This document shows positions 1 to 64,000 of a stretch of 64,000 bases of DNA, in pieces. The notes below the pieces were generated by a model. That model did no database searches, was not told the DNA's origin, and worked only from the letters and a program-made list of their open reading frames with translations. Numbering within the stretch: the first letter of the stretch is position 1; each line of letters starts with the position of its first letter. This DNA is from a virus. Where the stretch lies: positions 96,001-160,000 of the IMG/VR virus record IMGVR_UViG_3300021963_004854; one strand, written 5' to 3'. The translations under genes and the position numbers were made by a program.

Positions 1-757
1 TGCTTTGGGTCAGAACAAGAACGTTCTCTATATTACTCTTGAAATGGCCGAAGAACGTATCGCAGAACGTATCGATGCCAATTTGATGAACGTCAACATC
101 CAAGAACTCAAAGACCTTTCGAAGTCCATGTTTGACCAACGCATTGCCAAGATTCGCTCAAAGACAGAAGGTCGTTTGATTGTCAAAGAATATCCAACTG
201 CATCTGCCCACGTCGGACATTTCAAGGCACTATTGAACGAACTCCAGTTAAAGCGAAACTTCAAGCCAGATGTTATCTTCATTGACTACCTAAACATCTG
301 TGCCTCTAGTCGATACAAAGCATCCTCTGGTGCCAACTCCTACACTGTCATTAAGGGTATCGCAGAAGAACTTCGTGGTCTGGCAGTAGAGTTTGATTTG
401 CCTATCGTCTCCGCCACTCAGACAACCCGTAGTGGTTATGCCAACTCGGACGTTGAACTGACTGACACCTCAGAATCATTCGGTCTGCCAGCAACGGCTG
501 ACTTGATGTTTGCTCTTATCGCAACAGAAGAACTTGACAAAATGGGTCAGTTGATGGTGAAGCAGTTGAAGAACCGATACAATGACCCTGCAATGAACAA
601 GCGTTTCATGGTAGGTATTGACCGCGGTAAGATGAAACTCTATGATTTAGAAGACTCTGCCCAGGCTGGTATTACGGACTCAGGTCAAGATGATGTTCCT
701 GTGTTTGAAAATACTACTATTGGAAAGCGTAGAGATTTTTCTAAATTTGATTTTTGA
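1..757 (+). CDS. 41: T4 gp41-like replicative DNA helicase (5'-truncated by window)
   Basis: DnaB-family motifs YITLEMAEERIAERIDAN, IFIDYLNI, SATQTTRSG, ESFGLPATAD, KQLKNRY. Confidence 0.95.
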   Translation, partial: ALGQNKNVLYITLEMAEERIAERIDANLMNVNIQELKDLSKSMFDQRIAKIRSKTEGRLIVKEYPTASAHVGHFKALLNELQLKRNFKPDVIFIDYLNICASSRYKASSGANSYTVIKGIAEELRGLAVEFDLPIVSATQTTRSGYANSDVELTDTSESFGLPATADLMFALIATEELDKMGQLMVKQLKNRYNDPAMNKRFMVGIDRGKMKLYDLEDSAQAGITDSGQDDVPVFENTTIGKRRDFSKFDF

Positions 758-795
758 GTTGACAAACTCTTATAAATGTAGTATACAATAGTTAT

Positions 796-872
796 GCGCC
801 GTTAGCTCATCTGGATAGAGCGCGAGACTTCTAATCTTGAGGCAGCAGGTTCGAGTCCTGCACGGCGCACCA
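796..872 (+). tRNA. tRNA-Arg(TCT)
   Basis: Cloverleaf, anticodon loop CTTCTAA, GGTTCGAGTCC, encoded CCA; TTGACA promoter at 759. Confidence 0.95.
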
Positions 873-888
873 GTTTTTAGGAAATAAT

Positions 889-1239
889 ATGGACGAATTG
901 AATCTGAAACTTGTAGTATCCTCATTTGTTTGGGCAAATGTAGGAAGCGCCGACCTTCCATTATGGAAGACTGTTGGTGCAAAAGAATATATCGTCAAGT
1001 ATTTTACTGGTGACCCTACTTTTGAAATGATAAATGAAGAACTTGATAAGGTAGCTCATATGTTCGAGGGCGGCGATAACTCAGTTAGAGAAACTGTTGC
1101 TGGCTTCGAAGTATATTTTGCCGATGCTCCTACCAATTCAGAAATGTTTCAAATAAATTTAAACGGCGCTATTGACTTTCCTCCTATTGATCTTACTATG
1201 ATTGATGTTACAGAAGAAATGCAAACCATACTGCCCTAA
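889..1239 (+). CDS. hypothetical protein
   Basis: ORF with AGGA RBS. Confidence 0.7.
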   Translation: MDELNLKLVVSSFVWANVGSADLPLWKTVGAKEYIVKYFTGDPTFEMINEELDKVAHMFEGGDNSVRETVAGFEVYFADAPTNSEMFQINLNGAIDFPPIDLTMIDVTEEMQTILP

Positions 1240-1242
1240 TAT

Positions 1243-1250
1243 TATAAATA
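1243..1250 (+). promoter_or_regulatory. T4-type late promoter TATAAATA
   Basis: Exact gp55 consensus, intergenic, upstream of ATG 1278. Confidence 0.85.
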
Positions 1251-1277
1251 TAGGGTACACTATAGAGATGGACCCTT

Positions 1278-2411
1278 ATGTTATCACTTACACAATTCAT
1301 TACAGAGGCAACACACACCGGTGGTATTGCTCATATTGAGCATCCCTCTGATAGATCATTTGATAGTCAAGACGCTGCACACCACGCATTGGAAACTCTG
1401 CGTGGTGTTGCGCATGGGAAAACTCCTATCACTCGTAAGATTGATGATAGAATGTCCTTTCATGCTATTCGAACAGCGGACGGTAAGATCGGTGTAAAGT
1501 ATAAGGGTGCAGGTTCTCACTATAACTATTCTGCCTCAGATATTGAAAAGCAGCACGGCCATAAACCATATCTTGTTGGTCCTCTAAAGGCACTTCATGC
1601 CCATCTGGGTAAAGTTCTTCCTAAAAAGTCCGGTGAATATCAGGGTGGATATATGAGTGAACCTTCTGGAAGATCGGAATACTCCTCGCATATCTCACAC
1701 ACTCCTAACACAATTGAATATCGTGCAACTGCGGGTAGTGAAGAAGCGAAGAAGTTGAAGAGGTCTAAGGTCAGTGCCACTATTCATACGGAGCTAAAGG
1801 GTCCAGAAAGAACTGCACATCCTATCACGGACATGTCGCACTTTCAATCACATCCTGATGTTCATATGGTACAACATCTGGTATCAGATGAAGAGCGCAA
1901 ACTTCCTGCCGCTGTTAGGTCAAAAGCCACGGAGCATTTAGATGCCGCCGAGAAATTAATGAAGGGTCATACATATGACCATCTATCTGGTCATGAAATA
2001 CATCTAAGAACTTACATCAATAGAACAGTCACGAGTGGTGAAAAACCTTCTGTTGAAGGATACAGAAAGCATTTACAGGCGGCACACCAGAAACTAATAG
2101 ATGCCGTCAAGACTCCAGCCGCTAAAGAGCGCAAGACTGCTACTATGAATACTCATCTATATCAGGTAGATGCCAACAAAAAACAATTCGAAAGATCATT
2201 TCAAATTCACCACCATCTACAACAGGCAACAAATCATCTTGCTAGAGGATTAGACCGTGCTGGTGGGGGTGGGTTCTCGACACATATTAATGGTGCAGCC
2301 GCTGGCGGCGAAGGCTATGTCGCACATGGTCTTAAAGTTGTTGACCGTGAAGGCTTCTCGAAAGCTAATAGAGAACGTAGTGCAATTCTAAGAGCAAGCA
2401 AGGGTAAATAA
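1278..2411 (+). CDS. His-rich T4-like protein with RNA-ligase-like motifs; possible internal head protein
   Basis: TRKIDD (KxDG-like), EGYV, LKVVDR; N-terminus MLSLTQFITE resembles the T4 capsid-targeting sequence. Confidence 0.55.
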   Translation: MLSLTQFITEATHTGGIAHIEHPSDRSFDSQDAAHHALETLRGVAHGKTPITRKIDDRMSFHAIRTADGKIGVKYKGAGSHYNYSASDIEKQHGHKPYLVGPLKALHAHLGKVLPKKSGEYQGGYMSEPSGRSEYSSHISHTPNTIEYRATAGSEEAKKLKRSKVSATIHTELKGPERTAHPITDMSHFQSHPDVHMVQHLVSDEERKLPAAVRSKATEHLDAAEKLMKGHTYDHLSGHEIHLRTYINRTVTSGEKPSVEGYRKHLQAAHQKLIDAVKTPAAKERKTATMNTHLYQVDANKKQFERSFQIHHHLQQATNHLARGLDRAGGGGFSTHINGAAAGGEGYVAHGLKVVDREGFSKANRERSAILRASKGK

Positions 2412-3019
2412 TGGCTGACGTTCATCATCATATCACACAAGGTAGAATGAATCCGATTACAGTTGGACATGAAGCCGTTGTTAATCAGGTTCGTAGGGCT
2501 GCTGGTACACATGGGCATACGATTGTTCTTACTGGCACCCATGATGCTAAGAAGAATCCTTTGTCACCGGAACAGAAGTTGAAACATGCTAAGAGGGCAT
2601 TTCCAGGTGCGAATGTTCGTCTACTAGACAAAGAACATCCAACCCTTTTACATCAACTGTCAAGACTTCATAGCGAAGGTGTTACTCACTTACACTTACA
2701 TGTTGGTTCAGACCGCGCACACGAATTCCATGCACTCACACACAAGTATAATGGTAAAGAAGGCCGTCACGGCTATTACAAGTTTAAGAAGATTACCATT
2801 CATACGGTAGGTAAAGAACGTTCGGATGAGGACACTGGTGTAGCAGGTGCTTCCGGCACAAAGATGCGCCAACATGCAGTCGCTGGTAACGAAAAAGAAT
2901 TCCATAAGATGGCACCAAGTGCCATGTCAACTAAGCATAAACACGAACTCTATAAAGATGTTCGCCGTGGTATGGGGCTCCATGAAGCAATGTCCTTCAA
3001 AACGTTTTTAGGAGTCTAA
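2411..3019 (+). CDS. HxGH-class nucleotidyltransferase (cytidylyl/adenylyltransferase-like)
   Basis: GRMNPITVGH, KNPL, VGSDR, SGTKMR motifs. Confidence 0.85.
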   Translation: MADVHHHITQGRMNPITVGHEAVVNQVRRAAGTHGHTIVLTGTHDAKKNPLSPEQKLKHAKRAFPGANVRLLDKEHPTLLHQLSRLHSEGVTHLHLHVGSDRAHEFHALTHKYNGKEGRHGYYKFKKITIHTVGKERSDEDTGVAGASGTKMRQHAVAGNEKEFHKMAPSAMSTKHKHELYKDVRRGMGLHEAMSFKTFLGV

Positions 3020-3020
3020 T

Positions 3021-3866
3021 ATGGCACAATGGAAAGTAGATGATCAAGAAATGGAATCTCCACATCGTCTGGAGACCATGGCTATTGGCCTGAAAGATGG
3101 TTCTATTGTTGAAGAAACCAATCCTTTTCCAGTAACGCTTGCAGGTGGCGCCGCGGTATCTGAAAATAGCACCTTCGGATTGAATGTTGCTCGTGGTCTT
3201 GTTCCTGGTATGTCAGGGGTGTTCAAGGCAGGATACAACGCAGCGTTTGCCAATGGCACAGAAGAAAGTTTCTGGTCGCACTCTGAAATATATCCTTGGT
3301 CGGCATGGTCGACACCAGGAACGTTAAGTCTTGTTAGTTCCTCTACCAGTGATACAGGAACAATTCTTATTCAGGGATTGAATGCATCTACATTTGCATC
3401 ACAAACTGAAACCATAACTCTTAACGGCACAACTCCTGTTGTCACCTCTCTTTCTTATGCTCGTTTGAATTACCTACATTACAGTGAAACATCGAATACA
3501 AATGTTGGTGAAATCCATGCTAACAGAAATGGAACCTGCGTGGGTCATATTGCACCGCAAACAGGTATTGCGCAGGGCGCACAATATACAATCCCTGCTG
3601 GATATACTGGATACATGTTGCAAGGTACTGCGAATATCGGTAAGGGTAATGACGGCAAAGGATACTTCAAGTATCGTCCATATGGTTCGTCGTTTCAACA
3701 TGCAATGACATTCTTATTATATCAGTCAACCTTTGATTATACATTTGCTGTTCCACTTCCTCTACCTGAAAAGACCGATTTAGATGTTACGATGATTTCA
3801 TCAAACTCTGGCACTGCGGCAACCTGCGAATATAGTTTACTATTAATTCAAAACCCGGTGGAATAA
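3021..3866 (+). CDS. putative virion structural protein
   Basis: Thr/Ser/Gly beta-rich composition in late operon. Confidence 0.5.
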   Translation: MAQWKVDDQEMESPHRLETMAIGLKDGSIVEETNPFPVTLAGGAAVSENSTFGLNVARGLVPGMSGVFKAGYNAAFANGTEESFWSHSEIYPWSAWSTPGTLSLVSSSTSDTGTILIQGLNASTFASQTETITLNGTTPVVTSLSYARLNYLHYSETSNTNVGEIHANRNGTCVGHIAPQTGIAQGAQYTIPAGYTGYMLQGTANIGKGNDGKGYFKYRPYGSSFQHAMTFLLYQSTFDYTFAVPLPLPEKTDLDVTMISSNSGTAATCEYSLLLIQNPVE

Positions 3867-4115
3867 ATGACTGGACTATTATCATATATAAAAGATATGA
3901 TGAGCGACGGTGGTAATCCATCGACTAAGCGTTGGGTTGCAGTTGTATCTACTCTGCTTATCGCCATAGGCTACATCGCAAATCTATTCTGGGACTACAC
4001 TATCGAAGAGTTTATCTTCAACGGTGTAATGTATATTGTTATCGGCACTCTTGGTATTACTGGTGTAGAAAAGTTTGCACCTAAAAAACCTACTAAGAAG
4101 TCAGAAGAAGAATAA
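3867..4115 (+). CDS. putative holin (2 TM)
   Basis: Two hydrophobic helices, charged C-terminus, directly upstream of spanins. Confidence 0.55.
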   Translation: MTGLLSYIKDMMSDGGNPSTKRWVAVVSTLLIAIGYIANLFWDYTIEEFIFNGVMYIVIGTLGITGVEKFAPKKPTKKSEEE

Positions 4116-4125
4116 GGAATTAAAT

Positions 4126-4638
4126 ATGTTCGGTATGATCCCTCTACCATATAAATTATTAGCAGGCGCTGCCCTAATACTTGGTGTATTTGTATTCGGT
4201 TACATGAAGGGTTCAGCATATGCCGAAGCAGAACTTCAACGATTTTCTGCAAAACAAAGTAAAGTTATTGCCGCCCTTGAAAAGAAGAACAGTGAAATAT
4301 CAAACACAGTAGTAACAGAATATGTTGACCGTGTTAATACTATTAAGGAAAAAGAATATGTCTATCGTAACCTCGCTCAAACTAGTGTTCCTAGCCAGCA
4401 CGATATGTCTAACGGCTGGGTGTTCACGCACGACTCTAGTGCCAGTGCCAGTGATGCCGACCCCACCAGAGCTTCTGATGCGTCCCCCTCAGGAATTACA
4501 GACACTACGGCCCTCCTCGCCATCATCGGCAACTACTCCAGATGCCTGCAAAACAGTCAACAACTTGAAGGTTTGCAAAGATGGGTCAACGACAATAAAC
4601 GGGCAGTAGACGAAGCCGCAGCAAAATCTAAGAAGTAA
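4126..4638 (+). CDS. Rz-like inner-membrane spanin
   Basis: N-terminal TM followed by helical periplasmic domain; embeds a lipoprotein ORF. Confidence 0.8.
   Translation: MFGMIPLPYKLLAGAALILGVFVFGYMKGSAYAEAELQRFSAKQSKVIAALEKKNSEISNTVVTEYVDRVNTIKEKEYVYRNLAQTSVPSQHDMSNGWVFTHDSSASASDADPTRASDASPSGITDTTALLAIIGNYSRCLQNSQQLEGLQRWVNDNKRAVDEAAAKSKK
4358..4609 (+). CDS. Rz1-like outer-membrane spanin lipoprotein, embedded in +1 frame
   Basis: Signal peptide with lipobox LTAG-C, Pro-rich mature part (PVPVMPTPPELLMRPP). Confidence 0.8.
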   Translation: MSIVTSLKLVFLASTICLTAGCSRTTLVPVPVMPTPPELLMRPPQELQTLRPSSPSSATTPDACKTVNNLKVCKDGSTTINGQ

Positions 4639-4642
4639 ATAT

Positions 4643-4650
4643 TATAAATA
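4643..4650 (+). promoter_or_regulatory. T4-type late promoter TATAAATA
   Basis: Exact consensus upstream of ATG 4683. Confidence 0.85.
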
Positions 4651-4682
4651 GGGGTATAGAGTTTAAACTTGGAGACCCCTAC

Positions 4683-7292
4683 ATGAAGAATGATCCTTGC
4701 TGGAAAGGCTATGAAATGGTTGGCAAAAAGAAGAAGGGTGGTAAAGAAGTCCCTAACTGTGTGCCTGTGAAAGAAGCCGCTAAAGCTATTATTGAAAAAG
4801 CAAAAGCCAAGTCTAAGAAAGACTGGACCGGGGCTAAGGTTAGTAAAGACCGCTTCATTCTCCCAGAAGAAAGTCACGACAACTGCGGCACTCCTGATTG
4901 CTGTGGCACATGCGACACGGCAGTAACAGAAGCCCGTGGCTCGGACTACACTTTGTATCACAAGTCATACACCGATGCAATCAATCACGCTCTTTCACAC
5001 CACGAAAAGTCGGGTCTAAAAGTTTCAGAAGATGACCGCTTCCAACATGTTAGTGTAGGTTCGAAGAAGCCAAGTGAAGGTAATACAACCTCGCTTCATA
5101 TTCCAGCCACTCATTCAAATGGTAAGAAGCATGTTCTCCATGTTCAAGTATTCAACAAGGGCGGAACTCATCCTTACGAACTAAACACTTACTCAAGTGG
5201 TATGGGTCGTAGCGTAAAAGAAGAAGCCGAACTTGAAGAAGGCTATGGTATGTGGAAGGTAGAGTTTCCTAAGCAGCATGTAGGTAAGCCAGTTGCCGCT
5301 GGCTCTGTGCATGTTAAGGCTCAGAACACCGCCCATGCCCATAAAGTAGCGGCAAAGAGAGTGGGTGTTGACCACAAGGTATTCAAGTCTAAGGTAACTA
5401 AGTCTTCTATTCTTCCTGAAGAACTAGAAGATATTAATGAAATGGGTGGCGACCAACATTATGGCGACACTAAGGGCGCATGGTCTGCTGGTGCAAAAGC
5501 AACTCCTGTAAAAGCAAAGAAACTTACTGACTTTGCTCTAAAGGGATTAGAAAAAGAATTAAAAGCTACCCGTCAAACAAGCAAGTCTGTGGCTGATGCC
5601 AAGAAAAAGTATGGCGTCAAGGAAGAAATCGAAGATATCATGGAACGTGGTGAAGACTCTAAGGGTCACTACCGCGCAACAGAAGATGGTGCTGGTTTAA
5701 CTCGTAAGGGTGCCAAGGCCATGGGTATTAAGACCGCCGTTACAACTCCTCCTAGTAAGCTAGATCCAAAAGGCGAAGCTGCAGGTCGTCGCAAATCATT
5801 CTGCGCCCGTATGGGTGGCATGAAAGGTCCTATGAAGGATGAGAAGGGACGCCCAACTCGCAAAGCTATGTCACTTCGTCGCTGGAATTGCAACGAAGCA
5901 GCATTCGATGCCGAATCGAAAATGCATGATGCTCACTACGAAAAGCAAACGGATCAAGTAAAGAATGCACTTGATAATTATGCTCGTCGTGGAATGACAT
6001 ATAAACAAGCATATAATAAGATTCGTCATAGTAACACTCATACTTTGCGTAATCAAATCACTGCGATGCATGAAGAAACACAACTAGACGAAGTTCTGGG
6101 TAAAGAAAACGAATGGGGTCGCCCAGAACTTCGTAAGAAGTTTGCTGCTATCACACCTGGACAAGAGGGTATGACAGCCGATGAGATTCCTGAAATGAAT
6201 CCATTTTCTGGTGATGCTATCCATGAAGGTGGTCTATGGGATAACATTCATGCAAAGCGTAAGCGTATCAAAGCTGGTTCGGGTGAACGTATGCGTAAGC
6301 CCGGTTCAGAAGGTGCACCTACCGATGCAGACTTTAATAATTCTAGAAACGAAGAAACTATCAATGAAATCTCGGCCCTAGGTGCCAAGAAGCGTTCTGA
6401 ATTTGCTGCCAAACTACAAAAGACACTTGCCGACCCGAAAAAAATCGCAAAGGCCAAGAAAGAAATTGCAAAGAAAAAGGCAGTCCAGAAAGCAGAAGAA
6501 CCTAAGCACCTCGTTATGCAACTTCGCAAAGCATCTTCGATTGGCTCCAAGGTTAAGTTCTATGATGGCTCAGAACATCATGTAGCACCTAACCATGTAG
6601 AAAAGTTCAATGATCGTTATCATTCATTGAAGTCTTCTATCGAAAAGGAAAGCCTAGTCAAGAGAGCGCATAAGTCACATGCAGATTTCATGAGAGCAAT
6701 CTCAGAAGAAACTGAAATGGGCCAGCCAATGGCGCCTTGCACATGCGATATTACTCCTGCTAATTATCCAACACCGTCGCAACTATCACCTGAACCGCAA
6801 CTCGGTGATATGAATAGTGATGGTATGACAAATGAGTGGGACGAAGCTGTAATTGAGGCAGAAGTTACACATGAAATTGAAACATCCGATTGGGATGAAT
6901 TACAGAAGTATTATGACAGCGAACAAGAAGACGATGATGAGGAATCAGAATCGATTGATGAAGCTATCACACCACAAGGTCGCCTCAAGAAAAGATTTGC
7001 CGCAATGCGTAACAAGACACGCCGTAATATGGCAAAGAATATGGCACTAAAGCGGATTGCAACACCAGACCGTATCAAGTCGCGTTCTATTCGCGCCGCT
7101 CGTAGAATGGTTTATAAGCGCATTCTTCGTAACCGCGATCCATCTTCTGTATCCCCAGCCGAAAAGGCACGTTTGGAAGATCAAGTAAAGCGCATGGCTC
7201 CTATGGTATCTAGAATTTCTATGAGACTTCAACAGTCTGAAAGAAAGCGTGATATGATGCGCGTTCAAAACGCTAGAACGAGAAAGAAATAA
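4683..7292 (+). CDS. large modular late protein, putative internal head polyprotein
   Basis: Basic modules (PCWKGY..VPNCVP, RRKSFCARM, GLWDNIHAKRKR) separated by [ILVM]xE acidic linkers. Confidence 0.6.
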   Translation: MKNDPCWKGYEMVGKKKKGGKEVPNCVPVKEAAKAIIEKAKAKSKKDWTGAKVSKDRFILPEESHDNCGTPDCCGTCDTAVTEARGSDYTLYHKSYTDAINHALSHHEKSGLKVSEDDRFQHVSVGSKKPSEGNTTSLHIPATHSNGKKHVLHVQVFNKGGTHPYELNTYSSGMGRSVKEEAELEEGYGMWKVEFPKQHVGKPVAAGSVHVKAQNTAHAHKVAAKRVGVDHKVFKSKVTKSSILPEELEDINEMGGDQHYGDTKGAWSAGAKATPVKAKKLTDFALKGLEKELKATRQTSKSVADAKKKYGVKEEIEDIMERGEDSKGHYRATEDGAGLTRKGAKAMGIKTAVTTPPSKLDPKGEAAGRRKSFCARMGGMKGPMKDEKGRPTRKAMSLRRWNCNEAAFDAESKMHDAHYEKQTDQVKNALDNYARRGMTYKQAYNKIRHSNTHTLRNQITAMHEETQLDEVLGKENEWGRPELRKKFAAITPGQEGMTADEIPEMNPFSGDAIHEGGLWDNIHAKRKRIKAGSGERMRKPGSEGAPTDADFNNSRNEETINEISALGAKKRSEFAAKLQKTLADPKKIAKAKKEIAKKKAVQKAEEPKHLVMQLRKASSIGSKVKFYDGSEHHVAPNHVEKFNDRYHSLKSSIEKESLVKRAHKSHADFMRAISEETEMGQPMAPCTCDITPANYPTPSQLSPEPQLGDMNSDGMTNEWDEAVIEAEVTHEIETSDWDELQKYYDSEQEDDDEESESIDEAITPQGRLKKRFAAMRNKTRRNMAKNMALKRIATPDRIKSRSIRAARRMVYKRILRNRDPSSVSPAEKARLEDQVKRMAPMVSRISMRLQQSERKRDMMRVQNARTRKK

Positions 7293-7294
7293 TC

Positions 7295-7732
7295 ATGGAT
7301 GAATTGAAAACTGCCGTGAAAATTGTCATGGCTAACACATATGCAATGTATTTTAAAGCACATGGCTTTCACTGGAACGTAGAAGGTAAAGACTTCTCAC
7401 AATTCCATGATTTCTTTTCTGGTATATACGAGGAGCTATTTGCTGCCGTAGATACTATTGCAGAAGAACTTAGAGCATTAGATGAATATGCGCCATATAA
7501 TATGACAGAGATTGCAAAAATCACCACTGTTACTGAGTCCTCAATCTATGGTGTAGATGTAGGCAAGATGTTAGCTGACCTTATGTCTGCGAATGCCGCT
7601 GTCATCGAAGCATTGAATTCGGCTCATAGATTGGCCGAAGCAGAAAATAATAGAGGTCTAGTCAATCTAATCGAAGAGCGTCTAGATGTTCACGCAAAGC
7701 ACGGTTGGATGATCCGTGCATCCTCTAAGTAA
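7295..7732 (+). CDS. dps: Dps ferritin-like protein
   Basis: KAHGFHWNVEG..FHDFF..DTIAEELRAL and terminal KHGWM motifs. Confidence 0.92.
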   Translation: MDELKTAVKIVMANTYAMYFKAHGFHWNVEGKDFSQFHDFFSGIYEELFAAVDTIAEELRALDEYAPYNMTEIAKITTVTESSIYGVDVGKMLADLMSANAAVIEALNSAHRLAEAENNRGLVNLIEERLDVHAKHGWMIRASSK

Positions 7733-7758
7733 TAAATATAGAGGATAAGGAGATAACA

Positions 7759-8622
7759 ATGTCTTTAGAGAAAACAATTAAAGATACATTAATTGCAGAG
7801 TCGGTCGATCTAGATGCTCGTTTACAGGCTCTTGTTCGCGCTGGTCTAATGCCAGCTAATACTATTCCAATTCTTCGTAAAGCTATTGCGAAGACACAGG
7901 GTGGTATGGCCTTACAGGGTGCCGAGCGTGATGTTATGGCAAACTTCCTCAACTCTATGATGTTTATTGTTCTTGGTGATGATACCATTTTCAACAAAGC
8001 TAGAGCTACTGCTAAGTCTGTTCCACATCACCCGTATGTGCAATACGCCACAGAGGCAAAAGAAAAGCAAGAGTATGACTACGAAGGTGACATGGCTATG
8101 TCCCAACTAAAGTCAATCATTGCCAACTCGCAAAAGATGCACGACATGCTCAGTGCCGACACAAATATTCCTGAGTGGGTTCAATCAAAGATTACTCTCG
8201 CAGAAGATTATATCTCAACCGCTGCTAACTATATGCAGGGTGAGATGAACGAAGAAGTCGAATCAATCGATGAACTTTCAAGGGCAACTGTTGGGAGCTA
8301 TGCTCGAAAAGCAAAGGCAGAAGCAGATAATCTAGGTGGTTTTGACGATCATCGTGCTAAGGGCCGCGAACTTGCTGGTCGTAAGCGTTGGGGTGGCACA
8401 ATGAAAGGCGTTAAGAAGGCAAAGGTTATGGCAACTGAATCTCGTCGCGGTGAGGCACTTGCTGATATCGCAGCCATCACACAGATGAATGAGTCATATA
8501 AGTCCACATTTAATGCGGCACTCACACAGTATGGCATCAAGTCTCCCTCGGAACTTGATGAAGAAAAGAGAAAAGAATTCTTTAATTTCGTAGATCAAAA
8601 CTATAAACAGGGAGACAATTAA
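7759..8622 (+). CDS. modular late protein, putative head protein
   Basis: AATAAATA upstream; EYDYEGDMAMSQL module; IxE linkers. Confidence 0.55.
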   Translation: MSLEKTIKDTLIAESVDLDARLQALVRAGLMPANTIPILRKAIAKTQGGMALQGAERDVMANFLNSMMFIVLGDDTIFNKARATAKSVPHHPYVQYATEAKEKQEYDYEGDMAMSQLKSIIANSQKMHDMLSADTNIPEWVQSKITLAEDYISTAANYMQGEMNEEVESIDELSRATVGSYARKAKAEADNLGGFDDHRAKGRELAGRKRWGGTMKGVKKAKVMATESRRGEALADIAAITQMNESYKSTFNAALTQYGIKSPSELDEEKRKEFFNFVDQNYKQGDN

Positions 8623-9896
8623 TGTCCGCATGGGGTAAATACGACGACAAAACATCCGCGGGAACTATTTCCATCGCATCTGATGGTGTAGTAACGGGTG
8701 TTGGTACTAACTTTAATCCAGAACTTTCGACTGGCGATTTCATTAAAACTGCCGACGGCAAGTCATATATCTGCATTAGTGTCACAAGCGACACCGTTGC
8801 AAAGGTAATCAATGCTGATCCAGAACTGGGTGCAATCACAACACAGTCTGGCGTAGAATATACAATCAGCGAAAAACCAACTGCTATTGCTTCCGATCCT
8901 AACACACTAGCATCGCAAGTATTCGGTGTTGACCGTTACGAAATCCACGGTGACCAAAATGGTGGTTACGTTTCGGCAGTTGCGCTTGTTCAAGGTGGAA
9001 CAAGATATCTAGAAGCGCCTGCAGTAGCCTTCTCAGGTGGTGGTGGTTCAGGTGCTGCGGCAACTGCAACTATTGCTGCTGGTTCTGTTACTGCAATCGC
9101 TGTGACAAACAACGGTTCTTCATACGAGACTGCTCCTGCAGTAAATCTTTCGGTTCCACGCAGAACTGTTACTACTGCTAATGTCAACACTACAACAAAT
9201 GTCCTCACTTATGCTAATCACGGATTAACTGCTGGTGAGCACCTTAAGTATTATCATAATGGTGGTACTGCTATTGCTGGCCTAACAAATGCTGCATCCT
9301 ATTATCCAGGTCGAGTATCTACAAATACTTTCATGCTGTATAACAGTGCCGCTCGTGGACAAACTGCGGTTGCTACTATGACAATTGCTACTACTAATGT
9401 TAATACCACAAGCAATACTTTCACATCAACTGCCCATGGTCTAGTTAATGGTGCAGAACTTAACTACAGCAACCAAGGTGGTACTACAATCACTGGTCTG
9501 ACTTCGGGTAATGATTACTTTGTTGTTAATAAGACTAACGATACATTCCAACTAGCACTGACTTTGGGTGGTAATGCTATCGATATCAGCGGCACAGGTA
9601 ACAACTCGCAGACGTTTGCATCAACTGGTCAACTCGACCTAACTGGTACTGGTAATAACAATCAGTATTTCGACCTTCAGACGGCAACAACTGCTACGGC
9701 AGAAGCTGCACTCGGTGTAAACCAAGGTGTTGACAATGCAGATTCGGGTGGCGTTGCTCACACTGGTTGGGTAAAGCGTAAGGTTCTAACTGGACAACAT
9801 GCTGGTCGTATCCAGTATGAAGTTCTGGTAGCACAATCGAAGAATGCTGGTATCGTTTCAGATGCCGCAGACGATATTGAATTCCCAGAGGACTAA
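8622..9896 (+). CDS. virion structural / fiber-like protein
   Basis: T/G/N-rich with repeated HGL..G..Y modules and C-terminal HTGWV..YEVLVA motif. Confidence 0.65.
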   Translation: MSAWGKYDDKTSAGTISIASDGVVTGVGTNFNPELSTGDFIKTADGKSYICISVTSDTVAKVINADPELGAITTQSGVEYTISEKPTAIASDPNTLASQVFGVDRYEIHGDQNGGYVSAVALVQGGTRYLEAPAVAFSGGGGSGAAATATIAAGSVTAIAVTNNGSSYETAPAVNLSVPRRTVTTANVNTTTNVLTYANHGLTAGEHLKYYHNGGTAIAGLTNAASYYPGRVSTNTFMLYNSAARGQTAVATMTIATTNVNTTSNTFTSTAHGLVNGAELNYSNQGGTTITGLTSGNDYFVVNKTNDTFQLALTLGGNAIDISGTGNNSQTFASTGQLDLTGTGNNNQYFDLQTATTATAEAALGVNQGVDNADSGGVAHTGWVKRKVLTGQHAGRIQYEVLVAQSKNAGIVSDAADDIEFPED

Positions 9897-9902
9897 TAGA
9901 AA

Positions 9903-10355
9903 ATGGCAGATAGCAAAGTAACCTCGATGCAACCAGCGACCGACGCGGCGTCGGCTGATGTGTTGTATCTAGTGAAACCAAATACAAGTCCATATGATCA
10001 TAAGATTACTATTGCTAATCTGTTCGGGGGCATTCCTGTTCCCGTAGTCCTAGAAGACAAACTAATATTGAGTGGCACTCCGCAGACTTTATCCTCTGCG
10101 GGTGCCATTTCAATCACTTCGACTGTTACAAAGATTACATCACCTGATAATAATGGCACACTTACCATTGCTGACGGCGTTGACGGACAAATCAAAACAA
10201 TTATTATGGTATCAAATTCGGCTGGTCATACACTAAGTATTACATCCAATATCGGTCACTCAAGTATTGTTTTTAATAGCGCAGGAGATACCGCGACACT
10301 TATGTTCCAAGGAACAGTCTGGTATTTCATTGGGGGAACGGCGACAGTATCATAA
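9903..10355 (+). CDS. putative structural protein
   Basis: MADSKVT start, beta-rich. Confidence 0.5.
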   Translation: MADSKVTSMQPATDAASADVLYLVKPNTSPYDHKITIANLFGGIPVPVVLEDKLILSGTPQTLSSAGAISITSTVTKITSPDNNGTLTIADGVDGQIKTIIMVSNSAGHTLSITSNIGHSSIVFNSAGDTATLMFQGTVWYFIGGTATVS

Positions 10356-10356
10356 T

Positions 10357-10719
10357 ATGTTTGAATTAAATGATGATAATTTTTTGATCTTTGCTATTAA
10401 GAACTATGACAACCGGGGATGCCTTGGTATGTCAGACTTAGAAGAAGATTTAAAACGATTTAAATATATCAAACGATTATTTCGTAGATATGAAACAACA
10501 GATGTTTTAAGTGAAAGATTAATACTCAATCACTTAATAGTTTTATACAATGTATTTGGTAATGACACCTCTTTGATGCTTTTATATAAAGTAGAAAAGA
10601 AGTATTGGTCATATTTAAAGACTTTTCTGGTCTATCTAAATAGGATGACCATGGATGATATACCAGATATATCTTTAGATTTGAATGTTGCAGCCGCTCT
10701 AAGGAAAATTAATGTCTAG
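10357..10719 (+). CDS. conserved T4-like hypothetical protein
   Basis: FAIKNYDN..EDLKRFKYIKRLF..ERLILNH pattern typical of marine/freshwater T4-likes. Confidence 0.7.
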   Translation: MFELNDDNFLIFAIKNYDNRGCLGMSDLEEDLKRFKYIKRLFRRYETTDVLSERLILNHLIVLYNVFGNDTSLMLLYKVEKKYWSYLKTFLVYLNRMTMDDIPDISLDLNVAAALRKINV

Positions 10720-11248
10720 ATATGTAGATAACATTGTAACTATGCGCATATTGTATATGCTGACAACTCCGTTTGAACAGACGGATGCGTATCGTTTGGG
10801 CATTGTTGATGCACAGGGCAAAGAACTGCGACCAATATCTAAACTATATAGCGTGGAAGAAAAAGAAGCATACACATATCTTCACCGTCTTATTTTTAGG
10901 CTAAAGAGAATTATTAATAAGGTGCCGCTTGAAAATAAAAACTTTCTTTCATTTGCTGCCGCTTGGGCATTAATTAAAGAGAACGTCGAATACGACGATG
11001 ATATTTTAGAGGAACTATTTTATATGGCACATGAAGATCCAGAAGCAAAAGAACTAGCAGAAGAGCTAGAAAATAAGACACTAAGTTTTAGACAGTTTGT
11101 TGAAGAAATGGGTGTTGCTGGTGGTGCCATTGCTGGTATTGGTATCAACAATCCAAATATTCCAAATCAGGCAGAACCTGGTGTTTCTAAGAAAGCCCAG
11201 AAGAATTATAAAAAGAAAAATAAAATGTTTAGAAGGAATGCACAATGA
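10712..11248 (+). CDS. conserved T4-like hypothetical protein
   Basis: TPFEQTDAYRLGIVD motif. Confidence 0.65.
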   Translation: MSRYVDNIVTMRILYMLTTPFEQTDAYRLGIVDAQGKELRPISKLYSVEEKEAYTYLHRLIFRLKRIINKVPLENKNFLSFAAAWALIKENVEYDDDILEELFYMAHEDPEAKELAEELENKTLSFRQFVEEMGVAGGAIAGIGINNPNIPNQAEPGVSKKAQKNYKKKNKMFRRNAQ

Positions 11249-11697
11249 GTTTGCTATCATTTTTAACCAAAGAGGAGCCAATCACTTCTCTTGAACAACT
11301 TGAACTTGCAAAGGGCAAGATTCAACTTACTATCATGAAGCTGGCCGCATTCGTGCTTGGTCTTATCATGGTATCAGTTGTTCTTGTCATGATGGTAGGC
11401 TTGTTTGTTCCCAATGAAACCGTCGATAACAATGAAATCTTCAAGATTATTGGCCCAGCGTTCTCGACCATCGTCGGTGCGTTTGTTGGTGCATTCGCTA
11501 CTATGATGGGCATGAAGACTGCCGACTTTGACCCTAATGTCAAGGTTCAAGAGCTAGGTAAGACTGACCATAAGGCTCTAGCTGAGGCACATGTTATCAA
11601 TGCCCAGGCAGAATCAATTGAAGCCGATACAGAAATCAAATTGATGGCTGCTATCGATAAGTATAAAGATTCAGACGAAGATCACGGACCATTCTAA
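11245..11697 (+). CDS. 2-TM membrane protein upstream of endolysin (holin-like?)
   Basis: Two TM helices, translationally coupled to endolysin. Confidence 0.5.
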   Translation: MSLLSFLTKEEPITSLEQLELAKGKIQLTIMKLAAFVLGLIMVSVVLVMMVGLFVPNETVDNNEIFKIIGPAFSTIVGAFVGAFATMMGMKTADFDPNVKVQELGKTDHKALAEAHVINAQAESIEADTEIKLMAAIDKYKDSDEDHGPF

Positions 11698-12872
11698 TGA
11701 CACAGCTAACAGAACATTTCACCCTAGAAGAACTAACAGTTTCTCCTACCGCTAAGAAGCTGGGCCTTCCTAACACACCAACAGCCGAGCATATTGAAAA
11801 TATGCGCTACTGTTGCGAGAAGATCCTTGAGCCTGTTCGTGCTAAGTTTGGTCCAGTTACAGTCAACTCTTCATATCGTGCGCCTCTTGTTAACAAGGCT
11901 GTTGGTGGTTCGAAGACCTCGCAACACGTTAACGGTCAAGCAATTGACTTTGAAGTTAAGGGTGTTGACAACAAGAAGGTTGCTGACTGGGTTGCTGACA
12001 ACCTAGAGTTTGACCAAGTTATTCTGGAGTTTTATTCTTCGGGTGATAAGAACTCCGGCTGGGTTCACGCTTCTATCAAGAAAGAAGGTGGCAACCGCAA
12101 GCAACGCTTAGTCGCTACAAAGTCTAAGGCTGGTGGTACAAAGTATACACCTGTTGCAGATTTTGATCCAAGCACAACTAAGGAAGCTGGTGCACCTGTA
12201 GTAGAAGCTGTAGCACAGGTTGCTAAAGCTGCCGCGCAGACAACATCACCCGCTGGTCTTGGACCAATGGCCGCACTTCAAGCTAAGTGTGGTCTGCCTG
12301 CAGACGGCAAGTGGGGTCCAGGCACATTCAAGGGTGCCAAGGATTACTACAAGCTGTCAACTGCACAGGCGGCTCACTTCTTCGGTCAATGCGCCCACGA
12401 GTCAGGCAACTTCAAGGTGTTCTCGGAAAATCTAAACTATTCGGCGGATGGTTTGACTAAGATTTTCAAGAAGTATTTCCCAAGTCTGGCTGCGGCACAA
12501 GGCTACGCTCGTAAGCCAGAAAAGATTGCTAACAAAGTATACGCCAATCGTATGGGTAATGGCCCAGAAGCCTCGGGTGATGGTTGGAAGTTCCGCGGTC
12601 GTGGTCCAATCCAACTAACTGGCAAGGATAACTACACTGCATTCGCACAATCAATCAAGCGCCCAGATATTCTAACAAATCCTGATATCGTAGCAACAGA
12701 ACTTGCTTTCGAATCCGCTCTATGGTTCTTCAATAAGAATGGTCTATTCGCAATCGCTGATAAGGGTGTAACAGATGCAGTCATCGGGCAAATTACTCGC
12801 CGCGTAAACGGTGGTACGCATGGTCTTGATGACCGCATTAAGAAAACTAAGCAATACGCAAACTGGGGATAA
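11697..12872 (+). CDS. endolysin: peptidase M15A + GH19 muramidase
   Basis: SSYR..SQH..AID..WVH (M15); HESG..RGRGPIQLTG..NGG (GH19). Confidence 0.9.
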   Translation: MTQLTEHFTLEELTVSPTAKKLGLPNTPTAEHIENMRYCCEKILEPVRAKFGPVTVNSSYRAPLVNKAVGGSKTSQHVNGQAIDFEVKGVDNKKVADWVADNLEFDQVILEFYSSGDKNSGWVHASIKKEGGNRKQRLVATKSKAGGTKYTPVADFDPSTTKEAGAPVVEAVAQVAKAAAQTTSPAGLGPMAALQAKCGLPADGKWGPGTFKGAKDYYKLSTAQAAHFFGQCAHESGNFKVFSENLNYSADGLTKIFKKYFPSLAAAQGYARKPEKIANKVYANRMGNGPEASGDGWKFRGRGPIQLTGKDNYTAFAQSIKRPDILTNPDIVATELAFESALWFFNKNGLFAIADKGVTDAVIGQITRRVNGGTHGLDDRIKKTKQYANWG

Positions 12873-12877
12873 TAAAT

Positions 12878-13054
12878 ATGCTCAATCAAATCAAAGATGC
12901 ACTGAAAAAACTTTTTGGTTTTGTAGACGCTAACAAAGACGGCAAGATTGATCTCGCTGAGGTTACTGCCGCAGTTGATACGGCAGAAGCAAAGGTTGAA
13001 GAAGTTAAGGCAGTGGTAAAGAAAACACGCGCTCGTAAGCCAAAAGCAAAGTAA
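12878..13054 (+). CDS. small EF-hand-motif protein (58 aa, not in ORF track)
   Basis: MLNQIKDALKKLFGFVDANKDGKIDLAE...KKTRARKPKAK; canonical DxNxDGxIDxxE loop. Confidence 0.7.
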   Translation: MLNQIKDALKKLFGFVDANKDGKIDLAEVTAAVDTAEAKVEEVKAVVKKTRARKPKAK

Positions 13055-13063
13055 GGGAATTAA

Positions 13064-14533
13064 ATGTCAAGCAACACTATCCATAGAGCCTTAGTTGAAA
13101 AGTTAGGCGGTCGTAATGTAAGTGAATATGTTGGTAATGCTGGTGATCTCTTCTGGGATCCAGATACTGGTAACATGCGCATCTCCGACGGTGAAACTGT
13201 TGGCGGTCTTAGTGTTGCTGAATCATCGCCTTGGGCAGAAGATATCTTCGTTGGTCCATGGGTAAACTTTGTTCGCCCACCAGATTCACCAGAAGTTGTA
13301 GATGAAATCATCCCAGAAGTCCTTGCTATCGCTAGAAACCCATCCGGCGAAGGTAATGGGTCGATCTACAATGCTCTTAGAGAAGGCGAAGACGGATCGG
13401 TAAGCACACCGTATTTCACTTCATGGAACACCGATGGTTGGGGCGACCTAACAAACATCAAGTCACGTTACTACGAAGACCTGCAATCTGCATGGGATGG
13501 TAGTGGTCCAAAGACGGTTCACTTCGAATGGATCATGAAGGTTTCGGATTACGATGGACCTGAACGTTACTTCCTCGTTCGTTTCTTCAACTGGGATTCG
13601 GGTGGTGTTGATGGCGCTAACGGTGCATTCTCTTGGACTCGCCGTGAAATCAATGCTAATGCATTCTTCTCTCGCGTTGATACAAACGATGAAGAAGAAG
13701 CATATGTAACTGGTGATGTAATTGCACCACACCTTGTTCTTACTCGTGAAAACAATGGATTCCTGTTCAACTACGGTTATGATGCCGCAGAAGATGATTA
13801 CTATGAAACAAACTACAACGAAGATCGTTCACCAAAGAATACTCTTTGGAACTGGGAAGGTTGGGACAATCTCCAGAACCTGAAGTCGCGTCAATTCTCA
13901 CTCTTCGGTGACCTTGTTTACGCTGAAAACTGGTACGGTAAGCAAATCGTTGGTCGCGAATTCATCATGTGGGATACGGTTGCAGATGAATACTATGCAA
14001 TCAAGTTTACTCGCTGGAACAATAACAGCAACTACAACTATCCTGGTTTCTCTTACATCCGTCGCAAGATTGATCAAGAAAAACTATCTCACGGTCTGAC
14101 ATTCGAAGACGGCACAACTCAAAGAACTGCCTACTCGACTAAGATTGGTGGCACAATTCCACAAGCACCTGCCATCACTTCTAAGAACCTTGATATGACA
14201 CGTTGGATCAACTCAGATGATATTGGTAAACTTATCATCGTAGATGGCGATACTCCAAACTCTGTCACCATTCCCGACACATCAACTCTACAATGGCCAA
14301 TTGGTGGTGTAGTTACCATTCTTAATATGTCTGGTAATACTCTCTACATCTACAAGGACAATGATGATGAGAACGGAACCATCTATGGTAACGGAACAGG
14401 TGATAGTTCTACTGGATGGCAAGTTCCTGATACTGGCGGTTACAATCTGGTAACTCTCATGAAGATCAAGCAGGGTATGGATAACTATTTCAACGACTAC
14501 ATCCTTACGGGTGTTGGCATTGAGGTAGACTAA
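13064..14533 (+). CDS. acidic, aromatic-rich protein with internal domain duplication; putative virion appendage
   Basis: WNTDGWGDLTNIKSR vs WNWEGWDNLQNLKSR; FSWTRREIN vs FSYIRRKID. Confidence 0.55.
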   Translation: MSSNTIHRALVEKLGGRNVSEYVGNAGDLFWDPDTGNMRISDGETVGGLSVAESSPWAEDIFVGPWVNFVRPPDSPEVVDEIIPEVLAIARNPSGEGNGSIYNALREGEDGSVSTPYFTSWNTDGWGDLTNIKSRYYEDLQSAWDGSGPKTVHFEWIMKVSDYDGPERYFLVRFFNWDSGGVDGANGAFSWTRREINANAFFSRVDTNDEEEAYVTGDVIAPHLVLTRENNGFLFNYGYDAAEDDYYETNYNEDRSPKNTLWNWEGWDNLQNLKSRQFSLFGDLVYAENWYGKQIVGREFIMWDTVADEYYAIKFTRWNNNSNYNYPGFSYIRRKIDQEKLSHGLTFEDGTTQRTAYSTKIGGTIPQAPAITSKNLDMTRWINSDDIGKLIIVDGDTPNSVTIPDTSTLQWPIGGVVTILNMSGNTLYIYKDNDDENGTIYGNGTGDSSTGWQVPDTGGYNLVTLMKIKQGMDNYFNDYILTGVGIEVD

Positions 14534-14534
14534 T

Positions 14535-15251
14535 ATGAGTGTTGTTCAAATCCTTCAAGGAATCATTGCTGCCGCTGCCTCTGGTAGCGGTGGCGGTGGT
14601 GGCGGAGGTGGCGGAGGTGCCACCTACCGCTCGTGGACCATTCAATGGTGGATGAAAAAATTAAGTCCACAATCTGTTGCCAGTCCTAGAGTATTTTCAG
14701 TTGGTGTAGACACCTCAGCATCAATTGGATATTCAAATGAATCTGGTGGCGACTATGTTTGGACAGGAGGAAGTGCTCCTCCTGGACTTGGACCTATTAC
14801 AGTTGGTTCAATTGCTAACTCTTGGCATCATTTTTCTATCAATTCAGATGGTACCAATTTGTATTTCTTCAAGAACGGACAACTATTGAGTTCCGCTCCT
14901 AGAACGGGCAATGCAATTACAGATGCAACAACTCAATTCTGGTTGGGTGGTGATAATAACTTCCACTGGAAGGGTCGTATTGCGGACTTTAACATTGTAA
15001 AAGGTAATTGTCTGTATACCAGTACCTATACTCCACCGACCAGAATAACAACTGCACCTTCTGGAACAGTTTTCATGCAGGTTTGCGATCCAAGCGTTCA
15101 AACTGGTCCAGGAATGTCTGGTTCATCTAACTACAGCAGTGTAGCAGATGATCCATGGGGCGACGGAATCGATTCAGTAGAATTTACAGGACAAACTTTC
15201 TCATATATTCGCTGGGATGGTAATTTAATCTTTGCGCTAGACGTTGCATAA
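14535..15251 (+). CDS. ConA/LamG-like lectin-domain protein with poly-Gly linker
   Basis: WTIQWW..WHHFSI..FFKNG..GRIADFNIVKG LamG pattern. Confidence 0.7.
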   Translation: MSVVQILQGIIAAAASGSGGGGGGGGGGATYRSWTIQWWMKKLSPQSVASPRVFSVGVDTSASIGYSNESGGDYVWTGGSAPPGLGPITVGSIANSWHHFSINSDGTNLYFFKNGQLLSSAPRTGNAITDATTQFWLGGDNNFHWKGRIADFNIVKGNCLYTSTYTPPTRITTAPSGTVFMQVCDPSVQTGPGMSGSSNYSSVADDPWGDGIDSVEFTGQTFSYIRWDGNLIFALDVA

Positions 15252-15254
15252 TAA

Positions 15255-15728
15255 ATGGAATCTCTGGAAACCAAAGTCGCGGTAATCGAACATGACCTGA
15301 AACAAATTCAGGTTGTGTTCGGTCGCCTTGACTTAGCAATCGAAAAGATTGGGGATGTTTCCAACTGTATCAATAAAATGTTAGCTGTGCATGATACTAA
15401 ACTTGAAGCACAAGAAAATGTCAATGAAGATATCTATCAGAGTTTAGAAGTGCATAGAAATGAAACTAAGGCCAGCAATGCCGAATTGCATTCCAGAATT
15501 ACTACCATCACTAGAGAACTGGAATCTAAAATTCAAACCACAGAAGACAAACTTCTTGATGCCATCAAAGACTTGAAAAAGTCGGTTGAAAAAGAAGAAG
15601 AAAAAAACAAAGAACGTATTGACAAACTAGAAAAAGCCAAGTATCTATTTGTAGGTGGTGGTCTAGTTGTCGGTGCTATTCTAACTAAAATTCTACCCGC
15701 ACTATCAAAATTTATACAAATAGGTTGA
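15255..15728 (+). CDS. coiled-coil protein with C-terminal TM
   Basis: Heptad pattern, hydrophobic tail, upstream of primase. Confidence 0.6.
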   Translation: MESLETKVAVIEHDLKQIQVVFGRLDLAIEKIGDVSNCINKMLAVHDTKLEAQENVNEDIYQSLEVHRNETKASNAELHSRITTITRELESKIQTTEDKLLDAIKDLKKSVEKEEEKNKERIDKLEKAKYLFVGGGLVVGAILTKILPALSKFIQIG

Positions 15729-15759
15729 CTTTCACCCACTAGGGGTGTATAGTGAATCT

Positions 15760-16800
15760 ATGAGTGCATATATTGATATTCAGTTTCTCCATGCCATTTC
15801 GTATCGCCTGGAGAACTTCAAGAAAAAATCTAGTGATCTTTGGAACTGCAGGTGTCCTATCTGTGGTGACTCCTCGCGTAATAAAAGAAAGTCGCGGGGT
15901 TATTTCTTCCTGGGAAAGAATGACCTAAACTATAAGTGCCATAACTGTGGCGTATCTATGGGCTTTGGTAACTTTCTAAAGCAGTTTGATGACAACCAAT
16001 ATAAACAATATGTCATTCAACGCTATGCAGATACGGCCAAAGTTGGACCTGCAAAGTCACATAAGAAAATCCAAGACGTTCTAGATTTTTCTGAGCCAGT
16101 CTTCAATAAGAAGCCTGACCCTAAACTGATCGATCAGATTATGGATCGACTAGACACACTGCCAGATGACCATGAGGTAATTCAATATGTTACTGACCGC
16201 AAAATCCCTCGCGATGCTTTTAGTCGGCTGTATTTCATTCCTAATGTTAAAGATATCGTTCAACTTAATGCCAAATACAAAGACTCCATCATCACCTCCG
16301 AGCCGCGCCTCGCGATTCCTTTTTTTGATGGCTCTGGCAAACTCCTTGTTGTTAGCCTTCGCGGAATCAGAGGCGAGTCGCTACGTTATATTAATGTTAA
16401 AGTAGATGAAGATGCGCCATCGATTTTCGGTCTGGATCAGGTCGATACTACAAAAGAAATACTTGTCGTCGAAGGGCCTCTTGACTCCCTTTTTCTTGAT
16501 AATGCTATCGCTTGTGCTGGAACATCATTCGGAAAAATCGACCAACTCCCGATACCAAAAGAAAAGATAACAATTATTTTCGATAATCAACCTAAAAACC
16601 GAGAAGTCGGTAAGTTGATGAATAAGTATATAGAGATGGGTTACAAGATGGTAATCTGGCCAGACAGTGTTCCTGGTAAAGATATTAATGAGATGATTGA
16701 AAATGGGTTGACTTCTGGTGAAATCCATAGTATTATAAATGATAATACTTTTCAAGGACTAGCAGCAAAGGCAAGATATGCCATGTGGAGAAAGATATGA
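15760..16800 (+). CDS. 61: T4 gp61-like DNA primase
   Basis: CRCPICGDS..KCHNC zinc finger, VVEGPLDSLF TOPRIM, KDINEM. Confidence 0.95.
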   Translation: MSAYIDIQFLHAISYRLENFKKKSSDLWNCRCPICGDSSRNKRKSRGYFFLGKNDLNYKCHNCGVSMGFGNFLKQFDDNQYKQYVIQRYADTAKVGPAKSHKKIQDVLDFSEPVFNKKPDPKLIDQIMDRLDTLPDDHEVIQYVTDRKIPRDAFSRLYFIPNVKDIVQLNAKYKDSIITSEPRLAIPFFDGSGKLLVVSLRGIRGESLRYINVKVDEDAPSIFGLDQVDTTKEILVVEGPLDSLFLDNAIACAGTSFGKIDQLPIPKEKITIIFDNQPKNREVGKLMNKYIEMGYKMVIWPDSVPGKDINEMIENGLTSGEIHSIINDNTFQGLAAKARYAMWRKI

Positions 16801-17063
16801 GCGAATTGGTCGCGAATGAATATGGTATTGAGTTTGACCATATTCGCATCACAAAGTTACGCATACATCGCACAGACGGTAAGTGGCTTGTAGAATATCG
16901 TAGAGAACCTCGTTGGTTTCTAGGTCTAGATCGCTGGTGGTGGTTCGATGACGGCACATACATTGATTATGCCGATGCATCTGCTAGAGTAGACCATCTA
17001 TTGGGTATTGGTTTCGTAAGTAAGACGCAGTTCCAGACAGTTAAGGAGTTTGAAGTTGAGTGA
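16797..17063 (+). CDS. hypothetical protein
   Basis: ORF coupled to primase. Confidence 0.6.
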   Translation: MSELVANEYGIEFDHIRITKLRIHRTDGKWLVEYRREPRWFLGLDRWWWFDDGTYIDYADASARVDHLLGIGFVSKTQFQTVKEFEVE

Positions 17064-17760
17064 AGTAAATTTGATTGGCATTACTAAGCCTAGTGCCTAC
17101 ACAGAATGTAATACAGCTAATGAACTTGTGGCATGGGCAGCTAGAGTATCTAATCCTTCAAACCAAAATAACACAGCAACAGCACCTAAGTTAGTTCGAT
17201 ATCTAATTCAGAACCAACATTGGTCACCTTTGGAGATGGTTCATGTATCTATGGAAATTAAAACAACTCGTGATATCGCTCGGCAAATTCTACGCCATCG
17301 CTCCTTTGCATTCCAGGAATACTCTCAACGTTACGCCGATCCAACTAAGGACCTCGGGTTCGTAACCAGGGAAGCTCGTCTACAGGACGCCAAGAATCGT
17401 CAAAACTCAGTTGAACTAACGCCAGATGAAAATCGTCTAGCAGAAGAGTGGAATGTTATGCAGACGCAAGCCACTAACGCCGCAAAAATGGCATACAACT
17501 GGGCAATCGAACGTGGCATCGCCAAGGAACAGGCCCGTGCTGTTCTACCCGAGGGTAATACGGAGTCCGTGATGATTATGTCCGGGTCTCTTCGTAGCTG
17601 GGTTCACTATTGTCAGTTGCGCATGGATAAGGCGACACAGAAAGAACACCGTATTGTGGCAGAACAATGCTGGGAGATTATCGGTCAACACTTCCCCGAT
17701 GTAATCAAAGCACTTGATGACATGGCAGCATGGGCAGAGTTCGAAAGAAAACTACCTTGA
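17050..17760 (+). CDS. thyX: flavin-dependent thymidylate synthase
   Basis: HWSPLE, RHRSFAFQEYSQRY, KEQARAVLP. Confidence 0.95.
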   Translation: MKLSEVNLIGITKPSAYTECNTANELVAWAARVSNPSNQNNTATAPKLVRYLIQNQHWSPLEMVHVSMEIKTTRDIARQILRHRSFAFQEYSQRYADPTKDLGFVTREARLQDAKNRQNSVELTPDENRLAEEWNVMQTQATNAAKMAYNWAIERGIAKEQARAVLPEGNTESVMIMSGSLRSWVHYCQLRMDKATQKEHRIVAEQCWEIIGQHFPDVIKALDDMAAWAEFERKLP

Positions 17761-17845
17761 CCAAAATCTGGAACACTTTTGATTCGCAGGTGGTCGCATT
17801 TTTTTCGCGCCAAAATTTTGGTTCGGAAAAGTCGGGTGGAGAATA

Positions 17846-18565
17846 ATGAGAATTCTTATTACTGGCCATGAGGGATTTATCGGTAGAAATGTCTCTCGCA
17901 TACTATCAGATGAATTTGAAATAATTCCTTATGAAGGTGATATTAGAGACTTTAAGATTTCAGAATATTATTATGCAGTATTACATTTAGCCGCTCTAGC
18001 TGGTGTTAGAAAGAGTTGGTTGAATCCTGACGAATATTGGGATGTAAATGTTACTGGCTCAAATAAAGTTTTTGAAGAATGTAAACGTTTAAATCTTCGG
18101 TGTGTATATGCATCTTCTTCATCGATTTACGAATGGTGGAAAAATCCATATGCAGCTAGTAAAAAAGCGATGGAAGAACTTGCACCCAAGTATTCCGTTG
18201 GTATGAGATTTCATACAGTATATGGTCCAGACTCTCGACCAGACATGTTCTATGATATGATGCTTAATGACAAGATAGAATATCTTACAACACATAAACG
18301 AGACTGGACACATGTTGAAGATGTTGCATCTGCTATAAGAATTATCTTGACAGACACTAGAATTTCTGGTAAGTTTGATATTGGCTCTGGTAATCCAGTT
18401 CCAGTTGTAGATGTTGCCAATGCATATGGCTACAGAGATGTTCCTATTAAAGAAGTTAGTGGAGAAAGAGAGGAAACTAATGCCGACATTTCACTACTAA
18501 AAAGTTATGGTTGGGAACCAAAGTTCAACATTCTAGAGGAAGCGAAAAATGCCAGAAACAGTTAA
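17846..18565 (+). CDS. NAD-dependent nucleotide-sugar epimerase/dehydratase
   Basis: TGHEGFIG, HLAALAGV, YAASK, RFHTVYGP. Confidence 0.9.
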   Translation: MRILITGHEGFIGRNVSRILSDEFEIIPYEGDIRDFKISEYYYAVLHLAALAGVRKSWLNPDEYWDVNVTGSNKVFEECKRLNLRCVYASSSSIYEWWKNPYAASKKAMEELAPKYSVGMRFHTVYGPDSRPDMFYDMMLNDKIEYLTTHKRDWTHVEDVASAIRIILTDTRISGKFDIGSGNPVPVVDVANAYGYRDVPIKEVSGEREETNADISLLKSYGWEPKFNILEEAKNARNS

Positions 18566-19091
18566 GATACAATATGATGCAGTTTCAGACGAACATTATA
18601 TCGCTTGGGATGGACTAGAAGAAGAGACGGGTTGGAAGCCCGGCGACACAATAATTTGGGTAGACAATGAAGATGGGAGTTATACGTTGACTAAGAAGAA
18701 TAATAATTATCAGGATGATGTTGAACAGTTTATGGCCGCAGCCGACCAGTATATCGGCGCTACTCCTCATCTAAATGAAAATAATGAGGCTCAAGCCAAG
18801 CTATATATTGATCTAATTGATGAAGAATTTCGTGAACTTTGTGATGGATTTCTTCGTCGCCACATCGGAGATGTTGCTGACGGCGGCGCCGACCTGGTAT
18901 GGGTCGTTAAGGGGTTGTTTACCACACTGGGCATTAACTTTGATGCTGTATGGGAAGAAGTCCGTGCGTCCAATATGAGTAAGGTTTCCGAGGGCGGAAA
19001 GATTAAGAAGCGGGCAGACGGTAAGATTCTCAAGCCAGATACTTACTTTAAGCCAAACATCGAAAAAGTTTTGAAGGATCAGGGTCTATAA
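18549..19091 (+). CDS. MazG-like/PRA-PH NTP pyrophosphohydrolase with AbrB-like N-terminal domain
   Basis: GWKPGDTIIWVDNEDGSYTLTK; LIDEEFREL..DLVWV..SNMSK..DGKILKP. Confidence 0.8.
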   Translation: MPETVKIQYDAVSDEHYIAWDGLEEETGWKPGDTIIWVDNEDGSYTLTKKNNNYQDDVEQFMAAADQYIGATPHLNENNEAQAKLYIDLIDEEFRELCDGFLRRHIGDVADGGADLVWVVKGLFTTLGINFDAVWEEVRASNMSKVSEGGKIKKRADGKILKPDTYFKPNIEKVLKDQGL

Positions 19092-20891
19092 ATGGCAAAA
19101 GAAAACTATCTCGGAATTGAAATTGATTTATCACGCGACAACTTGTTTGACAAGTTGGGTATTCAGCGGCTGCAGGAATCATATATGCGAGATGATGAAA
19201 CATCTCCGCAGCATAGATTTGCTTTTGTATCGAAGACTTTTGGTTCCAATCCAGAACATGCCCAGCGCCTTTACGAATATGCGTCAAAGCACTGGCTTTC
19301 GTATGCGACTCCCATTCTCTCGTTTGGCCGTTCCAAGCGCGGTATGCCTATTAGTTGCTTCCTTAACTTCATTGACGATACTGCGGAGGGACTAGTTGAC
19401 AATCTTTCAGAAACCAATTGGCTGTCTATGCTTGGGGGTGGCGTTGGTATTGGTTTTGGCATTCGCGCCGCAGATGATAAGTCTACTGGCGTTATGCCTC
19501 ATCTTCGCACTTATGATGCTTCTAGTATGGCTTACCGTCAAGGTCGCACTCGCCGTGGCTCTTATGCTGCTTATCTGGATATTTCTCACCCTGATGTTGG
19601 GCTTTTTCTAGAAATGAGAAAGCCTACGGGTGACCCGAATATGCGGGCGCTCAACTTGCACCACGGAATCAACATTACCGACGATTTCATGCAAATCATC
19701 GAACGTTGTATGGCAGACGGTGATGCCGATGATAGCTGGAATCTAACTGACCCCAAATCAGGTGAAGTTCGCGATACTGTTTCTGCTAAGGAACTTTGGC
19801 AGAAGATTCTCGAATTGCGTATGATGACTGGTGAACCCTATCTACACTTCATTGATACGTCAAATCGGGCAATGCCAGATTTCCAGAAGGCGCTGGGTCT
19901 AAAGATTCATCAATCGAATCTTTGTTCGGAAATTATTCTTCCTACCGATAGAAAACGCACGGCTGTTTGTTGTCTATCTTCTGTCAATCTAGAATACTAT
20001 GATGCATGGTCAAAGGATTCCATGTTCTTGAAGGACATGGCAGAAATGCTTGACAACGTTCTACAGTATTTTATTGATAACGCTCCTAAGCAAGTTTCCA
20101 GAGCAATCTACTCAGCCAAGCGAGAACGTTCAATTGGTATTGGCGCACTGGGCTTTCACGCTTATCTCCAGCGCAAGGGCATTGCATGGGAATCGGCTGT
20201 TGCTAAGGGTACCAATATGCGTATCTTTAAGCACATCAAGAACCGCCTAGATACTGCGAATCTGGAACTTGGCGCAGAACGTGGTGAGGCACCCGATGCT
20301 GCTGGCACAGGTCGTCGGTTCTCTCATATGCAGGCGATTGCACCAAATGCATCTTCATCAATTATCATGGGTAACACAAGTCCTTCGATTGAGCCATGGA
20401 GAGCAAATGCATATCGTCAAGATACTCTATCTGGTGCGTTTCTAAACAAGAACAAGTATCTTGATAAGATTATTATGGACGAAGCCGCTAATCACAAAGA
20501 TGGTTGGTATGATGAAACATGGTCATCAATTATTGCAAATGATGGCTCTGTTCAACACCTTTCATGGATGGACGAAATCACAAAAGAAGTTTATAAGACT
20601 TCCATGGAAATCGATCAACGATGGGTGATTGAACATGCCGCAGATAGACAGAAGTTTATTGACCAGGCACAATCTCTCAACATTTTCTTCCGTCCTGATG
20701 CAAACATCAAGTATCTCCATGCTGTTCACTATCTTGCATGGAAACAGGGCTTGAAAACTCTATACTACTGCCGCTCAGAAAAGATCGGCAAGGCAGATAA
20801 GGTTTCCAAGAAGATTGAACGAGAAGCGATTAAAGAAATTGACTTCAAAGCAATGATTGATGGTGATACCTGTGTCGCATGTGAAGGTTAA
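19092..20891 (+). CDS. nrdA: class Ia ribonucleotide reductase alpha subunit (no ATP cone)
   Basis: PISCF, SNLCSEI, IAPNASSS, KTLYY, C-terminal CVACEG. Confidence 0.96.
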   Translation: MAKENYLGIEIDLSRDNLFDKLGIQRLQESYMRDDETSPQHRFAFVSKTFGSNPEHAQRLYEYASKHWLSYATPILSFGRSKRGMPISCFLNFIDDTAEGLVDNLSETNWLSMLGGGVGIGFGIRAADDKSTGVMPHLRTYDASSMAYRQGRTRRGSYAAYLDISHPDVGLFLEMRKPTGDPNMRALNLHHGINITDDFMQIIERCMADGDADDSWNLTDPKSGEVRDTVSAKELWQKILELRMMTGEPYLHFIDTSNRAMPDFQKALGLKIHQSNLCSEIILPTDRKRTAVCCLSSVNLEYYDAWSKDSMFLKDMAEMLDNVLQYFIDNAPKQVSRAIYSAKRERSIGIGALGFHAYLQRKGIAWESAVAKGTNMRIFKHIKNRLDTANLELGAERGEAPDAAGTGRRFSHMQAIAPNASSSIIMGNTSPSIEPWRANAYRQDTLSGAFLNKNKYLDKIIMDEAANHKDGWYDETWSSIIANDGSVQHLSWMDEITKEVYKTSMEIDQRWVIEHAADRQKFIDQAQSLNIFFRPDANIKYLHAVHYLAWKQGLKTLYYCRSEKIGKADKVSKKIEREAIKEIDFKAMIDGDTCVACEG

Positions 20892-21891
20892 TAATAATAT
20901 TTTTATTAGTATTGCTAGTTATCGTGATCCTCTTTTGAAGTTCACGATAACAGAAGCATACAAAAATGCAAAAAATAAAGAAAATTTAATCTTCGGTGTT
21001 GTCGAACAGAACGACCTAGAAAATTCTTTAAACTTAGATGACTTTACTTTTAAAGAACAAATTAGATATGTTAGAGTAAACGCCGAACAGAGTCGAGGAT
21101 GCTGCTGGGCAAGAAATCTTGTTCAATCATTGTATCAAGATGAAAACTATTATTTTCAAATTGACTCACATACCGCGTTTGATAAAAAGTGGGATGAAAC
21201 TTTAATTTTTGCATTAGAAGAATTGAAGCGATATCATTCTAAGCCTATCATTTCACAATATCCAGATGCATTGGAATTTGAAGATGATAAGCCAATTAAG
21301 AAACGCCATAATCCTGAGATTGATAAGATTCCATTTCTTTCTCCCCCGCCAGAAAATGAACCAACGTGGGCTGGGGAGAATACTTGCCATATTATAGCAA
21401 GAGGAACTTTTCAGCATTCATTTCAGCCATATACTCATGGTTATATGATATCTGCTGGATGCCTATTTACCTATGGTAACTTTGTGAATGAAGTTCCTTA
21501 TGACCCACGATTGTTTTTCCAGGGCGAAGAAACAACATTAGCACTAAGAGCGTGGACAAGAGGCTGGAATATTTTTCATGCGAAAACAACACCAATATAT
21601 CATTTCTACACAGATCATGAAAAAAGAACAAGAAAATTATTTTGGGACGAAGACCAGAATGAAGACAGAAACTTTCAATGGGGAACAATTGATAGTAATT
21701 CTGTTATAAGAACTAATTCAGTTTTAACAGGATGTGACGTTGGACCATATGGAATTGGCGAAAAAAGAACTTTAGACCAATTTCAATCTTTTACTGGTAT
21801 AGACTATCGAAATAAGATATATACTCCTAGAGAAAGTCTTCATCGTCACGATTATAAAAAGTCTCCAGAAGATTATATCAGAAAGCAATAG
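20881..21891 (+). CDS. GT60-like (Skp1-hydroxyproline) GlcNAc transferase
   Basis: IFISIASYRDP, SRGCCWAR, QIDSH, YDPRLFFQGEE, RAWTRGW. Confidence 0.8.
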   Translation: MKVNNNIFISIASYRDPLLKFTITEAYKNAKNKENLIFGVVEQNDLENSLNLDDFTFKEQIRYVRVNAEQSRGCCWARNLVQSLYQDENYYFQIDSHTAFDKKWDETLIFALEELKRYHSKPIISQYPDALEFEDDKPIKKRHNPEIDKIPFLSPPPENEPTWAGENTCHIIARGTFQHSFQPYTHGYMISAGCLFTYGNFVNEVPYDPRLFFQGEETTLALRAWTRGWNIFHAKTTPIYHFYTDHEKRTRKLFWDEDQNEDRNFQWGTIDSNSVIRTNSVLTGCDVGPYGIGEKRTLDQFQSFTGIDYRNKIYTPRESLHRHDYKKSPEDYIRKQ

Positions 21892-21898
21892 GAAAAGC

Positions 21899-22135
21899 AT
21901 GACACAATTTTTTGCACAAATAGTAACTAAGCCAGACTGTCCGTATTGCGTAAAGGCTAAAGAGTTCATGGTAGGCATGGACATTCAATATACTGAAATG
22001 GTAGTCGGAAAGGACTGCCTTTGGGAAGACGTTACGGCGCAACTTCCTAATGTAACAACTGTTCCACAGATTTGGATCAATGGTGAGCATGTTGGTGGTT
22101 ATGATGATCTAGTAAATTGGGCAGCGGAGGTATAA
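21899..22135 (+). CDS. nrdC: glutaredoxin
   Basis: CPYC, TVPQIWING, GGYDDL. Confidence 0.92.
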   Translation: MTQFFAQIVTKPDCPYCVKAKEFMVGMDIQYTEMVVGKDCLWEDVTAQLPNVTTVPQIWINGEHVGGYDDLVNWAAEV

Positions 22136-23109
22136 TGTCTAATCTTTTGAGCGAACGCTCGTATTTTAAACCGTTTAATTATCCATGGGCATATGATGCC
22201 TGGTTGAAGCATGAACAATCACATTGGCTTCATACCGAAGTCCCAATGATTGAAGATGTTAACGATTGGAAGAAGCGCCTCACCGATGGTGAAAAGCACT
22301 TTCTCACAAATATTTTCCGCTTCTTTACACAAGGCGATATCGATGTTGCGGGTGGTTATGTAAAGAATTATCTACCGTATTTCCCTCAGCCAGAAATCCG
22401 TATGATGCTGATGGGCTTTGCAGCAAGGGAGGCTCTCCATGTGGCAGCCTATTCACACCTTATTGAAACGCTTGGGATGCCAGAGTCAACGTATCAAGAA
22501 TTCCTTGAATACGACTCAATGCGGGCCAAGCACGACTACTTTACAGATTTGTCGAATTCAAATGGAACGCCTGAATCAGTCGCGACCAATATCGCCGCGT
22601 TTAGTGCATTCACTGAGGGTATGCAACTGTTCTCGTCCTTCATCATGCTCCTCAACTTCCCTCGTCACGGAAAAATGAAGGGTATGGGACAGATTGTTAC
22701 TTGGTCTATTGTTGATGAAACGCAACATGCCGAGTCGATGATTAAGTTGTTCCGTGCATATGTTGAAGAGAATAGAGATATCTGGAACGATGAATTGAAG
22801 TCCAGCATCTATACCATCGCAGAAAAGATGGTAGAACTTGAAGACAAGTTTATCGAACTTTCATTCTCTATGGGAGAAATGGAAGACCTTACTCAAGAAG
22901 ATGTTAAGAAATATATTCGATATATTTGTGACCGCCGACTAATTAGCCTCGGCATGAAGGGCATTTTTAAAGTCAAGAAAAATCCACTGCCTTGGGTCGA
23001 AGAAATGATTAATGCCCCGACCCACACCAACTTCTTTGAAAATAGAGCTACTGACTATGCGAAGGGTGCCTTATCCGGCAGTTGGGAAAACGTTTGGGGA
23101 ACTGCATAG
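22135..23109 (+). CDS. nrdB: ribonucleotide reductase beta subunit
   Basis: FFTQGD, REALHVAAY, FTEGMQLF, DETQH, NFFENR. Confidence 0.96.
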   Translation: MSNLLSERSYFKPFNYPWAYDAWLKHEQSHWLHTEVPMIEDVNDWKKRLTDGEKHFLTNIFRFFTQGDIDVAGGYVKNYLPYFPQPEIRMMLMGFAAREALHVAAYSHLIETLGMPESTYQEFLEYDSMRAKHDYFTDLSNSNGTPESVATNIAAFSAFTEGMQLFSSFIMLLNFPRHGKMKGMGQIVTWSIVDETQHAESMIKLFRAYVEENRDIWNDELKSSIYTIAEKMVELEDKFIELSFSMGEMEDLTQEDVKKYIRYICDRRLISLGMKGIFKVKKNPLPWVEEMINAPTHTNFFENRATDYAKGALSGSWENVWGTA

Positions 23110-23264
23110 TGGAAGAACAAGAATGTTTTTCATGTGATGCCGTGTTTTTGGTAGAACATGAATTAGATGAAGAATACTACAAAACTAAATTTTGTCCGTT
23201 TTGTGGTACTAAGATAGCCGAAGAAGAAGACCTTGACTGGGAAGACTGGGACGAAGACTCATAA
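23109..23264 (+). CDS. small zinc-ribbon protein
   Basis: CFSC..CPFCG. Confidence 0.65.
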   Translation: MEEQECFSCDAVFLVEHELDEEYYKTKFCPFCGTKIAEEEDLDWEDWDEDS

Positions 23265-23288
23265 ATAGTTCACTTTGGAGTGAACTTG

Positions 23289-23642
23289 ATGGCTATTAAA
23301 AAGAAGAAGCCGTCGCCAAAGAAAGTGCATAGAGTCTATTGCACCTACTTTGACGACGGCAAATACTATATTGGGTATTCATGTAAGACAGAAAAATTAT
23401 TTGAAAAATATTTCGGTAGTTCTTCTTATGTGACTAATTATGAAGGCGAAATGCGTAAAGAAGTTGTTGCCGAATTTGACAGCAAATCTCACGCTAAAGC
23501 GGTCGAACACTTACTACAGTGGGAATATCGTTTAGATGATAGATGTATTAACGACATGTGGAATGTTCGACTACGACTATCGCACTTGAAAGAATTAAAG
23601 TTACCGGACTGGAGACCAGGATGTTTTTCGCCGCCCTCTTAA
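23289..23642 (+). CDS. GIY-YIG nuclease-like protein
   Basis: RVYCT..YYIGYS..YFGSS. Confidence 0.65.
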   Translation: MAIKKKKPSPKKVHRVYCTYFDDGKYYIGYSCKTEKLFEKYFGSSSYVTNYEGEMRKEVVAEFDSKSHAKAVEHLLQWEYRLDDRCINDMWNVRLRLSHLKELKLPDWRPGCFSPPS

Positions 23643-24610
23643 TGCTAGTAGCCCTAGCTATTACAGGTGTAGCTGGCTACTTTTCGATTTTGGGATTGAT
23701 GGCTATCTTTCCTGCATCACCTATTGCAGTAGCTGCCATGGGTATTGTATTAGAACTTGCTAAGTTGGTTACAGCCAGCTGGGTGTATCGTAATTGGAAA
23801 ACAGCGAATCGATTGCTGAAAACCTATTTTACGATTGCAGTCATCGTTCTTTCGTTCATCACAAGTATGGGCGTATTTGGTTATCTAAGTAAAGCCCACA
23901 TCGAACACACCACTGTCGGTGGTTCGTCACAACTACAAATTGCCCAGCTAGAAAGCCAAAAGGCTATAGCGGAAAGGAGACTAAAGAATGCACAAACATC
24001 TTTGGATACTCTGGACAGACTCACTACTGGCGAAAATATCCTTGATGCTAATTTCATTAGAAATCGACAGAAGCGAGAACGTGCGGCCCTTAATAAGGAA
24101 ATTGAGGGTGCGACTACAGACATTCAGACTATTGAGACTAATCTCATACCGCTCAAAACAGAAACCCTCAAACTCGAAGCGGAAGTAGGCCCTATCAAAT
24201 ATGTAGCGGAACTGTTCTACGGTAGTGGTGATAACGCCACTATCGATAAGGCTGTTCGCATGATGATTATCATTCTTATCTTTGTTTTCGACCCATTGGC
24301 AATTCTTTTGATTATTGCGGCGAATATGACCTTTTTAGGGTTGACAAAGAGAGAAGAATCAGATACAATAGACAATGTTCCCGTTGAAGTTTATGTGCCA
24401 GCACCGGCTCCAACAGAGACACTAAAAGAAGTTGTAAGAAAAGCAAAGAACAATCGTAAGAAGAAACCGAAAGCACCCACACCAGAAGTTCCTGACTTCT
24501 TTAAGTTTGAGAAGCACGGGTCTACTCATGATGTTCCGATGCCCGACCCCCCTCGCAAAAATGCAAGGGGTCAAATCATAGTTGATGAAAAAAATATTAG
24601 GAGAATGTGA
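23621..24610 (+). CDS. multi-TM coiled-coil membrane protein (T4-like conserved)
   Basis: TM helices, GYLSKAH, EVGPIKY, FDPLA. Confidence 0.7.
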   Translation: MFFAALLMLVALAITGVAGYFSILGLMAIFPASPIAVAAMGIVLELAKLVTASWVYRNWKTANRLLKTYFTIAVIVLSFITSMGVFGYLSKAHIEHTTVGGSSQLQIAQLESQKAIAERRLKNAQTSLDTLDRLTTGENILDANFIRNRQKRERAALNKEIEGATTDIQTIETNLIPLKTETLKLEAEVGPIKYVAELFYGSGDNATIDKAVRMMIIILIFVFDPLAILLIIAANMTFLGLTKREESDTIDNVPVEVYVPAPAPTETLKEVVRKAKNNRKKKPKAPTPEVPDFFKFEKHGSTHDVPMPDPPRKNARGQIIVDEKNIRRM

Positions 24611-24891
24611 TGACTTTATTTTATGAGAAAAACGGCCCAGACCAAGACTGGCGCTCTAGTGTGCGTGATACTCTGACTAAGGGAGTGGCGCATGTTGAAT
24701 TTGAAAAAAATGATGGTCAAATTCGGCATATGAAATGCACTCTTGATCCAACTGTTGTTCCGCCATACCAAGAACTTGGTAAGACTACGAAGATTCCTAG
24801 CGATGATGTTCAAGCCGTCTGGGATATTGAAAAGGCTGCATGGCGGTCATTTAGATTCGATAGAGTTCGAAATATTCGTTTTGAGGGTTGA
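24607..24891 (+). CDS. SH3/WYL-like small protein
   Basis: FEKNDG..MKCTL..VWDIEKAAWRSFR. Confidence 0.7.
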   Translation: MMTLFYEKNGPDQDWRSSVRDTLTKGVAHVEFEKNDGQIRHMKCTLDPTVVPPYQELGKTTKIPSDDVQAVWDIEKAAWRSFRFDRVRNIRFEG

Positions 24892-24940
24892 CAAACGACT
24901 CGATATATCGTATAGTAAGATATATTGAGAAGGAGATATT

Positions 24941-26059
24941 ATGTATAAACTTAAGGTACCTATCGCCGAGTCGAAGTATGTTGGTGTTGAGCCTATCTGG
25001 GCTGATGGTTATGAACCAGAAGATTACCAGCGTGAATATGGCAACGCCCTCAATTGGTACAACTACATTGTAGACGCCAAAGACTGCCGTGCATTTCTAG
25101 TTGACTATTATAAGAGCGACAAAGAAAAGCTAAAGGCTCTGAGCCAGGTACCTGACAAGTTTATTCCTCGAACGTATGCAAATACCGCTCGTATTGCAAT
25201 GCGTGGCTTTCCTGTAACTGAGGTTCATATGAATCGCATTTGGGAAAAGGTCGAGGAAGTTGTGAATAAGCGTATCAAGTCCGACGAAGATGAACCTGAC
25301 ACCACTACACCTGTAGTCAAGGTCGTCAAGCCACCCAAACTAGCTTCCACATATATTCTTGCCCTCGTCAATGACGAAATCGAAAATCTTATCGAAGGTG
25401 AAGACCCGAAAACTATGGGTCAAATTCTAATGCCGTATAAGATGAGTGATAAGCAATATTCAGACTGCGCTGAAAAGTTGCAGCCTTTGCTGGCAGAATA
25501 TGCAGAAGTTCTAGAACTTCGTCGGACTGACCGCAAGACACTTACCGAAGAACAAATTGAATTCATGGACTCGTTCAAGTTCTCTGGTATCACAATCATT
25601 AAGAAGATTGTCCAGCTTATCGAAGGTTATGTCAACGACCTCAAGAAGTCTTACATTAGCAAGCAGGTTGCTAAGGTTCGTAAGAAGAAGCCTAAAGATA
25701 AGACAAAGCTGGTAAGAGGTATCAAATTCCTTGCCGAAGATGAAAAGTTCGGTAAGAGTATCGACCCAGTTAACCTTCTAAATTGTAGTGAAGTATGGAC
25801 CTTCGATACTAAGACGCGGAAACTGTCTAAGTATTACAGTCCTGTTGGTGGTGGCATCACAGTGAAGGGTGCGGCACTCGTTGGCTATGAAGAAACAATG
25901 TCTAGTTGTAAATTGCTTCGAAAGCCCGAAGAACAGATTCCTGCATTTTCTGCTACTGCTAAAAAAGACTTGACAAAATGGTATTCTTCTGTTAAAAGTA
26001 AGAATGCGAATGTGCGACCGCGGCTTACCGCGACGACTCTGATTTTGAAAGTATTTTAA
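24941..26059 (+). CDS. conserved T4-like hypothetical protein
   Basis: ALNWYNY; LRKPEEQ..TLILKVF; TTGACA promoter at 24888 and AAGGAG RBS. Confidence 0.7.
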   Translation: MYKLKVPIAESKYVGVEPIWADGYEPEDYQREYGNALNWYNYIVDAKDCRAFLVDYYKSDKEKLKALSQVPDKFIPRTYANTARIAMRGFPVTEVHMNRIWEKVEEVVNKRIKSDEDEPDTTTPVVKVVKPPKLASTYILALVNDEIENLIEGEDPKTMGQILMPYKMSDKQYSDCAEKLQPLLAEYAEVLELRRTDRKTLTEEQIEFMDSFKFSGITIIKKIVQLIEGYVNDLKKSYISKQVAKVRKKKPKDKTKLVRGIKFLAEDEKFGKSIDPVNLLNCSEVWTFDTKTRKLSKYYSPVGGGITVKGAALVGYEETMSSCKLLRKPEEQIPAFSATAKKDLTKWYSSVKSKNANVRPRLTATTLILKVF

Positions 26060-26382
26060 TGGCAGATAATGACAATGTAACATATCTTAGAATGCAACCT
26101 AAGAACCCTGATAACGAATCATACTCTTATTTTCTAGAGGGTGCAGCGCAACATGCTGCATATCAGGATGCGGAAGCTATGGCTGCCGCGTGTATAAATG
26201 GCATCTTAGCGGTCATCAATAAGAAGGTCGGTGGGATTAAAAACGATAATATTCATCGGGACGCGGCCGTGGTTGCTGTTCTCATTCAAGGTATGTTTAT
26301 GCGTCAAGTTGACGTTCATTGCCCAGAAATAAACCTTCTAGATGATATCAGTGAAATTTTGAGTGGGAAGGAACACAGCTAA
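26059..26382 (+). CDS. hypothetical protein
   Basis: Coupled ORF. Confidence 0.6.
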   Translation: MADNDNVTYLRMQPKNPDNESYSYFLEGAAQHAAYQDAEAMAAACINGILAVINKKVGGIKNDNIHRDAAVVAVLIQGMFMRQVDVHCPEINLLDDISEILSGKEHS

Positions 26383-27263
26383 TGATAGTGGTAGACTTTA
26401 ACCAAGTTGCAATTAGTAACATGATGGCTGAACTTGGTGGTCGTCGCGATGTGGAGGTCAATCTTCCTCTCATTCGTCATATGATTATCAATTCAATTCG
26501 TTCATATAAGCGTAAGTTCGGTGCAGAATTTGGCGATATCATCATTGCATGTGATAATCGAAACTACTGGCGCCGCCAGTTCTTCCCTAACTACAAGGCT
26601 AATCGTAAGAAAAGCCGCGCAGACAGTGGCTTTGACTGGAATTCAATCTTCGAAGCCCTGCATCAGGTCCGTGCCGAGTTGCAAGAGCATTTTCCATATC
26701 CTGTGATTGATGTTGATGGCGCAGAAGCAGATGATGTAATCGCCGCGCTTGCAGAATATAGTCAGACTTCGAATGTTGATGGCCTTATTCCTAGTGCAGA
26801 GCCTTTCCTCGTTCTCTCTGGCGACCATGACTTCAATCAGTTGCAGAAGTGGTCCAACGTAAAGCAGTATGCACCAGTGCAGAAGAAGTTTGTTAAGCTG
26901 ACTGATAAGCCAGAAGTTGTTCTGATGGAACACATTATCACCGGCGATAAGGGCGATGGTGTTCCTAACATCCTGTCAGATGATGATACGTTTGTCACTG
27001 GTTCACGCCAGCGTCCCATGAAGAAGGATAAGGTTGCAGAGTGGAAGCACCAGAAGCCAGAAGACTTCATCACCAGTGATGAAATGTGGCGTAACTTCCA
27101 ACGCAATCGTGAACTGGTTGACTTGTCGCGCATTCCCCAAGATATCAAGGATGCAGTTATTGATAGTTACGAGAAGCAAAAGGGTGGTGACCGCAGTGGT
27201 CTCCTGAATTACTTCATTGCGAATCGTATGAAGCAGATGATTGAGTTGATCGATGAATTTTAA
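26382..27263 (+). CDS. rnh: T4 RNase H (5'-3' exonuclease)
   Basis: IVVDFNQ, YKANR, EADDVI, SGDHDF, GDKGDGVPN. Confidence 0.95.
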   Translation: MIVVDFNQVAISNMMAELGGRRDVEVNLPLIRHMIINSIRSYKRKFGAEFGDIIIACDNRNYWRRQFFPNYKANRKKSRADSGFDWNSIFEALHQVRAELQEHFPYPVIDVDGAEADDVIAALAEYSQTSNVDGLIPSAEPFLVLSGDHDFNQLQKWSNVKQYAPVQKKFVKLTDKPEVVLMEHIITGDKGDGVPNILSDDDTFVTGSRQRPMKKDKVAEWKHQKPEDFITSDEMWRNFQRNRELVDLSRIPQDIKDAVIDSYEKQKGGDRSGLLNYFIANRMKQMIELIDEF

Positions 27264-27693
27264 TAGTTCCACTGAAAGAGTAGGCATTACAGCCAGTTGC
27301 TTTGACCTGTTCCACGCGGGTCATGTTCTTATGCTACAGGAAGCTAAAGAACAGTGCGACCGATTGGTAGTAGCATTACAGACTGACCCAACGATTGACC
27401 GACCAGAGAAGAACAAGCCCGTTCAATCTCTGGTAGAACGGTATATTCAGTTGCAAGCATGTAAGTATGTGGACGAAATCATTCCATACACGACAGAAGA
27501 AGACTTGCTAAATATACTACAATGTTATGACTGGGATGTTCGCATTATTGGCGAAGATTATTACAATAAGCGATTTACTGGTGACGAACTAGGAATCGAA
27601 GTTTATTACAATAGTCGCAGGCATAGCTTTAGCACTACTGAATTGAGAAGGAGAATTGGCGATGGCAACAAGATTACCACCAAAGAAGTTTAA
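27253..27693 (+). CDS. glycerol-3-phosphate cytidylyltransferase-like (TagD family)
   Basis: CFDLFHAGH, RRHSFSTTELR. Confidence 0.88.
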   Translation: MNFNSSTERVGITASCFDLFHAGHVLMLQEAKEQCDRLVVALQTDPTIDRPEKNKPVQSLVERYIQLQACKYVDEIIPYTTEEDLLNILQCYDWDVRIIGEDYYNKRFTGDELGIEVYYNSRRHSFSTTELRRRIGDGNKITTKEV

Positions 27694-28174
27694 ACAAATT
27701 GATCAGGCTCTAGATTGGGCGACCGAAGTCAAGGACATTGATGAACTACGGGAACGAGTTCGTGCAATCTCCACTGGTAACTCCGTTCTTATGCGTTTCT
27801 TGGCATGGGGCGTAGGCTACGAACAGGGACCTCACAAACTACCAGAGGGTAGAACACCGACTAAGAACGAAGAACTACCTGTTGATATGGGTGATACTAA
27901 TATCACGCAAGAGTTCCGTAGACTTCTAACTCTACTACCGGGTGGCAGTGCAGACCGAGTTCCTCAGTGGCGCCGCGAAGAAATCTGGATGCAGATTTGT
28001 CAGGGTGTTCACCAGAACGAAGCTAAATTGCTGGATTCTGTAAAAGACCAGAAAATACTCGATTTGTATCCTTCTTTGGCAGATGTTCTTGAAACTTTTC
28101 TTGTTGGTTGGAAAAAGCCCGAGGTTAAGAAGAAGAAGGTGTCAAAAAAGCCCGCGAGTATCTCCGAGGAATAA
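27662..28174 (+). CDS. conserved T4-like hypothetical protein
   Basis: LPEGRTP..RREEIWMQ..EAKLL. Confidence 0.6.
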   Translation: MATRLPPKKFKQIDQALDWATEVKDIDELRERVRAISTGNSVLMRFLAWGVGYEQGPHKLPEGRTPTKNEELPVDMGDTNITQEFRRLLTLLPGGSADRVPQWRREEIWMQICQGVHQNEAKLLDSVKDQKILDLYPSLADVLETFLVGWKKPEVKKKKVSKKPASISEE

Positions 28175-28293
28175 TTAAATTATTCGTAAGAGAACAGAAG
28201 ATACCCATAAAATGGGGTGTTAAGCGACCTTGGGGTCTGTAATTAAAACACTAATAAATAACTGTTCTCGAACTTTCAAACGGAGATACTTTG

Positions 28294-28698
28294 ATGGGCG
28301 CAATTCTGGAACATAAGCATCTAATCATTCGTGCAGAACTTAAAAATCCGCCTAAGTGCGCGGAAGCAATTCAAGACTGGATGAAAATCTTGGTCGATAA
28401 AATTGGAATGAAGATACTTATGGGCCCATATGCGATTTACTCGGATATGGTAGGCAATCAAGGGTTGACAGCGGTTACAATTATTGAAACCAGCCATATT
28501 GCTATGCATGTATGGGATGAAGTTGACCCTGCATTGATGCAGCTGGACGTTTACACTTGCTCTACTCTGAATATTGATGATGTATTTCTGGCACTTAGCG
28601 ATTTTGCACCTGTTAATGTTCAATTCAAATATATTGATCGGGAACATGACTTGACATTGCTAGATAAAGGTGTTATAAGTGAGATACTTCCTCTTTAA
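28294..28698 (+). CDS. speD: S-adenosylmethionine decarboxylase-like proenzyme
   Basis: IETSHIAMHVW autocleavage motif, DVYTC. Confidence 0.8.
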   Translation: MGAILEHKHLIIRAELKNPPKCAEAIQDWMKILVDKIGMKILMGPYAIYSDMVGNQGLTAVTIIETSHIAMHVWDEVDPALMQLDVYTCSTLNIDDVFLALSDFAPVNVQFKYIDREHDLTLLDKGVISEILPL

Positions 28699-29185
28699 AC
28701 ACAAGAACGAAATCTGGTTAGTCAAAAATCCTGAACAAGTTCCAAAGCCTAGAGAGTTATTGCTTCAAAACTCTAATATTGAATATATAAGAGATAAAGC
28801 AAATTCTTTAGGAAAAGGCTTGACATTTCGTGATAAAGTTAGTAGAAAGAAGATACCGGCTTTAACGACAGAACATAAAGCAAAAATTGCTCTAGCGTTA
28901 AGTGGTAGCAACAACCCCAACTGGGGTGGCTTGAAAGAAGAAACCAAAGCCAAAATTCGTCGCAAGATGCGAGGAACAAGGCGCAATGAAAACAATCCTA
29001 TGTATGGCAGACGCCAATCATGGGAAACTCGCAATCTCATAGCGATGAAGGCGAGACATAGAAGACGAAAGTGGTGTGTCGACCCAAGCGGTAAAACGCA
29101 TTTGGTAGACCCACTTACTTTCATACTACCTTCTGGCTGGATGTGGGGAAGATTTTACGACCCATATCGACCAGAAGATTTTTAA
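28679..29185 (+). CDS. NUMOD3-repeat DNA-binding protein
   Basis: EHKAKIA..GSNNPNWG, ETKAKI..NNPMYG. Confidence 0.7.
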   Translation: MRYFLFKHKNEIWLVKNPEQVPKPRELLLQNSNIEYIRDKANSLGKGLTFRDKVSRKKIPALTTEHKAKIALALSGSNNPNWGGLKEETKAKIRRKMRGTRRNENNPMYGRRQSWETRNLIAMKARHRRRKWCVDPSGKTHLVDPLTFILPSGWMWGRFYDPYRPEDF

Positions 29186-29225
29186 AAAAACTGTTGATAA
29201 ATGTCAAAAACTGTTATATATAGTA

Positions 29226-29253
29226 TTCTGTTCTTTGACATTGTTAGAAGTTT
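29226..29253 (+). promoter_or_regulatory. rrn-type boxA antitermination leader (copy 1)
   Basis: TTCTGTTCTTTGACATTGTTAGAAGTTT, identical to 34101-34128, between a promoter and the first tRNA. Confidence 0.65.
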
Positions 29254-29258
29254 TTATT

Positions 29259-29346
29259 GGAAGCGTGGGTGAGTGGTTGAAACCTACAGTCTTGAAAACT
29301 GTCGTACCGCAAGGTACCGTGGGTTCGAATCCCACCGCTTCCTCCA
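29259..29346 (+). tRNA. tRNA-Ser(TGA)
   Basis: Loop CTTGAAA, long variable arm, CCA. Confidence 0.95.
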
Positions 29347-29350
29347 GTTT

Positions 29351-29426
29351 GGGGATGTAGTCCAATGGCAGAGACAGAGGACTTAAAATCCTTCCAGTGT
29401 GGGTTCGAGTCCCACCATCCCTACCA
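29351..29426 (+). tRNA. tRNA-Leu(TAA), short variable loop
   Basis: Loop CTTAAAA, 5-nt variable region, CCA. Confidence 0.9.
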
Positions 29427-29427
29427 A

Positions 29428-29503
29428 TGCCCCTTGGTGTAATTGGCAACACGTCGGATTTTGATTCCGAAAAGTCCAGGTTCGAGCCCTGGAGGGGCAT
29501 CCA
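29428..29503 (+). tRNA. tRNA-Gln(TTG)
   Basis: Loop TTTTGAT, CCA. Confidence 0.93.
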
Positions 29504-29522
29504 TTCTTAGAAAGGTTATATA

Positions 29523-29759
29523 ATGAGTGATGTTGTAGCAGTAGACCAACTTCGTCTGTTTATTGAACGTATTGAAAACATCGAAGTGGAAATTGATGCG
29601 AAGAAGACTGACCGCAAGGAAGTCTATTCAGAATTGAAGGGTGAAGGCTTTGATGCCAAGGCAGTTCGTGCTATTGTGCGCCTCCGTAAGAAGGAAGCAC
29701 ATATCCGTCAAGAAGAAGATATGATTCTTGATACATATCGAAATGCAATTGGCGTTTAA
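29523..29759 (+). CDS. gapR: GapR (DUF2312) nucleoid-associated protein
   Basis: QLRLFIERIE..KEVYSELKGEGFDAKAVRAIVRLRK..ILDTY. Confidence 0.9.
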   Translation: MSDVVAVDQLRLFIERIENIEVEIDAKKTDRKEVYSELKGEGFDAKAVRAIVRLRKKEAHIRQEEDMILDTYRNAIGV

Positions 29760-30350
29760 TTAAAAAGTTCCGGGGTCTATCAACCCAACTTCTTTAAATG
29801 CCCATGCTCTTTCGTTGCATTGCCAACAAGAGCCACAACGTTCTCCTGTAGTTTCAGTGCAACTATGAGAGAGTTTAGATATATCTTCTAAAATTCCCGC
29901 CTGATGTGCTAACTTGACTGTTTCGCTTTTATCTATTTTTGCAAATGGAAAATGCCAGCCAGTATAGTTCGCATCAGGCGGAATTCTTACTGGCTCTGTT
30001 CCAGGTAGTGTTACGGGTGGATTTTGAGTGTCCGCACTTATCAATGTCTTAAATCCAAAACGAAATAGTTGTTCGGCTGGATATGAGATATGTCTACTAT
30101 GATGTAATCCCACCGGAATTGAAACGATTAGATGGTCTATCTCAATTTCATGTAGTTTTTCTGCCCATTCGCAAATCGATTTACCAAAATCTACTGCGGC
30201 AGAGCCTCTATCTATCGTAATGCAACGTAGAGAGTTTAAGCCGCTTTTCTTTGCTTCAATGCAATATAAATGAAGCATGAGGGCGCTATCGAAACCGCCG
30301 CTAATAAACAGTCCGAAATTACCCTCGGGAATAGTAATTGAATACGTCAT
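29760..30350 (-). CDS. QueC-like PP-loop ATPase
   Basis: ISGGFDSA; HSCTE..CGSCWQCNER; start taken at MTYSIT. Confidence 0.75.
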   Translation of the reverse strand: MTYSITIPEGNFGLFISGGFDSALMLHLYCIEAKKSGLNSLRCITIDRGSAAVDFGKSICEWAEKLHEIEIDHLIVSIPVGLHHSRHISYPAEQLFRFGFKTLISADTQNPPVTLPGTEPVRIPPDANYTGWHFPFAKIDKSETVKLAHQAGILEDISKLSHSCTETTGERCGSCWQCNERAWAFKEVGLIDPGTF

Positions 30351-30428
30351 AGATGAACCTTTAATATAATCACGATTATATTTAGTTTCGAATTTATGCT
30401 TGACATTTGGTAGTGAATTAGTTATATA

Positions 30429-31472
30429 ATGATGATGAAGAAAAAATATCAAATTACTCACATGGGCAAGACCCTCAACACCGACCACTGGTATGACTTA
30501 CCAGAAGATAAATGTCTGGAGTTGAAGGCTGCGTATTATCAAAAGCCAGATTTTGATTTGGTTGAGAAAAATCTGCAGGCCGTGCGCAACGGCGGCACTG
30601 TTATCAGTACCATTACTAGCTATTATGTGAAAGACCTAATGGCTAAAGTCAAGTTGCAATCTCCTCGTTGGTCTATCGAACAAGTGTTTGAGTCCAACGA
30701 TTTGATACGATACTTTTGGAGCCGAGTGCTTTCAAGCGATAAAGTATACCCAAAGACGGATTCAGATATCAAGAACTTTGAGGCTGCCCTGCGACTTAGT
30801 GGCGGTGGTGTTGCGATGAAGCCGTCTAACTATCCTATTAAGTCAGTAGACGAGGTGTTATCCAAATATAACATCAATGGTAAATACTATGATTTCTCGT
30901 GTGGTTGGGGCGTAAGATTGCTCTCGGCAATGAGAAATCGGGTTGAGTATTACGGCACTGACCCGAATAATCTGTTGGTAGACCGACTTAGGCAGATGGC
31001 CACAGATTACAATACTGTAAATGGTACGAATGCATCGTATGACATTAGATGCCATGGTTCTGAAACATTCGTGCCAGAATGGGAAAACACTATCGGAGTA
31101 GCCTTTAGTAGCCCCCCGTATTTCAGTCTTGAAGACTATGGTGTTGGCAATCAGTCATATAAGCCTGGGACTTCCTATCAAGAGTGGCTAGATAACTATC
31201 TGCGACCCACGATAGAGAACATCAAGAAATATTTGATTGAAGACGGCAAGATGCTCGTTAACATCAAAGATTTCTTAGATTACAAGCTATGCGCTGATAC
31301 TAGAGCCATTGCAGAAAGTCTAGGGTTTCATTATGTTGAAACACTCACGTTGAAGAACATAACGAGGCCAAGTGCCAAAGCAGATTTGAATACGGATGAA
31401 GGCATTATGGTGTTCTCGAAAAAGCCTGTGCAGCCTAACCCATTCAGCGAAACGCTATTCATTTTTGAATAA
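30429..31472 (+). CDS. amino (N4-C/N6-A) DNA methyltransferase
   Basis: Motif I DFSCGWG precedes motif IV FSSPPYF. Confidence 0.85.
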   Translation: MMMKKKYQITHMGKTLNTDHWYDLPEDKCLELKAAYYQKPDFDLVEKNLQAVRNGGTVISTITSYYVKDLMAKVKLQSPRWSIEQVFESNDLIRYFWSRVLSSDKVYPKTDSDIKNFEAALRLSGGGVAMKPSNYPIKSVDEVLSKYNINGKYYDFSCGWGVRLLSAMRNRVEYYGTDPNNLLVDRLRQMATDYNTVNGTNASYDIRCHGSETFVPEWENTIGVAFSSPPYFSLEDYGVGNQSYKPGTSYQEWLDNYLRPTIENIKKYLIEDGKMLVNIKDFLDYKLCADTRAIAESLGFHYVETLTLKNITRPSAKADLNTDEGIMVFSKKPVQPNPFSETLFIFE

Positions 31473-31484
31473 CAAAATTAGTGG

Positions 31485-31547
31485 TTGACATTTACCTGCG
31501 AATCAGCTATAAAGAAAGAGTAGTTGATGACGAGGTGATTCGAAATG
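31485..31547 (+). promoter_or_regulatory. early promoter-RBS cassette with two GANTC sites
   Basis: TTGACA-N17-TATAAA; GAATC 31500, GATTC 31537. Confidence 0.8.
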
Positions 31548-31931
31548 CTTACTCTTGCCGATATTAATGCTGCCACCAATTCTAAAGATGGCAATATCTA
31601 TTCCGACCTCTACAAGGATGTTTACGGCAGCCGTCCTCGGTATGCCCAGTTCGCATCCATCGAAGAGTTCGATGCGGATTTCGAACGCCTTGTGGCTCGT
31701 CTGGCCGAACAGATTGACGAAGATAAGATTCGTCAGGATGCAAATCTTGAAGCATTCAAGGTGCGCGTGGCAGAAACCATGCTTCTTTGTAACTGCGACA
31801 AGGTTCGCGCCGTAGAAATCATCGCCGATGCTGAAGGCGAACTTGAGAACCTTGAGTTCTACAGTTACGAACGCCTTGAGTGGTACTTCGATATTAAATT
31901 CGGAGATATCAAGCAGTGGATGGCTGAATAA
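31545..31931 (+). CDS. early hypothetical protein
   Basis: YSDLYKDVYGSRPR motif; follows cassette. Confidence 0.7.
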   Translation: MLTLADINAATNSKDGNIYSDLYKDVYGSRPRYAQFASIEEFDADFERLVARLAEQIDEDKIRQDANLEAFKVRVAETMLLCNCDKVRAVEIIADAEGELENLEFYSYERLEWYFDIKFGDIKQWMAE

Positions 31932-31937
31932 GTTTTT

Positions 31938-32012
31938 GCGCCTGTAGCTCAAAGGTAGAGCCAGCCCCTCATAAGGGCCAGGTTGCGGGTTCGAGTCCTG
32001 CCGGGCGCACCA
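31938..32012 (+). tRNA. tRNA(CAT), probably Ile2 (lysidine)
   Basis: Loop CTCATAA, G1-C72, Ile2-like body, CCA. Confidence 0.8.
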
Positions 32013-32022
32013 AATATAATAC

Positions 32023-32084
32023 TTGACATTCTCTGTAAATCTGCTATTATGAGAATGTAGTAAGTGAGAAAGTGATTCGTTATG
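32023..32084 (+). promoter_or_regulatory. early promoter-RBS cassette
   Basis: TTGACA..TGCTATTAT..GAGAAAGTGATTCGTTATG. Confidence 0.8.
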
Positions 32085-32282
32085 GAAGTTTTTGCATTGT
32101 TAGGTGAATGGGATTACGAAGGTTCTGTGCTCCTTGGCGTGTATGCGTCTCAAGATGAAGCACGGAATGCCCATGGTGTGTATACTCGTGATGGCGATCG
32201 GCTCATCGACCGCTACTATGTTGAGCGTCGGACGCTCGGTGCACCTGTAGATTCCGATGAGTATCGGTACTACATCGGTTAA
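32082..32282 (+). CDS. early hypothetical protein
   Basis: Follows cassette. Confidence 0.7.
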   Translation: MEVFALLGEWDYEGSVLLGVYASQDEARNAHGVYTRDGDRLIDRYYVERRTLGAPVDSDEYRYYIG

Positions 32283-32292
32283 AGTTTAACAT

Positions 32293-32368
32293 GGACGATT
32301 AGCTCAGTCGGTAGAGCGCGGGACTCTTAATCCTTAGGTCGTAGGTTCGAATCCTACATCGTCTACCA
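32293..32368 (+). tRNA. tRNA-Lys(CTT)
   Basis: Loop CTCTTAA, CCA. Confidence 0.93.
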
Positions 32369-32374
32369 TTTCAC

Positions 32375-32450
32375 GGACACTTAGCTCAGTAGGTAGAGCA
32401 ACGGGCTTTTAACCTGTAGGTCCTGGGTTCGAACCCCAGAGTGTCCACCA
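32375..32450 (+). tRNA. tRNA-Lys(TTT)
   Basis: Loop CTTTTAA, CCA. Confidence 0.95.
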
Positions 32451-32455
32451 TATTT

Positions 32456-32531
32456 GCGAGTGTAGCTCAGTTGGTAGAGCAAACGACCGATAATCGTTAG
32501 GTCACAGGTTCGAACCCTGTCACTCGCACCA
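32456..32531 (+). tRNA. tRNA-Ile(GAT), C33
   Basis: Loop CCGATAA, CCA. Confidence 0.92.
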
Positions 32532-32532
32532 T

Positions 32533-32604
32533 ACCAGCAGAACAAGTGTTCGACCGACTCTCATAAGGTTGGTTCGGGTGGAGCGTTACCACCTGCTGGT
32601 ACCA
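32533..32604 (+). tRNA. atypical tRNA(CAT), candidate elongator Met
   Basis: ACCAGCA/TGCTGGT acceptor + A + CCA; minimal D arm GAAC-AAGT-GTTC; loop CTCATAA; T arm GGTGG-AGCGTTA-CCACC. Confidence 0.65.
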
Positions 32605-32605
32605 T

Positions 32606-32683
32606 GTCACGATGGCAGAGTGGTCCAATGCAACGGATTGCAAATCCGTAAAGCCGCCGGTTCGAATCCGGCTCGTGACTCCA
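32606..32683 (+). tRNA. tRNA-Cys(GCA)
   Basis: Loop TTGCAAA, U73, CCA. Confidence 0.93.
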
Positions 32684-32687
32684 CAAT

Positions 32688-32762
32688 GCGGGTGTAGCTC
32701 AGTGGTAGAGCATCTCGTTGCCAACGAGACGGTCGGCGGTTCGAATCCGCTCCCCCGCTCCA
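32688..32762 (+). tRNA. tRNA-Gly(GCC)
   Basis: Loop TTGCCAA, CCA. Confidence 0.95.
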
Positions 32763-32765
32763 AAT

Positions 32766-32840
32766 GGCCCGGTCGTCTAGTGGCTAGGACACCGCCCTTT
32801 CAAGGCGGAGAAGCGGGATCGAAACCCGTTCGGGCTACCA
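32766..32840 (+). tRNA. tRNA-Glu(TTC)
   Basis: Loop CTTTCAA, T loop ATCGAAA, CCA. Confidence 0.92.
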
Positions 32841-32856
32841 TTTAGAAAGTGTTGTT

Positions 32857-33033
32857 ATGGTTAAAATGATTTTTGCATTTTTGTTTATTTTTGCCCTTGT
32901 ATTCTTTGGAATTCAAATTGTTCGAGATATGACAAAAAGTGAAAAATTAGGCTTGACAAAGTTGTTCGCCTATAGTATAGTGTGTTCTGTAGCAGCGATG
33001 GCCGTTGCCACAGCAATTGTTTTGATTTTCTAA
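32857..33033 (+). CDS. small 2-TM protein (58 aa, not in ORF track)
   Basis: MVKMIFAFLFIFALVFFG..CSVAAMAVATAIVLIF. Confidence 0.65.
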   Translation: MVKMIFAFLFIFALVFFGIQIVRDMTKSEKLGLTKLFAYSIVCSVAAMAVATAIVLIF

Positions 33034-33047
33034 GGAATAAAGTTATT

Positions 33048-33845
33048 ATGAAAAGTGTTACCAAAGCTGTTCTTCTCGCTGGCCTTATGGCAACGACTGC
33101 CGCTTGTACCCGGATTGAAACAGGTGAAGTCGGCGTTCGTCGCTCGTTTGATAAGACCATCGAAACTACCGAACTTCTGCCTGGTTCTGTAAACCAGACT
33201 ATCTTCGGTGATGTTATGACCTTTCCCACAAAGGACGTTCAGGTCGATGTTACTGATTTGACGCCTCTGGCATCTGATAACTCGACTGTTGCTGACTTCG
33301 ATATGGCAGTCATCTATTCGATTAATCCTGGTTCGGTTGCCGAACTCTACATCGAAAAGAACCGCGGTTTCCACGCTGATACCGAAGAAGGTGATACGCT
33401 GTTGATGTATAACTACATCCGCCAGCTTGGCCGTAATGCTGCATATAAGGTTGCTCGTCGTTACGAGTCCTTGAAGATGGCAGATAACCGCGCAGAGATG
33501 GAACAGATGATTCGCCAGGAAATCGTTAACAGTCTTGTTGCCGAAAAGCTAGATGGTGCAATTTCTGTTTCACAGGTTCTTGTTCGCCAGGTAAAGCCCG
33601 CTGCAAACATCGTAGCATCTGCTAACGCCCTTGTTCAAGCCCAGAATGCTGAAAAGCAGAAGCAGGTAGAAGTTCGCACCGCAAAGCTAGAAGCACAGCG
33701 AATTGCCGCTTTGAATGCCAACGCTGGTGCTACCAAGTATATGGAAGCAACCGCAATTGTTACGATTGCAGAAGCAGTGAAAGACGGTAAGGTTAATACC
33801 ATCGTCATTCCTTATGACTTCAAGGGTATTGTGAACGTTAAGTAA
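33048..33845 (+). CDS. SPFH/band-7 domain lipoprotein
   Basis: Lipobox TAAC, RIETGEVGVR, C-terminal coiled coil. Confidence 0.85.
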   Translation: MKSVTKAVLLAGLMATTAACTRIETGEVGVRRSFDKTIETTELLPGSVNQTIFGDVMTFPTKDVQVDVTDLTPLASDNSTVADFDMAVIYSINPGSVAELYIEKNRGFHADTEEGDTLLMYNYIRQLGRNAAYKVARRYESLKMADNRAEMEQMIRQEIVNSLVAEKLDGAISVSQVLVRQVKPAANIVASANALVQAQNAEKQKQVEVRTAKLEAQRIAALNANAGATKYMEATAIVTIAEAVKDGKVNTIVIPYDFKGIVNVK

Positions 33846-33853
33846 TACTGATT

Positions 33854-33940
33854 GGAAGGTGGGCAGGACGGTAATGCAACGCACTGCTAATGCGTCTACT
33901 AGAAATGGTAGAGTGGGTTCGACTCCCACACCTTCCGCCA
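33854..33940 (+). tRNA. tRNA-Ser(GCT)
   Basis: Loop CTGCTAA, long variable arm, CCA. Confidence 0.93.
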
Positions 33941-33959
33941 GTTATAAGTAATAGAATAT

Positions 33960-34037
33960 GGTGGATGTAGCTCAGTTGGTTAGAGTGTCGGCTTGTGATG
34001 CCGAATGTCGCGGGTTCGAGTCCCGTCATTCACCCCA
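33960..34037 (+). tRNA. tRNA-His(GTG) with G-1:C73
   Basis: Loop TTGTGAT; G at -1, C discriminator, CCA. Confidence 0.95.
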
Positions 34038-34100
34038 TTAAAAAAATAAAAAAATTGAAAATAATACTTGACATTTTCGACAAAGTAGTATATATATTAG

Positions 34101-34128
34101 TTCTGTTCTTTGACATTGTTAGAAGTTT
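34101..34128 (+). promoter_or_regulatory. rrn-type boxA antitermination leader (copy 2)
   Basis: 28-nt identity with 29226-29253; follows TTGACA promoter at 34068. Confidence 0.65.
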
Positions 34129-34170
34129 CTAAGTTTGTGTCGGGAGGGTTTCGGCCCTCCCACATAACTT

Positions 34171-34321
34171 ATTTAATTACTCCTGCTGAGAGTAGCGCAT
34201 ATGGACGCATATGCTAGGCGGGCTGGGTGGGCCATCTACCAGTCCTGAAATAATCTCAGCAATGGCTTAGGAGAGGAAGCACCTCACTCCGAAATTCGCT
34301 CATGAGCAGGAGTAATTAAAT
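34171..34321 (+). ncRNA. unidentified structured RNA closed by a perfect 17-bp stem
   Basis: ATTTAATTACTCCTGCT / AGCAGGAGTAATTAAAT with three internal hairpins. Confidence 0.6.
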
Positions 34322-34328
34322 GAGTTTT

Positions 34329-34404
<76 letters not shown>

Positions 34405-34411
34405 TTCTATA

Positions 34412-34490
34412 GCTAAACTACTCGCATGCCGTATGGTGCATGGAGTCTGTCGAGAATGTTTAGCGTAAGCACCAAGACGTGAGGTGCTTA
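34412..34490 (+). ncRNA. unidentified structured spacer RNA
   Basis: GCTAAAC/GTTTAGC stem plus TAAGCACC/GGTGCTTA hairpin. Confidence 0.4.
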
Positions 34491-34493
34491 TAT

Positions 34494-34568
34494 TCCCTAA
34501 TGGCGCAGCGGTAGCGCAGTTGACTGTTAATCAATTGGTCGGTGGTTCGAATCCATCTTAGGGAGCCA
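34494..34568 (+). tRNA. tRNA-Asn(GTT)
   Basis: Loop CTGTTAA, G73, CCA. Confidence 0.95.
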
Positions 34569-34574
34569 GTTTGA

Positions 34575-34649
34575 CGCAGGGTGGAGCAGAGGTAGCTCGT
34601 CTGGCTCATAACCAGAAGGTCGTCGGTTCAAGTCCGACTCCTGCAACCA
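34575..34649 (+). tRNA. initiator tRNA-fMet(CAT)
   Basis: C1:A72 mismatch, loop CTCATAA, CCA. Confidence 0.92.
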
Positions 34650-34651
34650 GT

Positions 34652-34750
34652 TTAGTATCTTTGATCTGGGACACGCATACTAAGTCGTGCATATAAACTA
34701 AGATGCCCTGCATTCAGGGCTACGTAGGGGAAGATCCTACAAGATACTAA
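34652..34750 (+). ncRNA. unidentified multibranch RNA
   Basis: TTAGTATCTT/AAGATACTAA closing stem; GCCCTG/CAGGGC and GTAGG/CCTAC hairpins. Confidence 0.5.
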
Positions 34751-34861
34751 AACACCGCCGCCCGTATGGTGTATAACAATCCCGGGCCTAGTTTCTCGTA
34801 AATATTTTTCAAAAAAGTATTTACAAACACCACACAGTGGTGTATAAGTAGAGAATAAGAA

Positions 34862-35708
34862 ATGGCGGTATAGCGTCATTAGGGTAACCTTCGGCAACGA
34901 AGGCCAAAGCAGGGACTCCTACGTACCTGCGCCGGTAACGGTCCATCTATACAAGCCCAGGTAAGGGTTGTCTCGGCCATGGCCGTAAGCAATCCCCGTC
35001 AGTAGAATGGCGGTAGGCAGTAAGTGAGTGATATAAGTCCGAAAGGATATGAACAGAGCCAGTCGGTGAGTTCTAATAGACTGTGGTGGTCTAGCTGTAT
35101 CGAACCAAACTCGCGAATGCTGAAAAACTAATGGGTAATCGCTGAGTCTGATCTAGCAAGAAAAGGCAAAGCGGTAGCACAATAGTTGAACCGATGAGGG
35201 GAGACTAGAAGTGCGGTTGATTAGTCCGCAAGACGAAAGACATGAGGAGTGTTGTATTTTGTATCTAACAAGATACGAAGCAACTGGAGCAGCACTTCTT
35301 GGTAGGTTCGCAAATTGCTTAATGGTAAAGCAACTGACTCTTAATCAGTAGATTCTAGGTTCAAATCCTAGTTTGTAACAAAAAGCGAAAGTCTGCTCCA
35401 GTGCTATGTGAAAGGTGCTTAATACCTAACACGGAAGTGAATTGGGTTCACGGATTCCCGCAAGGATGAAGTGATTGATCCGAGTGAAGACGTAGCGGTT
35501 TAGCGACTGCGAACAGCTTGCAAGGCTGGCGGAAGAACGAAGGTCGAATAGCATAGCATGATAAGTGATAAGCCACACTTCAAAAAAGGCAGCACTGAGG
35601 AATACTAGATGACCAGCGATGGCTCTAGTGGATAACGAGTTAACACTTCTCGCAAGGAAGTCGGTACGGCTCAAAGGTCCTCAACTAAAAGCAGTAATCT
35701 CATGCTTT
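34862..35708 (+). ncRNA. GOLLD-like giant structured RNA (~850 nt)
   Basis: No credible ORF, own promoter (TTTACA..TATAAG, 34820-34848), many GCAA/GAAA-capped hairpins, embedded tRNA domain, terminal AAAGCA-GTAATCTCA-TGCTTT hairpin, within a phage tRNA cluster; boundaries approximate. Confidence 0.7.
35308..35379 (+). tRNA. CCA-less tRNA-Lys(CTT)-like domain inside the giant RNA
   Basis: D arm GCTT-AATGGTA-AAGC, ACTGA-CTCTTAA-TCAGT, CTAGG-TTCAAAT-CCTAG, weak acceptor, no CCA. Confidence 0.75.
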
Positions 35709-35714
35709 ACAAAG

Positions 35715-35801
35715 ACTTATTAGATGAACACATCAAACCCACTGGGCGGCAGGTCGACTTAATGCTGCGATAGCGGTCCCTGGTGTGTTCTTCTAATAAG
35801 T
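35715..35801 (+). ncRNA. unidentified rod-shaped RNA
   Basis: ACTTATTAGA-T-GAACACATCA pairs with TGGTGTGTTC-T-TCTAATAAGT. Confidence 0.55.
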
Positions 35802-35804
35802 TTT

Positions 35805-35880
35805 GGGGAATTAGCTCAGATGGTAGAGCGCCAGCTTTGCAAGCTGGATGTCAACGGTTCGATCCCGTTATTCTCCACCA
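35805..35880 (+). tRNA. tRNA-Ala(TGC)
   Basis: Loop TTTGCAA, G3:U70, CCA. Confidence 0.95.
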
Positions 35881-35885
35881 ATATA

Positions 35886-36015
35886 GACCACCTATGCTGA
35901 ACCTCGTGGGGAACCACATAGAGAAAGTGGTAGTGTATGCTGTTGCAACAGTAATTGCTATCTAGGAAGATTGCAACGTCCGGAAGTAAGCAATCAAGGC
36001 ACACTGCGGGTGGTC
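35886..36015 (+). ncRNA. unidentified multibranch RNA
   Basis: GACCACCT/GGGTGGTC closing stem; GTGG-GGAA-CCAC; GTAGTGT/ACACTGC. Confidence 0.5.
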
Positions 36016-36024
36016 ACTCTTTTT

Positions 36025-36107
36025 GCGCCTATGGTGGAATTGGTAGACACGCTGGTTTTAGGTACCAGTGCGAAAGCGTGGGGGTTCGAGTCCCTCTAGG
36101 CGTACCA
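36025..36107 (+). tRNA. tRNA-Leu(TAG)
   Basis: Loop TTTAGGT, variable arm, CCA. Confidence 0.93.
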
Positions 36108-36113
36108 TTATAT

Positions 36114-36189
36114 GCTCCTGTAGCTCAGTTGGTAGAGCATCGGTTTGAAGAACCGAGTGTCGGCGGTTCGAACCCGTCTGGGAGCACCA
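36114..36189 (+). tRNA. tRNA-Phe(GAA)
   Basis: Loop TTGAAGA (G37), CCA. Confidence 0.92.
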
Positions 36190-36194
36190 GCTAT

Positions 36195-36279
36195 GGGTCG
36201 GTAAAGCCAGTGGCTCTGGCAGTCGGACTGTAAATCCGATCCGTTTTCGGGGGAGGATCGATACCTCACTGGCCCACCA
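36195..36279 (+). tRNA. tRNA-Tyr(GTA), divergent D and T loops
   Basis: Loop CTGTAAA, variable arm, T loop ATCGATA, CCA. Confidence 0.85.
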
Positions 36280-36280
36280 A

Positions 36281-36357
36281 GGTCTGGTAGCTCAGTTGGT
36301 TAGAGCGTCGGCCTGTCACGCCGAAGGTCGCGGGTTCAAGTCCCGTCCAGATCGCCA
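36281..36357 (+). tRNA. tRNA-Asp(GTC)
   Basis: Loop CTGTCAC, G73, CCA. Confidence 0.95.
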
Positions 36358-36376
36358 TTACAATAAATATATTCAT

Positions 36377-36449
36377 GCGACTGTTCTCCTGGGTGAGGAC
36401 TCAGCCTTCCAAGCTGACGGAGAGGGTTCGAATCCCTTCGGTCGCTCCA
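36377..36449 (+). tRNA. tRNA-Gly(TCC)
   Basis: Loop CTTCCAA, U73, CCA. Confidence 0.9.
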
Positions 36450-36451
36450 AT

Positions 36452-36532
36452 GCCCCCGTATACCCTCTGGCTACGAACCAGTGGAAAGGTTAACTGAATT
36501 ACATGCAGGTTTGAGTCCTGTCGGGGGCTCCA
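36452..36532 (+). tRNA. D-armless tRNA-Arg(ACG)-like RNA with enlarged variable region
   Basis: GCCCCCG/CGGGGGC acceptor + T + CCA; CTGG-CTACGAA-CCAG; GCAGG-TTTGAGT-CCTGT. Confidence 0.7.
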
Positions 36533-36554
36533 TTCTCAACGAAGGAAAAATAAT

Positions 36555-36734
36555 ATGAATATCAAAACTTACATGGCTCTAGCAGTTGCCGCTCTTACTG
36601 CCGCTTGCGCTCCAGCTTCGGAAAAACCATCGGTTGCAGAAGCCGCTGGTCCAGCCGCAGAAGAAGCACTTGCTACAGCAAATGCAACAGAAGCAGTAGA
36701 GCCTGCTCTTGGTGAAAATGAAAAGCCAAAGTAA
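36555..36734 (+). CDS. small Ala/Glu-rich lipoprotein (59 aa, not in ORF track)
   Basis: AAGGA RBS; MNIKTYMALAVAALTAA-C lipobox. Confidence 0.75.
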   Translation: MNIKTYMALAVAALTAACAPASEKPSVAEAAGPAAEEALATANATEAVEPALGENEKPK

Positions 36735-36744
36735 TTAAAAGTTT

Positions 36745-36821
<77 letters not shown>

Positions 36822-36827
36822 GTTTTT

Positions 36828-36902
36828 GTCGGTGTGTTGTAACGGTAACATGCAGGTCTCCAAAACCTTGCGATCCGGGTTCGAATCCTGGCACCCTCGC
36901 CA
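36828..36902 (+). tRNA. tRNA-Trp(CCA), two acceptor-stem mismatches
   Basis: Loop CTCCAAA; GTCGGTG vs CACCCTC. Confidence 0.85.
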
Positions 36903-36920
36903 TTTTATGACAGGTGACTT

Positions 36921-37361
36921 ATGTATGATAAAGCAAGAGAAGCAATTCTAAACTCTAGTGAAACGTCATCTGTTTATATCGGTGCCGATTCTATTAGGTT
37001 CAAGCGTAAAGACGGTCATTGGTATGCTAAGTATTCTACCGTCATTATTCTTCATATGGATTCTAAGCACGGTGCTAGAATTTTTCATAAAAACATTGAA
37101 ATGCGTGACTTTGGTAACTTACGCCAACGTCTAATAGCGGAAGTTGGATTTGCTATCGAAGCCGCAACGGCAATACTTGACGTTTTGGGTGAAAGAAAGT
37201 TGGAAATTCATCTTGACATTAACCCAAATCCAAAGTATAAGAGTAATGTAGCCGTGAAAGAAGCACTCGGCTACGTTAAAGGAACTCTTGGTATTGATGC
37301 TAAGATCAAGCCAGAGTCCTTCGCTGCAACACATGCGGCGGACCACGTTGTGCGGGGTTAG
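36921..37361 (+). CDS. RNase H-like YkuK/DUF458 protein
   Basis: VYIGADS, IHLDINP, KIKPESFAATHAAD. Confidence 0.8.
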   Translation: MYDKAREAILNSSETSSVYIGADSIRFKRKDGHWYAKYSTVIILHMDSKHGARIFHKNIEMRDFGNLRQRLIAEVGFAIEAATAILDVLGERKLEIHLDINPNPKYKSNVAVKEALGYVKGTLGIDAKIKPESFAATHAADHVVRG

Positions 37362-37427
37362 CTCAGTTGGTAGAGCGTCTGCTTTACACGCAGAATGTCG
37401 GCGGTTCGAGCCCGTCACTCCGTACCA
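37352..37427 (+). tRNA. tRNA-Val(TAC), overlaps upstream stop codon
   Basis: Loop TTTACAC, CCA. Confidence 0.95.
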
Positions 37428-37466
37428 TATATTATGATAGTATTAACAACAAAAGGTAAAACTTAT

Positions 37467-37985
37467 ATGAAAAACTTTATGATCGCAGCCGCTCTTGGCA
37501 CTGCCGCTCTCGCAACTCCTGCATTTGCTGGTGACTTTTCTGGTCCACGACTAGAAGCCACTGCTGGTGCCGATGATGTTACACGGGGCGTTGATCCTAC
37601 CGACGTAACTTATGGCGCAGGCCTTGGTTACGACCTACAGTTCGGTAAGATTGTAGTTGGTGCAGAAGCAACCGCATCAAACGTATTTGAACGTGCAGAC
37701 CTCGGTGCTGCCGCTCGTCTTGGTTATGTTTTGAACGATAACGTTCTCGCTTACACTCGCGTTGGTTATGCTAATCTTGAGCGTCCTCAGACTTGCACAC
37801 CCGGTGTTGGAACTCGTCCAGCAGTTTGCCGTAATACTGCAAACTTGGAAGGTCTAGCCCTTGGTGGTGGTCTTGAAGTGAACCTTCTTGGACCAGTTTA
37901 TACTAAGGTAGAATACCGCTATACCGACTTTGAAGGTCGCGTTGGCAAGCATAATGGTCTTGTTGGTGTAGGAATTCGTTTCTAA
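37467..37985 (+). CDS. outer-membrane beta-barrel protein (8-stranded OmpA/Ail-like)
   Basis: Signal peptide (ATPAFA), alternating beta strands, KVEYRYTDF, C-terminal GIRF beta-signal. Confidence 0.88.
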   Translation: MKNFMIAAALGTAALATPAFAGDFSGPRLEATAGADDVTRGVDPTDVTYGAGLGYDLQFGKIVVGAEATASNVFERADLGAAARLGYVLNDNVLAYTRVGYANLERPQTCTPGVGTRPAVCRNTANLEGLALGGGLEVNLLGPVYTKVEYRYTDFEGRVGKHNGLVGVGIRF

Positions 37986-38055
37986 TCCAACCCTATTAAA
38001 CTTCCTGGGTATGAAGTAAACTGCCCATTTTACATTTAACTTGGAAACTTCAAGC

Positions 38056-38598
38056 ATGTTCATAACAGATGTTTTTTCGGAAGAAGAGCTAGAAAGAATT
38101 CACGCTGATCTAGACAGTGAGTTGGAAAAAGATGGCTGGCATAGTTGGTCGAGAGCCAAACTTAATGTAGCACAAGCATCTAGCGTCGAAAAAACATCCG
38201 AATATCCCCATGAACAGGGCGACATTACATTTAAGTATATTAATGGCGATATGAAAAATCTTATTCGCCAGAAACTAATTGAAATCGACCCTAACATTAG
38301 GGGATATGATTTCACCGCTTTCTATCAGATTTGGGATGTTGGTGCTGCTACTGGAATGCATGATGACAGTAGGTATATGTTCAATGCAACGTTCTATCTG
38401 AATAAAGATTGGCTGCCAGACGATGGTGGTCTGTATGTGTATCTAGATGATGAGTATAAAGTGTTTGTTCCTAAATACAACTCTTGTGCATTTATCAATA
38501 AATCAAAATTAGAACCACATCTGGTTACCCCGATAACAACTAATGCGAGAGAAAAGCGTTATACTATTCACTGTAAAGGCATAATTATTGAAAGTTAG
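38056..38598 (+). CDS. 2OG-Fe(II) oxygenase (prolyl-hydroxylase-like)
   Basis: MHDD..FYLNKDW..GG..PHLV..RYTI. Confidence 0.85.
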   Translation: MFITDVFSEEELERIHADLDSELEKDGWHSWSRAKLNVAQASSVEKTSEYPHEQGDITFKYINGDMKNLIRQKLIEIDPNIRGYDFTAFYQIWDVGAATGMHDDSRYMFNATFYLNKDWLPDDGGLYVYLDDEYKVFVPKYNSCAFINKSKLEPHLVTPITTNAREKRYTIHCKGIIIES

Positions 38599-39325
38599 GT
38601 TTCCATAGAAACTTATCCGGATGACCGTGAAGGATTAAATCATCCGCATGAATAAATCTAATTGTCATACAAAGTCTAGTATTTTGCTTTACCCTAGAAA
38701 CTCCGTGATATGTTCCGGTGCCTTGGATAATTAATGCGTCATTTGCATTCGGTGAATATCTAAATTCGCCATCATACTTATCGTGCGCCCAGAAATCTCC
38801 ACCATTACCACCATTGGCATAATATGTAAAGCTGTGGACCTGATTGATTTCGGTATCGATAACTTGATCGTCGGCATCTAGATGTGCCTCAAGATTCTCA
38901 CCTTCTGGTAAGATATTGATGATTCCTCTAAATGGAATCCAGTTTCTATCGCCATTGAAAGGTTCTGCTTTTCTAGCAGATTGAATCATCAATCGACATA
39001 CTGGGTCTAAGTTTTTATTGAGATATTGTTCCGACCAGTCCGTGATAGTGTCGTTTGTCTGGTGAAAATATTCTGGAATTTGTGATAGTGACCACAGAAT
39101 TTGATATGCGCGGTATGTAGAAAGTCCGCATAATTTTACATTTTCACCATGAAGAACAAAACTTCTTTGTTCGTCTAGATTTTGTTTCCATTTACCTTGT
39201 GTTCGATGATGAATATAGTTATTAATACTAATTCTAGTATCTTCATCTAGATAATCATTATAAACCCAGATTTTGGAGGGCAAATACATGCCCTCCATTT
39301 CTGTTTGTAGAACCAACTCGGTCAT
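38585..39325 (-). CDS. 2OG-Fe(II) oxygenase
   Basis: AHLD..GGDF..YHGV..RLCMTIRF. Confidence 0.8.
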   Translation of the reverse strand: MTELVLQTEMEGMYLPSKIWVYNDYLDEDTRISINNYIHHRTQGKWKQNLDEQRSFVLHGENVKLCGLSTYRAYQILWSLSQIPEYFHQTNDTITDWSEQYLNKNLDPVCRLMIQSARKAEPFNGDRNWIPFRGIINILPEGENLEAHLDADDQVIDTEINQVHSFTYYANGGNGGDFWAHDKYDGEFRYSPNANDALIIQGTGTYHGVSRVKQNTRLCMTIRFIHADDLILHGHPDKFLWKPNFQ

Positions 39326-39327
39326 AA

Positions 39328-41034
39328 TTACTTAATCGCTGCACCTCTCCATGCCGCGAAATATGACTGACTGTTGATATTTTCTAACGCCGACGCAATA
39401 TCGGTATTATAATCATAGCTGGCATCGCGAGAAGGGTCTGTTGCAAAGAAGAACAGATTTGGAGAAATTGCTTCACCGACTGTTGTGGTTTGCTTGACTT
39501 TGAACTTAACAATTTCTAGTGTCTGACCTTCAGGCAGTGCTTCCATTGGCTTAGATACTGTGAATGTTCCTGTTTCAGAATTTAGAGCGATATATTGCTC
39601 ATACTTTGCCTGAATTTCTGCATTCTCCCAAACTAAAGCATATTCACCCGCTGCACCAAAGATATCTGTAGTAGAACCAAATGCCAGGTTGTTAATATCA
39701 CCGTCAATCGTTTCTACCGCTTCACTGAATATGCCAATATAGAAGTCTAGATCGCCATAGGTTGTAATTTCTCCGTTACCATCAATCAAGTGAACAATCT
39801 TATTTTGGGCGCTGGAGAATTTATTATTGTCTACGAGAAGAACACCCTTAGTTGTGTCTGCAACCAGAAGATCTAAAATAGTTTCTGGCGTTAGTGGCGA
39901 CGGTGCTACCGATAAAAGAGCGGTTGTAGAACCAGTAACGAATCCAGCAGAAATAGAAGTACCATCTGACTTGACGTATTGACCAGAGATATCTGCCACT
40001 GTTACTTGCACACCTGGCGCGAACATGTCAATAACTTGACCGAAGTTCGTTGTAATACCTTGTGAAGTTGAGAAGTTATTGAAACCTGCTGCAATATCGT
40101 CGCTATCGGATGCGGCAACAGTAATAACATTTGCCATACCAGCAGGCGAATAGTTTGCAACATCACCACCAAAGTTACCAGCAGCGGCAACAACAGTGAT
40201 GCCCGAATTAATCAGACTTTGAATTTTTTGCTCCAGATAGAAACTCTTTGGTACTAACCAAGAGCAATTTACTACCTTTGGAACTGCTGGTGTATTTTGA
40301 TGGTGAACAAGAATAGCATCGATGGCTGCACCAAGATCTAGTAGAGTTGGCTTTTGTCCAGTATCAAATGTCTTGACGTTCATTAGTTTTGCATATTGCT
40401 GTAGACCTACGTTTTTACCTACGGCGGCGGATGCAATTGCAGTACCGTGACCTAGATTGTCTGCGAAGTTTGCAAAACTGTTTAACTTGAAAAAGTCTTC
40501 CGTTTCTAAATCGGCGTGATCAAATTCTTCATGGCTGAAATTGATACCCGAGTCGATTACAAAAATTTCAGGCTTTGTTTTATAGTCTGAATTAATCTTT
40601 TCAAATGTTGTTGGGAATGGACGATAGCGTGAAGAAATTCTAATTCTTGCCCATTGCGCATCGGGTGCAGAAAGGTCAGTTGTTTCGCCAGTTAGCGCAC
40701 TCATCAATTTTACTGGAGCATCTGCTGGGTCCATTTTGCCACCAACTAAGTCATAAAGCGCAAGAGGGTCAGAAGTCTTTACGATATATGTGTTATCGCC
40801 TAAATCGTCATCGACTGTTACCGTCTCTAATACTGCCGCGTCATCGGTGTTGATGATAACTGATACTTCACCAGTACCGTCAAGAGCAATATCTTCCACG
40901 CTCGTATCAGCCTTGGCCACACTAAGAAGTGCTAATGGAATATAAATAGTTTCTGATTCAGAAACCGGTAAACCGCACTTTTCTGCAAAAACATTTCTGC
41001 TCTCAATAGTAGAGAAGGTTAATTGGTATTGCAT
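39328..41034 (-). CDS. S8 subtilisin-like serine protease with prodomain and C-terminal extension
   Basis: VIDSG, GHGT, AAGN, DMFAPG, GTSISAG; start at MQYQL after AGGA. Confidence 0.9.
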   Translation of the reverse strand: MQYQLTFSTIESRNVFAEKCGLPVSESETIYIPLALLSVAKADTSVEDIALDGTGEVSVIINTDDAAVLETVTVDDDLGDNTYIVKTSDPLALYDLVGGKMDPADAPVKLMSALTGETTDLSAPDAQWARIRISSRYRPFPTTFEKINSDYKTKPEIFVIDSGINFSHEEFDHADLETEDFFKLNSFANFADNLGHGTAIASAAVGKNVGLQQYAKLMNVKTFDTGQKPTLLDLGAAIDAILVHHQNTPAVPKVVNCSWLVPKSFYLEQKIQSLINSGITVVAAAGNFGGDVANYSPAGMANVITVAASDSDDIAAGFNNFSTSQGITTNFGQVIDMFAPGVQVTVADISGQYVKSDGTSISAGFVTGSTTALLSVAPSPLTPETILDLLVADTTKGVLLVDNNKFSSAQNKIVHLIDGNGEITTYGDLDFYIGIFSEAVETIDGDINNLAFGSTTDIFGAAGEYALVWENAEIQAKYEQYIALNSETGTFTVSKPMEALPEGQTLEIVKFKVKQTTTVGEAISPNLFFFATDPSRDASYDYNTDIASALENINSQSYFAAWRGAAIK

Positions 41035-41075
41035 TGATATAATCCTATCTGAGATTAACAAGGTAAATTCTGTTA

Positions 41076-41083
41076 TATTTATA
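41076..41083 (-). promoter_or_regulatory. T4-type late promoter (minus strand) for the subtilase
   Basis: TATTTATA on + equals TATAAATA on -, about 40 nt upstream of ATG 41034. Confidence 0.7.
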
Positions 41084-41093
41084 AAGGCACGCT

Positions 41094-41816
41094 ATGCTAG
41101 TTCATGTTATAAGCAATTTAGATTTGAAGTTCCACGAATTTACTCCAATAGAAGATGAAGTTATTCCTGATGGCACAGACTTAGTAATTTTTTGCGGCGG
41201 ATTTTCAAATAGAATGAAACGTTCATTGCTATATTGTGAAACATTGATACAGAAATACCCCGATGTTAAATTTATAATGAACATGGCACCCATCGACCAT
41301 TATATGGAAGTACCAGACATTTTATATAGCGCAATGCGAGTTCGCTATGAAAATAGTCCGCTAAGAAATTTACATTACTCCAAAGAGCCATTTCAAACTA
41401 ACGATTACGACATTCTAACGTTGGTGGGTTGGCCAAAAGTAAATCAAGTTCCCGAAAAATTAGAAAAGGTTTTTGGCACTCCACGCCCGCGATATCTAAA
41501 AGATGGCGAATGCTGTAATACTCAATTTAGGTATTTTGTTTCGTTGGAAGAGATGAATGCATTTTATCAGCAAGAACGACATATGTTAGAAGAATGGTTA
41601 GCAACCGATTCCGGTAAACAAAAAATATTAGTAACAGGCACCGCGCCCCTAAATGACCCGTATGCAGGCGAATACAAATTATATGAAGATTTGAATCTAT
41701 CTGATATTATTTGGATTCATGGTGGGAATGAAATCTATGATAAGACTGAGAACGATACTAGATTAATCTGCAATCCAGGCAGAGGATTGTCTAGAAGCAA
41801 TACATTTATCGTATAG
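41094..41816 (+). CDS. degenerate calcineurin-like metallophosphoesterase fold
   Basis: HVISNLDL, DLVIFCG, WIHG, RLICNPG; canonical DxH/GD/GNH ligands altered. Confidence 0.55.
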   Translation: MLVHVISNLDLKFHEFTPIEDEVIPDGTDLVIFCGGFSNRMKRSLLYCETLIQKYPDVKFIMNMAPIDHYMEVPDILYSAMRVRYENSPLRNLHYSKEPFQTNDYDILTLVGWPKVNQVPEKLEKVFGTPRPRYLKDGECCNTQFRYFVSLEEMNAFYQQERHMLEEWLATDSGKQKILVTGTAPLNDPYAGEYKLYEDLNLSDIIWIHGGNEIYDKTENDTRLICNPGRGLSRSNTFIV

Positions 41817-42758
41817 CGCATTTAACGCTATTTTCTGTTCGTTAGTTGTTTCAAATCTATTGATGTTTGGCGTGGGATTTTTTAGACGTAGGGGAAATCT
41901 AAATCTCTTTTCAAATGCCCAACCATCACCGCCGGTGAGGTCTTTAATCTTCTCCTTCACTTGCTCAAACCCAGTAAATTTTGTCTCTTGTGGGATTATC
42001 TCGAACCCTGCAGCCCTATAACCAGAGAATTTAGTTTTATATCGGTCAGACACAATATTATCATAATTGGTCACGTTTGCCAGCAAATTAATCGTTGTGG
42101 TATCTAATAGACTAGATTTTTCTAAGTGGCAACTAAACGCAATCGAAAACTTCCAATGATACGATAGAAAATCTCCCATGACGTAAAATCCGGATCTTTC
42201 GGAAAAACTCCGCCAATCGTTTTGTTCTTTAGTTGTGGGATAAAACCAGCCATCAAAGGTATTGATTAAAGTATTGCCTCCACATACCGCAGAAGTATAT
42301 CCCATTTCTTGTAGTTTCTCAAATAGTATAAAATGAGTTGCAAATTGTGGACTACTAACATCATATTTATTGGCAAATTCAATTAAGTTTCTACTAAGAA
42401 ATTGAATTACATCTACGTCAATAAACTTATAAGATACTTTTCTGGCATCACAAAATTCTACGGCAGTTTTAATGTCATGCCAATTCAGGTCATCAGGAAA
42501 TCTCATTATGATAATATCAAAAGAAACTCCTGCTCGAATAAAGCAATCAACCATAACTTGACTATCTATTCCGCCGCTTAGACAGACTGCCGGATTTGTT
42601 CCTAAATTTGGCAATAGAGTATTTACCGCATCAATGGAATAATCCCAGATGATATTTGGTTCTATCGAATCTATTTGTTCAGGAGTAAGATTTAATTTCC
42701 ATACCATAGCATCATCATTGACACTGGATGTTATCCAATCATCATAGAATTTTGGCAT
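41763..42758 (-). CDS. PP-loop (asparagine-synthase-like) adenylating enzyme
   Basis: VCLSGGIDSQ; KFTGFE. Confidence 0.65.
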   Translation of the reverse strand: MPKFYDDWITSSVNDDAMVWKLNLTPEQIDSIEPNIIWDYSIDAVNTLLPNLGTNPAVCLSGGIDSQVMVDCFIRAGVSFDIIIMRFPDDLNWHDIKTAVEFCDARKVSYKFIDVDVIQFLSRNLIEFANKYDVSSPQFATHFILFEKLQEMGYTSAVCGGNTLINTFDGWFYPTTKEQNDWRSFSERSGFYVMGDFLSYHWKFSIAFSCHLEKSSLLDTTTINLLANVTNYDNIVSDRYKTKFSGYRAAGFEIIPQETKFTGFEQVKEKIKDLTGGDGWAFEKRFRFPLRLKNPTPNINRFETTNEQKIALNALYDKCIASRQSSAWIAD

Positions 42759-43371
42759 TGTTTGCTACTTGCTGTATGCTATTATCGGTTGCCATGATGT
42801 TCATAACGAACATGATAGAATTGTCTACGAAGGAAAAGACAGAATGCTCCTTTGTTGTATTAACAAAGTATGCTCTACCAATTTCAAAGTTTAAAATTTT
42901 ATCTTCCTGTATCCATTTAACTTGATGTTTACCGAAATTATGCAATGGAACAATTATTCTAAAGGTGTTACTGGGTAAAGATGTGCCATTATCACGATGC
43001 GGAGGGAAAAATCCGCCACGGTCTAACCGGAGAAAGTGGCATCGACCACAATCATTACCAAACAAATTAAGAATTCTTTCCAGGTCGGGATAACGAGAAA
43101 CAATGCTTGTTCTCTTATTGAAATCGGCTTCTGTAAACGTTGTGCCATTAATTCTATTATATTCTCGAAGCGAATCTAAATCTGGAATTCCGGAGAATCC
43201 ACCATCCGCACTAGTAACAGAAAGTCCGTATCTGTTATATCCATCTTTACGCGGATTATATTGCACCCAGCCTGGATGAGTTATCAATTTCTCTGGGTCT
43301 TCCAGATTCCATTGATAATCGAGTTCTATAACATCACCAAAATTTGAAACTAAGTCTGTGATACTAGCCAT
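42742..43371 (-). CDS. aspartyl/asparaginyl beta-hydroxylase-like 2OG oxygenase
   Basis: FPPHRD..RIIVPL..FVNTTKEHSV. Confidence 0.8.
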   Translation of the reverse strand: MASITDLVSNFGDVIELDYQWNLEDPEKLITHPGWVQYNPRKDGYNRYGLSVTSADGGFSGIPDLDSLREYNRINGTTFTEADFNKRTSIVSRYPDLERILNLFGNDCGRCHFLRLDRGGFFPPHRDNGTSLPSNTFRIIVPLHNFGKHQVKWIQEDKILNFEIGRAYFVNTTKEHSVFSFVDNSIMFVMNIMATDNSIQQVANNAKIL

Positions 43372-43978
43372 TGATTATCCTAAGATATTTGATGTTATCA
43401 ATCTTTTCTTCCACTGATATTGCGGGTGTTGTCTTGAACCATATCACAATTGCATATCTTTCACCCGAAGTTATAGTAGATACTTTATGTAAATATCTCC
43501 AATTTGACGGAAAGGTTATCACTTGACCGCTCTTGGGTTTAATCGTCTTGTTGAAGAAGTTGAACGTCAATTCCCCACCATCATAATCATCATTTAAATA
43601 TAATATGCAAGTTAAATCTTTGTGGTCTGGTCCTATCTTGATCATATCATCTTCCAGATATTGCCCGTCAATATGAGTTACATAATGTCCACCTGCTTCG
43701 TATTTAACAAACTCTACTACTGATAGTTCACATGGAAGTTTATATGTTTCTTCCAAATAGACCCTGCATTGGTCTATAACATATTCGACTCGTGTATTGA
43801 AGCTAGAATAGTCAATGAATTTGGTGTCACAGATTTTTGTATCGGTAACAGCCGAATTATTTTCTATGTGAGTACCTTGTGTGGTAGGCGAGTGTTTGGC
43901 ATTCTGATATAATACCTCCACTTGTAGTTTGGAGAATATATCCTGATTGATAATGATTTTATTTGATTCAAACATCAC
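43364..43978 (-). CDS. prolyl 4-hydroxylase-like 2OG-Fe(II) oxygenase
   Basis: KYEAGGHYVTHID..YLNDDYDGGEL..FPSN..HKV..GERYAIVIW. Confidence 0.9.
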   Translation of the reverse strand: MMFESNKIIINQDIFSKLQVEVLYQNAKHSPTTQGTHIENNSAVTDTKICDTKFIDYSSFNTRVEYVIDQCRVYLEETYKLPCELSVVEFVKYEAGGHYVTHIDGQYLEDDMIKIGPDHKDLTCILYLNDDYDGGELTFNFFNKTIKPKSGQVITFPSNWRYLHKVSTITSGERYAIVIWFKTTPAISVEEKIDNIKYLRIING

Positions 43979-44016
43979 GCGATTCCTAATGCCATAGCGA
44001 TATTATATATAACCAT

Positions 44017-44466
44017 ATGGTAATAGAAATTTCATTTGAACAAATCGTTCCGTTCTGGCAACGTCTTTGGCCATGGGGCAGCGAACAAACATTAGAGCCA
44101 CATAGCTGCATGAGATATGGCGGTGGTTATTTTGGATTAGATTATATTCCGGATATTACATATTTTGCGCTGCTAGTGGATGATGAAATTGTCGGCGTAA
44201 ATAGCGGACATACCACGCCAGATAATCTTTATCGAAGTCGCGGACTATGGATAGAACCCGAATATAGAGGCAAAGGTTTAGGTGTCCCGTTGCTAACTGC
44301 TAGTGTCACTAAAGCCAGACAACTAAATTGTGAGGGTATATGGAGTTTTCCTCGTGATACAAGTCGCAAAACATATGAAGCAGCCGGTTTCATCATAACA
44401 AGCGACTGGATAATTTCCGACCATAACATCAAAAATGCATATTGCTTCCAAAAAACTATTGATTAA
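44017..44466 (+). CDS. GNAT acetyltransferase
   Basis: PEYRGKGLG, YEAAGF. Confidence 0.85.
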   Translation: MVIEISFEQIVPFWQRLWPWGSEQTLEPHSCMRYGGGYFGLDYIPDITYFALLVDDEIVGVNSGHTTPDNLYRSRGLWIEPEYRGKGLGVPLLTASVTKARQLNCEGIWSFPRDTSRKTYEAAGFIITSDWIISDHNIKNAYCFQKTID

Positions 44467-44520
44467 TGTTCGATAATAGCGTATATTAAATCAACAACTT
44501 AACAGTAACGAAAGAATACC

Positions 44521-44838
44521 ATGCCAGTATATGATCTAATGAACGTAGAAACAGGTGAAGAGTGGGAAGAAAAAATGTCTTACGAAGACATGAAGGAGCT
44601 TACCGCAGATGGCACGATACGAATGGTTTACAAGAAAGTAAACTTTGTTCACGCCACCGGTTCGGATGGCGGCGGTAAGGTGCCAGACCATTTCAAGGAA
44701 GTTATGTCCAAGATTGCAGAAGCCAATCCTACTAGTCCCTTAGCACAGGAATATGGTAAGAAAGACCACAAAACAATCAAGACCCGCGATGCTGTCGATA
44801 AAGCCCGGAAGAAAGCCGGTGGTTCTCTTATAGGGTAA
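44521..44838 (+). CDS. FmdB-like T4-like small protein
   Basis: MPVYDLMNVETGE..FKEVMSKI. Confidence 0.6.
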   Translation: MPVYDLMNVETGEEWEEKMSYEDMKELTADGTIRMVYKKVNFVHATGSDGGGKVPDHFKEVMSKIAEANPTSPLAQEYGKKDHKTIKTRDAVDKARKKAGGSLIG

Positions 44839-44846
44839 AATACCGC

Positions 44847-44910
44847 TTGACATTTCTGACGAATCTGCTAGGATGTAAGAGTAGTCAGAAAGAGAAAGTG
44901 ATTCGTTATG
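44847..44910 (+). promoter_or_regulatory. early promoter-RBS cassette with two GANTC sites
   Basis: TTGACA 44847, GAATC 44861, GATTC 44900. Confidence 0.8.
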
Positions 44911-45243
44911 ATTAAGGTTTACCAGTTCCAGCTTACCGATGCCGAAATCGACGCCATCAACCGTGGCGAAGAAAGCGAAAAGTTCACCGCGTATTTCGGT
45001 CGTTCGTTTGAACGCACCTTCAAGCCTGAGTCCTTCGAGTATTACACTCACGTTGCTAACGTTGATGTTGATGGCTTTGAACAGGCCTTCAATGTGATGA
45101 ACCGCTGGGAAGATGATGAGAACTTCAATCGGCTTGAACGCCTCGTTCCCTGTTCTTCCATGTCGGTTGGTGATATCGTTGCCGACCATGACGGCACCCT
45201 CTATCGTTGTGCCTCTTTCGGGTTTGCCAAACTTACCGCTTGA
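44908..45243 (+). CDS. YodL-like early protein
   Basis: SMSVGDIV motif. Confidence 0.6.
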   Translation: MIKVYQFQLTDAEIDAINRGEESEKFTAYFGRSFERTFKPESFEYYTHVANVDVDGFEQAFNVMNRWEDDENFNRLERLVPCSSMSVGDIVADHDGTLYRCASFGFAKLTA

Positions 45244-45303
45244 CATTTGGCACGGTTGTGCTATTATAAAATGTAAGTTGAAAAGAGAAAGTGATTCGTT
45301 ATG
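45240..45303 (+). promoter_or_regulatory. early promoter-RBS cassette, near-identical to 61323-61386
   Basis: TGCTATTATAAAATGTAAGTTGAAAAGAGAAAGTGATTCGTTATGAA shared exactly. Confidence 0.8.
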
Positions 45304-45447
45304 AAGTATGCCCTGATGATTGCCGGTCTGATTGTGATGTGTGTTCCTGAGACGGCTGGTTTCCTTCGTTTCATCCTACAGGGTGGACTCGGTTTGATGA
45401 TGTTCCTCGCTGGTTGGGCTTTGGCTATGGAAGAAGCAAAATGCTAG
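45301..45447 (+). CDS. small membrane protein (48 aa, not in ORF track)
   Basis: MKYALMIAGLIVMCVP..; follows cassette. Confidence 0.65.
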   Translation: MKYALMIAGLIVMCVPETAGFLRFILQGGLGLMMFLAGWALAMEEAKC

Positions 45448-45647
45448 AGATTATAAAATGGTTAGGCACCGCGTGTGTCATCGTCGCTGCCACCTGTCGG
45501 GCGTTTGAGTTCCACACCGTAGACCTCGTTCTGTCCATTATCGGTGCCGCCGCATGGGGTTATGCTGCATATAAGATGCAGGATAAACCTCTCATGGTTG
45601 TGAATGGTTTCATTACCGCTATTCTTCTGTATGGAGTTATGAAATGA
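45441..45647 (+). CDS. small membrane protein
   Basis: Hydrophobic, coupled. Confidence 0.6.
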   Translation: MLEIIKWLGTACVIVAATCRAFEFHTVDLVLSIIGAAAWGYAAYKMQDKPLMVVNGFITAILLYGVMK

Positions 45648-45856
45648 GTTATTGGCTTTTAGTATTCCTGTTCACGCCAGAAGGTGAGTTCTTGGCTAAG
45701 GACGTTTATGAGACTGCGAGCAAGGAGCAATGCGTTGCCTTTGCTGGTGATGTGGCAAAGACTTTGGTCAATAGCAAACTTCAAGCACAGTTCCATTGTG
45801 TGAGTGACGACCACTACATGGGTCGTAAGCAGGATGAAGGTGTAGACTATGACTAA
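45644..45856 (+). CDS. hypothetical protein
   Basis: GGAG RBS, coupled. Confidence 0.6.
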   Translation: MSYWLLVFLFTPEGEFLAKDVYETASKEQCVAFAGDVAKTLVNSKLQAQFHCVSDDHYMGRKQDEGVDYD

Positions 45857-45959
45857 TCATCCTCGCCAACGAGAAATGTGGAATGGATTGACCGGCTCTG
45901 GCTGTTTAGGTATTTTGATTTTGCTTGCTGTGATAACTTTGATTTGGAGTGTCGGTTGA

Positions 45960-46391
45960 ATGGGCAAGTGGTCACAAAGGTTTCTCGACCTAGCCGAGCA
46001 TATCGGCACATGGTCTTATGACCCTCGTACCAAGCTGGGTGCAGTGATTGTTGATGACCGCAATCGTATCATTTCAATCGGCTACAATGGCTTTCCACGT
46101 GGCGTCAAGGATTTGGCTGCCCGCTACGAAGATAGGCCAACCAAGCACCTGTTCGTAGCCCACGCCGAGCGCAATGCACTAGACAACTCTCCCATGTCGG
46201 TTGAGGGTTGCACAATGTATGTACCACTTATGCCTTGTAATGAGTGTGCCAAGAGTATTATCCAGCGCGGTATCAAGAAGGTAATCTGTTATGAGCCAGA
46301 CCGCGAAGATACTTTCAACTGGGAAATTACCGAGTTGATGTTCGCAGAAGCAGGCGTTATGTTGTATAGAGCAAAGCGCGGTGAAGAATAG
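45960..46391 (+). CDS. cd: dCMP deaminase
   Basis: GYNGFPRG, HAERNA, PCNEC. Confidence 0.93.
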   Translation: MGKWSQRFLDLAEHIGTWSYDPRTKLGAVIVDDRNRIISIGYNGFPRGVKDLAARYEDRPTKHLFVAHAERNALDNSPMSVEGCTMYVPLMPCNECAKSIIQRGIKKVICYEPDREDTFNWEITELMFAEAGVMLYRAKRGEE

Positions 46392-46613
46392 TATTGACAA
46401 ATGCCGTAAAGTGTTGTATATTGCAATGACTAACTCAGAAAGTTAAATTATGGATATTCAGTTACAAATGGAACGTATTCAGAATGCCCGTCGAGCAATG
46501 GTTCGCGCCCAGAACCCTAAGTTCCGAGCATTTTGGAATGATGTTGCAAATAAGTTGTTTGCAGAACTTGACGGTCAGCCTTGGCTTCGGACATATGATG
46601 GAAAGTTGAACTA

Positions 46614-46844
46614 ATGATTCTACCTGCTGGTGTAAGTGCTTTTCGTAAACCCGTGCAATTGCCTGGTATGAATTATGGTGAGAGTCATTTTCTAAATGGC
46701 TTCACGTGGCCCTATGTCAATTCTAAGGGTAAGCAGTATAATACCACGCTGACATCCAGCGGCTGGGTTTGCGATTGTATGGGTTATAACTTCCACAACA
46801 AGTGTAAGCATATTGTTGCGGTTCACGAAAAGGTTACATCATGA
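46614..46844 (+). CDS. SWIM zinc-finger protein
   Basis: CDC..CKH. Confidence 0.7.
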   Translation: MILPAGVSAFRKPVQLPGMNYGESHFLNGFTWPYVNSKGKQYNTTLTSSGWVCDCMGYNFHNKCKHIVAVHEKVTS

Positions 46845-47248
46845 TTATTCAAAATGCCGTAAGTTGTAATGGTTGCGGAGATTTCATTGTCTCTAAGCAC
46901 CGCCATGATTTTGTTACCTGCACATGTGGTGCAATCTCGGTGGACGGCGGCCAAGCCTACCTGCGCCGTATTGGTAGTTTGGCGCCGGGAACATACGTCG
47001 ATCTTTCGTGGGAACTTCCTGATGGATTGTATCAAGCCTGTGCGCAAGCGGTGCTTGATGCAGAAGCCTCTGGTCGAAACCACATTGGTGTGGCAAATGC
47101 CGTGATGCGAACCTTGCGTGAAGCCGACCGAATTGTTGCTGACCATGAACCGCGTATCATGGCCGAGAACAAGGATCTTGATGAGATTATGGTAGTAGAA
47201 GCCGATGGAACAGTAAATCGTTATAGAAAGGTAATTATAGATGCTTGA
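46841..47248 (+). CDS. Zn-binding hypothetical phage protein
   Basis: CNGC..HRHDFVTCTCG..VDGG. Confidence 0.65.
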   Translation: MIIQNAVSCNGCGDFIVSKHRHDFVTCTCGAISVDGGQAYLRRIGSLAPGTYVDLSWELPDGLYQACAQAVLDAEASGRNHIGVANAVMRTLREADRIVADHEPRIMAENKDLDEIMVVEADGTVNRYRKVIIDA

Positions 47249-47660
47249 ATGTTTGATTATGGGTGATAGTATCGCCGTTGGAACTAAGATGTTTGCACCC
47301 ACAGAATGCGTTTCGTATTCTAAGGGTGGCTGGAATACATGGCAATGGAATAAGAAGTGGGGTGAGACTCCACTTGAAGCCAAGCGAGTTGTTATCAGCC
47401 TCGGTACCAATGACCACAAAGGCGTCAACACCTTCAAAGAATTGATGAAGATTCGATATCGTATCCGGTCAGTTCAGGTAGTATGGATCATGCCACCTTG
47501 CAATAAGAAGTTCTGTAAGCCTGGCGTGAACAAGAATGTGACAGATATTGCCACGCGCTACGGCGATAAGATTATCGCAACACCACATGTTCAACCGGAT
47601 GGCATTCATCCCTCGTGGCGTGGTTACAAGTCTCTAGTGCAGCAAGCAGGATTGAAATAA
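47241..47660 (+). CDS. SGNH/GDSL hydrolase
   Basis: MGDSIA, LGTND, DGIHP. Confidence 0.85.
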   Translation: MLECLIMGDSIAVGTKMFAPTECVSYSKGGWNTWQWNKKWGETPLEAKRVVISLGTNDHKGVNTFKELMKIRYRIRSVQVVWIMPPCNKKFCKPGVNKNVTDIATRYGDKIIATPHVQPDGIHPSWRGYKSLVQQAGLK

Positions 47661-47838
47661 TGAAAGATGTAAAGCAAAAAGCAATAGGAGCTCTGCCATA
47701 TGTGGCAGTATTTGGTGTCGCCGCGCTGGCAGTATATGGCATCACTAAAATTGTAAAGTCGGTAAAAGATATTGACTTTCCTCTAGATTTTGGCTATGAT
47801 AGTCATCTAGACAAGTTCACTAAGTAAGAAAGCGTATC

Positions 47839-48987
47839 GTGACATATTATCTTCGTAATGCAAACACCTTTCGAGTAACAGATGAAAACTCGATTGATAT
47901 CACCACTTCTCTTCCCGCTGACAACTATCTTGTCAAGGCAGACCAGTTCGGCAATCTGTTCCTAGAAACAGTTGACCGCTTCGAACCTCTGACCAAGTAT
48001 TACGGTGATACTCTCCGTAATGCTGACCGTATCATGCGAACCTTCAATGACCGCAGCGCATCCACTGGTGTGTTGCTGACGGGCGAGAAGGGTTCAGGTA
48101 AGACGCTGCTGGCAAAGCACCTGTCTATCATGGGTTATGAAGCTGGTATGCCTACCATCTTGATTAATTCGTCATGGACTGGCGACTCGTTTAATAAGTT
48201 AATTCAAGATATCCAGCAACCATCGATTGTCATGTTTGACGAATTCGAAAAGGTCTATGACCGCGAAGGACAGGAAAAGATGCTGACCCTGCTTGATGGT
48301 GTGTATGCCAGCAAGACTTTGTTCGTGTTGACCTGCAATGACAAATGGCGTATCGACTCGCATATGCGCAATCGTCCTGGTCGTATCTTCTATTCACTTG
48401 ACTTCAAGGGTCTGTCGGAAGAATTCATCCGCGACTATTGCAATGATGTTCTGAATAATAAGTCTCATATCGACCAGATTACCAAGATTGCCACACTGTT
48501 TGGTGAATTCAACTTCGATATGCTCAAGGCACTAGTCGAGGACATGAACCGCTATGACGAATCGCCGCAGGAAGCAATGCGTCTCCTGAACGCCAAGCCT
48601 GAATATGACAATGCTGAACCCGATTACACGGTTCAACTTATCATCAATGGTGAAGTTGTTCCTGAGAAGTATCTTGGCACTACGGAACTTGATTTCAATC
48701 CGCTGACTGTGACCGAACGTTTCCATATTCATTATGGCACCGAATATGCAGACGAAGACGATGATGATTTGGAAGACGATCTGGTTGTGACAGATTCGAC
48801 ACGTTTCCGCCCGGTGACCGCCCGAACGCGCCAAGATAATCGCTCCAAGTATGCAGTCTTCACGCCCGCTGACCTGGCACATGTCAATGCCAAGACTGGT
48901 TCGTTCGTCTTCACCAACGCTGCTGGCGAATCTGTCCAGCTGACTAAGAAGGTAGCTAAGAGCAACTTCTACTGGGGCGCCCTGTAA
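47839..48987 (+). CDS. AAA ATPase
   Basis: GEKGSGKT, MFDEFEK, NRPGR. Confidence 0.9.
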   Translation: MTYYLRNANTFRVTDENSIDITTSLPADNYLVKADQFGNLFLETVDRFEPLTKYYGDTLRNADRIMRTFNDRSASTGVLLTGEKGSGKTLLAKHLSIMGYEAGMPTILINSSWTGDSFNKLIQDIQQPSIVMFDEFEKVYDREGQEKMLTLLDGVYASKTLFVLTCNDKWRIDSHMRNRPGRIFYSLDFKGLSEEFIRDYCNDVLNNKSHIDQITKIATLFGEFNFDMLKALVEDMNRYDESPQEAMRLLNAKPEYDNAEPDYTVQLIINGEVVPEKYLGTTELDFNPLTVTERFHIHYGTEYADEDDDDLEDDLVVTDSTRFRPVTARTRQDNRSKYAVFTPADLAHVNAKTGSFVFTNAAGESVQLTKKVAKSNFYWGAL

Positions 48988-49521
48988 ATGCTATCTGTCG
49001 CCGACGATTTTCTGTCCGCGATGGAACTAGAATATCACAGAATGATTCTGTTATCTAAAGTGGATGTACCTACGCTCAATAAATTTGGGATGTGGGTGCA
49101 TTCACATGAGATTGAAAGTGGCCAGCTGAATGATATTCATTATAAGCTAGGCGTGATTTGGAAAATCACCGCAGAAAAAACCCAGAATTATTTCAAAGAT
49201 GTTCTGGGTGTAGATGTGGTACCATATAGTTTTCGGTATCAATGCACCAACTCAGACTATACCATTCATCCACACAAAGATGGTTCTGTCCGTGATAAAT
49301 CTATTGACAATTGCTATAGTTCTATTGTATATCTAAATGATGAGTGGGACGAAAGTCTTGGTGGTAACTTCGAAGTTCGCAACCAGTCTGTACCATCATT
49401 ACCCAATAGAATGGTAATTTATTCAAGGGATGAAGAACATTGGGTATCTAAATCATTACAAGATTGGAAGATACCGAGAATGATGTTATTGATTAGTTGG
49501 AGTAAGAAAGATGAAAGTTAA
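48988..49521 (+). CDS. 2OG-Fe(II) oxygenase
   Basis: HPHKD..YLNDEW..GG..EHWV..RMM. Confidence 0.8.
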   Translation: MLSVADDFLSAMELEYHRMILLSKVDVPTLNKFGMWVHSHEIESGQLNDIHYKLGVIWKITAEKTQNYFKDVLGVDVVPYSFRYQCTNSDYTIHPHKDGSVRDKSIDNCYSSIVYLNDEWDESLGGNFEVRNQSVPSLPNRMVIYSRDEEHWVSKSLQDWKIPRMMLLISWSKKDES

Positions 49522-50065
49522 TATTGGAACATATAGAACCTACTTCGGTCCATACCAACTAGCAGAAAAGATTCTATTCTGGAAGGACAAGGATGGCGAT
49601 GCTGTCTTTCATCTGGGAGAGAAAATTAGTGAAACTTTCGTCGGCAAGTTTCTCTTCTGGATTGACAGTAAGAAGAAGCGCACAGAAAAAGTTCATATCG
49701 ACAAGTATGATACTTGGAGTATGGACAACACTCTTGCTCTGATTATTCTCCCCATGCTAAAGCAACTCAAGGCGACCAAGCATGGTTCACCTGCCGTGGC
49801 AGATGAGGATGTTCCAGAAGAACTTCGCTTTGCTGCTTCGGAAGACCCCGGTCATGAGTTTGAAACTGACAGTAACTGGCACAAGCGTTGGGACTGGGTC
49901 ATGGATGAAATGATCTGGGCATTTGAACAGATTGCGGATGATAACAGCGATGCTGTTTATTTTCAAGATGGCACCCTTAATGTAGAAGCATGGAAAGCAT
50001 ATAATAAGCGTATTGACAACGGCACCAGACTGTTTGGTGTTTACTTTAGAGGACTGTGGGACTAA
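49511..50065 (+). CDS. conserved phage hypothetical protein
   Basis: DTWSMD..WDWVMDEMIWAF..GLWD. Confidence 0.65.
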   Translation: MKVNIGTYRTYFGPYQLAEKILFWKDKDGDAVFHLGEKISETFVGKFLFWIDSKKKRTEKVHIDKYDTWSMDNTLALIILPMLKQLKATKHGSPAVADEDVPEELRFAASEDPGHEFETDSNWHKRWDWVMDEMIWAFEQIADDNSDAVYFQDGTLNVEAWKAYNKRIDNGTRLFGVYFRGLWD

Positions 50066-50741
50066 TGACTAAGTTTACTGTTGAAATTGATTACGATATG
50101 TCGGATAAGATTACGTTTGATAATCTCAAGGATTGTCGCCAGCGTTTTCTAAATGACCTGGGGCAGAACAATTCCGTTTTTGTATGGGATAGCCCAGAAG
50201 AAGATGATGCTGAAATCCAGCGGCATATTGATGCGCTTGATATTATTCTCAAGTGGTATGGTACACCCGAACAATTGAAGGAGATTTACGGTGAGTGAGC
50301 CAAAGACTACCAAGGGCGGTGTATTTGCACCTACCGATATTCCCGTTATCAAGCGGGCATTGCACTCTTATCTACTCGACCTTATGCGAGTAGAGGGATA
50401 TAGTGAACGCAACCCTCATCCAGATGTGACGGTTATCTCAAACCTACTACACCGATTGGGCCGCATCGATGGCTAAGTATCTCGTTGAAACTATTTCCAT
50501 GTTTCGTATCCGGTATGTCATTGAGGCAGAGAACGCGGAACATGCAAAGGATGAAGTCACCATGAATGATGATGGTGAACTCCGAGAGTTTTCTCAGATG
50601 CATGTTGATGAGAATATCACCTCTGTCCGAGAGATTGATCGTGAAGAATACCTTCGCTTGTTCAATGAAGACAACGACTATCTCCAAGGCTGGGATGATG
50701 ATCACAAACTGTCCTTTGTAAACGTTATAAATTATACATGA
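50065..50741 (+). CDS. three small hypothetical ORFs (50065-50298, 50291-50476, 50469-50741)
   Basis: Overlapping coupled ORFs. Confidence 0.55.
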
Positions 50742-51475
50742 TGAAAAAAACTCTATATGTAAACGGTTGTAGTTTTGCCTATGGCATAGGCATTGAACGG
50801 TATGCACCGGGTAATATGAAAGAAGTATACTCCAAGTGTGAGGCCCTTCGCTTCTCCAAGCGGTTGGCTGATGCCTGGGATATGGAAGAAATGAATGTAG
50901 CCACACCTGGCTCGTCAAACTCTCGCATTGCCCGCCGGTCATTTATTGATATTCTACAGCACAAACCAGATAGAGTAATCATTGTCTGGTCTGATCCTTC
51001 GCGGTTCGAGTTTACAGACTATCGGGATGATCCATATCCATTCAACACAGATGCGCTTCAACTTCGCGGGTCATCTGTAGACTTCGATGACATTCCTAAA
51101 TCCACAAAGAAGGCTCTAGCCACATACTATGAACAGTTGTCTTCATATCATTCTGACTTATTGAAGACCCTACATCATGTGGCCACAATCAAGAACCTTT
51201 GTGATTCTTTGAATATTCCATGTATTCAATTGTGGTTCCGCGATGCATGTATTGACAACGCATTGAAGCGCGGCCTTCAGACTCGCCGTATTGCCACTCG
51301 CAAGACCATGGATGAGTATATCGACTATCTAGAACCTGATCCAAATATCTTCCTGTTTGACAAGAGTAAGACATTTGAGTCCATGGGCAAAAACCTATTG
51401 TGTCCATGGGACGATCATCCAAGTGAAGAGGCTCACGTTCATGTTGCTGAATGGTTCAAGGAATACTTTAAATAA
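50738..51475 (+). CDS. SGNH-like protein
   Basis: NGCSFAYG, GSSN, WSDPSR, DDHP. Confidence 0.7.
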   Translation: MMKKTLYVNGCSFAYGIGIERYAPGNMKEVYSKCEALRFSKRLADAWDMEEMNVATPGSSNSRIARRSFIDILQHKPDRVIIVWSDPSRFEFTDYRDDPYPFNTDALQLRGSSVDFDDIPKSTKKALATYYEQLSSYHSDLLKTLHHVATIKNLCDSLNIPCIQLWFRDACIDNALKRGLQTRRIATRKTMDEYIDYLEPDPNIFLFDKSKTFESMGKNLLCPWDDHPSEEAHVHVAEWFKEYFK

Positions 51476-51477
51476 AT

Positions 51478-52336
51478 ATGAATATGATTGATAATTCATA
51501 TGATCCTACTCGCAGACTTACTGGTAGAGAACGCAAAGAAAAGCGCGTTTCCCTAATGGAAGATGTTGATGAATACATCCAAGAGATTGTGATGTATTGC
51601 GATGATGAAGAAGATTTGATTGCCCTTGGCTCTCTTCTCCAGGTAATTTCCAAAAACATTCTTACTACGGTTATGGACAAAGGCGACTGGCGCCACGTTA
51701 TTAACAAGTTTGCAAAAGACGTAGAGCAACAACAAGACGTAAGGTCCACCATGGAGTCCATACGCAAATACATGTGAGGTGACGATGGATAAGCAAAGCA
51801 TAATTAATCATATCAAAGCACTTGAACAGAAACACCGCGAACAAGATGAATCCCTTGAAATCCTTATGCAACGGCCGAAGCCACAGGAGTGGCTGATGAA
51901 TACAATCAAGCGCCGCAAACTAAAGATCAAAACTGAAATTGAACATTTGAAACAACTACATAATATTGGAGATTTGTAATGATTATTAATACACAAATTT
52001 TATTTAATGATATGACCAGCGACATGGAAACAGAAGCAGGTGAAAGCACCATAAATTGCAACATCTATGTTGATGCACAGGGTGCTATGCCATCTGAAAA
52101 GGAAAAGGTAAAGGCCATTCTGGACCAGGCATACAAGGATATTAGGTCGGCGCTCTATGCGGTGTAAAATCGACAACGACAAGTGGGAAAATGTTGGTAA
52201 GATTTATTTCGTCCATGAAGCCAAGACTAGGGAAAAATCCACTGCGGTGCAGCTTACCCTAGAGGACGATGATGGTAACATTATCACTACCACGGTCGCC
52301 AACCATCAAATCGAATGGCTTGAAGAAAGTTCTTGA
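51478..52336 (+). CDS. four small hypothetical ORFs (51478-51777, 51779-51979, 51979-52167, 52157-52336)
   Basis: Coupled ORFs; 51779 is a DUF465-like coiled coil. Confidence 0.55.
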
Positions 52337-52392
52337 CATTTTCTACGAATCTGCTATTGTAGGATAGTAGATAGTAGAGAGAACGAATCATG
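52333..52392 (+). promoter_or_regulatory. early promoter-RBS cassette, downstream GANTC inverted
   Basis: TTGACA 52333, GAATC 52347, CGAATCA directly before ATG 52390. Confidence 0.78.
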
Positions 52393-52860
52393 CAAGTTAC
52401 CATTACCGGAATGATTGGCAAGCGCAAAGAGAAAGCCAAGCTGATTGAGGCTGCTGAATTTTTTGCCGCCCAGTTGATGGACCCACGAATGGTTCGCAAC
52501 CTGACCCTCGATATCGAAGTTTACAAAAACCTTGACGTTGAAGGTGAGTGTGTTGATGAAGACGGCACTCGCAACCCTCGGTGGTTCACCATCGGTCTCA
52601 AGAGCCAAAAAATCGACGCCATGATAAAGACCCTTGCCCACGAAATGGTGCATGTCAAGCAACATGCCAAAAACGAACTCCAGACCGGTCACGCGGTCGC
52701 CGCTCGTGGCGGGTTCAAAATCTACAGCAAGTGGATGGGTGAAATCTGGAAGCCCAAGGGCAAAGAAGACCACTACTTTGATAGCCCTTGGGAGATTGAA
52801 GCCTATGGTCGTGAAGTAGGTCTTTATCACAAGTGGTGTGCAGCACAGGAGGCAGCATGA
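52390..52860 (+). CDS. HExxH zinc metallopeptidase-like protein
   Basis: LAHEMVHVKQ..PWEIEAY. Confidence 0.8.
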   Translation: MQVTITGMIGKRKEKAKLIEAAEFFAAQLMDPRMVRNLTLDIEVYKNLDVEGECVDEDGTRNPRWFTIGLKSQKIDAMIKTLAHEMVHVKQHAKNELQTGHAVAARGGFKIYSKWMGEIWKPKGKEDHYFDSPWEIEAYGREVGLYHKWCAAQEAA

Positions 52861-53219
52861 TGGCAACTGAGTATTGGGTAGTCCGTATCAATTATAATCA
52901 AATTGACCGTGATCATGTTCTTGTAGATGCTGCAACAGCAAAAGAAGCAGAGATGCGTCTCCGCGATAATGGATGTAATGCTCCTTATATTAAGGCGATG
53001 TATAAAGCAAAGGTTTCGAAGTAATGTATAATTTTTGGAATATTTTTGTGAATGAGATTAACAAACATTTCAAGAGTTTACTTGAGTGGTTGTTCTACAT
53101 CGTGGTGTTTAGCATCATTAGTAACCTTGCATACGATGGCGATAAGACAGCCTTTGCTACGATGCTTGCCAGTTATGCAATGCTCTTATCAATTATTAAT
53201 CAACGTAAAGTAAACTCAA

Positions 53220-53783
53220 ATGCCAGCTAGATTTCTAATCAGTGATACCCATTTTGGTCACACCAACACATGGGAAAAGTTTACCCTCGCAGATGGTAGT
53301 CCTCTCCGTCCGTTCACCTCCACCGAGGAGATGGACGAGGCGATGGTAGACAACTGGAACAAGACAGTTCGTCCACAAGATACAGTATATCATCTCGGGG
53401 ACGTAGTAATCGCCCGACGCCATCTGGAAACAGTGAAGCGTCTGAATGGGCGGAAAATCCTTATCCGTGGAAACCATGACATTTACAAGGATAAGGACTA
53501 TTATGGGGCAGGATTCGAGCAGATTCATGGCGTTCGCGTGTTTGTGGATCAGTTCATCCTGTCTCATATTCCCCTGCACCCAGACTGTGTAGGTGAGCGG
53601 TTCAAGCGTAACGTCCACGGTCACCTGCATGGTAATCGGATTATGCAGAAGTATGATACTGGCATGGGATCTACGTGGCATGCAGATTATGACATGCGAC
53701 CAGATCCTCGCTATCTGTGTGTATGTGTGGAGCAGATTAACTACACACCTGTTTCCTTCGATGATGTATTGAAAATGACTTGA
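53220..53783 (+). CDS. calcineurin-like metallophosphoesterase
   Basis: SDTHFGH, HLGD, GNHD, SHIP, HGHLH. Confidence 0.9.
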   Translation: MPARFLISDTHFGHTNTWEKFTLADGSPLRPFTSTEEMDEAMVDNWNKTVRPQDTVYHLGDVVIARRHLETVKRLNGRKILIRGNHDIYKDKDYYGAGFEQIHGVRVFVDQFILSHIPLHPDCVGERFKRNVHGHLHGNRIMQKYDTGMGSTWHADYDMRPDPRYLCVCVEQINYTPVSFDDVLKMT

Positions 53784-53834
53784 CATGGCAGTAAAATCTG
53801 CTATAGTCAATAAGTAATTTAGAGAAAGATAAAA

Positions 53835-54431
53835 ATGAAATTGATTCTTACGGACTGTGACGGTGTTCTAATGGACTGGAATGCCACATTTACTGAGTGG
53901 ATGGCACTCAAGGGCTTCAAAGAAGTCCGCACGGATGTGTACCATATCAACGAACGCTATGGCATTGACAGGAAGCAGAGTAAGGCCCTGGTGCGCGAGT
54001 TCAATGAGAGCGCAGCCATCGGCTTCTTGAAGCCCTTCCGTGATGCCCGTTACTATGTTCGGCGTATGTATGAACAGCATGGCTATCGGTTCCGTGTCAT
54101 TACCAGCCTCAGCTTGGACCCATGGGCGGTCAAGGCCCGTGAAGCAAACCTCAAGCAATACTTCGGTGACGCCATCGAGAGTGTCATTTGCCTTGACTGT
54201 GGTGCCGACAAAGACGATGCTCTTGCACCATACAAGGACAGCGGCATGTTCTGGATTGAAGATAAGCCAGAGAACGTCGAAGCTGGTATGAAGGTGGGTC
54301 TCCGTGGTATTCTGATTGACCACGAACACAACACAGACTGGCTGCCAGCCAGCATGGTAAACGTTGGTGGTAAGCTGGCATATCGGGCCGAAACATGGGC
54401 AGACATTTGCGATATCGTAAAAGATCGGTAA
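53835..54431 (+). CDS. HAD-family nucleotidase (T4 30.2-like)
   Basis: TDCDGVL, WIEDK. Confidence 0.85.
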   Translation: MKLILTDCDGVLMDWNATFTEWMALKGFKEVRTDVYHINERYGIDRKQSKALVREFNESAAIGFLKPFRDARYYVRRMYEQHGYRFRVITSLSLDPWAVKAREANLKQYFGDAIESVICLDCGADKDDALAPYKDSGMFWIEDKPENVEAGMKVGLRGILIDHEHNTDWLPASMVNVGGKLAYRAETWADICDIVKDR

Positions 54432-54433
54432 CA

Positions 54434-54441
54434 TATAAATA
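54434..54441 (+). promoter_or_regulatory. T4-type late promoter TATAAATA
   Basis: Exact consensus, AAGGAG RBS, ATG 54462. Confidence 0.85.
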
Positions 54442-54461
54442 GACGCAATAAGGAGTCTATT

Positions 54462-55139
54462 ATGCTATCATTTGCCGATTTTATCAACCTCGTAGAAGAA
54501 GTCCTAGATGAGGGTATCCACGACCCTGCTAGACGCAAAGCTATCTTCCTAGCAGGTGGTCCTGGTTCCGGCAAGTCTTATGTATCTAAGAAGACCACAC
54601 ATGGTCTTGGCTTCAAGCATGTCAACTCGGATGACCTATTCGAGAAGGGCATGAAGAAGCATGGCATGGAAGCCAATCCAGAAAATATCTACTCCAAGAA
54701 GGGTCAAGACATTCGTGCCCATGCCAAGGAACTAACCAAGAAGCGTGAACACCATTACGTCAAGGGTCGCCTTGGTCTAGTTATTGACGGTACTGGTAAA
54801 GACCCAGAGAAGATTAGAAAGCACTCCGAGCATCTCCGTAAGATGGGTTACGATACCCACATGGTATTCGTAAACACCTCGCTTGAAACAGCCAAGAAGC
54901 GCAATGCCGCTCGTGCCCGCAGTCTACCAGACCATGAAGTCGAACGTATGCACAAGCAAGTGCAGGGCAACATTGGCCACTTCCAGAAGCATTTCGGTGC
55001 AGAACATATGCACATTGTAGACAATGACCACGCAGACGAACATGGTCTGACACAGGTCCATAAGCACATCCGCAAGATAGCATCATCTGCCGTTCGCAAC
55101 CCGATCGGCAAAAGGGAAGACGCCGCGCACCAAAAATAG
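54462..55139 (+). CDS. P-loop kinase (AAA_33/zeta-toxin-like), His-rich
   Basis: AGGPGSGKS, VNSDD, VIDGTG, RNAARAR lid. Confidence 0.85.
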   Translation: MLSFADFINLVEEVLDEGIHDPARRKAIFLAGGPGSGKSYVSKKTTHGLGFKHVNSDDLFEKGMKKHGMEANPENIYSKKGQDIRAHAKELTKKREHHYVKGRLGLVIDGTGKDPEKIRKHSEHLRKMGYDTHMVFVNTSLETAKKRNAARARSLPDHEVERMHKQVQGNIGHFQKHFGAEHMHIVDNDHADEHGLTQVHKHIRKIASSAVRNPIGKREDAAHQK

Positions 55140-55142
55140 TGC

Positions 55143-55484
55143 TTGACTTTCCTCACGAATCTGCTACATTTAATAAGTAGTCAGTGAGAAGAAAGTGATT
55201 CGAAATGATAGTTGCCCAGCCTGCCCTTGACCTCGTTGTGATCCACGAAGACCTGCCTGTTCGGGTTTGGTACAACAACCCTGCCCCTCAGAAAGCAGTC
55301 TGGCTCATCAAGCCCAACGGTTTGATGCGGCTCTACGCCAACGAAGCCGTGATGGCGATGCCAGTGGCTGATGCTGCCATGGCAGCGAAAGCCTTTGCGC
55401 CGGTCGTGAAATGACCGCTTGACATTTGATTGCGAATCGAGTATATTATAAAAGTAGTCAGTGAGAAAGGAATGATTCGTTATG
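55143..55484 (+). promoter_or_regulatory. two early promoter-RBS cassettes (55143-55207, 55419-55484) flanking ORF 55205-55414
   Basis: GAATC 55157 and 55434; GATTC 55197 and 55474. Confidence 0.8.
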
Positions 55485-55838
55485 GCTTATATGTCTCAGA
55501 GTGAGAAGGCTCGTCTTGCCCCTAAAGTCAAGGCAATCCTCAAGAAGTATAACATGAAGGGTTCGCTTGCGGTTCGCAATTACAGCACCCTTGTTCTCAA
55601 CCTCAAGTCAGGTCCTCTGAACCTCGCCGACAATGACCGTGGTTATAACCAGGTCAATATGTATTGGTTGGCTGATAGCTACCAAGGTAAGGAACTGGCT
55701 TTCCTCCAAGAAATCAAAGCTGCCATGAATGATGGCAATTATGACAACAGCAACGCCCAAATCGATTACTTCTCGGTGGGTTGGTACGTTAACGTCAACG
55801 CTGGTCAGTGGAACAAGCCATACCAGAAGGTTGCTTAA
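55482..55838 (+). CDS. early hypothetical protein
   Basis: MAYMSQ..IDYFSVGWY..GQWNKPY. Confidence 0.7.
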   Translation: MAYMSQSEKARLAPKVKAILKKYNMKGSLAVRNYSTLVLNLKSGPLNLADNDRGYNQVNMYWLADSYQGKELAFLQEIKAAMNDGNYDNSNAQIDYFSVGWYVNVNAGQWNKPYQKVA

Positions 55839-55900
55839 ATCTATTGACATTTTTGTGATTAAATGGTAATATATACCATACTTTATAATGGAGTTTTATT

Positions 55901-57370
55901 ATGATTTCCAGTGAACTTTTTGAAATTGATGCCGCTTGTGTCCGTCGAGAAGAAATGACGGTCGAGCGCCTATATTACATGATGACCACCGCGCTGTCTA
56001 GGCTCAATCCTAATCCCGTTGGTCAACGGGCACCAACTAATGATGGCTTCCAGAATAGCAAGAACGAAGGGATCATCGAATCGATCCTCTCTGGATATGG
56101 TGTCGATACCATCTATCTCCGCGATATCACTGTGTATGAGCCAGAACATCCCATCCGCAAGTTGTATAACAACGATGGTTATTTGACAATCGATGGCGGT
56201 CACCGCTGCCGTGCCATTCGTTGGTTCATCGAAAACAAGTTTTATATTACCATCGATGACAACAAGTTTTTCTTCCGCGATTTGCCACGCGATATTCTTG
56301 AGAAGTTTATGCAGGCGACGGTAGCCGTGAAGTATATCGTTTGCACCTCTGGACAGGCTCACAAGTGGTTCCTGATGATTAACAAGATGACCAAGACCAA
56401 TGAGATTGAGTCCATCATGGCTGATGATGAGTCAGATGTTACGCGGTTCATCCGCACCATGACCTGGTATGTCAAGGAATATGGCAACCGCGAACAGATT
56501 CATCCGATCTTCCGTGTCTATATTTCCGAGAAGAGTGACTATACCACCGACCTCTGGAACAAAGCCAATCTTGGCGGTTCGTTCTACTATCACGCATTCA
56601 TCACCCTTGCCAAGGCAATTGGCAACGGAAATGTGAATGCAGGCGAGACCGCATGGAAGAGGATTATTGCAGATGATTATGCTGGAAAGCCTCTAACCAA
56701 GAACGCAATCGAAATCTGGAACAAGTTCTTTGATGACCTGTTAAAGTTCCAAAAGATTGTTGGCTATAAGAAGGGATTGGACGATGATAGCTTCGGCTTC
56801 TTCTCTTGCTTCTGGTTCCACTTGTTAAACAAGTATGGCAAGAACTTCCGTCTAGACATGGACACTCTTGCCCCTATCCTGGCACGCGCCAAGACTCTCT
56901 TGACAATCAAGAATGGCACCCAGCACAATGACTATGACGATACTATCGTCACGGGTGTTGATGGCGAGAATGAATATTTGAAGACCCTGATGCGGTCATA
57001 TGTCAAGGCATTCTCATACGGAAGTAAGCAAGACTTTGCTGGTGAGTATATCCTCAATGAAGTCGAACGCCAATCGGATGATGACACTGGCATCATTGTG
57101 ATGGACAATCGCCGCAGTCTGTCTCTCCGCGACAAGGAAGCACTATTTGCAGCGCAGATGGGAAAGTGCTGGCTCGACTATAACGGGCATCCGTGTAAGA
57201 GTTCCGATAAGAAGTTGACGATTGACGATTGCGTCCTCGCCCACGATACGCCATATGCATATGGCGGTAAGGCAAGCGATGGGGTGATTATGTGTAATTC
57301 GTGCCACTCCAAGCAGGGTATGCTTACTCTTGATGAATATGTGGCACACCTCAATTCAGAAACCGCTTGA
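55901..57370 (+). CDS. DUF262 (ParB-like) + HNH protein, GmrSD-like
   Basis: IIESIL..IDGGHR..FLMIN; C-terminal C..C..HDTPYAYGG..CNSCH. Confidence 0.7.
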   Translation: MISSELFEIDAACVRREEMTVERLYYMMTTALSRLNPNPVGQRAPTNDGFQNSKNEGIIESILSGYGVDTIYLRDITVYEPEHPIRKLYNNDGYLTIDGGHRCRAIRWFIENKFYITIDDNKFFFRDLPRDILEKFMQATVAVKYIVCTSGQAHKWFLMINKMTKTNEIESIMADDESDVTRFIRTMTWYVKEYGNREQIHPIFRVYISEKSDYTTDLWNKANLGGSFYYHAFITLAKAIGNGNVNAGETAWKRIIADDYAGKPLTKNAIEIWNKFFDDLLKFQKIVGYKKGLDDDSFGFFSCFWFHLLNKYGKNFRLDMDTLAPILARAKTLLTIKNGTQHNDYDDTIVTGVDGENEYLKTLMRSYVKAFSYGSKQDFAGEYILNEVERQSDDDTGIIVMDNRRSLSLRDKEALFAAQMGKCWLDYNGHPCKSSDKKLTIDDCVLAHDTPYAYGGKASDGVIMCNSCHSKQGMLTLDEYVAHLNSETA

Positions 57371-57418
57371 CATTTACCAGCGAATCATCTATAAGTAATT
57401 ATAGAAAGTGAGATTGTT

Positions 57419-57697
57419 ATGTATACGATTGAAGAAACCATTCAGCATATTGATAACCCCAATAATTGGTGCAGCATGGCCGATATCTGGGAAGTTGAAG
57501 ACCGCACCGCTATCGTGTGGGCAGAAGAAGTTGAGAATAAATCGACCACTGCCCCGTGGCGTACCTCGTATGTTGTCCGATATTGGGAAAAAGGTGAGTG
57601 GAAAGATACCCGGTCGTTCTATACGGAGACCGCGGCACTTGATTTTGCCCGCGATTTTGTCAACAGCCCACATCGGTTCCCATATCCTACCGACTAA
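57419..57697 (+). CDS. early hypothetical protein
   Basis: Follows cassette at 57367. Confidence 0.65.
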   Translation: MYTIEETIQHIDNPNNWCSMADIWEVEDRTAIVWAEEVENKSTTAPWRTSYVVRYWEKGEWKDTRSFYTETAALDFARDFVNSPHRFPYPTD

Positions 57698-57763
57698 AAG
57701 AATCACTTGACATTCCTAGCGAATCTGCTATTATGAGAATATAGAGTGAAAAAGGAGATTGTT

Positions 57764-58015
57764 ATGCGAGTCGAACCTGTTGGTATGAATATTCAAGGCG
57801 TTGTGCGTGAGATTTGTAACTTCCTGGCTTATGTCGGTGACTTTTACGCCGATGGCGGTCTGTATGATATGGGTGCGACCTCGCGCCAGATCATTGACGC
57901 CTTCGACATTTACGCCAACCGCGTTGGCTATGAGAACCTTGCACTGGATTCGGTCGACCGTGAGGGCGTCCGTGATGTAATGATTGAACAATTTGGATTG
58001 GTATTTCCCGAATGA
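57764..58015 (+). CDS. early hypothetical protein
   Basis: Follows cassette at 57707; DSVDRE motif. Confidence 0.65.
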   Translation: MRVEPVGMNIQGVVREICNFLAYVGDFYADGGLYDMGATSRQIIDAFDIYANRVGYENLALDSVDREGVRDVMIEQFGLVFPE

Positions 58016-59313
58016 GATATAAATGGATTAATCAGCTAAACGAGTCCGATAGCCGCCTGCACAAGGAAGATGTTCTTGCGCGGGCATTGGCTGCAGGTGA
58101 CCATGTGTTCCTGAACGGCATTCGTAACTGCTACAACCCATACATTACCTTTGGCGTGAAGCAGATTCCATCGACGGAGGGCATCACAGGTGCACCGAAC
58201 CCGTATGAGGACTTTGATGAACTGCTTGCCAAGCTGGCCGCTCGACAGTTGACTGGCCACGCAGCCAGGGATGCCATCCTTGGTATGTCCCTCAAGTTTG
58301 ATAGTGATGAGTGGAATCTGTTCCTTGCTCCTATCTTGCGCCGTGATATGCGGGCAGGCTTTAGTGATAGAACTATCAATAAGGTATGCAAGGGTACCGA
58401 ATATGTAATTCCCACCTTTGGTTGCCAGCTGGCTGCTAACAGCGAGGGTCGACCAGAGATGGTAGGTACCAAGTGGCTTGAGCCTAAGCTGGATGGTGCC
58501 CGTGTGTTGCTAGTTGTTTCGGATGACAATACGGCCACTTGCTACAGCCGCAACGGCAAGGTGTTCGATAACTTCCCACATGTGGAACAACAGGTCCTAA
58601 GTAATGTGTATGCTATACGCACCTACCTTCGTATCAAGGGCGGCTTCGTGCTTGACGGCGAGATTATGGGCAAGTCCTTCCAAGACCTGATGCGTCAAGC
58701 ACAGCGCAAGGAGAACGTCCAGACGCAGGACACCGTGTTCAATGTGTTTGACATTCTGCCTCTTGAGGACTTCAAGCGTGGCTTCTGGAATGCCCAGTTG
58801 CGCAAGCGCCTTGCTATCCTATCCGATATGCAGCCTGTATTTGATGCGATGCCCAACGTTACGCGGGTCGATAGCCAGATTGTGGTAGACCTCAGCACCG
58901 AAGAAGGCCGCACCAAGCTCCACGAGTATGCTACCGAGATGGTAACCGCTGGCTTTGAAGGTATCATGATTAAAGACATGGAAGCACCGTATGAGTGTAA
59001 GCGCAACACCTTCTGGATGAAGTGGAAGCCTGTTATCACCGTCGATCTCCCCGTCATTGGCCTAGAAGAAGGCACTGGTCGTAACAAGGGTCGTCTAGGC
59101 GCTCTGGTGTGTCGTGGTGTTGACCATAGCAAGGAGATTAGTGTCAACGTGGGTAGTGGCTTTAGTGACACCGAGCGTGACCTATTCTGGAAGCAACAGG
59201 AATTAATCGTTGGTCGCACAGCCGAAATCTTGTGCGATGTTATAACTCAGAACCAAGACGGTACCTATTCACTGAGGTTTCCACGGTTCGTTCGATGGAG
59301 GGATGACAAGTGA
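58012..59313 (+). CDS. lig: ATP-dependent DNA ligase
   Basis: EPKLDGAR, LDGEI, EGIMIK, WMKWK, VGSGF, SLRFPRF. Confidence 0.95.
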   Translation: MRYKWINQLNESDSRLHKEDVLARALAAGDHVFLNGIRNCYNPYITFGVKQIPSTEGITGAPNPYEDFDELLAKLAARQLTGHAARDAILGMSLKFDSDEWNLFLAPILRRDMRAGFSDRTINKVCKGTEYVIPTFGCQLAANSEGRPEMVGTKWLEPKLDGARVLLVVSDDNTATCYSRNGKVFDNFPHVEQQVLSNVYAIRTYLRIKGGFVLDGEIMGKSFQDLMRQAQRKENVQTQDTVFNVFDILPLEDFKRGFWNAQLRKRLAILSDMQPVFDAMPNVTRVDSQIVVDLSTEEGRTKLHEYATEMVTAGFEGIMIKDMEAPYECKRNTFWMKWKPVITVDLPVIGLEEGTGRNKGRLGALVCRGVDHSKEISVNVGSGFSDTERDLFWKQQELIVGRTAEILCDVITQNQDGTYSLRFPRFVRWRDDK

Positions 59314-60105
59314 CTTATCTAGCAACCGCATACCGTTGGGGATGGACCAACGCCCATAGTTATATTGTCTATTGCGGGAATGACTATGACCGTGCATTGG
59401 AACTCGCAGAGGAAGAAAACAATGACCGCGCGGGTAAGTATGGTGTAGATGTTCGCCAGTATGATGAGGAAGGCGACTGGCAGATGCTACTAGCATATTT
59501 CAAGTCCAGTTATGGCGAGGACATGCCTCATCACAACTATCGTCTTGACTATTTCAACACCCTCGGACATATGATGGACGAATATGTGAATGGTACATTC
59601 TATGAAGTCCAAGAGGGTGGATCGGTGCTACAGAGAACTTCTATTGAACCTGATCCTCGCATAGTTGCACGGGCTAGGAGCCGCAAAGAATTCTATGACG
59701 CCTTACAGGAAGGTCTAATCACAAGAGGAGAAGACAATGGCAATCATTGACAATAACAATAGCAATTTCAGACCAATTGACTGGGATAGCATTTCAATTC
59801 CAGCCAATACTAGCCACACCATTACGGGCACCACTGGTACCTTCACAGCCGGTCTACCCGGCGCTCTTATTGATTACACCATGGAACATGATAGGGATTG
59901 GCTGGATGCATCTGGTACACCAAAAGATCAGATGGAAGCCATATTCAAGAAGGAAATGGCAGTCAAGCTGGCTGAAAAGATGATTGCGGATGGCCATGTT
60001 CTATTCACCAAGCAAGACATAATGCATAATAATACCGTTCGCTATAAGGCCTACACCTGGGTGGGCAACAAAGACTTTATTGAACAGCGGCGTAAATACG
60101 GATAG
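59310..60105 (+). CDS. two hypothetical ORFs (59310-59750, 59737-60105)
   Basis: Coupled ORFs. Confidence 0.55.
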
Positions 60106-60113
60106 GGAACACC

Positions 60114-60704
60114 ATGTCAAGCAATGAAACCTTTACTATTGATGAGCGACTAGAAATCACGCAGGCCAAGGACCTAATCCGCAAGAACCTCCGTGACCTG
60201 TTCGAAGGTCTGCCTATCAGTTATTATGAGCATTTCAAGACCGCCATTCTTACTGGTGGTGCTATTGGTTCTGTTCTCCGCAAAGAGACACCGAATGACT
60301 GGGACATGTATCTGGAGCAATCAAGCGCCGACAATTTCATGAAAAAAGTGCTGGCTAATACGGACAATATTCAGGCCAGCATCCTAGAACTGCCCCACAA
60401 GTATACTGGCACTAAGGTAAATGGTAAGTATGTAACTGCATATGCTACCACCTTCGTGAACAAGCTCCAGGTAATCACCGGGTTCAATAAGACCCACCGC
60501 TTGGAGTTTGATTTTGTCCACTGTATGCCATACTTTGATATGAAGACCCAGAAGCTCCACATCTCCAAGCAACAGTATAGTGCATGTAAGGAGAAGAAGC
60601 TAATTAAGAATCCGCGTGTGGTAAAGCCAGCGGGTGAAATGCATACCTCCATTAAGAGGATAGAGAAGCTCCTGGATAGGGGATGGACATTAATGCCGAC
60701 ATGA
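60114..60704 (+). CDS. minimal Pol-beta-family nucleotidyltransferase-like protein
   Basis: ILTGGAIGS..PNDWDMY..FDFVHC. Confidence 0.65.
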   Translation: MSSNETFTIDERLEITQAKDLIRKNLRDLFEGLPISYYEHFKTAILTGGAIGSVLRKETPNDWDMYLEQSSADNFMKKVLANTDNIQASILELPHKYTGTKVNGKYVTAYATTFVNKLQVITGFNKTHRLEFDFVHCMPYFDMKTQKLHISKQQYSACKEKKLIKNPRVVKPAGEMHTSIKRIEKLLDRGWTLMPT

Positions 60705-60717
60705 CCAAACGAATCGC

Positions 60718-61554
60718 TTGACATTTCCGACGAATCTGCTATTGTTAGTAAGTAGTCAGTGAGAGAAAGTGATTCGAAATGTTTGCTCTTGTTTTTGCCC
60801 TTGTCTTGATTCCAGTCTTCCAGATCATTCGGGAAGACCTTGTTGCTGGTTATGAACTCGTTCCTGCTGAGGTGATGTAAGATGATTAAGGTTCAGTATC
60901 GCTACTATAACTATTCCCTAAAGACCAAGTTTTTTGAGGAATACGAAGATGCCCGCAAGTTTTGGAACTACATGCGTGTCCAATCCGGCATCCGCTATGC
61001 TGAGTTGATTACCGCTTGACATTTGGTCGCGAATCGACTATAGTTATTAAGTAGTCAGTGAGAAGAAAGTGATTCGTTATGATTGATATCCTCGAGAACG
61101 TTGAGAAGTTTGACCGTGTTGTTGCCGAGCATGTCCTGTGGATGTTTGATGACGCCGAAGAGATTGGAAGCAGCGATATCAACGCCTGCGTCAACAACAT
61201 TCTGATGGAATATTACCCCAAAGCGAGTGACGCTCCTGTTCACCAGTTTTCGATTGCCAAGATTGCAGTCCGTCAAGCCCTGATGAACATGGAAGATATT
61301 CGCCAGCTCTACTAATTACCGCTTGACATTTTGTGTGGTTATGCTATTATAAAATGTAAGTTGAAAAGAGAAAGTGATTCGTTATGAAATACCAGTTTGA
61401 AGCAAATAGCAAGAAAATCGTGGTCGAGGCAGATAAGATGCTGTCCGCCATGGCCGAAGCCAACAAGCAGTTCCGCAGTCTCCCACAGGGTGCCTGGATG
61501 GCTGTTGGTTCGTTGAATAGCTACCGCTGGGTACCTGGTAATTTTGTCGATTAA
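60718..61554 (+). other. three tandem early cassettes (60718, 61016, 61323) with small ORFs 60779-60880, 60882-61019, 61079-61315, 61384-61554
   Basis: Repeated TTGACA..GATTCG..ATG units; ORFs absent from the track were translated by hand. Confidence 0.75.
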
Positions 61555-61565
61555 GGAGTTTTGTT

Positions 61566-62668
61566 ATGAACGGTTTTGAACAGAATATCGCAGCGATTAC
61601 AGGTCGCGCATCACCGGTCGAAGTAAATGAAATCGTCCAACAAATGTATGCATATGGTCTCCGCTTTAGCGAACTGTCTGCGGCTTCTTTTAAGACATGG
61701 GCCAAGCGTTGTGAACGTGAATTGGTCGATGCTAAAATTCTCAACTAAGGAGTTTTGTTATGATTGATGTTACTGAAATGACCGATGCCGAGTTGCTCTC
61801 GGCACTGATAGAAAATGCAAATGTTCCCGATGAGGCTCGGTTGTCCTATAAAGCAGGATACTACGAAGGTGCCCTCCTCTCCCTAATGGCACGTTTTCCC
61901 GAGGTGCGGAAAGAGATTAGTGAGCGCGCCCGTATGGCCAACTGGAATAAACAAGGAGTTTGATTATGTTATATTGGATTGTTTCTTTTTCTATTTTGGC
62001 ATATGCAGTATATAAGGCAGCCCAAAAAGATTTTACATACGGTCGCGGTGATACGACTATCGATCCGAATAAACTGATGCCTTATATCCTCGCCACAATG
62101 TTGGCTTTCTTTGCGTGGCCGATTGTTATACCTATGGTTGGCATCTACAAATTAGGTGAACGTTTTAAGAAGGAAGTTTGATTATGCTTGGATTGTATGT
62201 CATTGTTGCAATTGTTCTTGGTTTGTTTTGTGCGTATCGCGTGGGACAGGTGGATGACTACACTCGCCGAGAGGTTGGTCCGTTATTTTTCATTATTGTT
62301 CCCTGTTGGCCATTGGTACTTGTCCTTGCTATCGTAGCAGGTCCATTCGTTGGTGTCTATTACCTCGGACATAGGAAGCGCGAAGCAGCCCGTAAGGCGG
62401 CAAAGGATAAACGTCCATGAATGCCAACATGCTAAGAAGTCCACGGGTAAAGACGGTTACCCAGCCTGCTATCCAACCGCCATCGATGAATGTCCCTCTT
62501 CCCGAGAAGATGGAAATCCGTGTTGTGGAATACACCAAAGGCGATAAGATTGTCAAGGTGGAACTCCAGTATCGTATGTGGAACTTTGATGAGTATGGCA
62601 TGATTGTCGATAAAACAGACTGGGAACCAGTGGAACGTATAAAGATTGATTTAGATGGAGATGTATAA
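61566..62668 (+). CDS. five small early ORFs (61566, 61760, 61960, 62178, 62417), two of them membrane proteins
   Basis: Repeated RBS AAGGAGTTTTGTTATG / AGGA(A)GTTTGATTATG. Confidence 0.55.
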
Positions 62669-63108
62669 TGCCTAATTGGTGTTTAAATACTGTTACTGTG
62701 GAGCATGCCGACCCCGCAATGATGGACAAGTTTGAGGCGGCTGTCCGTGAGGGTAATCTGTTTCAGACGTTCGTCCCTTTAACGGAATGGAAATATGATG
62801 ATGCCGTTGAATCTTGGGGTACCAAGTGGGATATCTCCAACGGTGAGGTAATCGACCGCTATATGCCCGAGGTGCTTTGCGTCTCCTTTGAGACCGCGTG
62901 GTCGCCACCCATCGCATTCTATGATGACCTTATGCAACTGGGATTCACCGTCAACGCCCATTATTTTGAGTCGTCCTTCGTCGGCCAATATATAAACGGC
63001 GAAGAAGAATCTTATGACGTTGACCCGGATGACCTGTCCAATATTCCCGAAGATATGAACGAAATGTGGGGTATAACGGAGATGTATGAGGACTGGAATG
63101 AGGACTAA
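62668..63108 (+). CDS. DUF1281/YubB ferredoxin-like-fold protein
   Basis: MPNWC, WGTKWD, FETAWSPP. Confidence 0.8.
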   Translation: MPNWCLNTVTVEHADPAMMDKFEAAVREGNLFQTFVPLTEWKYDDAVESWGTKWDISNGEVIDRYMPEVLCVSFETAWSPPIAFYDDLMQLGFTVNAHYFESSFVGQYINGEEESYDVDPDDLSNIPEDMNEMWGITEMYEDWNED

Positions 63109-63622
63109 AAAGCCTCGAAATCCATTTGATGCTCTTTTAGAGATGTGCAAGAAAAATGGAGTATACCAACTGGGTGATGGCTCATGGGCAATAAATTCGT
63201 CTACTAATCGTAGGCGAATGGAAAAAACAGGGTCATCGGTTGGTGGGGCAGCGGGCCTGAATTCCAAAGAATGGATTCCCGCCAAGGTATTGATTACCGC
63301 ACAGGACCTAGAACGCCAGTGGGAAAAACAAGGAAGAGTCTGCTATTGGCTTAAAATTCCAATTGATTTGGGATTATTGTATAAGAGTCATCCCAACTGG
63401 TATCCAAAGCATCCTGGTGCACCATCTGTTGACCGCATAGACGATAGTAAGGACTATACACCAGATAATATTCTTATTACATGTAGGTTCGCCAATTTCG
63501 GTAGAAACGTATATCCCTACGATAAAACCACCGAATTCATCGACTATGTAAAAAATTATATGATGGGGCTGATTGAATATCCCGAGGAAAACGTTTTTAA
63601 TTTATGTGAGAAACATGCATGA
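63098..63622 (+). CDS. His-Me finger (HNH-like) endonuclease
   Basis: QGRVCYW..SVDRIDDSKDYTPDN..CRFAN. Confidence 0.65.
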   Translation: MRTKKPRNPFDALLEMCKKNGVYQLGDGSWAINSSTNRRRMEKTGSSVGGAAGLNSKEWIPAKVLITAQDLERQWEKQGRVCYWLKIPIDLGLLYKSHPNWYPKHPGAPSVDRIDDSKDYTPDNILITCRFANFGRNVYPYDKTTEFIDYVKNYMMGLIEYPEENVFNLCEKHA

Positions 63623-64000
63623 GAACTAAAGAACAAGAGGCATTGGACAATATCCAGTGGCGCGAAGAGAAGTGCTGGGACATGGCTGAGGTATTCCTAC
63701 AGAACCGTGACGCCCATGGTGTGATGGATATGGGTGCCGAATTACAGGCACTACAACGAGCCGCTGCCGAAATTCGGAAGATACAGGCTCAATGAGTAGA
63801 GAGTCCATGGTATCAATCCTATTGGGTGAGGTATATCAAGCGACAAGCCACACCAACCCAATACCAATGAACCCGCGCCGAATAAAGAGGCTATTACGCC
63901 TAGATGGTGATTGCGGTGAGACATTGAACAGGTGCGCGGCCGCATGGATGAATAGAAGATATAATGATGAATAACTATCTGGTAGAGAGTGAACTAGGAT

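Follow-up and report, generated by a model that had tools for sequence, protein, structure and literature searches.

Why should the early promoters of a phage carry GANTC at fixed positions, and what would read it? The window analysed here, a stretch of 64,000 nt, holds 13 related promoter-RBS units, which a preliminary description had linked to the host methylase CcrM and the sigma70 cofactor GcrA. The units are host-sigma70 early promoter and leader cassettes of a large T4-like phage. Coordinates refer to the window unless marked genome; transcription start sites are predicted, with the -10 hexamer placed at -12 to -7. All 13 units begin with TTGAC where they had been placed, and the counts first given for their sites are borne out: CGAATC lies in the -35/-10 spacer of nine, ten have a leader site (nine as TGATTCG followed by two nucleotides and ATG, one inverted as CGAATCA abutting the ATG), and 12 of the 13 carry at least one site, the exception being the unit at 53780 (Table 1). 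Between the spacer GANTC and the -10 hexamer there are invariably 3 nt, in spacers of 16 and 17 nt alike, and 12 of the 13 window cassettes have GANTC within about 40 bp of the predicted start. A third recurrent site, (A/C)GAATC(A/G)C, extends the earlier list; copies of it, at window 57700 and 60711 and genome 82517 and 84808, lie directly against the -35. Beyond the window there are at least five more cassettes (genome 81475, 82117, 82517, 84808 and 161371). Over the whole genome, sites centred at -18 were counted in 16 promoters and those at +20 to +23 in 11.

Table 1 Promoter cassettes and other promoters carrying GANTC, in window coordinates
Feature	Span	Strand	Upstream, spacer or other site	Leader	ATG
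Cassette	31485..31547	+	-35 31485; spacer GAATC 31500-31504 (heptamer CGAATCA); -10 31508	TGATTCG 31536-31542	31545
Cassette without spacer box	32023..32084	+	AAATC instead	TGATTCG 32073-32079	32082
Cassette	44847..44910	+	spacer GAATC 44861-44865 (centre -18)	TGATTCG 44899-44905 (centre +22)	44908
Cassette without spacer box	45240..45303	+		TGATTCG 45292-45298	45301
Cassette, leader inverted	52333..52392	+	spacer GAATC 52347-52351	CGAATCA 52384-52390, abuts ATG	52390
Cassette without GANTC at either fixed place	53780..53837	+	GATTC 53843-53847, within ORF
Cassette	55143..55207	+	spacer GAATC 55157-55161	TGATTCG 55196-55202	55205
Cassette	55419..55484	+	spacer GAATC 55434-55438 (CGAATCG)	TGATTCG 55473-55479	55482
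Cassette without leader site	57367..57421	+	spacer GAATC 57382-57386 (CGAATCA)		57419
Cassette, 5' of DNA ligase operon	57700..57766	+	upstream GAATC 57700-57704, abuts -35; spacer GAATC 57721-57725	AAGGAG-type ribosome-binding site	57764
Cassette with all three sites	60711..60781	+	upstream 60711-60715; spacer 60732-60736	TGATTCG 60770-60776	60779
Cassette	61016..61081	+	spacer GAATC 61031-61035 (CGAATCG)	TGATTCG 61070-61076	61079
Cassette without spacer box	61323..61386	+		TGATTCG 61375-61381	61384
Promoter	15725..15762	+	GAATC 15754-15758, immediately 3' of -10
Sigma70-type promoter, different sequence family	24341..24369	+	GAATC 24356-24360, fixed offset (3 nt before -10)
Promoter	24888..24943	+	GACTC 24897-24901, centre near -24; not a fixed position

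The pattern TTGAC-N9/10-GANTC-NNN-TA matches the window ten times against 0.08 expected by chance, and TGATTCG-NN-ATG nine times against 0.22. GANTC is slightly scarce genome-wide (519 observed against about 635-654 expected); when the cassettes were compared with this background, as had been proposed, the site proved about 7-fold denser in them (18 cassettes). Such repetition could have arisen without function, as a promoter and leader consensus of this lineage homogenised by duplication and gene conversion, the leader site being an extended Shine-Dalgarno sequence. The cassettes are homologous over their full length, and indel junctions of relatives lie inside them. In one related contig (L015), 215 bp containing the ORF at 55205-55414 are missing, and the junction falls within a hybrid cassette joining the 5' half of the 55143 cassette to the 3' half of the 55419 cassette; two others (L016 and L017) have about 1.5 kb extra between cassettes. 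The cassettes thus behave as homologous repeats that recombine, and their copies are not independent. In this they resemble the PeSL cassettes of T4-type phages (Arbiol 2010; Comeau 2014), with which they share near-consensus sigma70 early promoters that recur in regions of variable gene content, and indel junctions within the repeats. They depart from PeSL cassettes in that the terminator stem-loop of the latter is lacking (neither a hairpin nor a T-run recurs consistently over the 60 nt 5' of 18 cassettes), the conserved unit extends downstream through the leader and ribosome-binding site, and the spacer holds a conserved 6-nt block. A lineage-specific consensus would also suit the sister clade, which has a different conserved spacer sequence, TTTGG, at the place of the box and GANTC there in 0 of 251.

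The conservation of the box itself, however, speaks against a functionless origin. In a set of 46 different promoter cores, taken from this phage and close relatives, information content is 1.2-1.7 bits at the CGAATC columns, about that of the better -10 positions (1.5-2.0 bits for the best), and 0.02-0.4 bits at the five columns immediately 5' of the box, as expected of random spacer. The contexts vary, with 24 different 5' flanks and eight different 3-nt linkers; at the promoter of a CobS-like gene the box is unchanged in nine distinct variants (CobS 82-99% identical) that differ in linker and upstream spacer. The same offset recurs in promoters that are not homologous (24341; genome 11740 and 13281), a flipped box is found at genome 82117, and the box persists where the phage methylase described below has diverged to 55% identity. 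We conclude that the boxes are a real, selected DNA element, and consider the functionless account unlikely.

The leader site overlaps the ribosome-binding region, and the Shine-Dalgarno proposal can be weighed there. GTGATTC could base-pair with GGAUCAC in the 3' region of the 16S rRNA, a pairing that variants such as GAGGTGATTC lengthen; GATC is avoided in the phage genome (observed/expected about 0.5), which could be why the leader has GATTC instead of GATCC. Yet of 174 long ORFs only two have GTGAT in the 20 nt preceding the start, where the usual motif is AGGA/GGAG, so it is not the general ribosome-binding site of the phage. The leader heptamer is moreover found in both orientations in several lineages. 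Among leader sites followed by ATG within 6 nt in methylase-bearing lineages, TGATTCG outnumbers the centre-swapped TGAATCG by 38 to 3, and inverted CGAATCA outnumbers CGATTCA by 10 to 2. The methylase-less clade is without this asymmetry (11 against 17, and 8 against 6).

GcrA prefers TGATTCG, or more broadly YGAKTCK (PMC4647560, PMC9976885, PMC5887438), and TGATTCG is the sequence in the crystal of its DNA-binding domain (PMC5887438). The preliminary description held that the phage sites match this consensus. The leader site is indeed the optimal heptamer; the spacer sites agree in part. Read on the bottom strand, 36 spacer heptamers comprise 14 CGATTCG, two TGATTCG, 19 AGATTCG and one AGATTCT, the 19 AGATTCG falling outside the consensus, and the C before GAATC, equivalent to the 3' G of the heptamer, is present in 35 of the 36. 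In position the sites lie within or beside the windows known for GcrA, for which centres of -20 ± 1, -30 ± 2 and +2 or +5 to +30 were taken. Published GcrA boxes are "narrowly centred around -20" and found at +2 to +30 (PMC4647560, PMC9976885); the phage spacer box lies at -20 to -16, centred at -18 (-19 with a longer discriminator), and the leader sites are centred at +21 to +23. Strand orientation is also shared, the upstream phage site agreeing with PcsM (GAATC on the top strand) and the downstream one with PmipZ (TGAGTCG on the top strand; PMC4647560, PMC9976885, PMC5887438). The spacer box is nevertheless 2 bp nearer the -10 than the GcrA box of the PcsM cryo-EM scaffold, at -22 to -18 (PMC9976885), and thus adjoins the extended -10 TG.

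A 6-7-nt motif recurring at three cassette places might instead be the operator of a methylation-independent regulator, for example a phage repressor for early shut-off acting at the spacer and at about +22. Sites at these two positions would block both binding and escape of RNA polymerase, and the motif is narrower than GANTC, its central base being nearly always A/T. The sites, however, have neither dyad symmetry nor a fixed relative orientation, and both the exact agreement with the GcrA heptamer and the association with a methylase of the GANTC family would have to be coincidence. An operator of this kind appears very unlikely to us.

That methylase, P0001, is a protein of 181 aa encoded at genome 15841-16386, outside the window, just upstream of gp59-like (genome 16633-17223) and gp32-like (17421-18338) genes. 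It has a predicted M.TaqI-like fold with the motifs FYPTP, EPCAGDG and NPPW (ITNPPW). It is 54% identical to AMO44073 of DSS3P8, 49-53% identical to Paracoccus genomic loci and 40% identical to a gene of phage PBC5 that carries a DNA methyltransferase annotation and is not necessarily NP_542323; it matches phrog_799 at 1e-35, and its relationship to the tested p027 of phiLM21 is remote (hhalign probability 85.6%). Decewicz et al. aligned AMO44073 and PBC5 NP_542323 with 179-aa NPPW enzymes of Paracoccus prophages, and for the Paracoccus aminophilus prophage enzymes protection from restriction (HinfI) showed that they methylate GANTC (PMC3925955). P0001 is therefore probably a CcrM-like GANTC methylase, its specificity being predicted from these relatives. 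Like the alphaproteobacterial phage and prophage enzymes (Dziewit 2014; Decewicz 2017) it is small (181 against 179 aa), has NPPW and SAM-binding motifs and lies beside replication genes; it differs in that its phage is T4-like and virulent and has been seen only in metagenomes. The papers on those enzymes suggest that they act in regulation but do not specify where; the boxes described here are candidate targets. No CcrM-type (PF01555) or GcrA (PF07750) gene was found in the phage genome, nor any gene of the dCMP-hydroxymethylase/ThyA family, and hence no T4-type route of base modification.

In a survey of 24 long related contigs, all six that carry the methylase (55-97% identical) also carry box promoters (10, 10, 7, 7, 5 and 1), where control patterns give 0-1 per strand. 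Fourteen methylase-less contigs have none, including genomes estimated to be 95%, 92% and 86% complete; one exception, an 88%-complete contig, has three box promoters without the methylase. Five isolate alphaproteobacterial phages with a methylase of the P0001 family show no such promoter pattern.

This co-occurrence would also suit boxes that are methylated by the phage and read by something other than GcrA. The m6A might act directly on binding or melting by sigma70-RNA polymerase, or a phage protein might read it and could, for instance, tell parental from newly replicated genomes. The 2-bp displacement of the spacer box from published GcrA boxes favours such a reader, as does the place of GANTC in one further promoter and in a distant clade. 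GANTC had also been noted at 15725, 24341 and 24888, and we find it in each, with the fixed spacer offset in 24341 only. At 15725 GANTC follows directly on the -10, and in the distant clade it is shifted 3' by a single nucleotide; GcrA boxes are reportedly infrequent at this location (PMC4647560). On the other hand, a GANTC methylase by itself leaves the conserved flanks (the near-invariant C of the spacer box, the leader TGATTCG) unexplained, and these fit the preference of GcrA; no candidate phage reader was found either. We regard a reader other than GcrA as unlikely.

Is the host one that would supply GcrA? The phage encodes a permuted tmRNA scoring 71.8 bits on the Rfam alpha_tmRNA model, 38 of the 39 isolate phages that have the methylase family infect Alphaproteobacteria, and all named isolates among 71 genomic loci are Alphaproteobacteria. 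Because of this tmRNA type and methylase distribution, the host is very probably an alphaproteobacterium, and the CcrM/GcrA pair is reported to be conserved in nearly all of these (PMC13687562); that this host has both is presumed here.

The sequences themselves establish how the cassettes are built, how strongly the box is conserved, to which family P0001 belongs and that methylase and boxes occur together; from these observations we infer the host, the GANTC specificity of P0001, the methylation of the boxes and GcrA as their reader. That the cassettes are GANTC-methylated early promoters read by GcrA is plausible, and we put it forward tentatively. No result contradicts the GcrA/CcrM reading originally offered, and the extended heptamer, the approximate positions and the likely alphaproteobacterial host favour it; the part assigning methylation to the host does not carry over as it stood, since the phage has its own probable GANTC methylase and the mark need not come from host CcrM. 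P0001, host CcrM or both would methylate the adenines of the cassette boxes; host GcrA, riding on sigma70-RNA polymerase, would bind the methylated boxes and favour open-complex formation. The phage may in this way mark its own DNA to recruit host GcrA and RNA polymerase. The promoters are already near consensus, and an activator may perhaps be unneeded.

The GcrA reading has its closest precedent in the GcrA/CcrM sigma70 promoters of Caulobacter crescentus (Haakonsen 2015; Wu 2018, 2023), which likewise carry GANTC, as TGATTCG, with a spacer site near -20 and a site within +2 to +30. The phage differs in that the arrangement is repeated on about 20 near-consensus promoters of a lytic phage genome and is known here from sequence alone, in the shifted spacer box with its many heptamers beginning with A rather than C/T, and in a methyl donor that is probably a phage enzyme.

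A bolder form of the GcrA reading is a self-contained epigenetic programme, in which a CcrM-mimic methylase would mark GcrA boxes on about 20 early promoters, so that fully methylated packaged genomes would serve host GcrA-RNA polymerase as immediate templates and under-methylated new copies would be poor early templates. We think this decidedly unlikely; if true, the phage would switch from early to late without factors of the MotA/AsiA type, and the high frequency of GANTC methylases in alphaproteobacterial phages would be explained. Phage transcription tied to adenine methylation of short promoter-near sites is familiar from Mu mom with OxyR. The Dam-controlled phage promoters are single promoters of enterobacterial systems, in which methylation of GATC blocks a repressor. 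Unlike those of Mu mom, the sites described here are GANTC and are spread over many early promoters, and the reader proposed for them is an activator.

All 13 early promoter cassettes of the preliminary description, each a -35, spacer and -10 followed by a leader with a ribosome-binding site and an ATG, are present as described. The spacer box CGAATC (GATTCG on the bottom strand) is found in nine of the 13, the number claimed; of the ten leader sites, nine read TGATTCG with 2 nt before the ATG and one is inverted, as the exact reverse complement, and directly adjoins the ATG. The distance from the end of the spacer GANTC to the -10 hexamer is always 3 nt, in spacers of 16 and 17 nt alike. Relative to dinucleotide shuffles, the spacer pattern gave 10 matches (0.08 expected) and the leader pattern nine (0.22 expected). 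Elsewhere GANTC is somewhat rarer than expected genome-wide (519 observed, ~635-654 expected). Further cassettes were found outside the window. With the -10 hexamer set at -12 to -7, 16 promoters genome-wide have a GANTC centred at -18 and 11 have one centred at +20 to +23. A third recurrent site adjoins the -35 in several cassettes; six sites genome-wide are centred at -39 to -41.

Positions of the methylase, tmRNA, promoter sites and variant cassettes discussed in the text
Feature	Position	Locus	Remark
P0001 methyltransferase, 181 aa	genome 15841-16386	L013	NPPW; alphaproteobacterial-phage 'CcrM-like' family
Permuted tmRNA	genome 14720-15093	L009	ARAGORN
739-aa protein	genome 82582-84801	L010	no Pfam match; box promoter
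MoxR/CbbQ-type AAA ATPase, CobS-like	genome 84886-86058	L010	box promoter
Unrelated promoters sharing the box offset	window 24341; genome 11740, 13281		
Flipped box	genome 82117		
GANTC right after -10	window 15754-15758		one promoter in this phage
Post--10 leader block (example)	window 60746-60765		~6-20 nt after -10
Three CGAATC/GATTCG sites in ~30 bp	genome 161258-161290	L011:1258-1290	overlapping or adjacent; after terminator-like T-run
Hybrid of two adjacent cassettes	window 55143-55484 (the two cassettes)	L015:7886-7947	intervening 69-codon ORF lost
Extra genes between cassettes, ~1.5 kb		L016/L017:5339-6868	

The spacer box was examined in 46 distinct promoter cores pooled from this phage and six relatives with ligase ~90% identical. 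Information content is 1.2-1.7 bits in the six box columns, 0.02-0.4 bits in the five columns directly 5′, and 0.5-0.8 bits in the extended -10 TG. The hexamers next to the box on its upstream side come in 24 versions and the linkers in eight. Orthologous promoters of the CobS-like gene, in nine sequence variants (CobS 82-99% identical), all keep the box unchanged while linker and upstream spacer vary. The same offset recurs in promoters of unrelated sequence, and one box is flipped. The observation is real and selected; from the column conservation, the varied flanks, the orthologous series, the unrelated promoters and the flipped site we conclude that purifying selection maintains the box as a site in double-stranded DNA. 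We note that at distant-clade loci (e.g. L292, L309 and L331) the orthologous promoter upstream of the CobS-like gene has no GANTC; inverted repeats (e.g. CCGCAA..TTGCGG) flank the -35 or fill the spacer, and look like a putative operator for a different regulator.

Alternatively, homogenisation of the cassettes could have left the boxes as a by-product, either of a shared consensus or of ribosome binding. GTGATTC can pair with 16S GGAUCAC, leader variants such as GAGGTGATTC lengthen the pairing, and GATC is avoided (observed/expected ~0.5), a possible reason why the leader site has T and not C. However, only 2 of 174 long ORFs have GTGAT ahead of them, leaving Shine-Dalgarno pairing unsupported as a general explanation, and the exact reverse complement CGAATCA, which is unable to pair with rRNA, is found at this position in several lineages. 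Among sites with an ATG within 6 nt, CGAATCA occurs 10 times and the centre-swapped CGATTCA twice (8 and 6 in the methylase-less clade). This asymmetry, with the inverted site, fits the earlier suggestion that the leader site is a double-stranded DNA site. A by-product is an unlikely account. Shine-Dalgarno pairing is a possible second constraint, and in our reading the leader carries a DNA site under the added requirement of coexisting with the ribosome-binding region. A conserved GTAGTCAGTGAGA-like block also follows the -10 in the window cassettes, and a related block, TTAGACAGT, is found in the distant clade; candidate roles are a start-site region and an RNA element.

The hybrid cassette and the extra genes place indel junctions of close relatives inside cassettes, which therefore act as recombination modules like the PeSLs (promoter-early stem-loop cassettes) of T4-type phages (PMC2839356, PMC4122927). 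The likeness is as indel and recombination substrates; the cassettes have no upstream stem-loop, which rules out canonical PeSL membership.

GcrA, a host cofactor of sigma70-RNA polymerase, has the consensus TGATTCG, more broadly YGAKTCK, and its direct regulon sites are 'narrowly centred around -20' and 'from +2 to +30' (Haakonsen et al., PMC4647560). Wu et al. place GcrA boxes at -20 +/-1, -30 +/-2 and +5 to +30, with GAATC at -22 to -18 in PcsM and TGAGTCG at +12 in PmipZ (PMC9976885). The GcrA DNA-binding domain was crystallised with DNA containing TGATTCG (PMC5887438). The phage leader site is identical to this heptamer and on the same strand. The spacer site, like that of PcsM, has a GATTCG-type reading on the bottom strand but sits 2 bp nearer the -10. 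A misfit to the consensus is that 19 of 36 spacer heptamers start with A, because the next bases are the extended -10 TG. Set beside the shared heptamer, an unrelated operator appears improbable as the identity of the boxes. In the literature collection searched, no paper describing GcrA boxes in promoters of phages was found. To our knowledge the only role described for GcrA is in regulating host cell-cycle genes.

No CcrM-type, Dam-type or GcrA gene was found in the phage genome. It does encode P0001, which has the motifs FYPTP, EPCAGDG and NPPW, a match to the PHROG 'DNA methyltransferase' (1e-35) and a predicted M.TaqI-like fold. The gene lies directly upstream of gp59 and gp32, beside replication genes as noted for the CcrM-like phage methylase family. 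P0001 is 54% identical to DSS3P8 AMO44073 and 40% identical to a phage PBC5 gene annotated as a DNA methyltransferase, which may differ from NP_542323. Decewicz et al. align AMO44073 and NP_542323 with 179-aa NPPW enzymes of Paracoccus aminophilus prophages as 'CcrM-like specific' methylases (PMC5537653); GANTC methylation by the prophage enzymes was shown through protection from restriction enzymes (PMC3925955). The link from P0001 to these tested enzymes is the published alignment together with homologues in other Paracoccus genomes. A direct link to the tested phiLM21 enzyme was discarded, the similarity being only remote. Given the family alignment, the identities, the Paracoccus assays and the gene placement, P0001 is likely to be specific for GANTC. 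A decade ago, GANTC methylases mimicking CcrM were reported from numerous alphaproteobacterial phages and a 'regulatory role' was proposed; we know of no target named with it.

Box pattern and methylase were scanned in 24 long related contigs, a set that is not unbiased (some contigs were found via the box or via the methylase) and that represents few evolutionary contrasts, not 24, because the lineages are related. All six methylase contigs have box promoters: 7 and 5 where the methylase is 95-97% identical, 7 at 64%, 1 at 61%, and 10 and 10 at 55%. None was found in 14 methylase-less contigs, including genomes estimated 95%, 92% and 86% complete. The exceptions are a close-clade fragment (59% complete, 17 boxes) on which the methylase was not found, one contig (88% complete) with three boxes and no methylase, and two contigs with a single match each. 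In the methylase-less sister clade, 0 of 251 distinct TTGACA promoters have GANTC at the box offset, where TTTGG is found instead; ~20 promoters (at L032, L035, L037, L070, L071, L076 and L079) have GANTC 0-1 nt after the -10, e.g. TATAATA then GAATC. In further T4-like lineages that encode the methylase (capsid protein 66% identical at the one locus checked, L380), GANTC again peaks at -18 (six promoters), at -31 overlapping the -35 (five) and at +17 to +23. In 350-kb phage contigs of an unrelated lineage (L094-L098, methylase 62% identical), a box promoter directly follows the methylase gene, with CGAATCG in the spacer 4 nt before the -10 (locus position 3557). Five isolate alphaproteobacterial phages with the methylase did not show the TTGAC...GANTC...TA pattern: two matches occur in RcXuper and none in DSS3P8, GB2A, Atu_ph07 and RHph_N28_1. 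The promoters of all five may differ from the E. coli-type consensus searched.

A CcrM-like family methylase and fixed-position GcrA-type boxes in early promoters thus co-occur across methylases diverged to 55% identity, which gives a concrete hypothesis testable by ordinary assays. The likeliest explanation, which we hold at slightly under even confidence, is that the boxes are GcrA-type epigenetic sites: a CcrM mimic encoded by the phage itself would methylate them, and host GcrA would read them. In this way the phage would write the host epigenetic mark on its own early promoters and so capture GcrA-RNA polymerase. The hijack originally envisaged is partly supported, with methylation now proposed from the phage enzyme and/or host CcrM. 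That the methylation is read without GcrA would accommodate the same co-occurrence, and the shifted spacer box, but has the leader heptamer to account for; we judge it rather doubtful. If the GcrA reading is true, this would be the first example of a virulent phage whose early programme exploits the cell-cycle methylation circuit of Alphaproteobacteria, and a methylation-based way of telling parental from replicated genomes would be suggested.

An alphaproteobacterial host is likely, judging from gene content. The stronger evidence is the distribution of the methylase: 38 of 39 records of the P0001 family in the isolate-phage collection infect Alphaproteobacteria, and its 71 loci in species-representative genomes include no named isolate from outside the Alphaproteobacteria. 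The tmRNA passes the Rfam models alpha_tmRNA (71.8 bits) and tmRNA_permuted (101.8 bits) and encodes the tag ANDNVAFAGYALAA. Phages of the same group infecting non-alphaproteobacteria also carry tmRNAs, and it is therefore weighted lightly. BLAST of the tmRNA against 401 genomes (the class of G001, Celeribacter) gave only 22-42-nt matches, mostly to small genomes, and is uninformative on the host; GcrA is present in three of five of those genomes, with no bearing on the true host.

The record is 171,566 bp long with 42% G+C; the window covers its bases 96001-160000 and has 25 tRNA genes. The major capsid protein, a member of the T4 Gp23 family, shares 62-66% identity with its counterparts in Methylophilales phage Melnitz, Pelagibacter phage HTVC008M and cyanomyoviruses. 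The isolate-phage collection gave no nucleotide match to 8 kb of the cassette region, nor to one cassette; IMG/VR holds many relatives. Genome-wide, GTAC (observed/expected 0.26-0.35), GATC and GGCC (both ~0.5) are strongly avoided and GANTC is only mildly depleted at 0.8, a pattern suggestive of restriction acting against GTAC and GATC, though not against GANTC. One of the three clustered sites at L011 overlaps a TTGACG -35, its centre near -28. The box promoters driving the 739-aa protein and the CobS-like ATPase, ~2.3 kb apart, are each conserved in many IMG/VR contigs.

Follow-up and report, generated by a model that had tools for sequence, protein, structure and literature searches.

RNAs of the GOLLD family have been known since 2009, and their assembly into cages made of RNA only and larger than the ribosome since 2025. 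Domains resembling tRNA are also present in other non-coding RNAs, for example the bacterial Y RNA (YrlA), the tRNA-like domain of tmRNA and the 3' tRNA-like structures of plant viruses. In GOLLD RNAs, conservation is universal in the 3' region and weaker in the ~400 nt of the 5' region (Kretsch et al. 2025, PMC12286853; PMC12990946), and tRNAs are "sometimes" found in their linker, which faces the cage interior (PMC12286853; PMC12990946). Two members have been solved by cryo-EM, the env-38 GOLLD as a 14-mer (PDB 9MEE) and the Streptococcus agalactiae GOLLD as a 12-mer (PDB 9L0R) (PMC12286853; PMC12990946). The published alignment includes representatives from Caulobacter phiCbK-type, Roseobacter/Ruegeria, Mesorhizobium, Erythrobacter, Vibrio and Mycobacterium phages (Kretsch 2025), and the GOLLDs of alphaproteobacterial phages are those of the Caulobacter phiCbK group, DSS3_MAL1, Roseobacter phage DSS3P8 and Mesorhizobium phage Cp1R7A (Kretsch 2025, Supplementary File 3). 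The presence of GOLLD in phage tRNA islands, including those of phages of Alphaproteobacteria, is therefore already published. Finally, a pseudo-tRNA lies inside the GOLLD of Mycobacterium aubagnense, and no separate transcript of it was detected (Behra et al. 2019, PMC6582537).

The locus described here is located in a window of 64,000 nt, by which we mean the whole stretch of DNA analysed (positions 96001-160000 of IMGVR_UViG_3300021963_004854, a viral record of 171,566 bp rated complete). An earlier note on this DNA had proposed that positions 34862-35708 encode either a member of GOLLD or a new relative. The first option holds and the second can be dropped, as the Rfam model RF02032 matches 35244-35706 with 187.3 bits in Infernal (gathering score 150, E 3.6e-51) over positions 1-416 of its 416, without truncation. 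This model covers the 3' domain only, leaving the 5' half (34863-35243) unmodelled. ROOL, OLE and HEARO, also suggested for comparison, have no match and are excluded because a permissive E-value scan of Rfam over 34600-35900 gave no family besides GOLLD and tRNA, the only other match being a chance one below threshold. Two hallmarks of the family, the terminal GUAAUCUCA hairpin and the AAAGCRAAAGUCU junction strand, are both present and both kept in relatives: the hairpin is invariant there, with a conserved GUAAUCUCA loop, and the junction strand AAAAAGCGAAAGTCTG, which agrees with the Rfam consensus AAAAAGCAAAAGUCU, follows the linker module described below in nearly all homologues. The location is also that known for GOLLD, in phages or prophages beside tRNA clusters, since the viral record codes for a Gp23 capsid protein and 24 tRNAs.

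The sequence features on which the proposal had been based are confirmed. No open reading frame in 34862-35708, a stretch free of genes, exceeds 82 aa, and the purine content is 58.2% against 52.6% for the window, the fifth highest value among 1264 sliding windows. GNRA-capped hairpins with GCAA or GAAA loops are found at ~35039 (GTCCGAAAGGAT), ~35226 (TCCGCAAGA), ~35458 (CCCGCAAGG) and ~35649 (TCTCGCAAGGA), and the terminal hairpin lies where it had been placed (Table 1). The limits drawn for the RNA were accurate as well: the left one is good to one base, because conservation among homologues begins sharply at T34863, and the right one (35708) is the canonical GOLLD end. Positions 34863-35708 on the + strand are thus a complete GOLLD gene within a tRNA island. 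Two elements had been overlooked, a tRNA-shaped module inside the gene and a hairpin immediately after it. The whole explanation developed here, that is a complete two-domain GOLLD gene with a promoter, 3' processing, cage formation and the module as an integral domain, has in our estimation a probability of roughly 0.85.

Table 1. Features of the GOLLD locus and its immediate surroundings (positions in the window)
Feature	Start	End	Strand	Remarks
tRNA-Met(CAT)	34575	34649	+	Upstream of GOLLD; Rfam and ARAGORN
Sigma70-like promoter (putative): TTTACA (34820-34825), 17 nt, TATAAG (34843-34848)	34820	34848	+	Comparative support
GOLLD 5' domain	34863	35243	+	Ends in junction motif GTTGATTAGTCCGCAAGACGAAAGACA (35216-35242)
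GOLLD conserved 3' domain	35244	35706	+	Rfam RF02032 match
tRNA-like module, Lys-CUU-like	35308	35379	+	GOLLD linker insert; Rfam tRNA 62.3 bits; ARAGORN tRNA-Lys(ctt)
Conserved single-strand motif AAAAAGCGAAAGTCTG	35380	35395	+	GOLLD linker/junction strand, directly 3' of the tRNA-like module
Terminal GOLLD hairpin AAAGCA-GTAATCTCA-TGCTTT	35688	35708	+	Last helix of the Rfam model
Trailing hairpin	35712	35804	+	23-bp stem, one U.U mismatch, variable apex; outside the Rfam model
tRNA-Ala(TGC)	35805	35880	+	Downstream of GOLLD; Rfam and ARAGORN

The 5' half (34862-35243) has no match in cultured phages by blastn. Viral contigs were collected by short conserved GOLLD motifs, the junction pattern giving 64 loci, and around 55 full-length homologues of 34860-35249 were identified by nhmmer in IMG/VR viral contigs. 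The closest homologues of the 5' domain are those of L006 (96%), L008 (89%) and L033 (87%), and DSS3_MAL1 also harbors a 5' domain homologous to that of the window. The analysis of covariation, which the earlier note had recommended, found covarying homologues for both halves of the gene. For the 5' domain, RNAalifold on an alignment of 42 non-redundant sequences predicted 84 pairs, and compensatory double changes occur in 71 of these. In this alignment standard pairs are formed by 95.8% of the pair cells, compared with 74.1% when the 3' partners are shuffled (a value of 95.8% was reached in 0 of 500 shuffles) and 35-40% when they are slid by 1-3 columns, and double changes are present in 758 cells versus 100-137 in the controls. 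Because this covariation is far above that of the shuffled and slid controls, the 5' half is a genuine and separate structured RNA domain, common to dozens of viral contigs. By eye, a P1 hairpin, a GNRA-capped P2 and an AAAG motif occur in an order similar to that at the start of env-38, a likeness limited to these first elements. As the profile of the alignment gave no nhmmer match to the first 155 nt of env-38, sequence homology with the 5' domain of the solved RNA is not claimed here.

The carrier, an uncultured phage, encodes a T4-type Gp23 capsid protein (E 5e-145), which is 66% identical to the Gp23 of Methylophilales phage Melnitz and of Pelagibacter phage HTVC008M (Kyanoviridae). The earlier assignment to a T4-like alphaproteobacterial phage therefore stands in its first part, the capsid protein identifying the carrier as a T4-like, Kyanoviridae-related phage. 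Its second part is plausible, though unproven, because the phage encodes a two-piece tmRNA of the alphaproteobacterial type (71.8 bits), matched among the control genomes by Caulobacter alone. Prophage copies were uninformative on the host, the junction motif being present in only 4 of ~185,000 genomes of prokaryotes, which are MAG contigs or, in one case, Flavobacterium. No GOLLD match is present in Melnitz, HTVC008M and Synechococcus phage S-H38, the three closest cultured relatives. A search for Gp23 in the closest GOLLD-bearing contigs found none, which is explained by their being fragments of only 6-59% completeness. The tRNA island comprises 24 tRNAs on one strand, at 29259-37427 plus 796, with short spacers. 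CCA is encoded by each of these 24 free tRNAs, one of which is a tRNA-Lys(CTT) at 32293-32368.

The promoter elements that the earlier note had assigned to the gene are present as described, with a predicted transcription start near 34855. Both hexamers and their 17-nt spacing are kept in the nearest relatives (L006, L008/L011 and L023) while the spacer sequence diverges, with differences at 9 of 17 bases in L006. Moreover, TATAAG recurs as the -10 element of other TTGACA-type promoter-like sites of the phage (28651, 37213 and 57367), and an A/T-rich tract lies just upstream of the site. Such conservation suggests that GOLLD likely has a dedicated promoter; read-through from the upstream tRNAs is equally possible. 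In L005 and L015, which are more distant relatives, GOLLD comes immediately after a tRNA or unrelated sequence, without such a promoter, and read-through transcription therefore also occurs in the family. Taken to its limit, this arrangement would make GOLLD a mere segment of a long polycistronic transcript of the tRNA island, with no promoter of its own and a fortuitous TTTACA-17-TATAAG. The co-stranded tRNAs with their short spacers agree with such a transcript, and so does a terminator scan, in which no + strand terminator was found between tRNA-Met and GOLLD. The site was also not flagged by a generic promoter scanner, as its -10 hexamer ends in G. The hexamers and spacing kept around a diverged spacer, the recurrence of the same -10 element in the phage and the A/T-rich tract argue against a fortuitous match, and we regard the purely polycistronic origin as somewhat unlikely.

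On the other side of the gene, the trailing hairpin fills the space up to tRNA-Ala and ends where this tRNA begins. Its minimum free energy is -46.2 kcal/mol (z -7.6), and among 35 distinct homologues 93.3% of the cells are paired, compared with 78% in shuffled and 37-51% in slid controls, 15 of the 23 pairs of the stem showing compensatory changes. No intrinsic terminator was found by the terminator scan on the + strand between GOLLD and tRNA-Ala, and the hairpin is probably a processing element. An ordinary intrinsic terminator is present in its place in L032.

From homology with the solved members, we infer the following course of expression and assembly. Transcription would start near 34855 at the conserved TTTACA-17-TATAAG promoter and continue into the downstream tRNAs, and the 3' end of the GOLLD transcript would be set by an RNase P cut at the 5' end of tRNA-Ala (35805), the trailing hairpin possibly also being cut by a double-strand-specific nuclease. 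Like the homologous env-38 and S. agalactiae GOLLDs, the RNA of ~850 nt would self-assemble without protein into a hollow 12- to 14-mer cage in which the 3' domains form the rings and the 5' domains the caps, while the linker and its tRNA-like module point toward the interior. The module would stay in the RNA as an integral tRNA-like domain and would not be released as a tRNA for translation. Our best guess for the role of the cage is that it could be tied to tRNA or translation during lytic growth.

The module sits between the 5' and 3' domains as an insert relative to RF02032, with the conserved AAAAAGCGAAAGUCUG immediately 3' of it. It folds into a cloverleaf with the anticodon loop CUCUUAA, which has the canonical 7 nt, U33 and A37. 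The acceptor stem harbors a C2.A71 mismatch and a G3.U70 wobble, and the C discriminator is followed by AAAAAG and no CCA, making it the only one of the 25 tRNA-shaped genes of the window without an encoded CCA. Among the features expected of a functional tRNA, the cloverleaf, the GG of the D-loop, the T-loop and the 7-nt anticodon loop are present, and a fully paired 7-bp acceptor stem and CCA are absent. An identity for AlaRS based on G3.U70 was considered and rejected, as the wobble is not conserved across the lineage.

This situation is general in the related loci. A module is present in 58 of 68 oriented GOLLD loci, at a constant distance (63-72 nt) downstream of the junction motif. Only 5 of these 58 encode CCA, which is present in 573 of the 588 free tRNAs found on the same strand at these loci. 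An independent set of metagenome contigs gave similar figures among the matches listed (6 of 43 new unique modules versus 371 of 387 free tRNAs). Even in the most favourable register, the acceptor stem is paired over all its 7 bp in only 2 of the 44 unique modules, compared with 89% of 575 free tRNAs. In a blastn comparison, 41 of the 44 unique modules were closest to another embedded module, often with another "anticodon", and not to any of 452 free tRNAs. The module of the window, for example, is closest to that embedded in L065 (92%) and not to the free tRNA-Lys(CTT) of its own phage. Because 41 of 44 modules match other embedded modules best, the linker modules are, on sequence grounds, one lineage evolving inside GOLLD. 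The elbow is invariant in this lineage (GG in the D-loop and GGTTCRAnnCC in the T-loop, GGTTCAAATCC), and the anticodon stem covaries. Modules with Leu(tag) or Ser(tga) anticodons measure 71-77 nt and have no long variable arm, whereas the free Leu and Ser tRNAs that share these anticodons at those loci are 82-91 nt long. In addition, loops of 8 or 6 nt are found in about one in seven modules, A34 anticodons also occur, and ~12% of the modules embedded in other loci carry CCA together with good acceptor stems (for example L041 and L023).

The most likely interpretation of these characters, taken together, is that the module forms an integral tRNA-like domain and is not an ordinary tRNA gene serving translation. 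The competing view is that the element is a genuine tRNA-Lys(CUU) gene and GOLLD an elaborate precursor or storage form, from which RNase P and RNase Z would excise the tRNA and a CCA-adding enzyme of the host or the phage would complete it, the two halves of GOLLD staying associated or being discarded. The good cloverleaf with its Rfam tRNA score, the canonical loop and the invariant elbow would all be expected of such a gene, as would the CCA and near-perfect acceptor stems of the minority exemplified by L041 and L023. The commonest loops, Lys-CUU, Arg-UCU, Leu-UAG and Ser-UGA, are typical of tRNAs supplied by phages, and T4 tRNAs without CCA are known. A review has also proposed an "inhibited storage" idea (PMC12990946). 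However, the module differs in its lack of CCA from all other tRNAs of this phage, its C2.A71 mismatch is in line with the rarity of paired acceptor stems in the lineage, and it would be redundant with the free tRNA-Lys(CTT). The loops of aberrant length, the A34 anticodons and the Leu and Ser anticodons on short-arm scaffolds are likewise difficult to reconcile with decoding, and the switching of anticodons on a constant body, described below, would break synthetase identity for most amino acids. Moreover, no tRNA-sized product was obtained in M. aubagnense (PMC6582537). We consider the tRNA-gene interpretation unlikely, and favor an integral tRNA-like domain.

What sets this domain apart is its anticodon loop, which changes much more rapidly than the remainder of the RNA. 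Between L008 and L011, 19 of 786 aligned GOLLD positions differ. Five of the 7 anticodon-loop positions are among them (CTCTTAA versus ATTGAAG) and none of the other 67 nt of the module, compared with 14 of 779 positions outside the loop (Fisher P ~1e-7 for the enrichment). As the genomes of these two phages share 98-99% identity along 6 kb, the number of loop changes expected from neutral drift is well below one. In L091 the same body bears yet another, third loop. More generally, 8 different loops are found on a single cluster of scaffolds that are at least 88% identical when the anticodon arm is left aside, the CUCUUAA and CUUCUAA loops are each found on 5 scaffold clusters, and, with two data sets combined, at least 9 loops occur on the scaffold whose stem is ATTCC/GGAAT. 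The metagenome set extends the anticodons of the module to at least 19 types (43 new unique modules among the matches listed). Body and anticodon thus do not evolve together as one isoacceptor identity in this lineage. The change can also involve the whole module, as seen when the window is compared with L006, a relative 94% identical to it.

It looks as if the loop were replaced wholesale on a constant body, either through diversifying selection or through templated replacement. No other GOLLD difference between L008 and L011 is complementary to either loop and no compensating change was found, so that the partner of the loop, if any, would lie outside the RNA. Gene conversion of the loop from a free tRNA of the same phage is not claimed, as the free tRNA-Ser(TGA) of L011 has the same anticodon stem but differs at loop positions 32 and 38. 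The anticodon of the module duplicates that of a free tRNA in 14 of 51 loci, where 9.0 are expected (permutation P 0.017), a figure that comes from related and mostly partial loci and makes such duplication suggestive only. One may imagine that the module is no tRNA gene but the specificity element of GOLLD, a constant body without CCA on which diversifying selection would repeatedly exchange the loop. Each cage would then display 12-14 copies of a loop (Lys-CUU in this phage) and so bait or mislead a host factor that recognizes a particular anticodon, which may be an anticodon nuclease or a tRNA-modifying enzyme; we hold this to be a speculative reading with the odds well against it. No description of the loop turnover was found in a search of the literature, by which priority is not established.

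Compared with the env-38 and S. agalactiae GOLLDs, the RNA of the window has the same full-length match of the 3' domain, terminal GUAAUCUCA hairpin, two domains and size of ~850 nt. As with env-38, it lies downstream of tRNA-Met in a phage tRNA island, and its tRNA-shaped linker insert is an occasional feature of published GOLLDs. It differs from env-38 in a 5' domain without detectable sequence similarity to the start (first 155 nt) of that RNA, and from both solved members in the conserved 23-bp trailing hairpin past the canonical 3' end and in a T4-like (Kyanoviridae-related) carrier. DSS3_MAL1, Caulobacter phage BL57 and Sinorhizobium phage Phosso likewise have a full RF02032 match in which a tRNA-shaped insert occupies the same place in the linker, but they are only 69-73% identical to the window over part of the 3' domain, and their inserts have other anticodons (Arg-TCT, Gly-TCC). 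In the GenBank records of these three phages the inner "tRNA" is annotated and GOLLD itself is not. The GOLLD of M. aubagnense also contains a tRNA-like gene, judged a pseudo-tRNA and located in a horizontally acquired tRNA cluster (PMC6582537), but it belongs to an actinobacterial host and another GOLLD clade, and Behra et al. 2019 makes no comparison of loop turnover. With YrlA (PMC9569102), tmRNA and the plant-virus domains, the module shares the use of the tRNA elbow (D-loop/T-loop) as a structural element without decoding. In those RNAs a true anticodon loop is absent or fixed, whereas the 7-nt loop of the GOLLD module is swapped between close relatives.

The single copy in the window adds little by itself: a further member of the family, from a T4-like lineage, whose ends are well defined and which has a likely promoter and, as a new element, a conserved trailing hairpin. 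What the analysis adds are the exact ends, the family of 5' domains backed by covariation, the trailing hairpin and the way in which the linker module behaves among relatives. Across about a hundred related loci, the module is nearly universal, it no longer shows the features typical of a functional tRNA, and its loop appears to change in jumps on a fixed body. If the decoy reading were true, it would give GOLLD a role in a tRNA-centred arms race between phages and bacteria. If the pattern holds, the anticodon loop would be the part of GOLLD under the strongest diversifying pressure, and it would provide a handle for genetic tests of GOLLD function in cultivable carriers such as the Caulobacter phiCbK-type phages and DSS3_MAL1.

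Full-length GOLLD RNAs are present without annotation in three GenBank phage records, MN602268 (DSS3_MAL1), PV764938 (Phosso) and PQ287320 (BL57), where the locus carries only an inner “tRNA-Arg” or “tRNA-Gly” or no feature at all. Immediately downstream of its GOLLD, DSS3_MAL1 has a two-piece tmRNA. The tRNA-shaped insert in the GOLLD linker has an identical 67-nt body in three other copies (L008, L011 and L091), each of which harbors a different 7-nt anticodon loop (CTCTTAA, ATTGAAG and TCTGAAT, respectively). Outside this module, the GOLLD of L091 shares only 89% identity with that of L008.

At the 3' end, a further GOLLD-bearing locus (L032) harbors an intrinsic terminator of canonical form, with a T-run after CCCGCCACTGTGGCGGG, just past the GOLLD terminal hairpin, in the place occupied by a long trailing hairpin in the clade of the window. 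Some phages therefore use the canonical GOLLD 3' end as a natural transcript end. The trailing hairpin of the window is conserved in both sequence and pairing in an alignment with 35 homologues, the 5'-arm UWGAUGA lying opposite the 3'-arm UCUUCWA, with both flanking a conserved U.U mismatch. Because sequence is kept as well as pairing, the alignment suggests a candidate recognition site for a protein or nuclease.

Some other features are present in the tRNA islands (see table). Three viral contigs that bear GOLLD, of which L015 and L048 exceed 200 kb each, have free tRNAs in their islands that carry the amber-reading CTA anticodon; ARAGORN reports these as “tRNA-Pyl”, and they may represent suppressor tRNAs. 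In the window, a terminator-like hairpin precedes the GOLLD promoter, and no minus-strand gene lies close to it. An ORF matching a PHROG “lipoprotein” family lies in the middle of the island.

Coordinates of features in the window and in other GOLLD-bearing loci
Feature	Location	Strand	Remark
tRNA-like module	L008:781-854		
tRNA-like module	L011		same position as in L008
tRNA-like module	L091		~65 nt past junction motif at 378-404
Trailing hairpin	window 35712-35804		
CTA-anticodon tRNA	L015:668-743		ARAGORN
CTA-anticodon tRNA	L048:1697-1773		ARAGORN
CTA-anticodon tRNA	L074:4636-4710		ARAGORN
Terminator-like hairpin	window 34705-34720	-	GCCCTGAATGCAGGGC then T-rich tail; between tRNA-Met and GOLLD promoter
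287-aa ORF	window 32982-33845	+	phrog_200, E 1e-33

In a scan of genome contigs, only four prokaryote genomes out of approximately 185,000, namely one Flavobacterium and three MAG contigs, had the conserved junction motif ending the 5' domain of this GOLLD subtype, against more than 180 contigs of viral or metagenome origin. The carriers of this subtype appear to be almost exclusively non-integrated viruses.

Follow-up and report, generated by a model that had tools for sequence, protein, structure and literature searches.

A tRNA-like module of varying anticodon in the central linker of a phage GOLLD RNA

A GOLLD RNA gene among phage tRNA genes

The window, by which we mean the whole 64,000-nt stretch of DNA analysed here (positions 96,001 to 160,000 of IMG/VR record IMGVR_UViG_3300021963_004854), is part of a complete 171.6-kb virus record that contains a single GOLLD. 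The Rfam GOLLD model (RF02032) matched positions 35244–35706 at 187.3 bits against a cut-off of 150 (model positions 1–416, E = 3.6e-51), and the gene is flanked by 24 tRNA genes, so that the phage origin and the tRNA neighbours expected of a GOLLD are both present. Rfam models only the 3′ half of this RNA. The roughly 390 nt that precede it (~34855–35243) are free of ORFs and conserved with L126, L110 and L025, relatives from the survey described below; identity to L126 is about 95–100% from ~34854 on, and the two sequences are unrelated upstream of ~34816. A probable promoter precedes this domain, and in L126, L110 and L025 both of its hexamers are conserved while the spacer varies; the consensus promoter scan did not list 34820–34848, the −10 hexamer of which ends in G. 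The features of the locus are given here, with helix names that are provisional.

34820..34848, + strand: probable sigma-70-type GOLLD promoter (TTTACA, 17 nt, TATAAG) with an A-rich tract before it; read from the sequence
34855..35243, + strand: GOLLD 5′ domain, the variable half of the family, start approximate; similarity to L126
35244..35300, + strand: long hairpin opening the Rfam GOLLD model, with outer (35244–50/35294–300), middle (35251–55/35280–84) and inner (35258–66/35271–79) helices; Rfam alignment
35283..35292, + strand: 5′ arm of the "stalk", situated within the opening hairpin's 9-nt internal loop; complement of the 3′ arm
35301..35307, + strand: conserved 5′ linker flank GGUAGGU; GTAGGT block mostly at least 90% conserved in 54 homologs
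35308..35379, + strand: tRNA-like module (pseudo-tRNA); ARAGORN, Rfam, fold, and homologous modules in 54 of 67 distinct linkers
35380..35392, + strand: conserved A-rich 3′ linker flank AAAAAGCGAAAGU; AAAA.GC.AAAG block conserved in the alignment, aligning to the conserved Rfam positions AAAGCAAAAGUCU
35393..35402, + strand: 3′ arm of the "stalk"; exact complement of the 5′ arm, covariation
35403..35706, + strand: conserved GOLLD 3′ domain; Rfam RF02032

In the 54-sequence alignment, 93.7% of the cells were paired and 32 pairs showed compensatory change, a level reached in 0 of 500 shuffles, and an independent covariation scan recovered 12 helices of the 3′ domain (for example 35401–09/35551–59). 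In the GOLLD alignment the tRNA falls in a variable linker, long and single-stranded, which separates the first hairpin from the long-range helix at the start of the 3′ domain. The sequence-only reading had put a tRNA-Lys(CUU) inside a giant RNA, and this placement was borne out, the module lying within the Rfam GOLLD match; one copy per protomer of the multimeric cage is to be expected. Other GOLLD members self-assemble into RNA-only cages of 10 to 14 subunits, as seen by cryo-EM (PMC12286853, PMC12990946), and in the published structures the linker loop is turned towards the inside of the cage (PMC12286853). A tRNA or pseudo-tRNA in this linker, J13/15, has been reported before (Kretsch et al. 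2025, PMC12286853; the review PMC12990946; PMC6582537); the solved env-38 GOLLD has a disordered linker of 42 nt and no tRNA (PMC12286853). For the published L20–J13/15 kissing loop, a search for linker segments that covary, in antiparallel, with segments of the 3′ domain gave no consistent partner in the linker or the module. The hairpin at 35495–35510, with its conserved loop UUAGCG, was inspected as a candidate, and members in which GCAA replaces this loop showed no matching change in the linker flanks.

The module combines a complete tRNA body with a defective acceptor end

ARAGORN called 25 tRNAs in the window, and the embedded one, a 72-nt tRNA-Lys(ctt) cloverleaf at 35308–35379 on the plus strand, is the only one whose 3′ end is shorter than those of its neighbours. 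The Rfam tRNA model matched the same positions at 62.3 bits (cut-off 29), inside the range of the window's real tRNAs, and the minimum-energy fold of 35283–35402 alone is a cloverleaf closed by a 10-bp helix (z = −3.7). The D stem is GCUU/AAGC, the anticodon stem ACUGA/UCAGU with the loop CUCUUAA, and the T stem CUAGG/CCUAG with the loop UUCAAAU. The three arms and the weak acceptor stem that had been claimed for these coordinates can therefore be read directly from the sequence, and the cloverleaf is found alike by ARAGORN, by the Rfam tRNA model and in the minimum-energy fold. The module has a G+C content of 35%, as against 51–65% in the 24 free-standing tRNAs of the window.

The acceptor end departs from what a functional tRNA-Lys would show. 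The acceptor strands, UCGCAAA/UUUGUAA, form U1–A71, then C2×A70 (2–71 in canonical numbering), then G3–U, followed by four A–U or C–G pairs, so that a seven-pair stem is interrupted by the C2×A71 mismatch and weakened by the G3–U70 wobble. The discriminator is C, followed by AAAAAG, and the 3′ CCA of a functional tRNA-Lys is absent; it is encoded in 24/24 of the free-standing tRNAs of the window, exactly as the earlier reading had held. In E. coli, A73 is the discriminator that serves as a lysine identity element. The module carries C73 where the phage's own tRNA-Lys(CTT) and (TTT) carry A73, a comparison in which the rule of the actual host may differ.

The ordinary tRNA-Lys(CTT) gene that had been noted at 32293 was found by ARAGORN at 32293–32368. 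Identity between this gene and the module is 64%, not above that of other tRNAs of the array, and reaches 82% between the module and the "Leu(UAG)" module of L110; the anticodon loop and its closing pairs (GACUCUUAAUC) are nonetheless the same as in the phage's own tRNA-Lys(CUU). By these comparisons the module is not a recent duplicate of the phage's tRNA-Lys gene. Judged by its sequence, the element is a tRNA-like module of the central GOLLD linker (J13/15), not an independent tRNA-Lys gene, and it is almost certainly non-chargeable.

Most of the surveyed GOLLD linkers hold a tRNA-like module

To survey homologs we used an IMG/VR pattern built from the conserved hairpin and blind to the content of the linker, which gave 82 loci; it replaced a looser first pattern, with which 22 GOLLD loci (19 of them new) were recognised among the at least 119 matches listed. 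Together with three cultured phages and the window, 86 stretches were examined, and a profile of the 3′ domain matched 79 of them, 78 at E ≤ 1e-5. Among 67 distinct linkers, 54 contained a module in normal order, two a circularly permuted module (L140 and L112, each with a perfect 7-bp acceptor stem and CCA inside the closing loop), and 11 only a short hairpin or a degenerate stretch. Because ARAGORN misses the modules of L004, L014 and L046, modules were parsed from alignment anchors. Another 14 loci with the scaffold type of the window came from a scan of metagenomes.

In the three cultured phages (DSS3_MAL1, Caulobacter BL57 and Sinorhizobium Phosso) a tRNA sits at the same place in the linker, and in two of them GenBank annotates it as a tRNA gene; such annotations are a tRNA-Arg in MN602268 and a tRNA-Gly in PQ287320. 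The module is dispensable for the family, 11 of the 67 distinct linkers being without it, and the linker of env-38 as well.

The enclosing helix belongs to the GOLLD pseudoknot

The module had been described as displayed on a 10-bp stalk. The sequence ACTGGAGCAG (35283–35292) is the exact reverse complement of CTGCTCCAGT (35393–35402), and the helix covaries: its eight non-competing pairs were 97.5% paired across 54 sequences and four of the eight showed compensatory changes (at one pair, for example, A–U in 29 and G–C in 23). The outer helix of the first hairpin was 95.5% paired, with compensatory changes in three of seven pairs, and the middle and inner helices were 95.1% paired in the same 54 sequences; 0 of 500 shuffles and no slid control came near the scores of the stalk and outer helices. 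The complementarity on which the stalk claim rested is thus real, but a dedicated device for displaying a tRNA it is not, since the helix, compensatory changes included, also occurs in the tRNA-less relatives L111, L131, L134, L153, L167 and L180, and the Rfam consensus of the whole GOLLD family can form it.

Nor do the two strands enclose the module as the sides of a hairpin. The 8 nt that follow the 5′ arm (35293–35300) hold the 3′ strand of the outer helix, 35294–35300 pairing with 35244–35250, and the first two stalk positions (35283–84) compete with the middle helix (35251–55/35280–84). The strands therefore run in the order outer-5′, stalk-5′, outer-3′, tRNA, stalk-3′, and the tRNA begins after the outer-3′ strand and GGUAGGU. 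This makes the arrangement an H-type pseudoknot, the long third loop of which holds the tRNA; there is no hairpin stalk.

Homologous modules keep the tRNA body and lose the acceptor end

Across the 54 modules, pairing amounted to 96.3% in the D stem, 96.2% in the anticodon stem (compensatory changes in 5/5 pairs), 94.1% in the T stem and 93.1% in the lower acceptor stem. Almost every pair of the module stems showed compensatory changes, and 0/500 shuffles reached the observed scores. The elbow loops are near-invariant, with GG in the D loop and UUCRA in the T loop. By contrast, acceptor pairs 1, 2 and 3 were mismatched in 50%, 52% and 43% of modules, compared with 6–10% in 517 free-standing tRNAs of the same loci; pairs 4–7 were mismatched in 7–9% of modules, a range comparable to the 4–10% found at every position of the free-standing tRNAs. 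These mismatch counts use anchors that are independent of the gappy part of the alignment. CCA followed the discriminator in 4/54 modules but in 466/517 free-standing tRNAs. The weak acceptor stem and missing CCA of the window's module are thus the rule of the clade, and its Lys(CUU) identity is one state among many.

In a minority of members the acceptor end is better preserved. CCA together with five to seven paired acceptor positions was found in four of the 54 homologs and in L193 and L197 from metagenomes, and the loci with CCA and a nearly full acceptor stem are L184, L149, L031, L096, L193 and L197. It may accordingly be that some GOLLD linkers contain tRNAs that can be released, and that the window's module is a decayed relative without a role.

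These observations bear on the proposal, made in the sequence-only reading, that the module is a caged reservoir, from which RNase P and a 3′ nuclease would excise it and a host enzyme would add CCA, to yield extra tRNA-Lys(CUU) late in infection. The Rfam tRNA score of the body and the CCA-bearing minority are what such a reservoir would lead one to expect, and an "inhibited storage" of tRNAs in GOLLD cages has been published as a proposal (PMC12990946), as has the idea that the cages might enclose or expose linked tRNAs (PMC12286853). We nevertheless consider a store of usable tRNA very unlikely. The window's module has the C2×A71 mismatch, the G3–U70 wobble, discriminator C and no CCA amid 24 neighbours that all encode it, while in the clade 50/54 homologs are without CCA and the top three acceptor pairs are near random; the anticodon, moreover, is not conserved even at 1.5% scaffold divergence (see below), and a standard tRNA-Lys(CTT) is already encoded by the phage. 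Searches of the 171.6-kb genome for CCA-adding, Thg1-like, RtcB and T4 Rnl1 domains gave no match, the Rnl1 search having been run without a positive control, so that the phage shows no enzyme of the first two kinds that a reservoir could call on. In Mycobacterium aubagnense, finally, the pseudo-tRNA of the GOLLD gave no separate or excised product on Northern blots (PMC6582537).

The tRNA shape could also serve as a processing signal, attracting RNase P or RNase Z, which would cut GOLLD at a point between its two domains and leave two pieces joined by the pseudoknot. Some colour is lent to this by the permuted modules of L140 and L112, as they share the topology of two-piece tmRNA genes. In the modules of canonical order, the window's included, it is precisely the acceptor top and the CCA, which define cleavage, that are not maintained, and we regard this function as highly improbable.

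The anticodon arm is conserved in architecture and not in content. Incomplete pairing of the anticodon stem is confined to five of the 54 modules, and the loop has 7 nt in 48/54, with U33 in 44/48 and A37 in 40/48 of these; the other six loops have 6 or 8 nt. The survey of embedded anticodons that the sequence-only reading had called for returned 16 triplets among the 54 modules, among them AUG, AUC and the stop-reading CUA and UCA, and "Ser" and "Leu" anticodons were found on bodies with a short variable arm. Entropy at positions 34–36 was 1.35–1.71 bits, equal to that of the most variable unpaired positions of the module. On this pattern of conservation, the module is selected for tRNA shape and anticodon-loop architecture, and not for its acceptor end or for any particular anticodon.

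Modules and anticodon arms turn over between near-identical GOLLD genes

To place the anticodons on a phylogeny, a tree was built from the scaffold, that is, the first hairpin and the 3′ domain with the linker removed. The nearest relatives of the window carry UAG (L126 and L110) and UCU (L025), so the Lys(CUU) identity emphasised earlier is not a conserved property. Pairs of near-identical scaffolds carried modules that differed by 35–41%: between the window and L126, 6/389 scaffold positions differ and 27/76 module positions; between L139 and L142, 1/388 and 29/70; and between L039 and L154, 5/388 and 26/74. In such pairs the differences begin and end at the module edges, and in L139 and L142 the spacer downstream of GOLLD is 90–98% identical. 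Because the module differences stop at these edges and the flank of L139 and L142 is near-identical, mutation in place cannot account for the difference, and the module has been replaced.

The anticodon arm turns over on a finer scale as well. Three unrelated loops occur on one and the same anticodon stem, ACAUU/AAUGU; between L025 and L188, 5/7 loop positions differ, as against 0/58 of the positions that run from the 5′ acceptor strand to the T arm inclusive. Conversely, the CUCUUAA loop is found on two different stems and UUUAGR-type loops on four. The flanks of GOLLD are mosaic, being either unrelated or near-identical, and because such flanks give no neutral yardstick, a relaxation of constraint on the loop stays confounded with selection for switching.

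As a possible source of new modules we considered neighbouring tRNA genes, captured recently or passed on by gene conversion. When the 54 modules were compared by BLAST with the 628 free-standing tRNAs of their own, partial loci, most matches were generic ones of 16–21 nt in the D or T arm, a result that does not show either process. Longer matches were few (the window, L127 and L166); the window's module best matched the tRNA(CAU) of L098, at 86% over 57 nt (positions 10–66), with a wholly different acceptor stem.

Loops resembling those of real tRNAs would be expected if the module acted, as the sequence-only reading also proposed, as a decoy for anticodon nucleases, a special form of tethered tRNA mimic, the 12–14 tethered loops of each cage soaking up or misdirecting host tRNA-cleaving defence enzymes and the arm switching with the defences. 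Among the seven-nucleotide loops, 23/44 had exactly the sequence of a loop in a genuine Lys(CUU/UUU), Asn(GUU) or Arg(UCU) tRNA encoded at the same phage loci, compared with a mean of 12.6 and a maximum of 21 matches in 200 trials with random anticodons in the same context. The identity of GACUCUUAAUC in the window's module and in the phage's own tRNA-Lys(CUU), the three unrelated loops on one stem and the recurrence of loop types on several stems point the same way, and an unchargeable body is compatible with the role. However, about half of the loops have no counterpart in a real tRNA and six are of 6 or 8 nt, most of the "authentic" loops are single-base neighbours (CU-N-UUAA), so that common descent explains much of the excess, and relaxed constraint likewise predicts loop variability. 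Enzymes of the PrrC type prefer the modified wobble bases of the UUU isoacceptor, which also counts against a decoy. Nor were tRNA-repair genes found in the phage genome to indicate such an arms race, and the position of the linker inside the cage would restrict access by large nucleases (PMC12286853). A decoy in this sense is, on balance, unlikely. In a broader form, the module would be a fast-exchanging cassette with its anticodon arm under diversifying selection, the cages showing 12–14 loops as bait for defence nucleases or some other factor that reads anticodons, with phages changing the loop on display (CUU, UAG, UCU, GUU, UUU and others) as their hosts change; this we hold to be equally doubtful.

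The turnover and conservation patterns also bear on whether the module has any partner at all. It could be a relic or spacer, derived from a tRNA gene once captured or flanked by GOLLD in the tRNA array, the stable fold of which merely fills the pseudoknot loop. Loss of the module or its reduction to a hairpin in 11/67 linkers, its absence from env-38, the decay of the acceptor and the drift of the anticodon are all as expected of a relic, and the 86% identity of the window's body to a real tRNA(CAU) of another phage fits such an origin. It would not be expected, however, that a relic kept four helices at 93–96% pairing with compensatory changes in nearly every pair, that it retained the elbow loops, U33 and A37, or that whole intact modules were swapped within near-identical scaffolds, and we find this account improbable.

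Discussion

A GOLLD with an embedded pseudo-tRNA has already been published, and the window is a typical case, not a new kind of element. Like the known GOLLD RNAs with a linker tRNA (RF02032), it gives a full model match, lies in a phage tRNA array and carries the tRNA at the same linker position, and like the mycobacterial GOLLD its tRNA looks non-functional; nothing in it is categorically different from published GOLLDs. The effective acceptor stem of about 4 bp, the 16 anticodons, and the turnover of modules and anticodon arms are absent from PMC12286853, PMC12990946 and PMC6582537.

Other tRNA mimics offer partial parallels. tmRNA likewise places a tRNA mimic in a larger RNA, and its permuted topology is shared by L140 and L112, but tmRNA is charged and retains alanine identity, CCA and an acceptor stem without mismatches, whereas the window's module keeps none of these. 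The tRNA-like domain of bacterial Y RNAs (YrlA, RF02553) is likewise a tRNA-shaped module in a larger non-coding RNA, without a part in decoding and often associated with phages or tRNA arrays, as here. Unlike a Y RNA, the module of the window is in normal order, not permuted, and lies within a cage-forming RNA; no Y-RNA match was obtained in the Rfam search of the window, nor at E ≤ 1 around the element, and no Ro60/TROVE domain was found in the 171.6-kb phage genome. Phage tRNAs are known to counter tRNA-targeting defences, as does the tRNA-Lys of T5 against PARIS, or do so through anticodon-loop variants that evade nucleases. Such tRNAs resemble the module in being phage-encoded, in their tRNA-array context and in a Lys-type anticodon loop, but they are free and chargeable and replace cleaved host tRNAs, whereas the module is tethered and looks unchargeable.

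We consider it rather probable that the module is a tethered tRNA mimic that engages some tRNA-recognising factor. It would be transcribed within the GOLLD RNA of about 850 nt and most likely remains covalently attached, because the features needed for processing and charging, namely an acceptor stem of all 7 bp, a CCA end and the discriminator to be expected, are not maintained. The part that is kept is an L-shaped body, comprising the D and T arms with their elbow loops, the 5-bp anticodon stem and a loop mostly of 7 nt with U33 and A37. This body hangs in the long loop of the pseudoknot that joins the two halves of GOLLD and, by analogy with the cryo-EM structures of other, tRNA-less members, may point towards the cage interior. 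As a multivalent tethered mimic it could then engage a candidate factor that reads tRNA shape and anticodon loop, and the module, above all its anticodon arm, is exchanged or changed fast between near-identical GOLLD genes.

One practical consequence is that modules annotated as ordinary tRNA genes inflate phage tRNA counts. GOLLD, among the largest bacterial and phage non-coding RNAs with a solved structure, has no known function; clues to it are few, and the tethered module is one. The conservation pattern described here speaks against a simple store of spare tRNA and for recognition of the tRNA body or the anticodon loop while the module is attached, and the three cultured phages with the same arrangement make such a role in attached recognition testable.

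Conserved loops and a pseudoknot in the 3′ domain

Across 49 sequences of the giant phage RNA GOLLD, covariation with 17 extra pair types identified a 6-bp long-range pairing between positions 35414–35419 (GGUGCU) and 35591–35596 (AGCACU) of the window. This pairing is a pseudoknot, crossing other helices of the 3′ domain, and is missing from the Rfam structure line. Two neighbouring hairpins of the same domain (35495–35528) have loops that are near-invariant in about 50 relatives:

35500–35505: near-invariant loop UUAGCG of the first hairpin
35519–35523: near-invariant self-complementary loop of the second hairpin, of the UUGCAA / YCGCAAG type

These loops probably correspond to the kissing loops published as L20 and L21. 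In six relatives the UUAGCG loop is replaced by GCAA, and no matching change is visible in their linker, the central variable stretch of GOLLD.

Variation of the linker

The five GOLLD loci found on jumbo-phage contigs of 350–465 kb (L111, L131, L153, L167 and L180) form one clade in the scaffold tree, which was built from the first hairpin and the 3′ domain with the linker removed. In these loci, as in L134/L146, a linker of 28–47 nt holding only a short hairpin replaces the tRNA-like module, and the stalk helix around the linker is retained.

In a minority of linker modules, the discriminator is followed by CCA (L184, L149, L031 and L096 from IMG/VR; L193 and L197 from metagenomes). These modules have 5–7 paired acceptor positions and longer spacers on either side, and may be releasable tRNAs. 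The unusual anticodon AUG occurs in L031 and L184, as well as in L050, which lacks CCA.

Circularly permuted tRNA-like modules were observed in the linkers of L179 and of two further loci:

L140, 7606–7720: circularly permuted tRNA-like module
L112, 4758–4870: circularly permuted tRNA-like module

The modules run from the T arm and acceptor 3′ strand through A-CCA and a 9–12-nt loop to the acceptor 5′ strand, D arm and anticodon arm (reading GAU in L140), with a perfect 7-bp acceptor stem and CCA within the closing loop. This topology is the same as that of two-piece tmRNA genes. A permuted tmRNA gene of the two-piece type adjoins GOLLD in both of the following cultured phages:

L002, Bacteriophage DSS3_MAL1 (MN602268.1), 1539–2476: GOLLD and adjoining permuted tmRNA region
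L003, Caulobacter phage BL57 (PQ287320.1), 641–959 and 1537–2023: GOLLD and adjoining permuted tmRNA region

Both GenBank records leave GOLLD itself unannotated and label the linker module as an ordinary tRNA (tRNA-Arg and tRNA-Gly, respectively).

Mosaic surroundings of the GOLLD gene

When window positions 34816–35731 were compared with the homologous loci L126, L025, L188 and L193, the GOLLD gene and nearby tRNA genes stood out as islands of 92–100% identity, whereas the spacers and more distant flanks were unrelated (about 25–45% identity after alignment). Judging from these sequence comparisons, GOLLD and tRNA genes seem to move, or to stay preserved, as units within mosaic phage genomes.

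Follow-up and report, generated by a model that had tools for sequence, protein, structure and literature searches.

The gene for tRNA-Arg(ACG) described here lies in a window of 64,000 nt, the whole stretch of viral DNA under study. Its RNA does not qualify as a cloverleaf but seems to do the work of a class I tRNA-Arg, a function that is inferred. Judged from the sequence, the D arm is split and reordered with all pieces present. Compared to the standard numbering, the strands follow in the order 1-9, 22-44, linker, 10-21, linker, 48-76, with one block moved. The initial annotation had described a D-armless tRNA; a D hairpin is indeed absent, but the D arm was not lost, and the term is a misnomer. 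Since at least 178 distinct homologs share this layout, the transposition can be taken from their alignment as real and not as a product of chance. We consider it probable that the gene encodes a phage elongator tRNA-Arg(ICG), which is charged by the host, takes part in translation and attains the usual L shape although its strands follow another path. That it is a functional tRNA is strongly inferred, in the absence of biochemical data.

The features of the gene are listed in Table 1. The perfect 7 bp acceptor stem (36452-58 with 36522-28) with CCA, the hairpin with the anticodon loop CTACGAA and the T arm were all found where the initial annotation had placed them. The loop (CUACGAA in the RNA) occupies 36471-77, with the anticodon ACG at 36473-36475, and one of the five pairs of the T stem is G-U. 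The strand 22-26, which in a standard tRNA forms the 3' half of the D stem, follows directly after U8-A9, and the spacing between position 7 and position 27 is only 7 nt. Position 27 is the last T of TATACCCT, and position 43 is the T at the start of the 23-nt segment on the variable side; together they form the U.U mismatch that closes the anticodon stem. In the transposed segment, A15 has U48 as its Levitt partner, A19 (36497) is the partner of U56, and A20 (36498) is the ArgRS identity position. RNAfold predicted the acceptor stem, the anticodon hairpin and the T arm without a D hairpin; the z score of -1.47 was unremarkable by itself. With regard to the Rfam tRNA family RF00005, the gene meets the criterion for acceptor and T arm (7-bp acceptor, 5-bp T stem, T loop, NCCA end) and that for the anticodon arm (four Watson-Crick pairs plus U27.U43, 7-nt loop, U33, A37). 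It fails the cloverleaf criterion, since no D hairpin separates the acceptor arm from the anticodon arm. The gene is part of a tRNA array, and the CCA of tRNA-Gly(TCC) ends 2 nt upstream. An identical sequence is present in the IMG/VR loci L015 and L037.

Table 1. Features of the rewired tRNA-Arg(ACG) gene (window coordinates).
Feature	Coordinates	Strand	Basis
Complete tRNA-Arg(ACG) gene of 81 nt, D-arm segment transposed	36452..36532	+	Sequence, at least 178 homologs
Acceptor stem 5' strand, positions 1-7	36452..36458	+	Sequence, RNAfold; pairs 1:72 to 7:66 covary
U8, A9, then equivalents of 22-26 (U22 A23 C24 C25 C26)	36459..36465	+	23/24 covary with 12/11
Anticodon arm 27-43 and G44	36466..36483	+	4 Watson-Crick pairs, U27.U43 mismatch
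Linker 1 (GAAA), chain from 44 back to 10	36484..36487	+	Family range 2-11 nt
Transposed D segment: predicted stem strand G10 G11 U12 U13; loop A14 A15 C16 U17 G18 A19 A20	36488..36498	+	
Linker 2 (5 nt, likely including the A21 equivalent, register unresolved) and U48	36499..36504	+	15:48 covariation
T arm, loop UUUGAGU, U56 at 36512 replacing C56	36505..36521	+	Sequence, family alignment
3' strand of the acceptor stem with U73 as discriminator (36529) and an encoded CCA (36530-32)	36522..36532	+	Sequence

The homologs were collected with a first pattern in which only the anticodon loop and the T loop were fixed and which matched 62 viral loci. A D-loop-like motif was present in the unconstrained gap of 49 of the 51 distinct matches, compared to 13 expected from shuffling. 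Three anticodon-blind patterns and a structure parser led to at least 178 distinct members. The parser was preset for U33 and a purine at 37 but did not demand the D-stem pairs 11:24 and 12:23; its mis-registration lost five true UCU members. The initial annotation had named a lack of conserved homologs as the first of its refuting conditions; this condition does not hold, since such homologs are numerous. The 178 members listed have a median pairwise identity of 58%, and the layout is common to many unrelated phages. Nearly all members stem from phage tRNA arrays, with another tRNA at a distance of up to 2 kb in 166 of the 178. BLAST revealed copies in cultured phages of Streptomyces and Microbacterium, where they are unannotated, and a copy in Rhodococcus phage Trina that is annotated as tRNA-OTHER. 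Cultured carriers include Streptomyces phage Persimmon and Microbacterium phage A3Wally. Identical or near-identical copies were present in independent contigs (L015, L019, L027, L037, L038, L042).

All six Arg anticodon types, from both Arg codon boxes, were found in the family (among the listed members ACG 87, UCU 52, UCG 20, CCU 12, CCG 2, GCG 1), while four listed members have other anticodons (Ile GAU 2, Ile UAU 1, CAU 1). The proportion of ACG was raised by the first pattern; the loci from the blind scans comprised 46 with UCU and 38 with ACG. Some phages harbor two to four rewired isoacceptors. The RNAs have a length of 76-94 nt, with linkers of 2-11 nt (first) and 2-19 nt (second) that also vary in sequence. 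All 178 listed members kept A9 and A37; 34 of them have an extra base following A9. CCA is encoded in 130 of 178, U-1 is present in 126 of 179, and N73 is G, U or A in 71, 58 and 48 listed members, respectively.

Searching 185,579 species genomes with the ACG pattern resulted in 19 raw matches, of which about 7 were genuine, six of these in dense tRNA arrays. Because of this small number the family is assigned to viruses and mobile arrays. Rewired tRNA-Arg(ACG) genes within tRNA arrays were also seen in cellular assemblies, on a contig of Rhizobium rosettiformans W3 (L095) and on a 412-kb contig of an alphaproteobacterial MAG (L108). Both copies probably belong to prophages or integrated elements.

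The pairs of the moved D stem were strongly supported by covariation. Pair 12:23 was Watson-Crick in all 178 listed members, with four pair types and a mutual information (MI) of 1.55, and 11:24 in 177 of 178 with an MI of 1.34. By corrected mutual information, both rank among the pairs of the acceptor and anticodon stems. On a tree that included those columns, 12:23 changed about 25 times and 11:24 about 14 times. When the register was slid by one base, pairing decreased to 45-128 of 178 and the MI to 0.13-0.62; due to this loss of pairing and MI, a register with A9-U13 pairing was rejected. The ACC/GGT pairing that had been suggested to extend the anticodon helix is equivalent to 23-25 with 10-12 and was borne out by covariation. 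Pair 10:25 was weaker (paired in 103 of 178 listed members), and 13:22 and 26:44 were mismatched in most members. In the rewired family 11:24 is mostly G:C, with the purine at 11, whereas tRNAs usually have Y11:R24 (PMC10424219). Since 11 is mostly a purine and 10:25 is often unpaired, fit to the ribosome is not guaranteed.

The tertiary contacts followed the moved segment as well. Of the 178 listed members, 169 have A:U and 6 have G:C at the Levitt pair 15:48, with 3 exceptions, and G15:C48 arose about 6 times on the tree in separate lineages. Where both positions were free in the search, 19:56 was G:C in 85 and A:U in 8 members without any mismatch (Fisher p 1e-11, kinship uncorrected). The A:U state arose about 5 times, in both ACG and UCU members, on a tree with those columns masked. 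In two A:U members (L044, L066) the nearest neighbours were G:C in each case. The tree is weak, with about 75 columns. The initial annotation had proposed that an A of the AACTGAA segment could replace the G19:C56 contact and had suggested a test for covariation of T-loop position 56 with the variable segment. The proposal was borne out by the covariation at the free positions, and the window gene itself has A19:U56. The canonical tRNAs of the same loci swap 19:56 likewise (1546 G:C, 39 A:U, about 2%); therefore, U56 represents a common type of elbow variation, which the rewired family shares with other tRNAs. Pair 18:55 gives no covariation information because it is invariant in the family. 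As far as can be deduced from the alignment, the contacts 15:48 and 19:56 and the pairs of the D stem are retained via the moved segment.

Standard tools miss this type of tRNA. ARAGORN did not call the rewired tRNA-Arg(ACG) in default mode, with -ps90 or in mitochondrial mode, and Rfam gave no match to 36452-36532 at the gathering threshold or at E<=10. Since ARAGORN picked up only 9 of the 178 listed members within their loci, phage tRNA sets are under-annotated, and analyses of "missing" phage Arg tRNAs may be wrong.

The bacterial identity set for tRNA-Arg comprises A20 as main ArgRS determinant, C35, U/G36 and A/G/U73 (PMC9976931). The window gene meets this set with A20, C35, G36 and U73. 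A20 was present in all 174 listed Arg members, including 71 of 71 in which no search pattern fixed the base, and it was absent in two of three pattern-unfixed Ile/CAU members (two of four overall, a small sample). Conservation of A20 in Arg members and its frequent loss in the others is the pattern expected from the sequences of a charged tRNA-Arg. We also compared loci with at least 10 other tRNAs for the presence of a canonical gene with the same anticodon. A canonical ACG gene occurred in 3 of 71 loci with versus 6 of 18 loci without a rewired ACG gene (p 0.002), and a canonical UCU gene in 0 of 18 versus 24 of 71 (p 0.002). These p values are not corrected for kinship and the loci are partial. 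For UCG and CCU no significant avoidance between rewired and canonical genes was seen in loci of this size. The rewired gene thus replaces the canonical gene for ACG and UCU, as the two rarely co-occur.

The record comprises 171,566 bases, is 100% complete according to CheckV and contains a T4-type gp23 capsid gene. The array in the window consists of about 25 tRNA genes and a GOLLD RNA. In the whole genome no second CGN-reading tRNA-like gene was found, as the initial annotation had stated for the tRNA set, and the sole other Arg tRNA is a canonical UCU gene (window 796-872). The window thus adds to the family an ACG member with the A19:U56 swap that is the sole CGN reader of a complete genome. 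CGN codons amount to about 27 per 1000 codons (CGU 11.9, CGC 9.1, CGA 4.4, CGG 1.9). Neither an ArgRS gene nor a TadA-like gene was found in the complete genome. A zinc deaminase encoded at 45960-46391 matches a Pfam model that includes TadA; it was rejected as TadA with 21 bits versus a cut-off of 150, looks like a dCMP deaminase and provides no evidence for a phage editing enzyme. Two freshwater metatranscriptome contigs of close relatives cover the tRNA gene (X1 36443-36549 with 2 differences, X6 36443-36547 with 4 differences). Due to low depth, possible DNA carry-over and lack of ends they cannot show transcription or processing.

A gene for a GapR-like nucleoid protein (window 29523-29759, under the curated cut-offs) adjoins the tRNA array, and a permuted tmRNA with the tag ANDNVAFAGYALAA is present beyond the window (G000:C1:14720-15093). 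Taken together, these two genes suggest an alphaproteobacterial host, which remains an inference. The GOLLD RNA lies at window 35244-35706 (187 bits to Rfam RF02032) and contains a stretch that was called as a tRNA-like Lys(CTT) (35308-35379), and GOLLD-like contigs were deep in metatranscriptomes. The tRNA-Tyr(GTA) at window 36195-36279 was missed by ARAGORN in default mode, was found at -ps90 and gave a weak match to the Rfam tRNA-Sec model.

With canonical tRNA-Arg (class I, RF00005; for example, the tRNA-Arg(UCU) of this phage) the rewired RNAs share the 7/5 branch, U8, A14, G18, 15:48 and 19:56, the 7-nt anticodon loop, the A20/C35/G36 set, CCA and the place in a tRNA array. They differ in that 10-21 follow after 44 and not after 9, which results in a three-way junction and an extended anticodon helix, and also in the often unpaired 10:25 and the mostly purine-pyrimidine 11:24. 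In the tRNA-like domain of tmRNA a stemless D loop contacts the T loop, but there is no anticodon arm and the D loop is on the 5' side, whereas the rewired RNAs have an anticodon arm and a D loop moved in 3' direction. Circularly permuted tRNA genes of red algae and archaea also have reordered segments in the DNA; their ends are moved and they are processed back to a cloverleaf, while the rewired genes have normal ends and a moved internal block. A permuted or split tRNA gene would have its 3' half encoded ahead of the 5' half and splice motifs at the junctions; the rewired genes do not qualify, as their ends follow the normal order and both the length and the sequence of the linkers are variable. 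The D-armless tRNAs of mitochondria, for example mt-tRNA-Ser, also have no D hairpin between acceptor and anticodon stems, but these short and flexible RNAs lost the D arm (PMC7609411), while the rewired RNAs keep all of its parts and both elbow contacts. A mitochondrial-type D-armless tRNA was ruled out, since D-stem pairs and the G18/R19/A20 loop are kept 3' of the anticodon. Allo-tRNAs, selC* and 8/4 tRNAs are likewise non-standard bacterial or phage tRNAs from metagenomes that are missed by tools, some with Arg anticodons; in contrast to the rewired RNAs, they keep the cloverleaf and have an 8/4 or 9/3 split and a long V-arm hairpin (PMC5389517). Assignment to the allo-tRNA, 8/4 or 9/3 class was ruled out by the 7/5 branch and the changed strand order. 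A literature search, which did not cover most subscription journals, found no description of the rewired family.

In the proposed structure the chain would bypass the D hairpin after U8-A9 and run along 22-26 into the anticodon arm. It would exit at 44 and, after a short linker, pair back as 10-13, so that the anticodon helix is prolonged by the D stem; the D loop 14-20 would then form, and at 48 the chain would enter the T arm. This path would preserve the D stem, the Levitt pair and the elbow contacts 18:55 and 19:56. In the core of normal tRNAs the positions 9/23, 45/10 and 21/48 are neighbours. Each of the three new links thus connects residues that lie near each other anyway, which explains how the L shape can survive the rearrangement, although we have no 3D model. 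The array would be transcribed as a long precursor, from which host RNase P and 3' nucleases may release the RNA. TadA requires only the anticodon hairpin, and the host enzyme could edit A34 to inosine. Host ArgRS would charge the tRNA via A20/C35/G36, EF-Tu would deliver it, and it would read CGU, CGC and CGA codons. Processing, editing of A34, charging, delivery by EF-Tu and decoding are inferred only, without direct evidence.

A tRNA mimic that does not translate, acting as decoy or competitive inhibitor for a host nuclease or toxin directed against tRNA-Arg or as a sponge for ArgRS or TadA, would likewise retain A20, the anticodon loop and the L shape. No substrate of bacterial ribosomes with such a topology has been described, and the near restriction to viruses and mobile arrays also fits a mimic. 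We nevertheless regard such a role as unlikely, since the canonical gene with the same anticodon is replaced and not accompanied, the anticodons span all six Arg types with up to four rewired isoacceptors in one locus (L171), and the 7/5 acceptor-T branch, the 7-nt loop with U33 and A37 and the CCA end are retained.

The tertiary covariation is compatible not only with the rewired RNA but also with a precursor that is cut and re-joined at the RNA level into a normal cloverleaf, like the transcripts of permuted or split tRNA genes. When the segment 10-20 was restored in silico, ARAGORN called the right anticodon in 178 of 178 members. This test is weak: shuffled controls were called in 173 of 178, and the scores were only modestly separated (median 113.9 versus 109.8, restored higher in 147 of 178). 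Re-joining would take three cuts, after which three ligations would have to set up another order, there is no conserved splice motif at the junctions, the junction linkers vary over the full ranges given above in length and also in sequence, 34 members have an extra base after A9, and T4-type RNA ligase 1 was not found in a search without positive control. This makes re-joining very improbable. That neither ARAGORN nor Rfam called the gene could also point to a decayed pseudogene or an assembly artefact. The compensatory changes throughout the family refute this, in line with the copies in independent contigs and with homologs from cultured phages of Streptomyces, Microbacterium and Rhodococcus, and we give this explanation hardly any credence.

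For the translating tRNA-Arg that we favor, the reason for the unusual strand path is less clear. Colicin D reportedly recognises the anticodon loop and the D-arm of tRNA-Arg(ICG). The anticodon loop of the window gene is the same as the usual bacterial one, and any escape would therefore have to come from the changed core. Phage tRNAs have been proposed to counter host anticodon nucleases, including colicin D (PMC10264068). Evasion of host tRNA nucleases had been tentatively raised in the initial annotation. The layout may be kept because it lets the tRNA escape host enzymes that recognise the normal D-arm path and then destroy or block tRNA-Arg, for which we see somewhat less than an even chance; about the same probability is given to a neutral one-off rearrangement that was passed on by exchange between tRNA arrays. 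Even more tentatively, we suggest a second natural tRNA topology on bacterial ribosomes, for Arg and some Ile, which is kept because its strand path defeats an unknown or under-recognised host defence targeting tRNA-Arg.

The cloverleaf has been treated as universal for translating tRNAs outside mitochondria. If the proposed function is true, the shape of a tRNA and not the order of its strands is what ArgRS, EF-Tu and the bacterial ribosome recognise. The covariation in the family maps which core contacts matter, the strong bias for arginine suggests that infection puts tRNA-Arg under a specific pressure, and the rewired layout may serve as a scaffold for engineered tRNAs.

Some variants were seen besides the main layout. 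Five phage loci (L171, L053, L056, L214, L234) carry three or four rewired Arg isoacceptors each. The rewired members with the Ile anticodons GAU and UAU and with the CAU anticodon are found in L263, L307 and L323, and L263 and L307 also carry a canonical gene with the same anticodon. A second Arg(ACG) layout without D hairpin is present in L036 (5708-5759, +), L104 (5349-5400, -) and perhaps L050 (6520-6572, -); it has a longer helix (CCCT/AGGG plus GC/GC) round the anticodon arm and does not match the register of the main family. In L004, L007, L030, L054 and L208 the second linker has 17-19 nt and could form an extra hairpin before U48, with RNAs of 92-94 nt.
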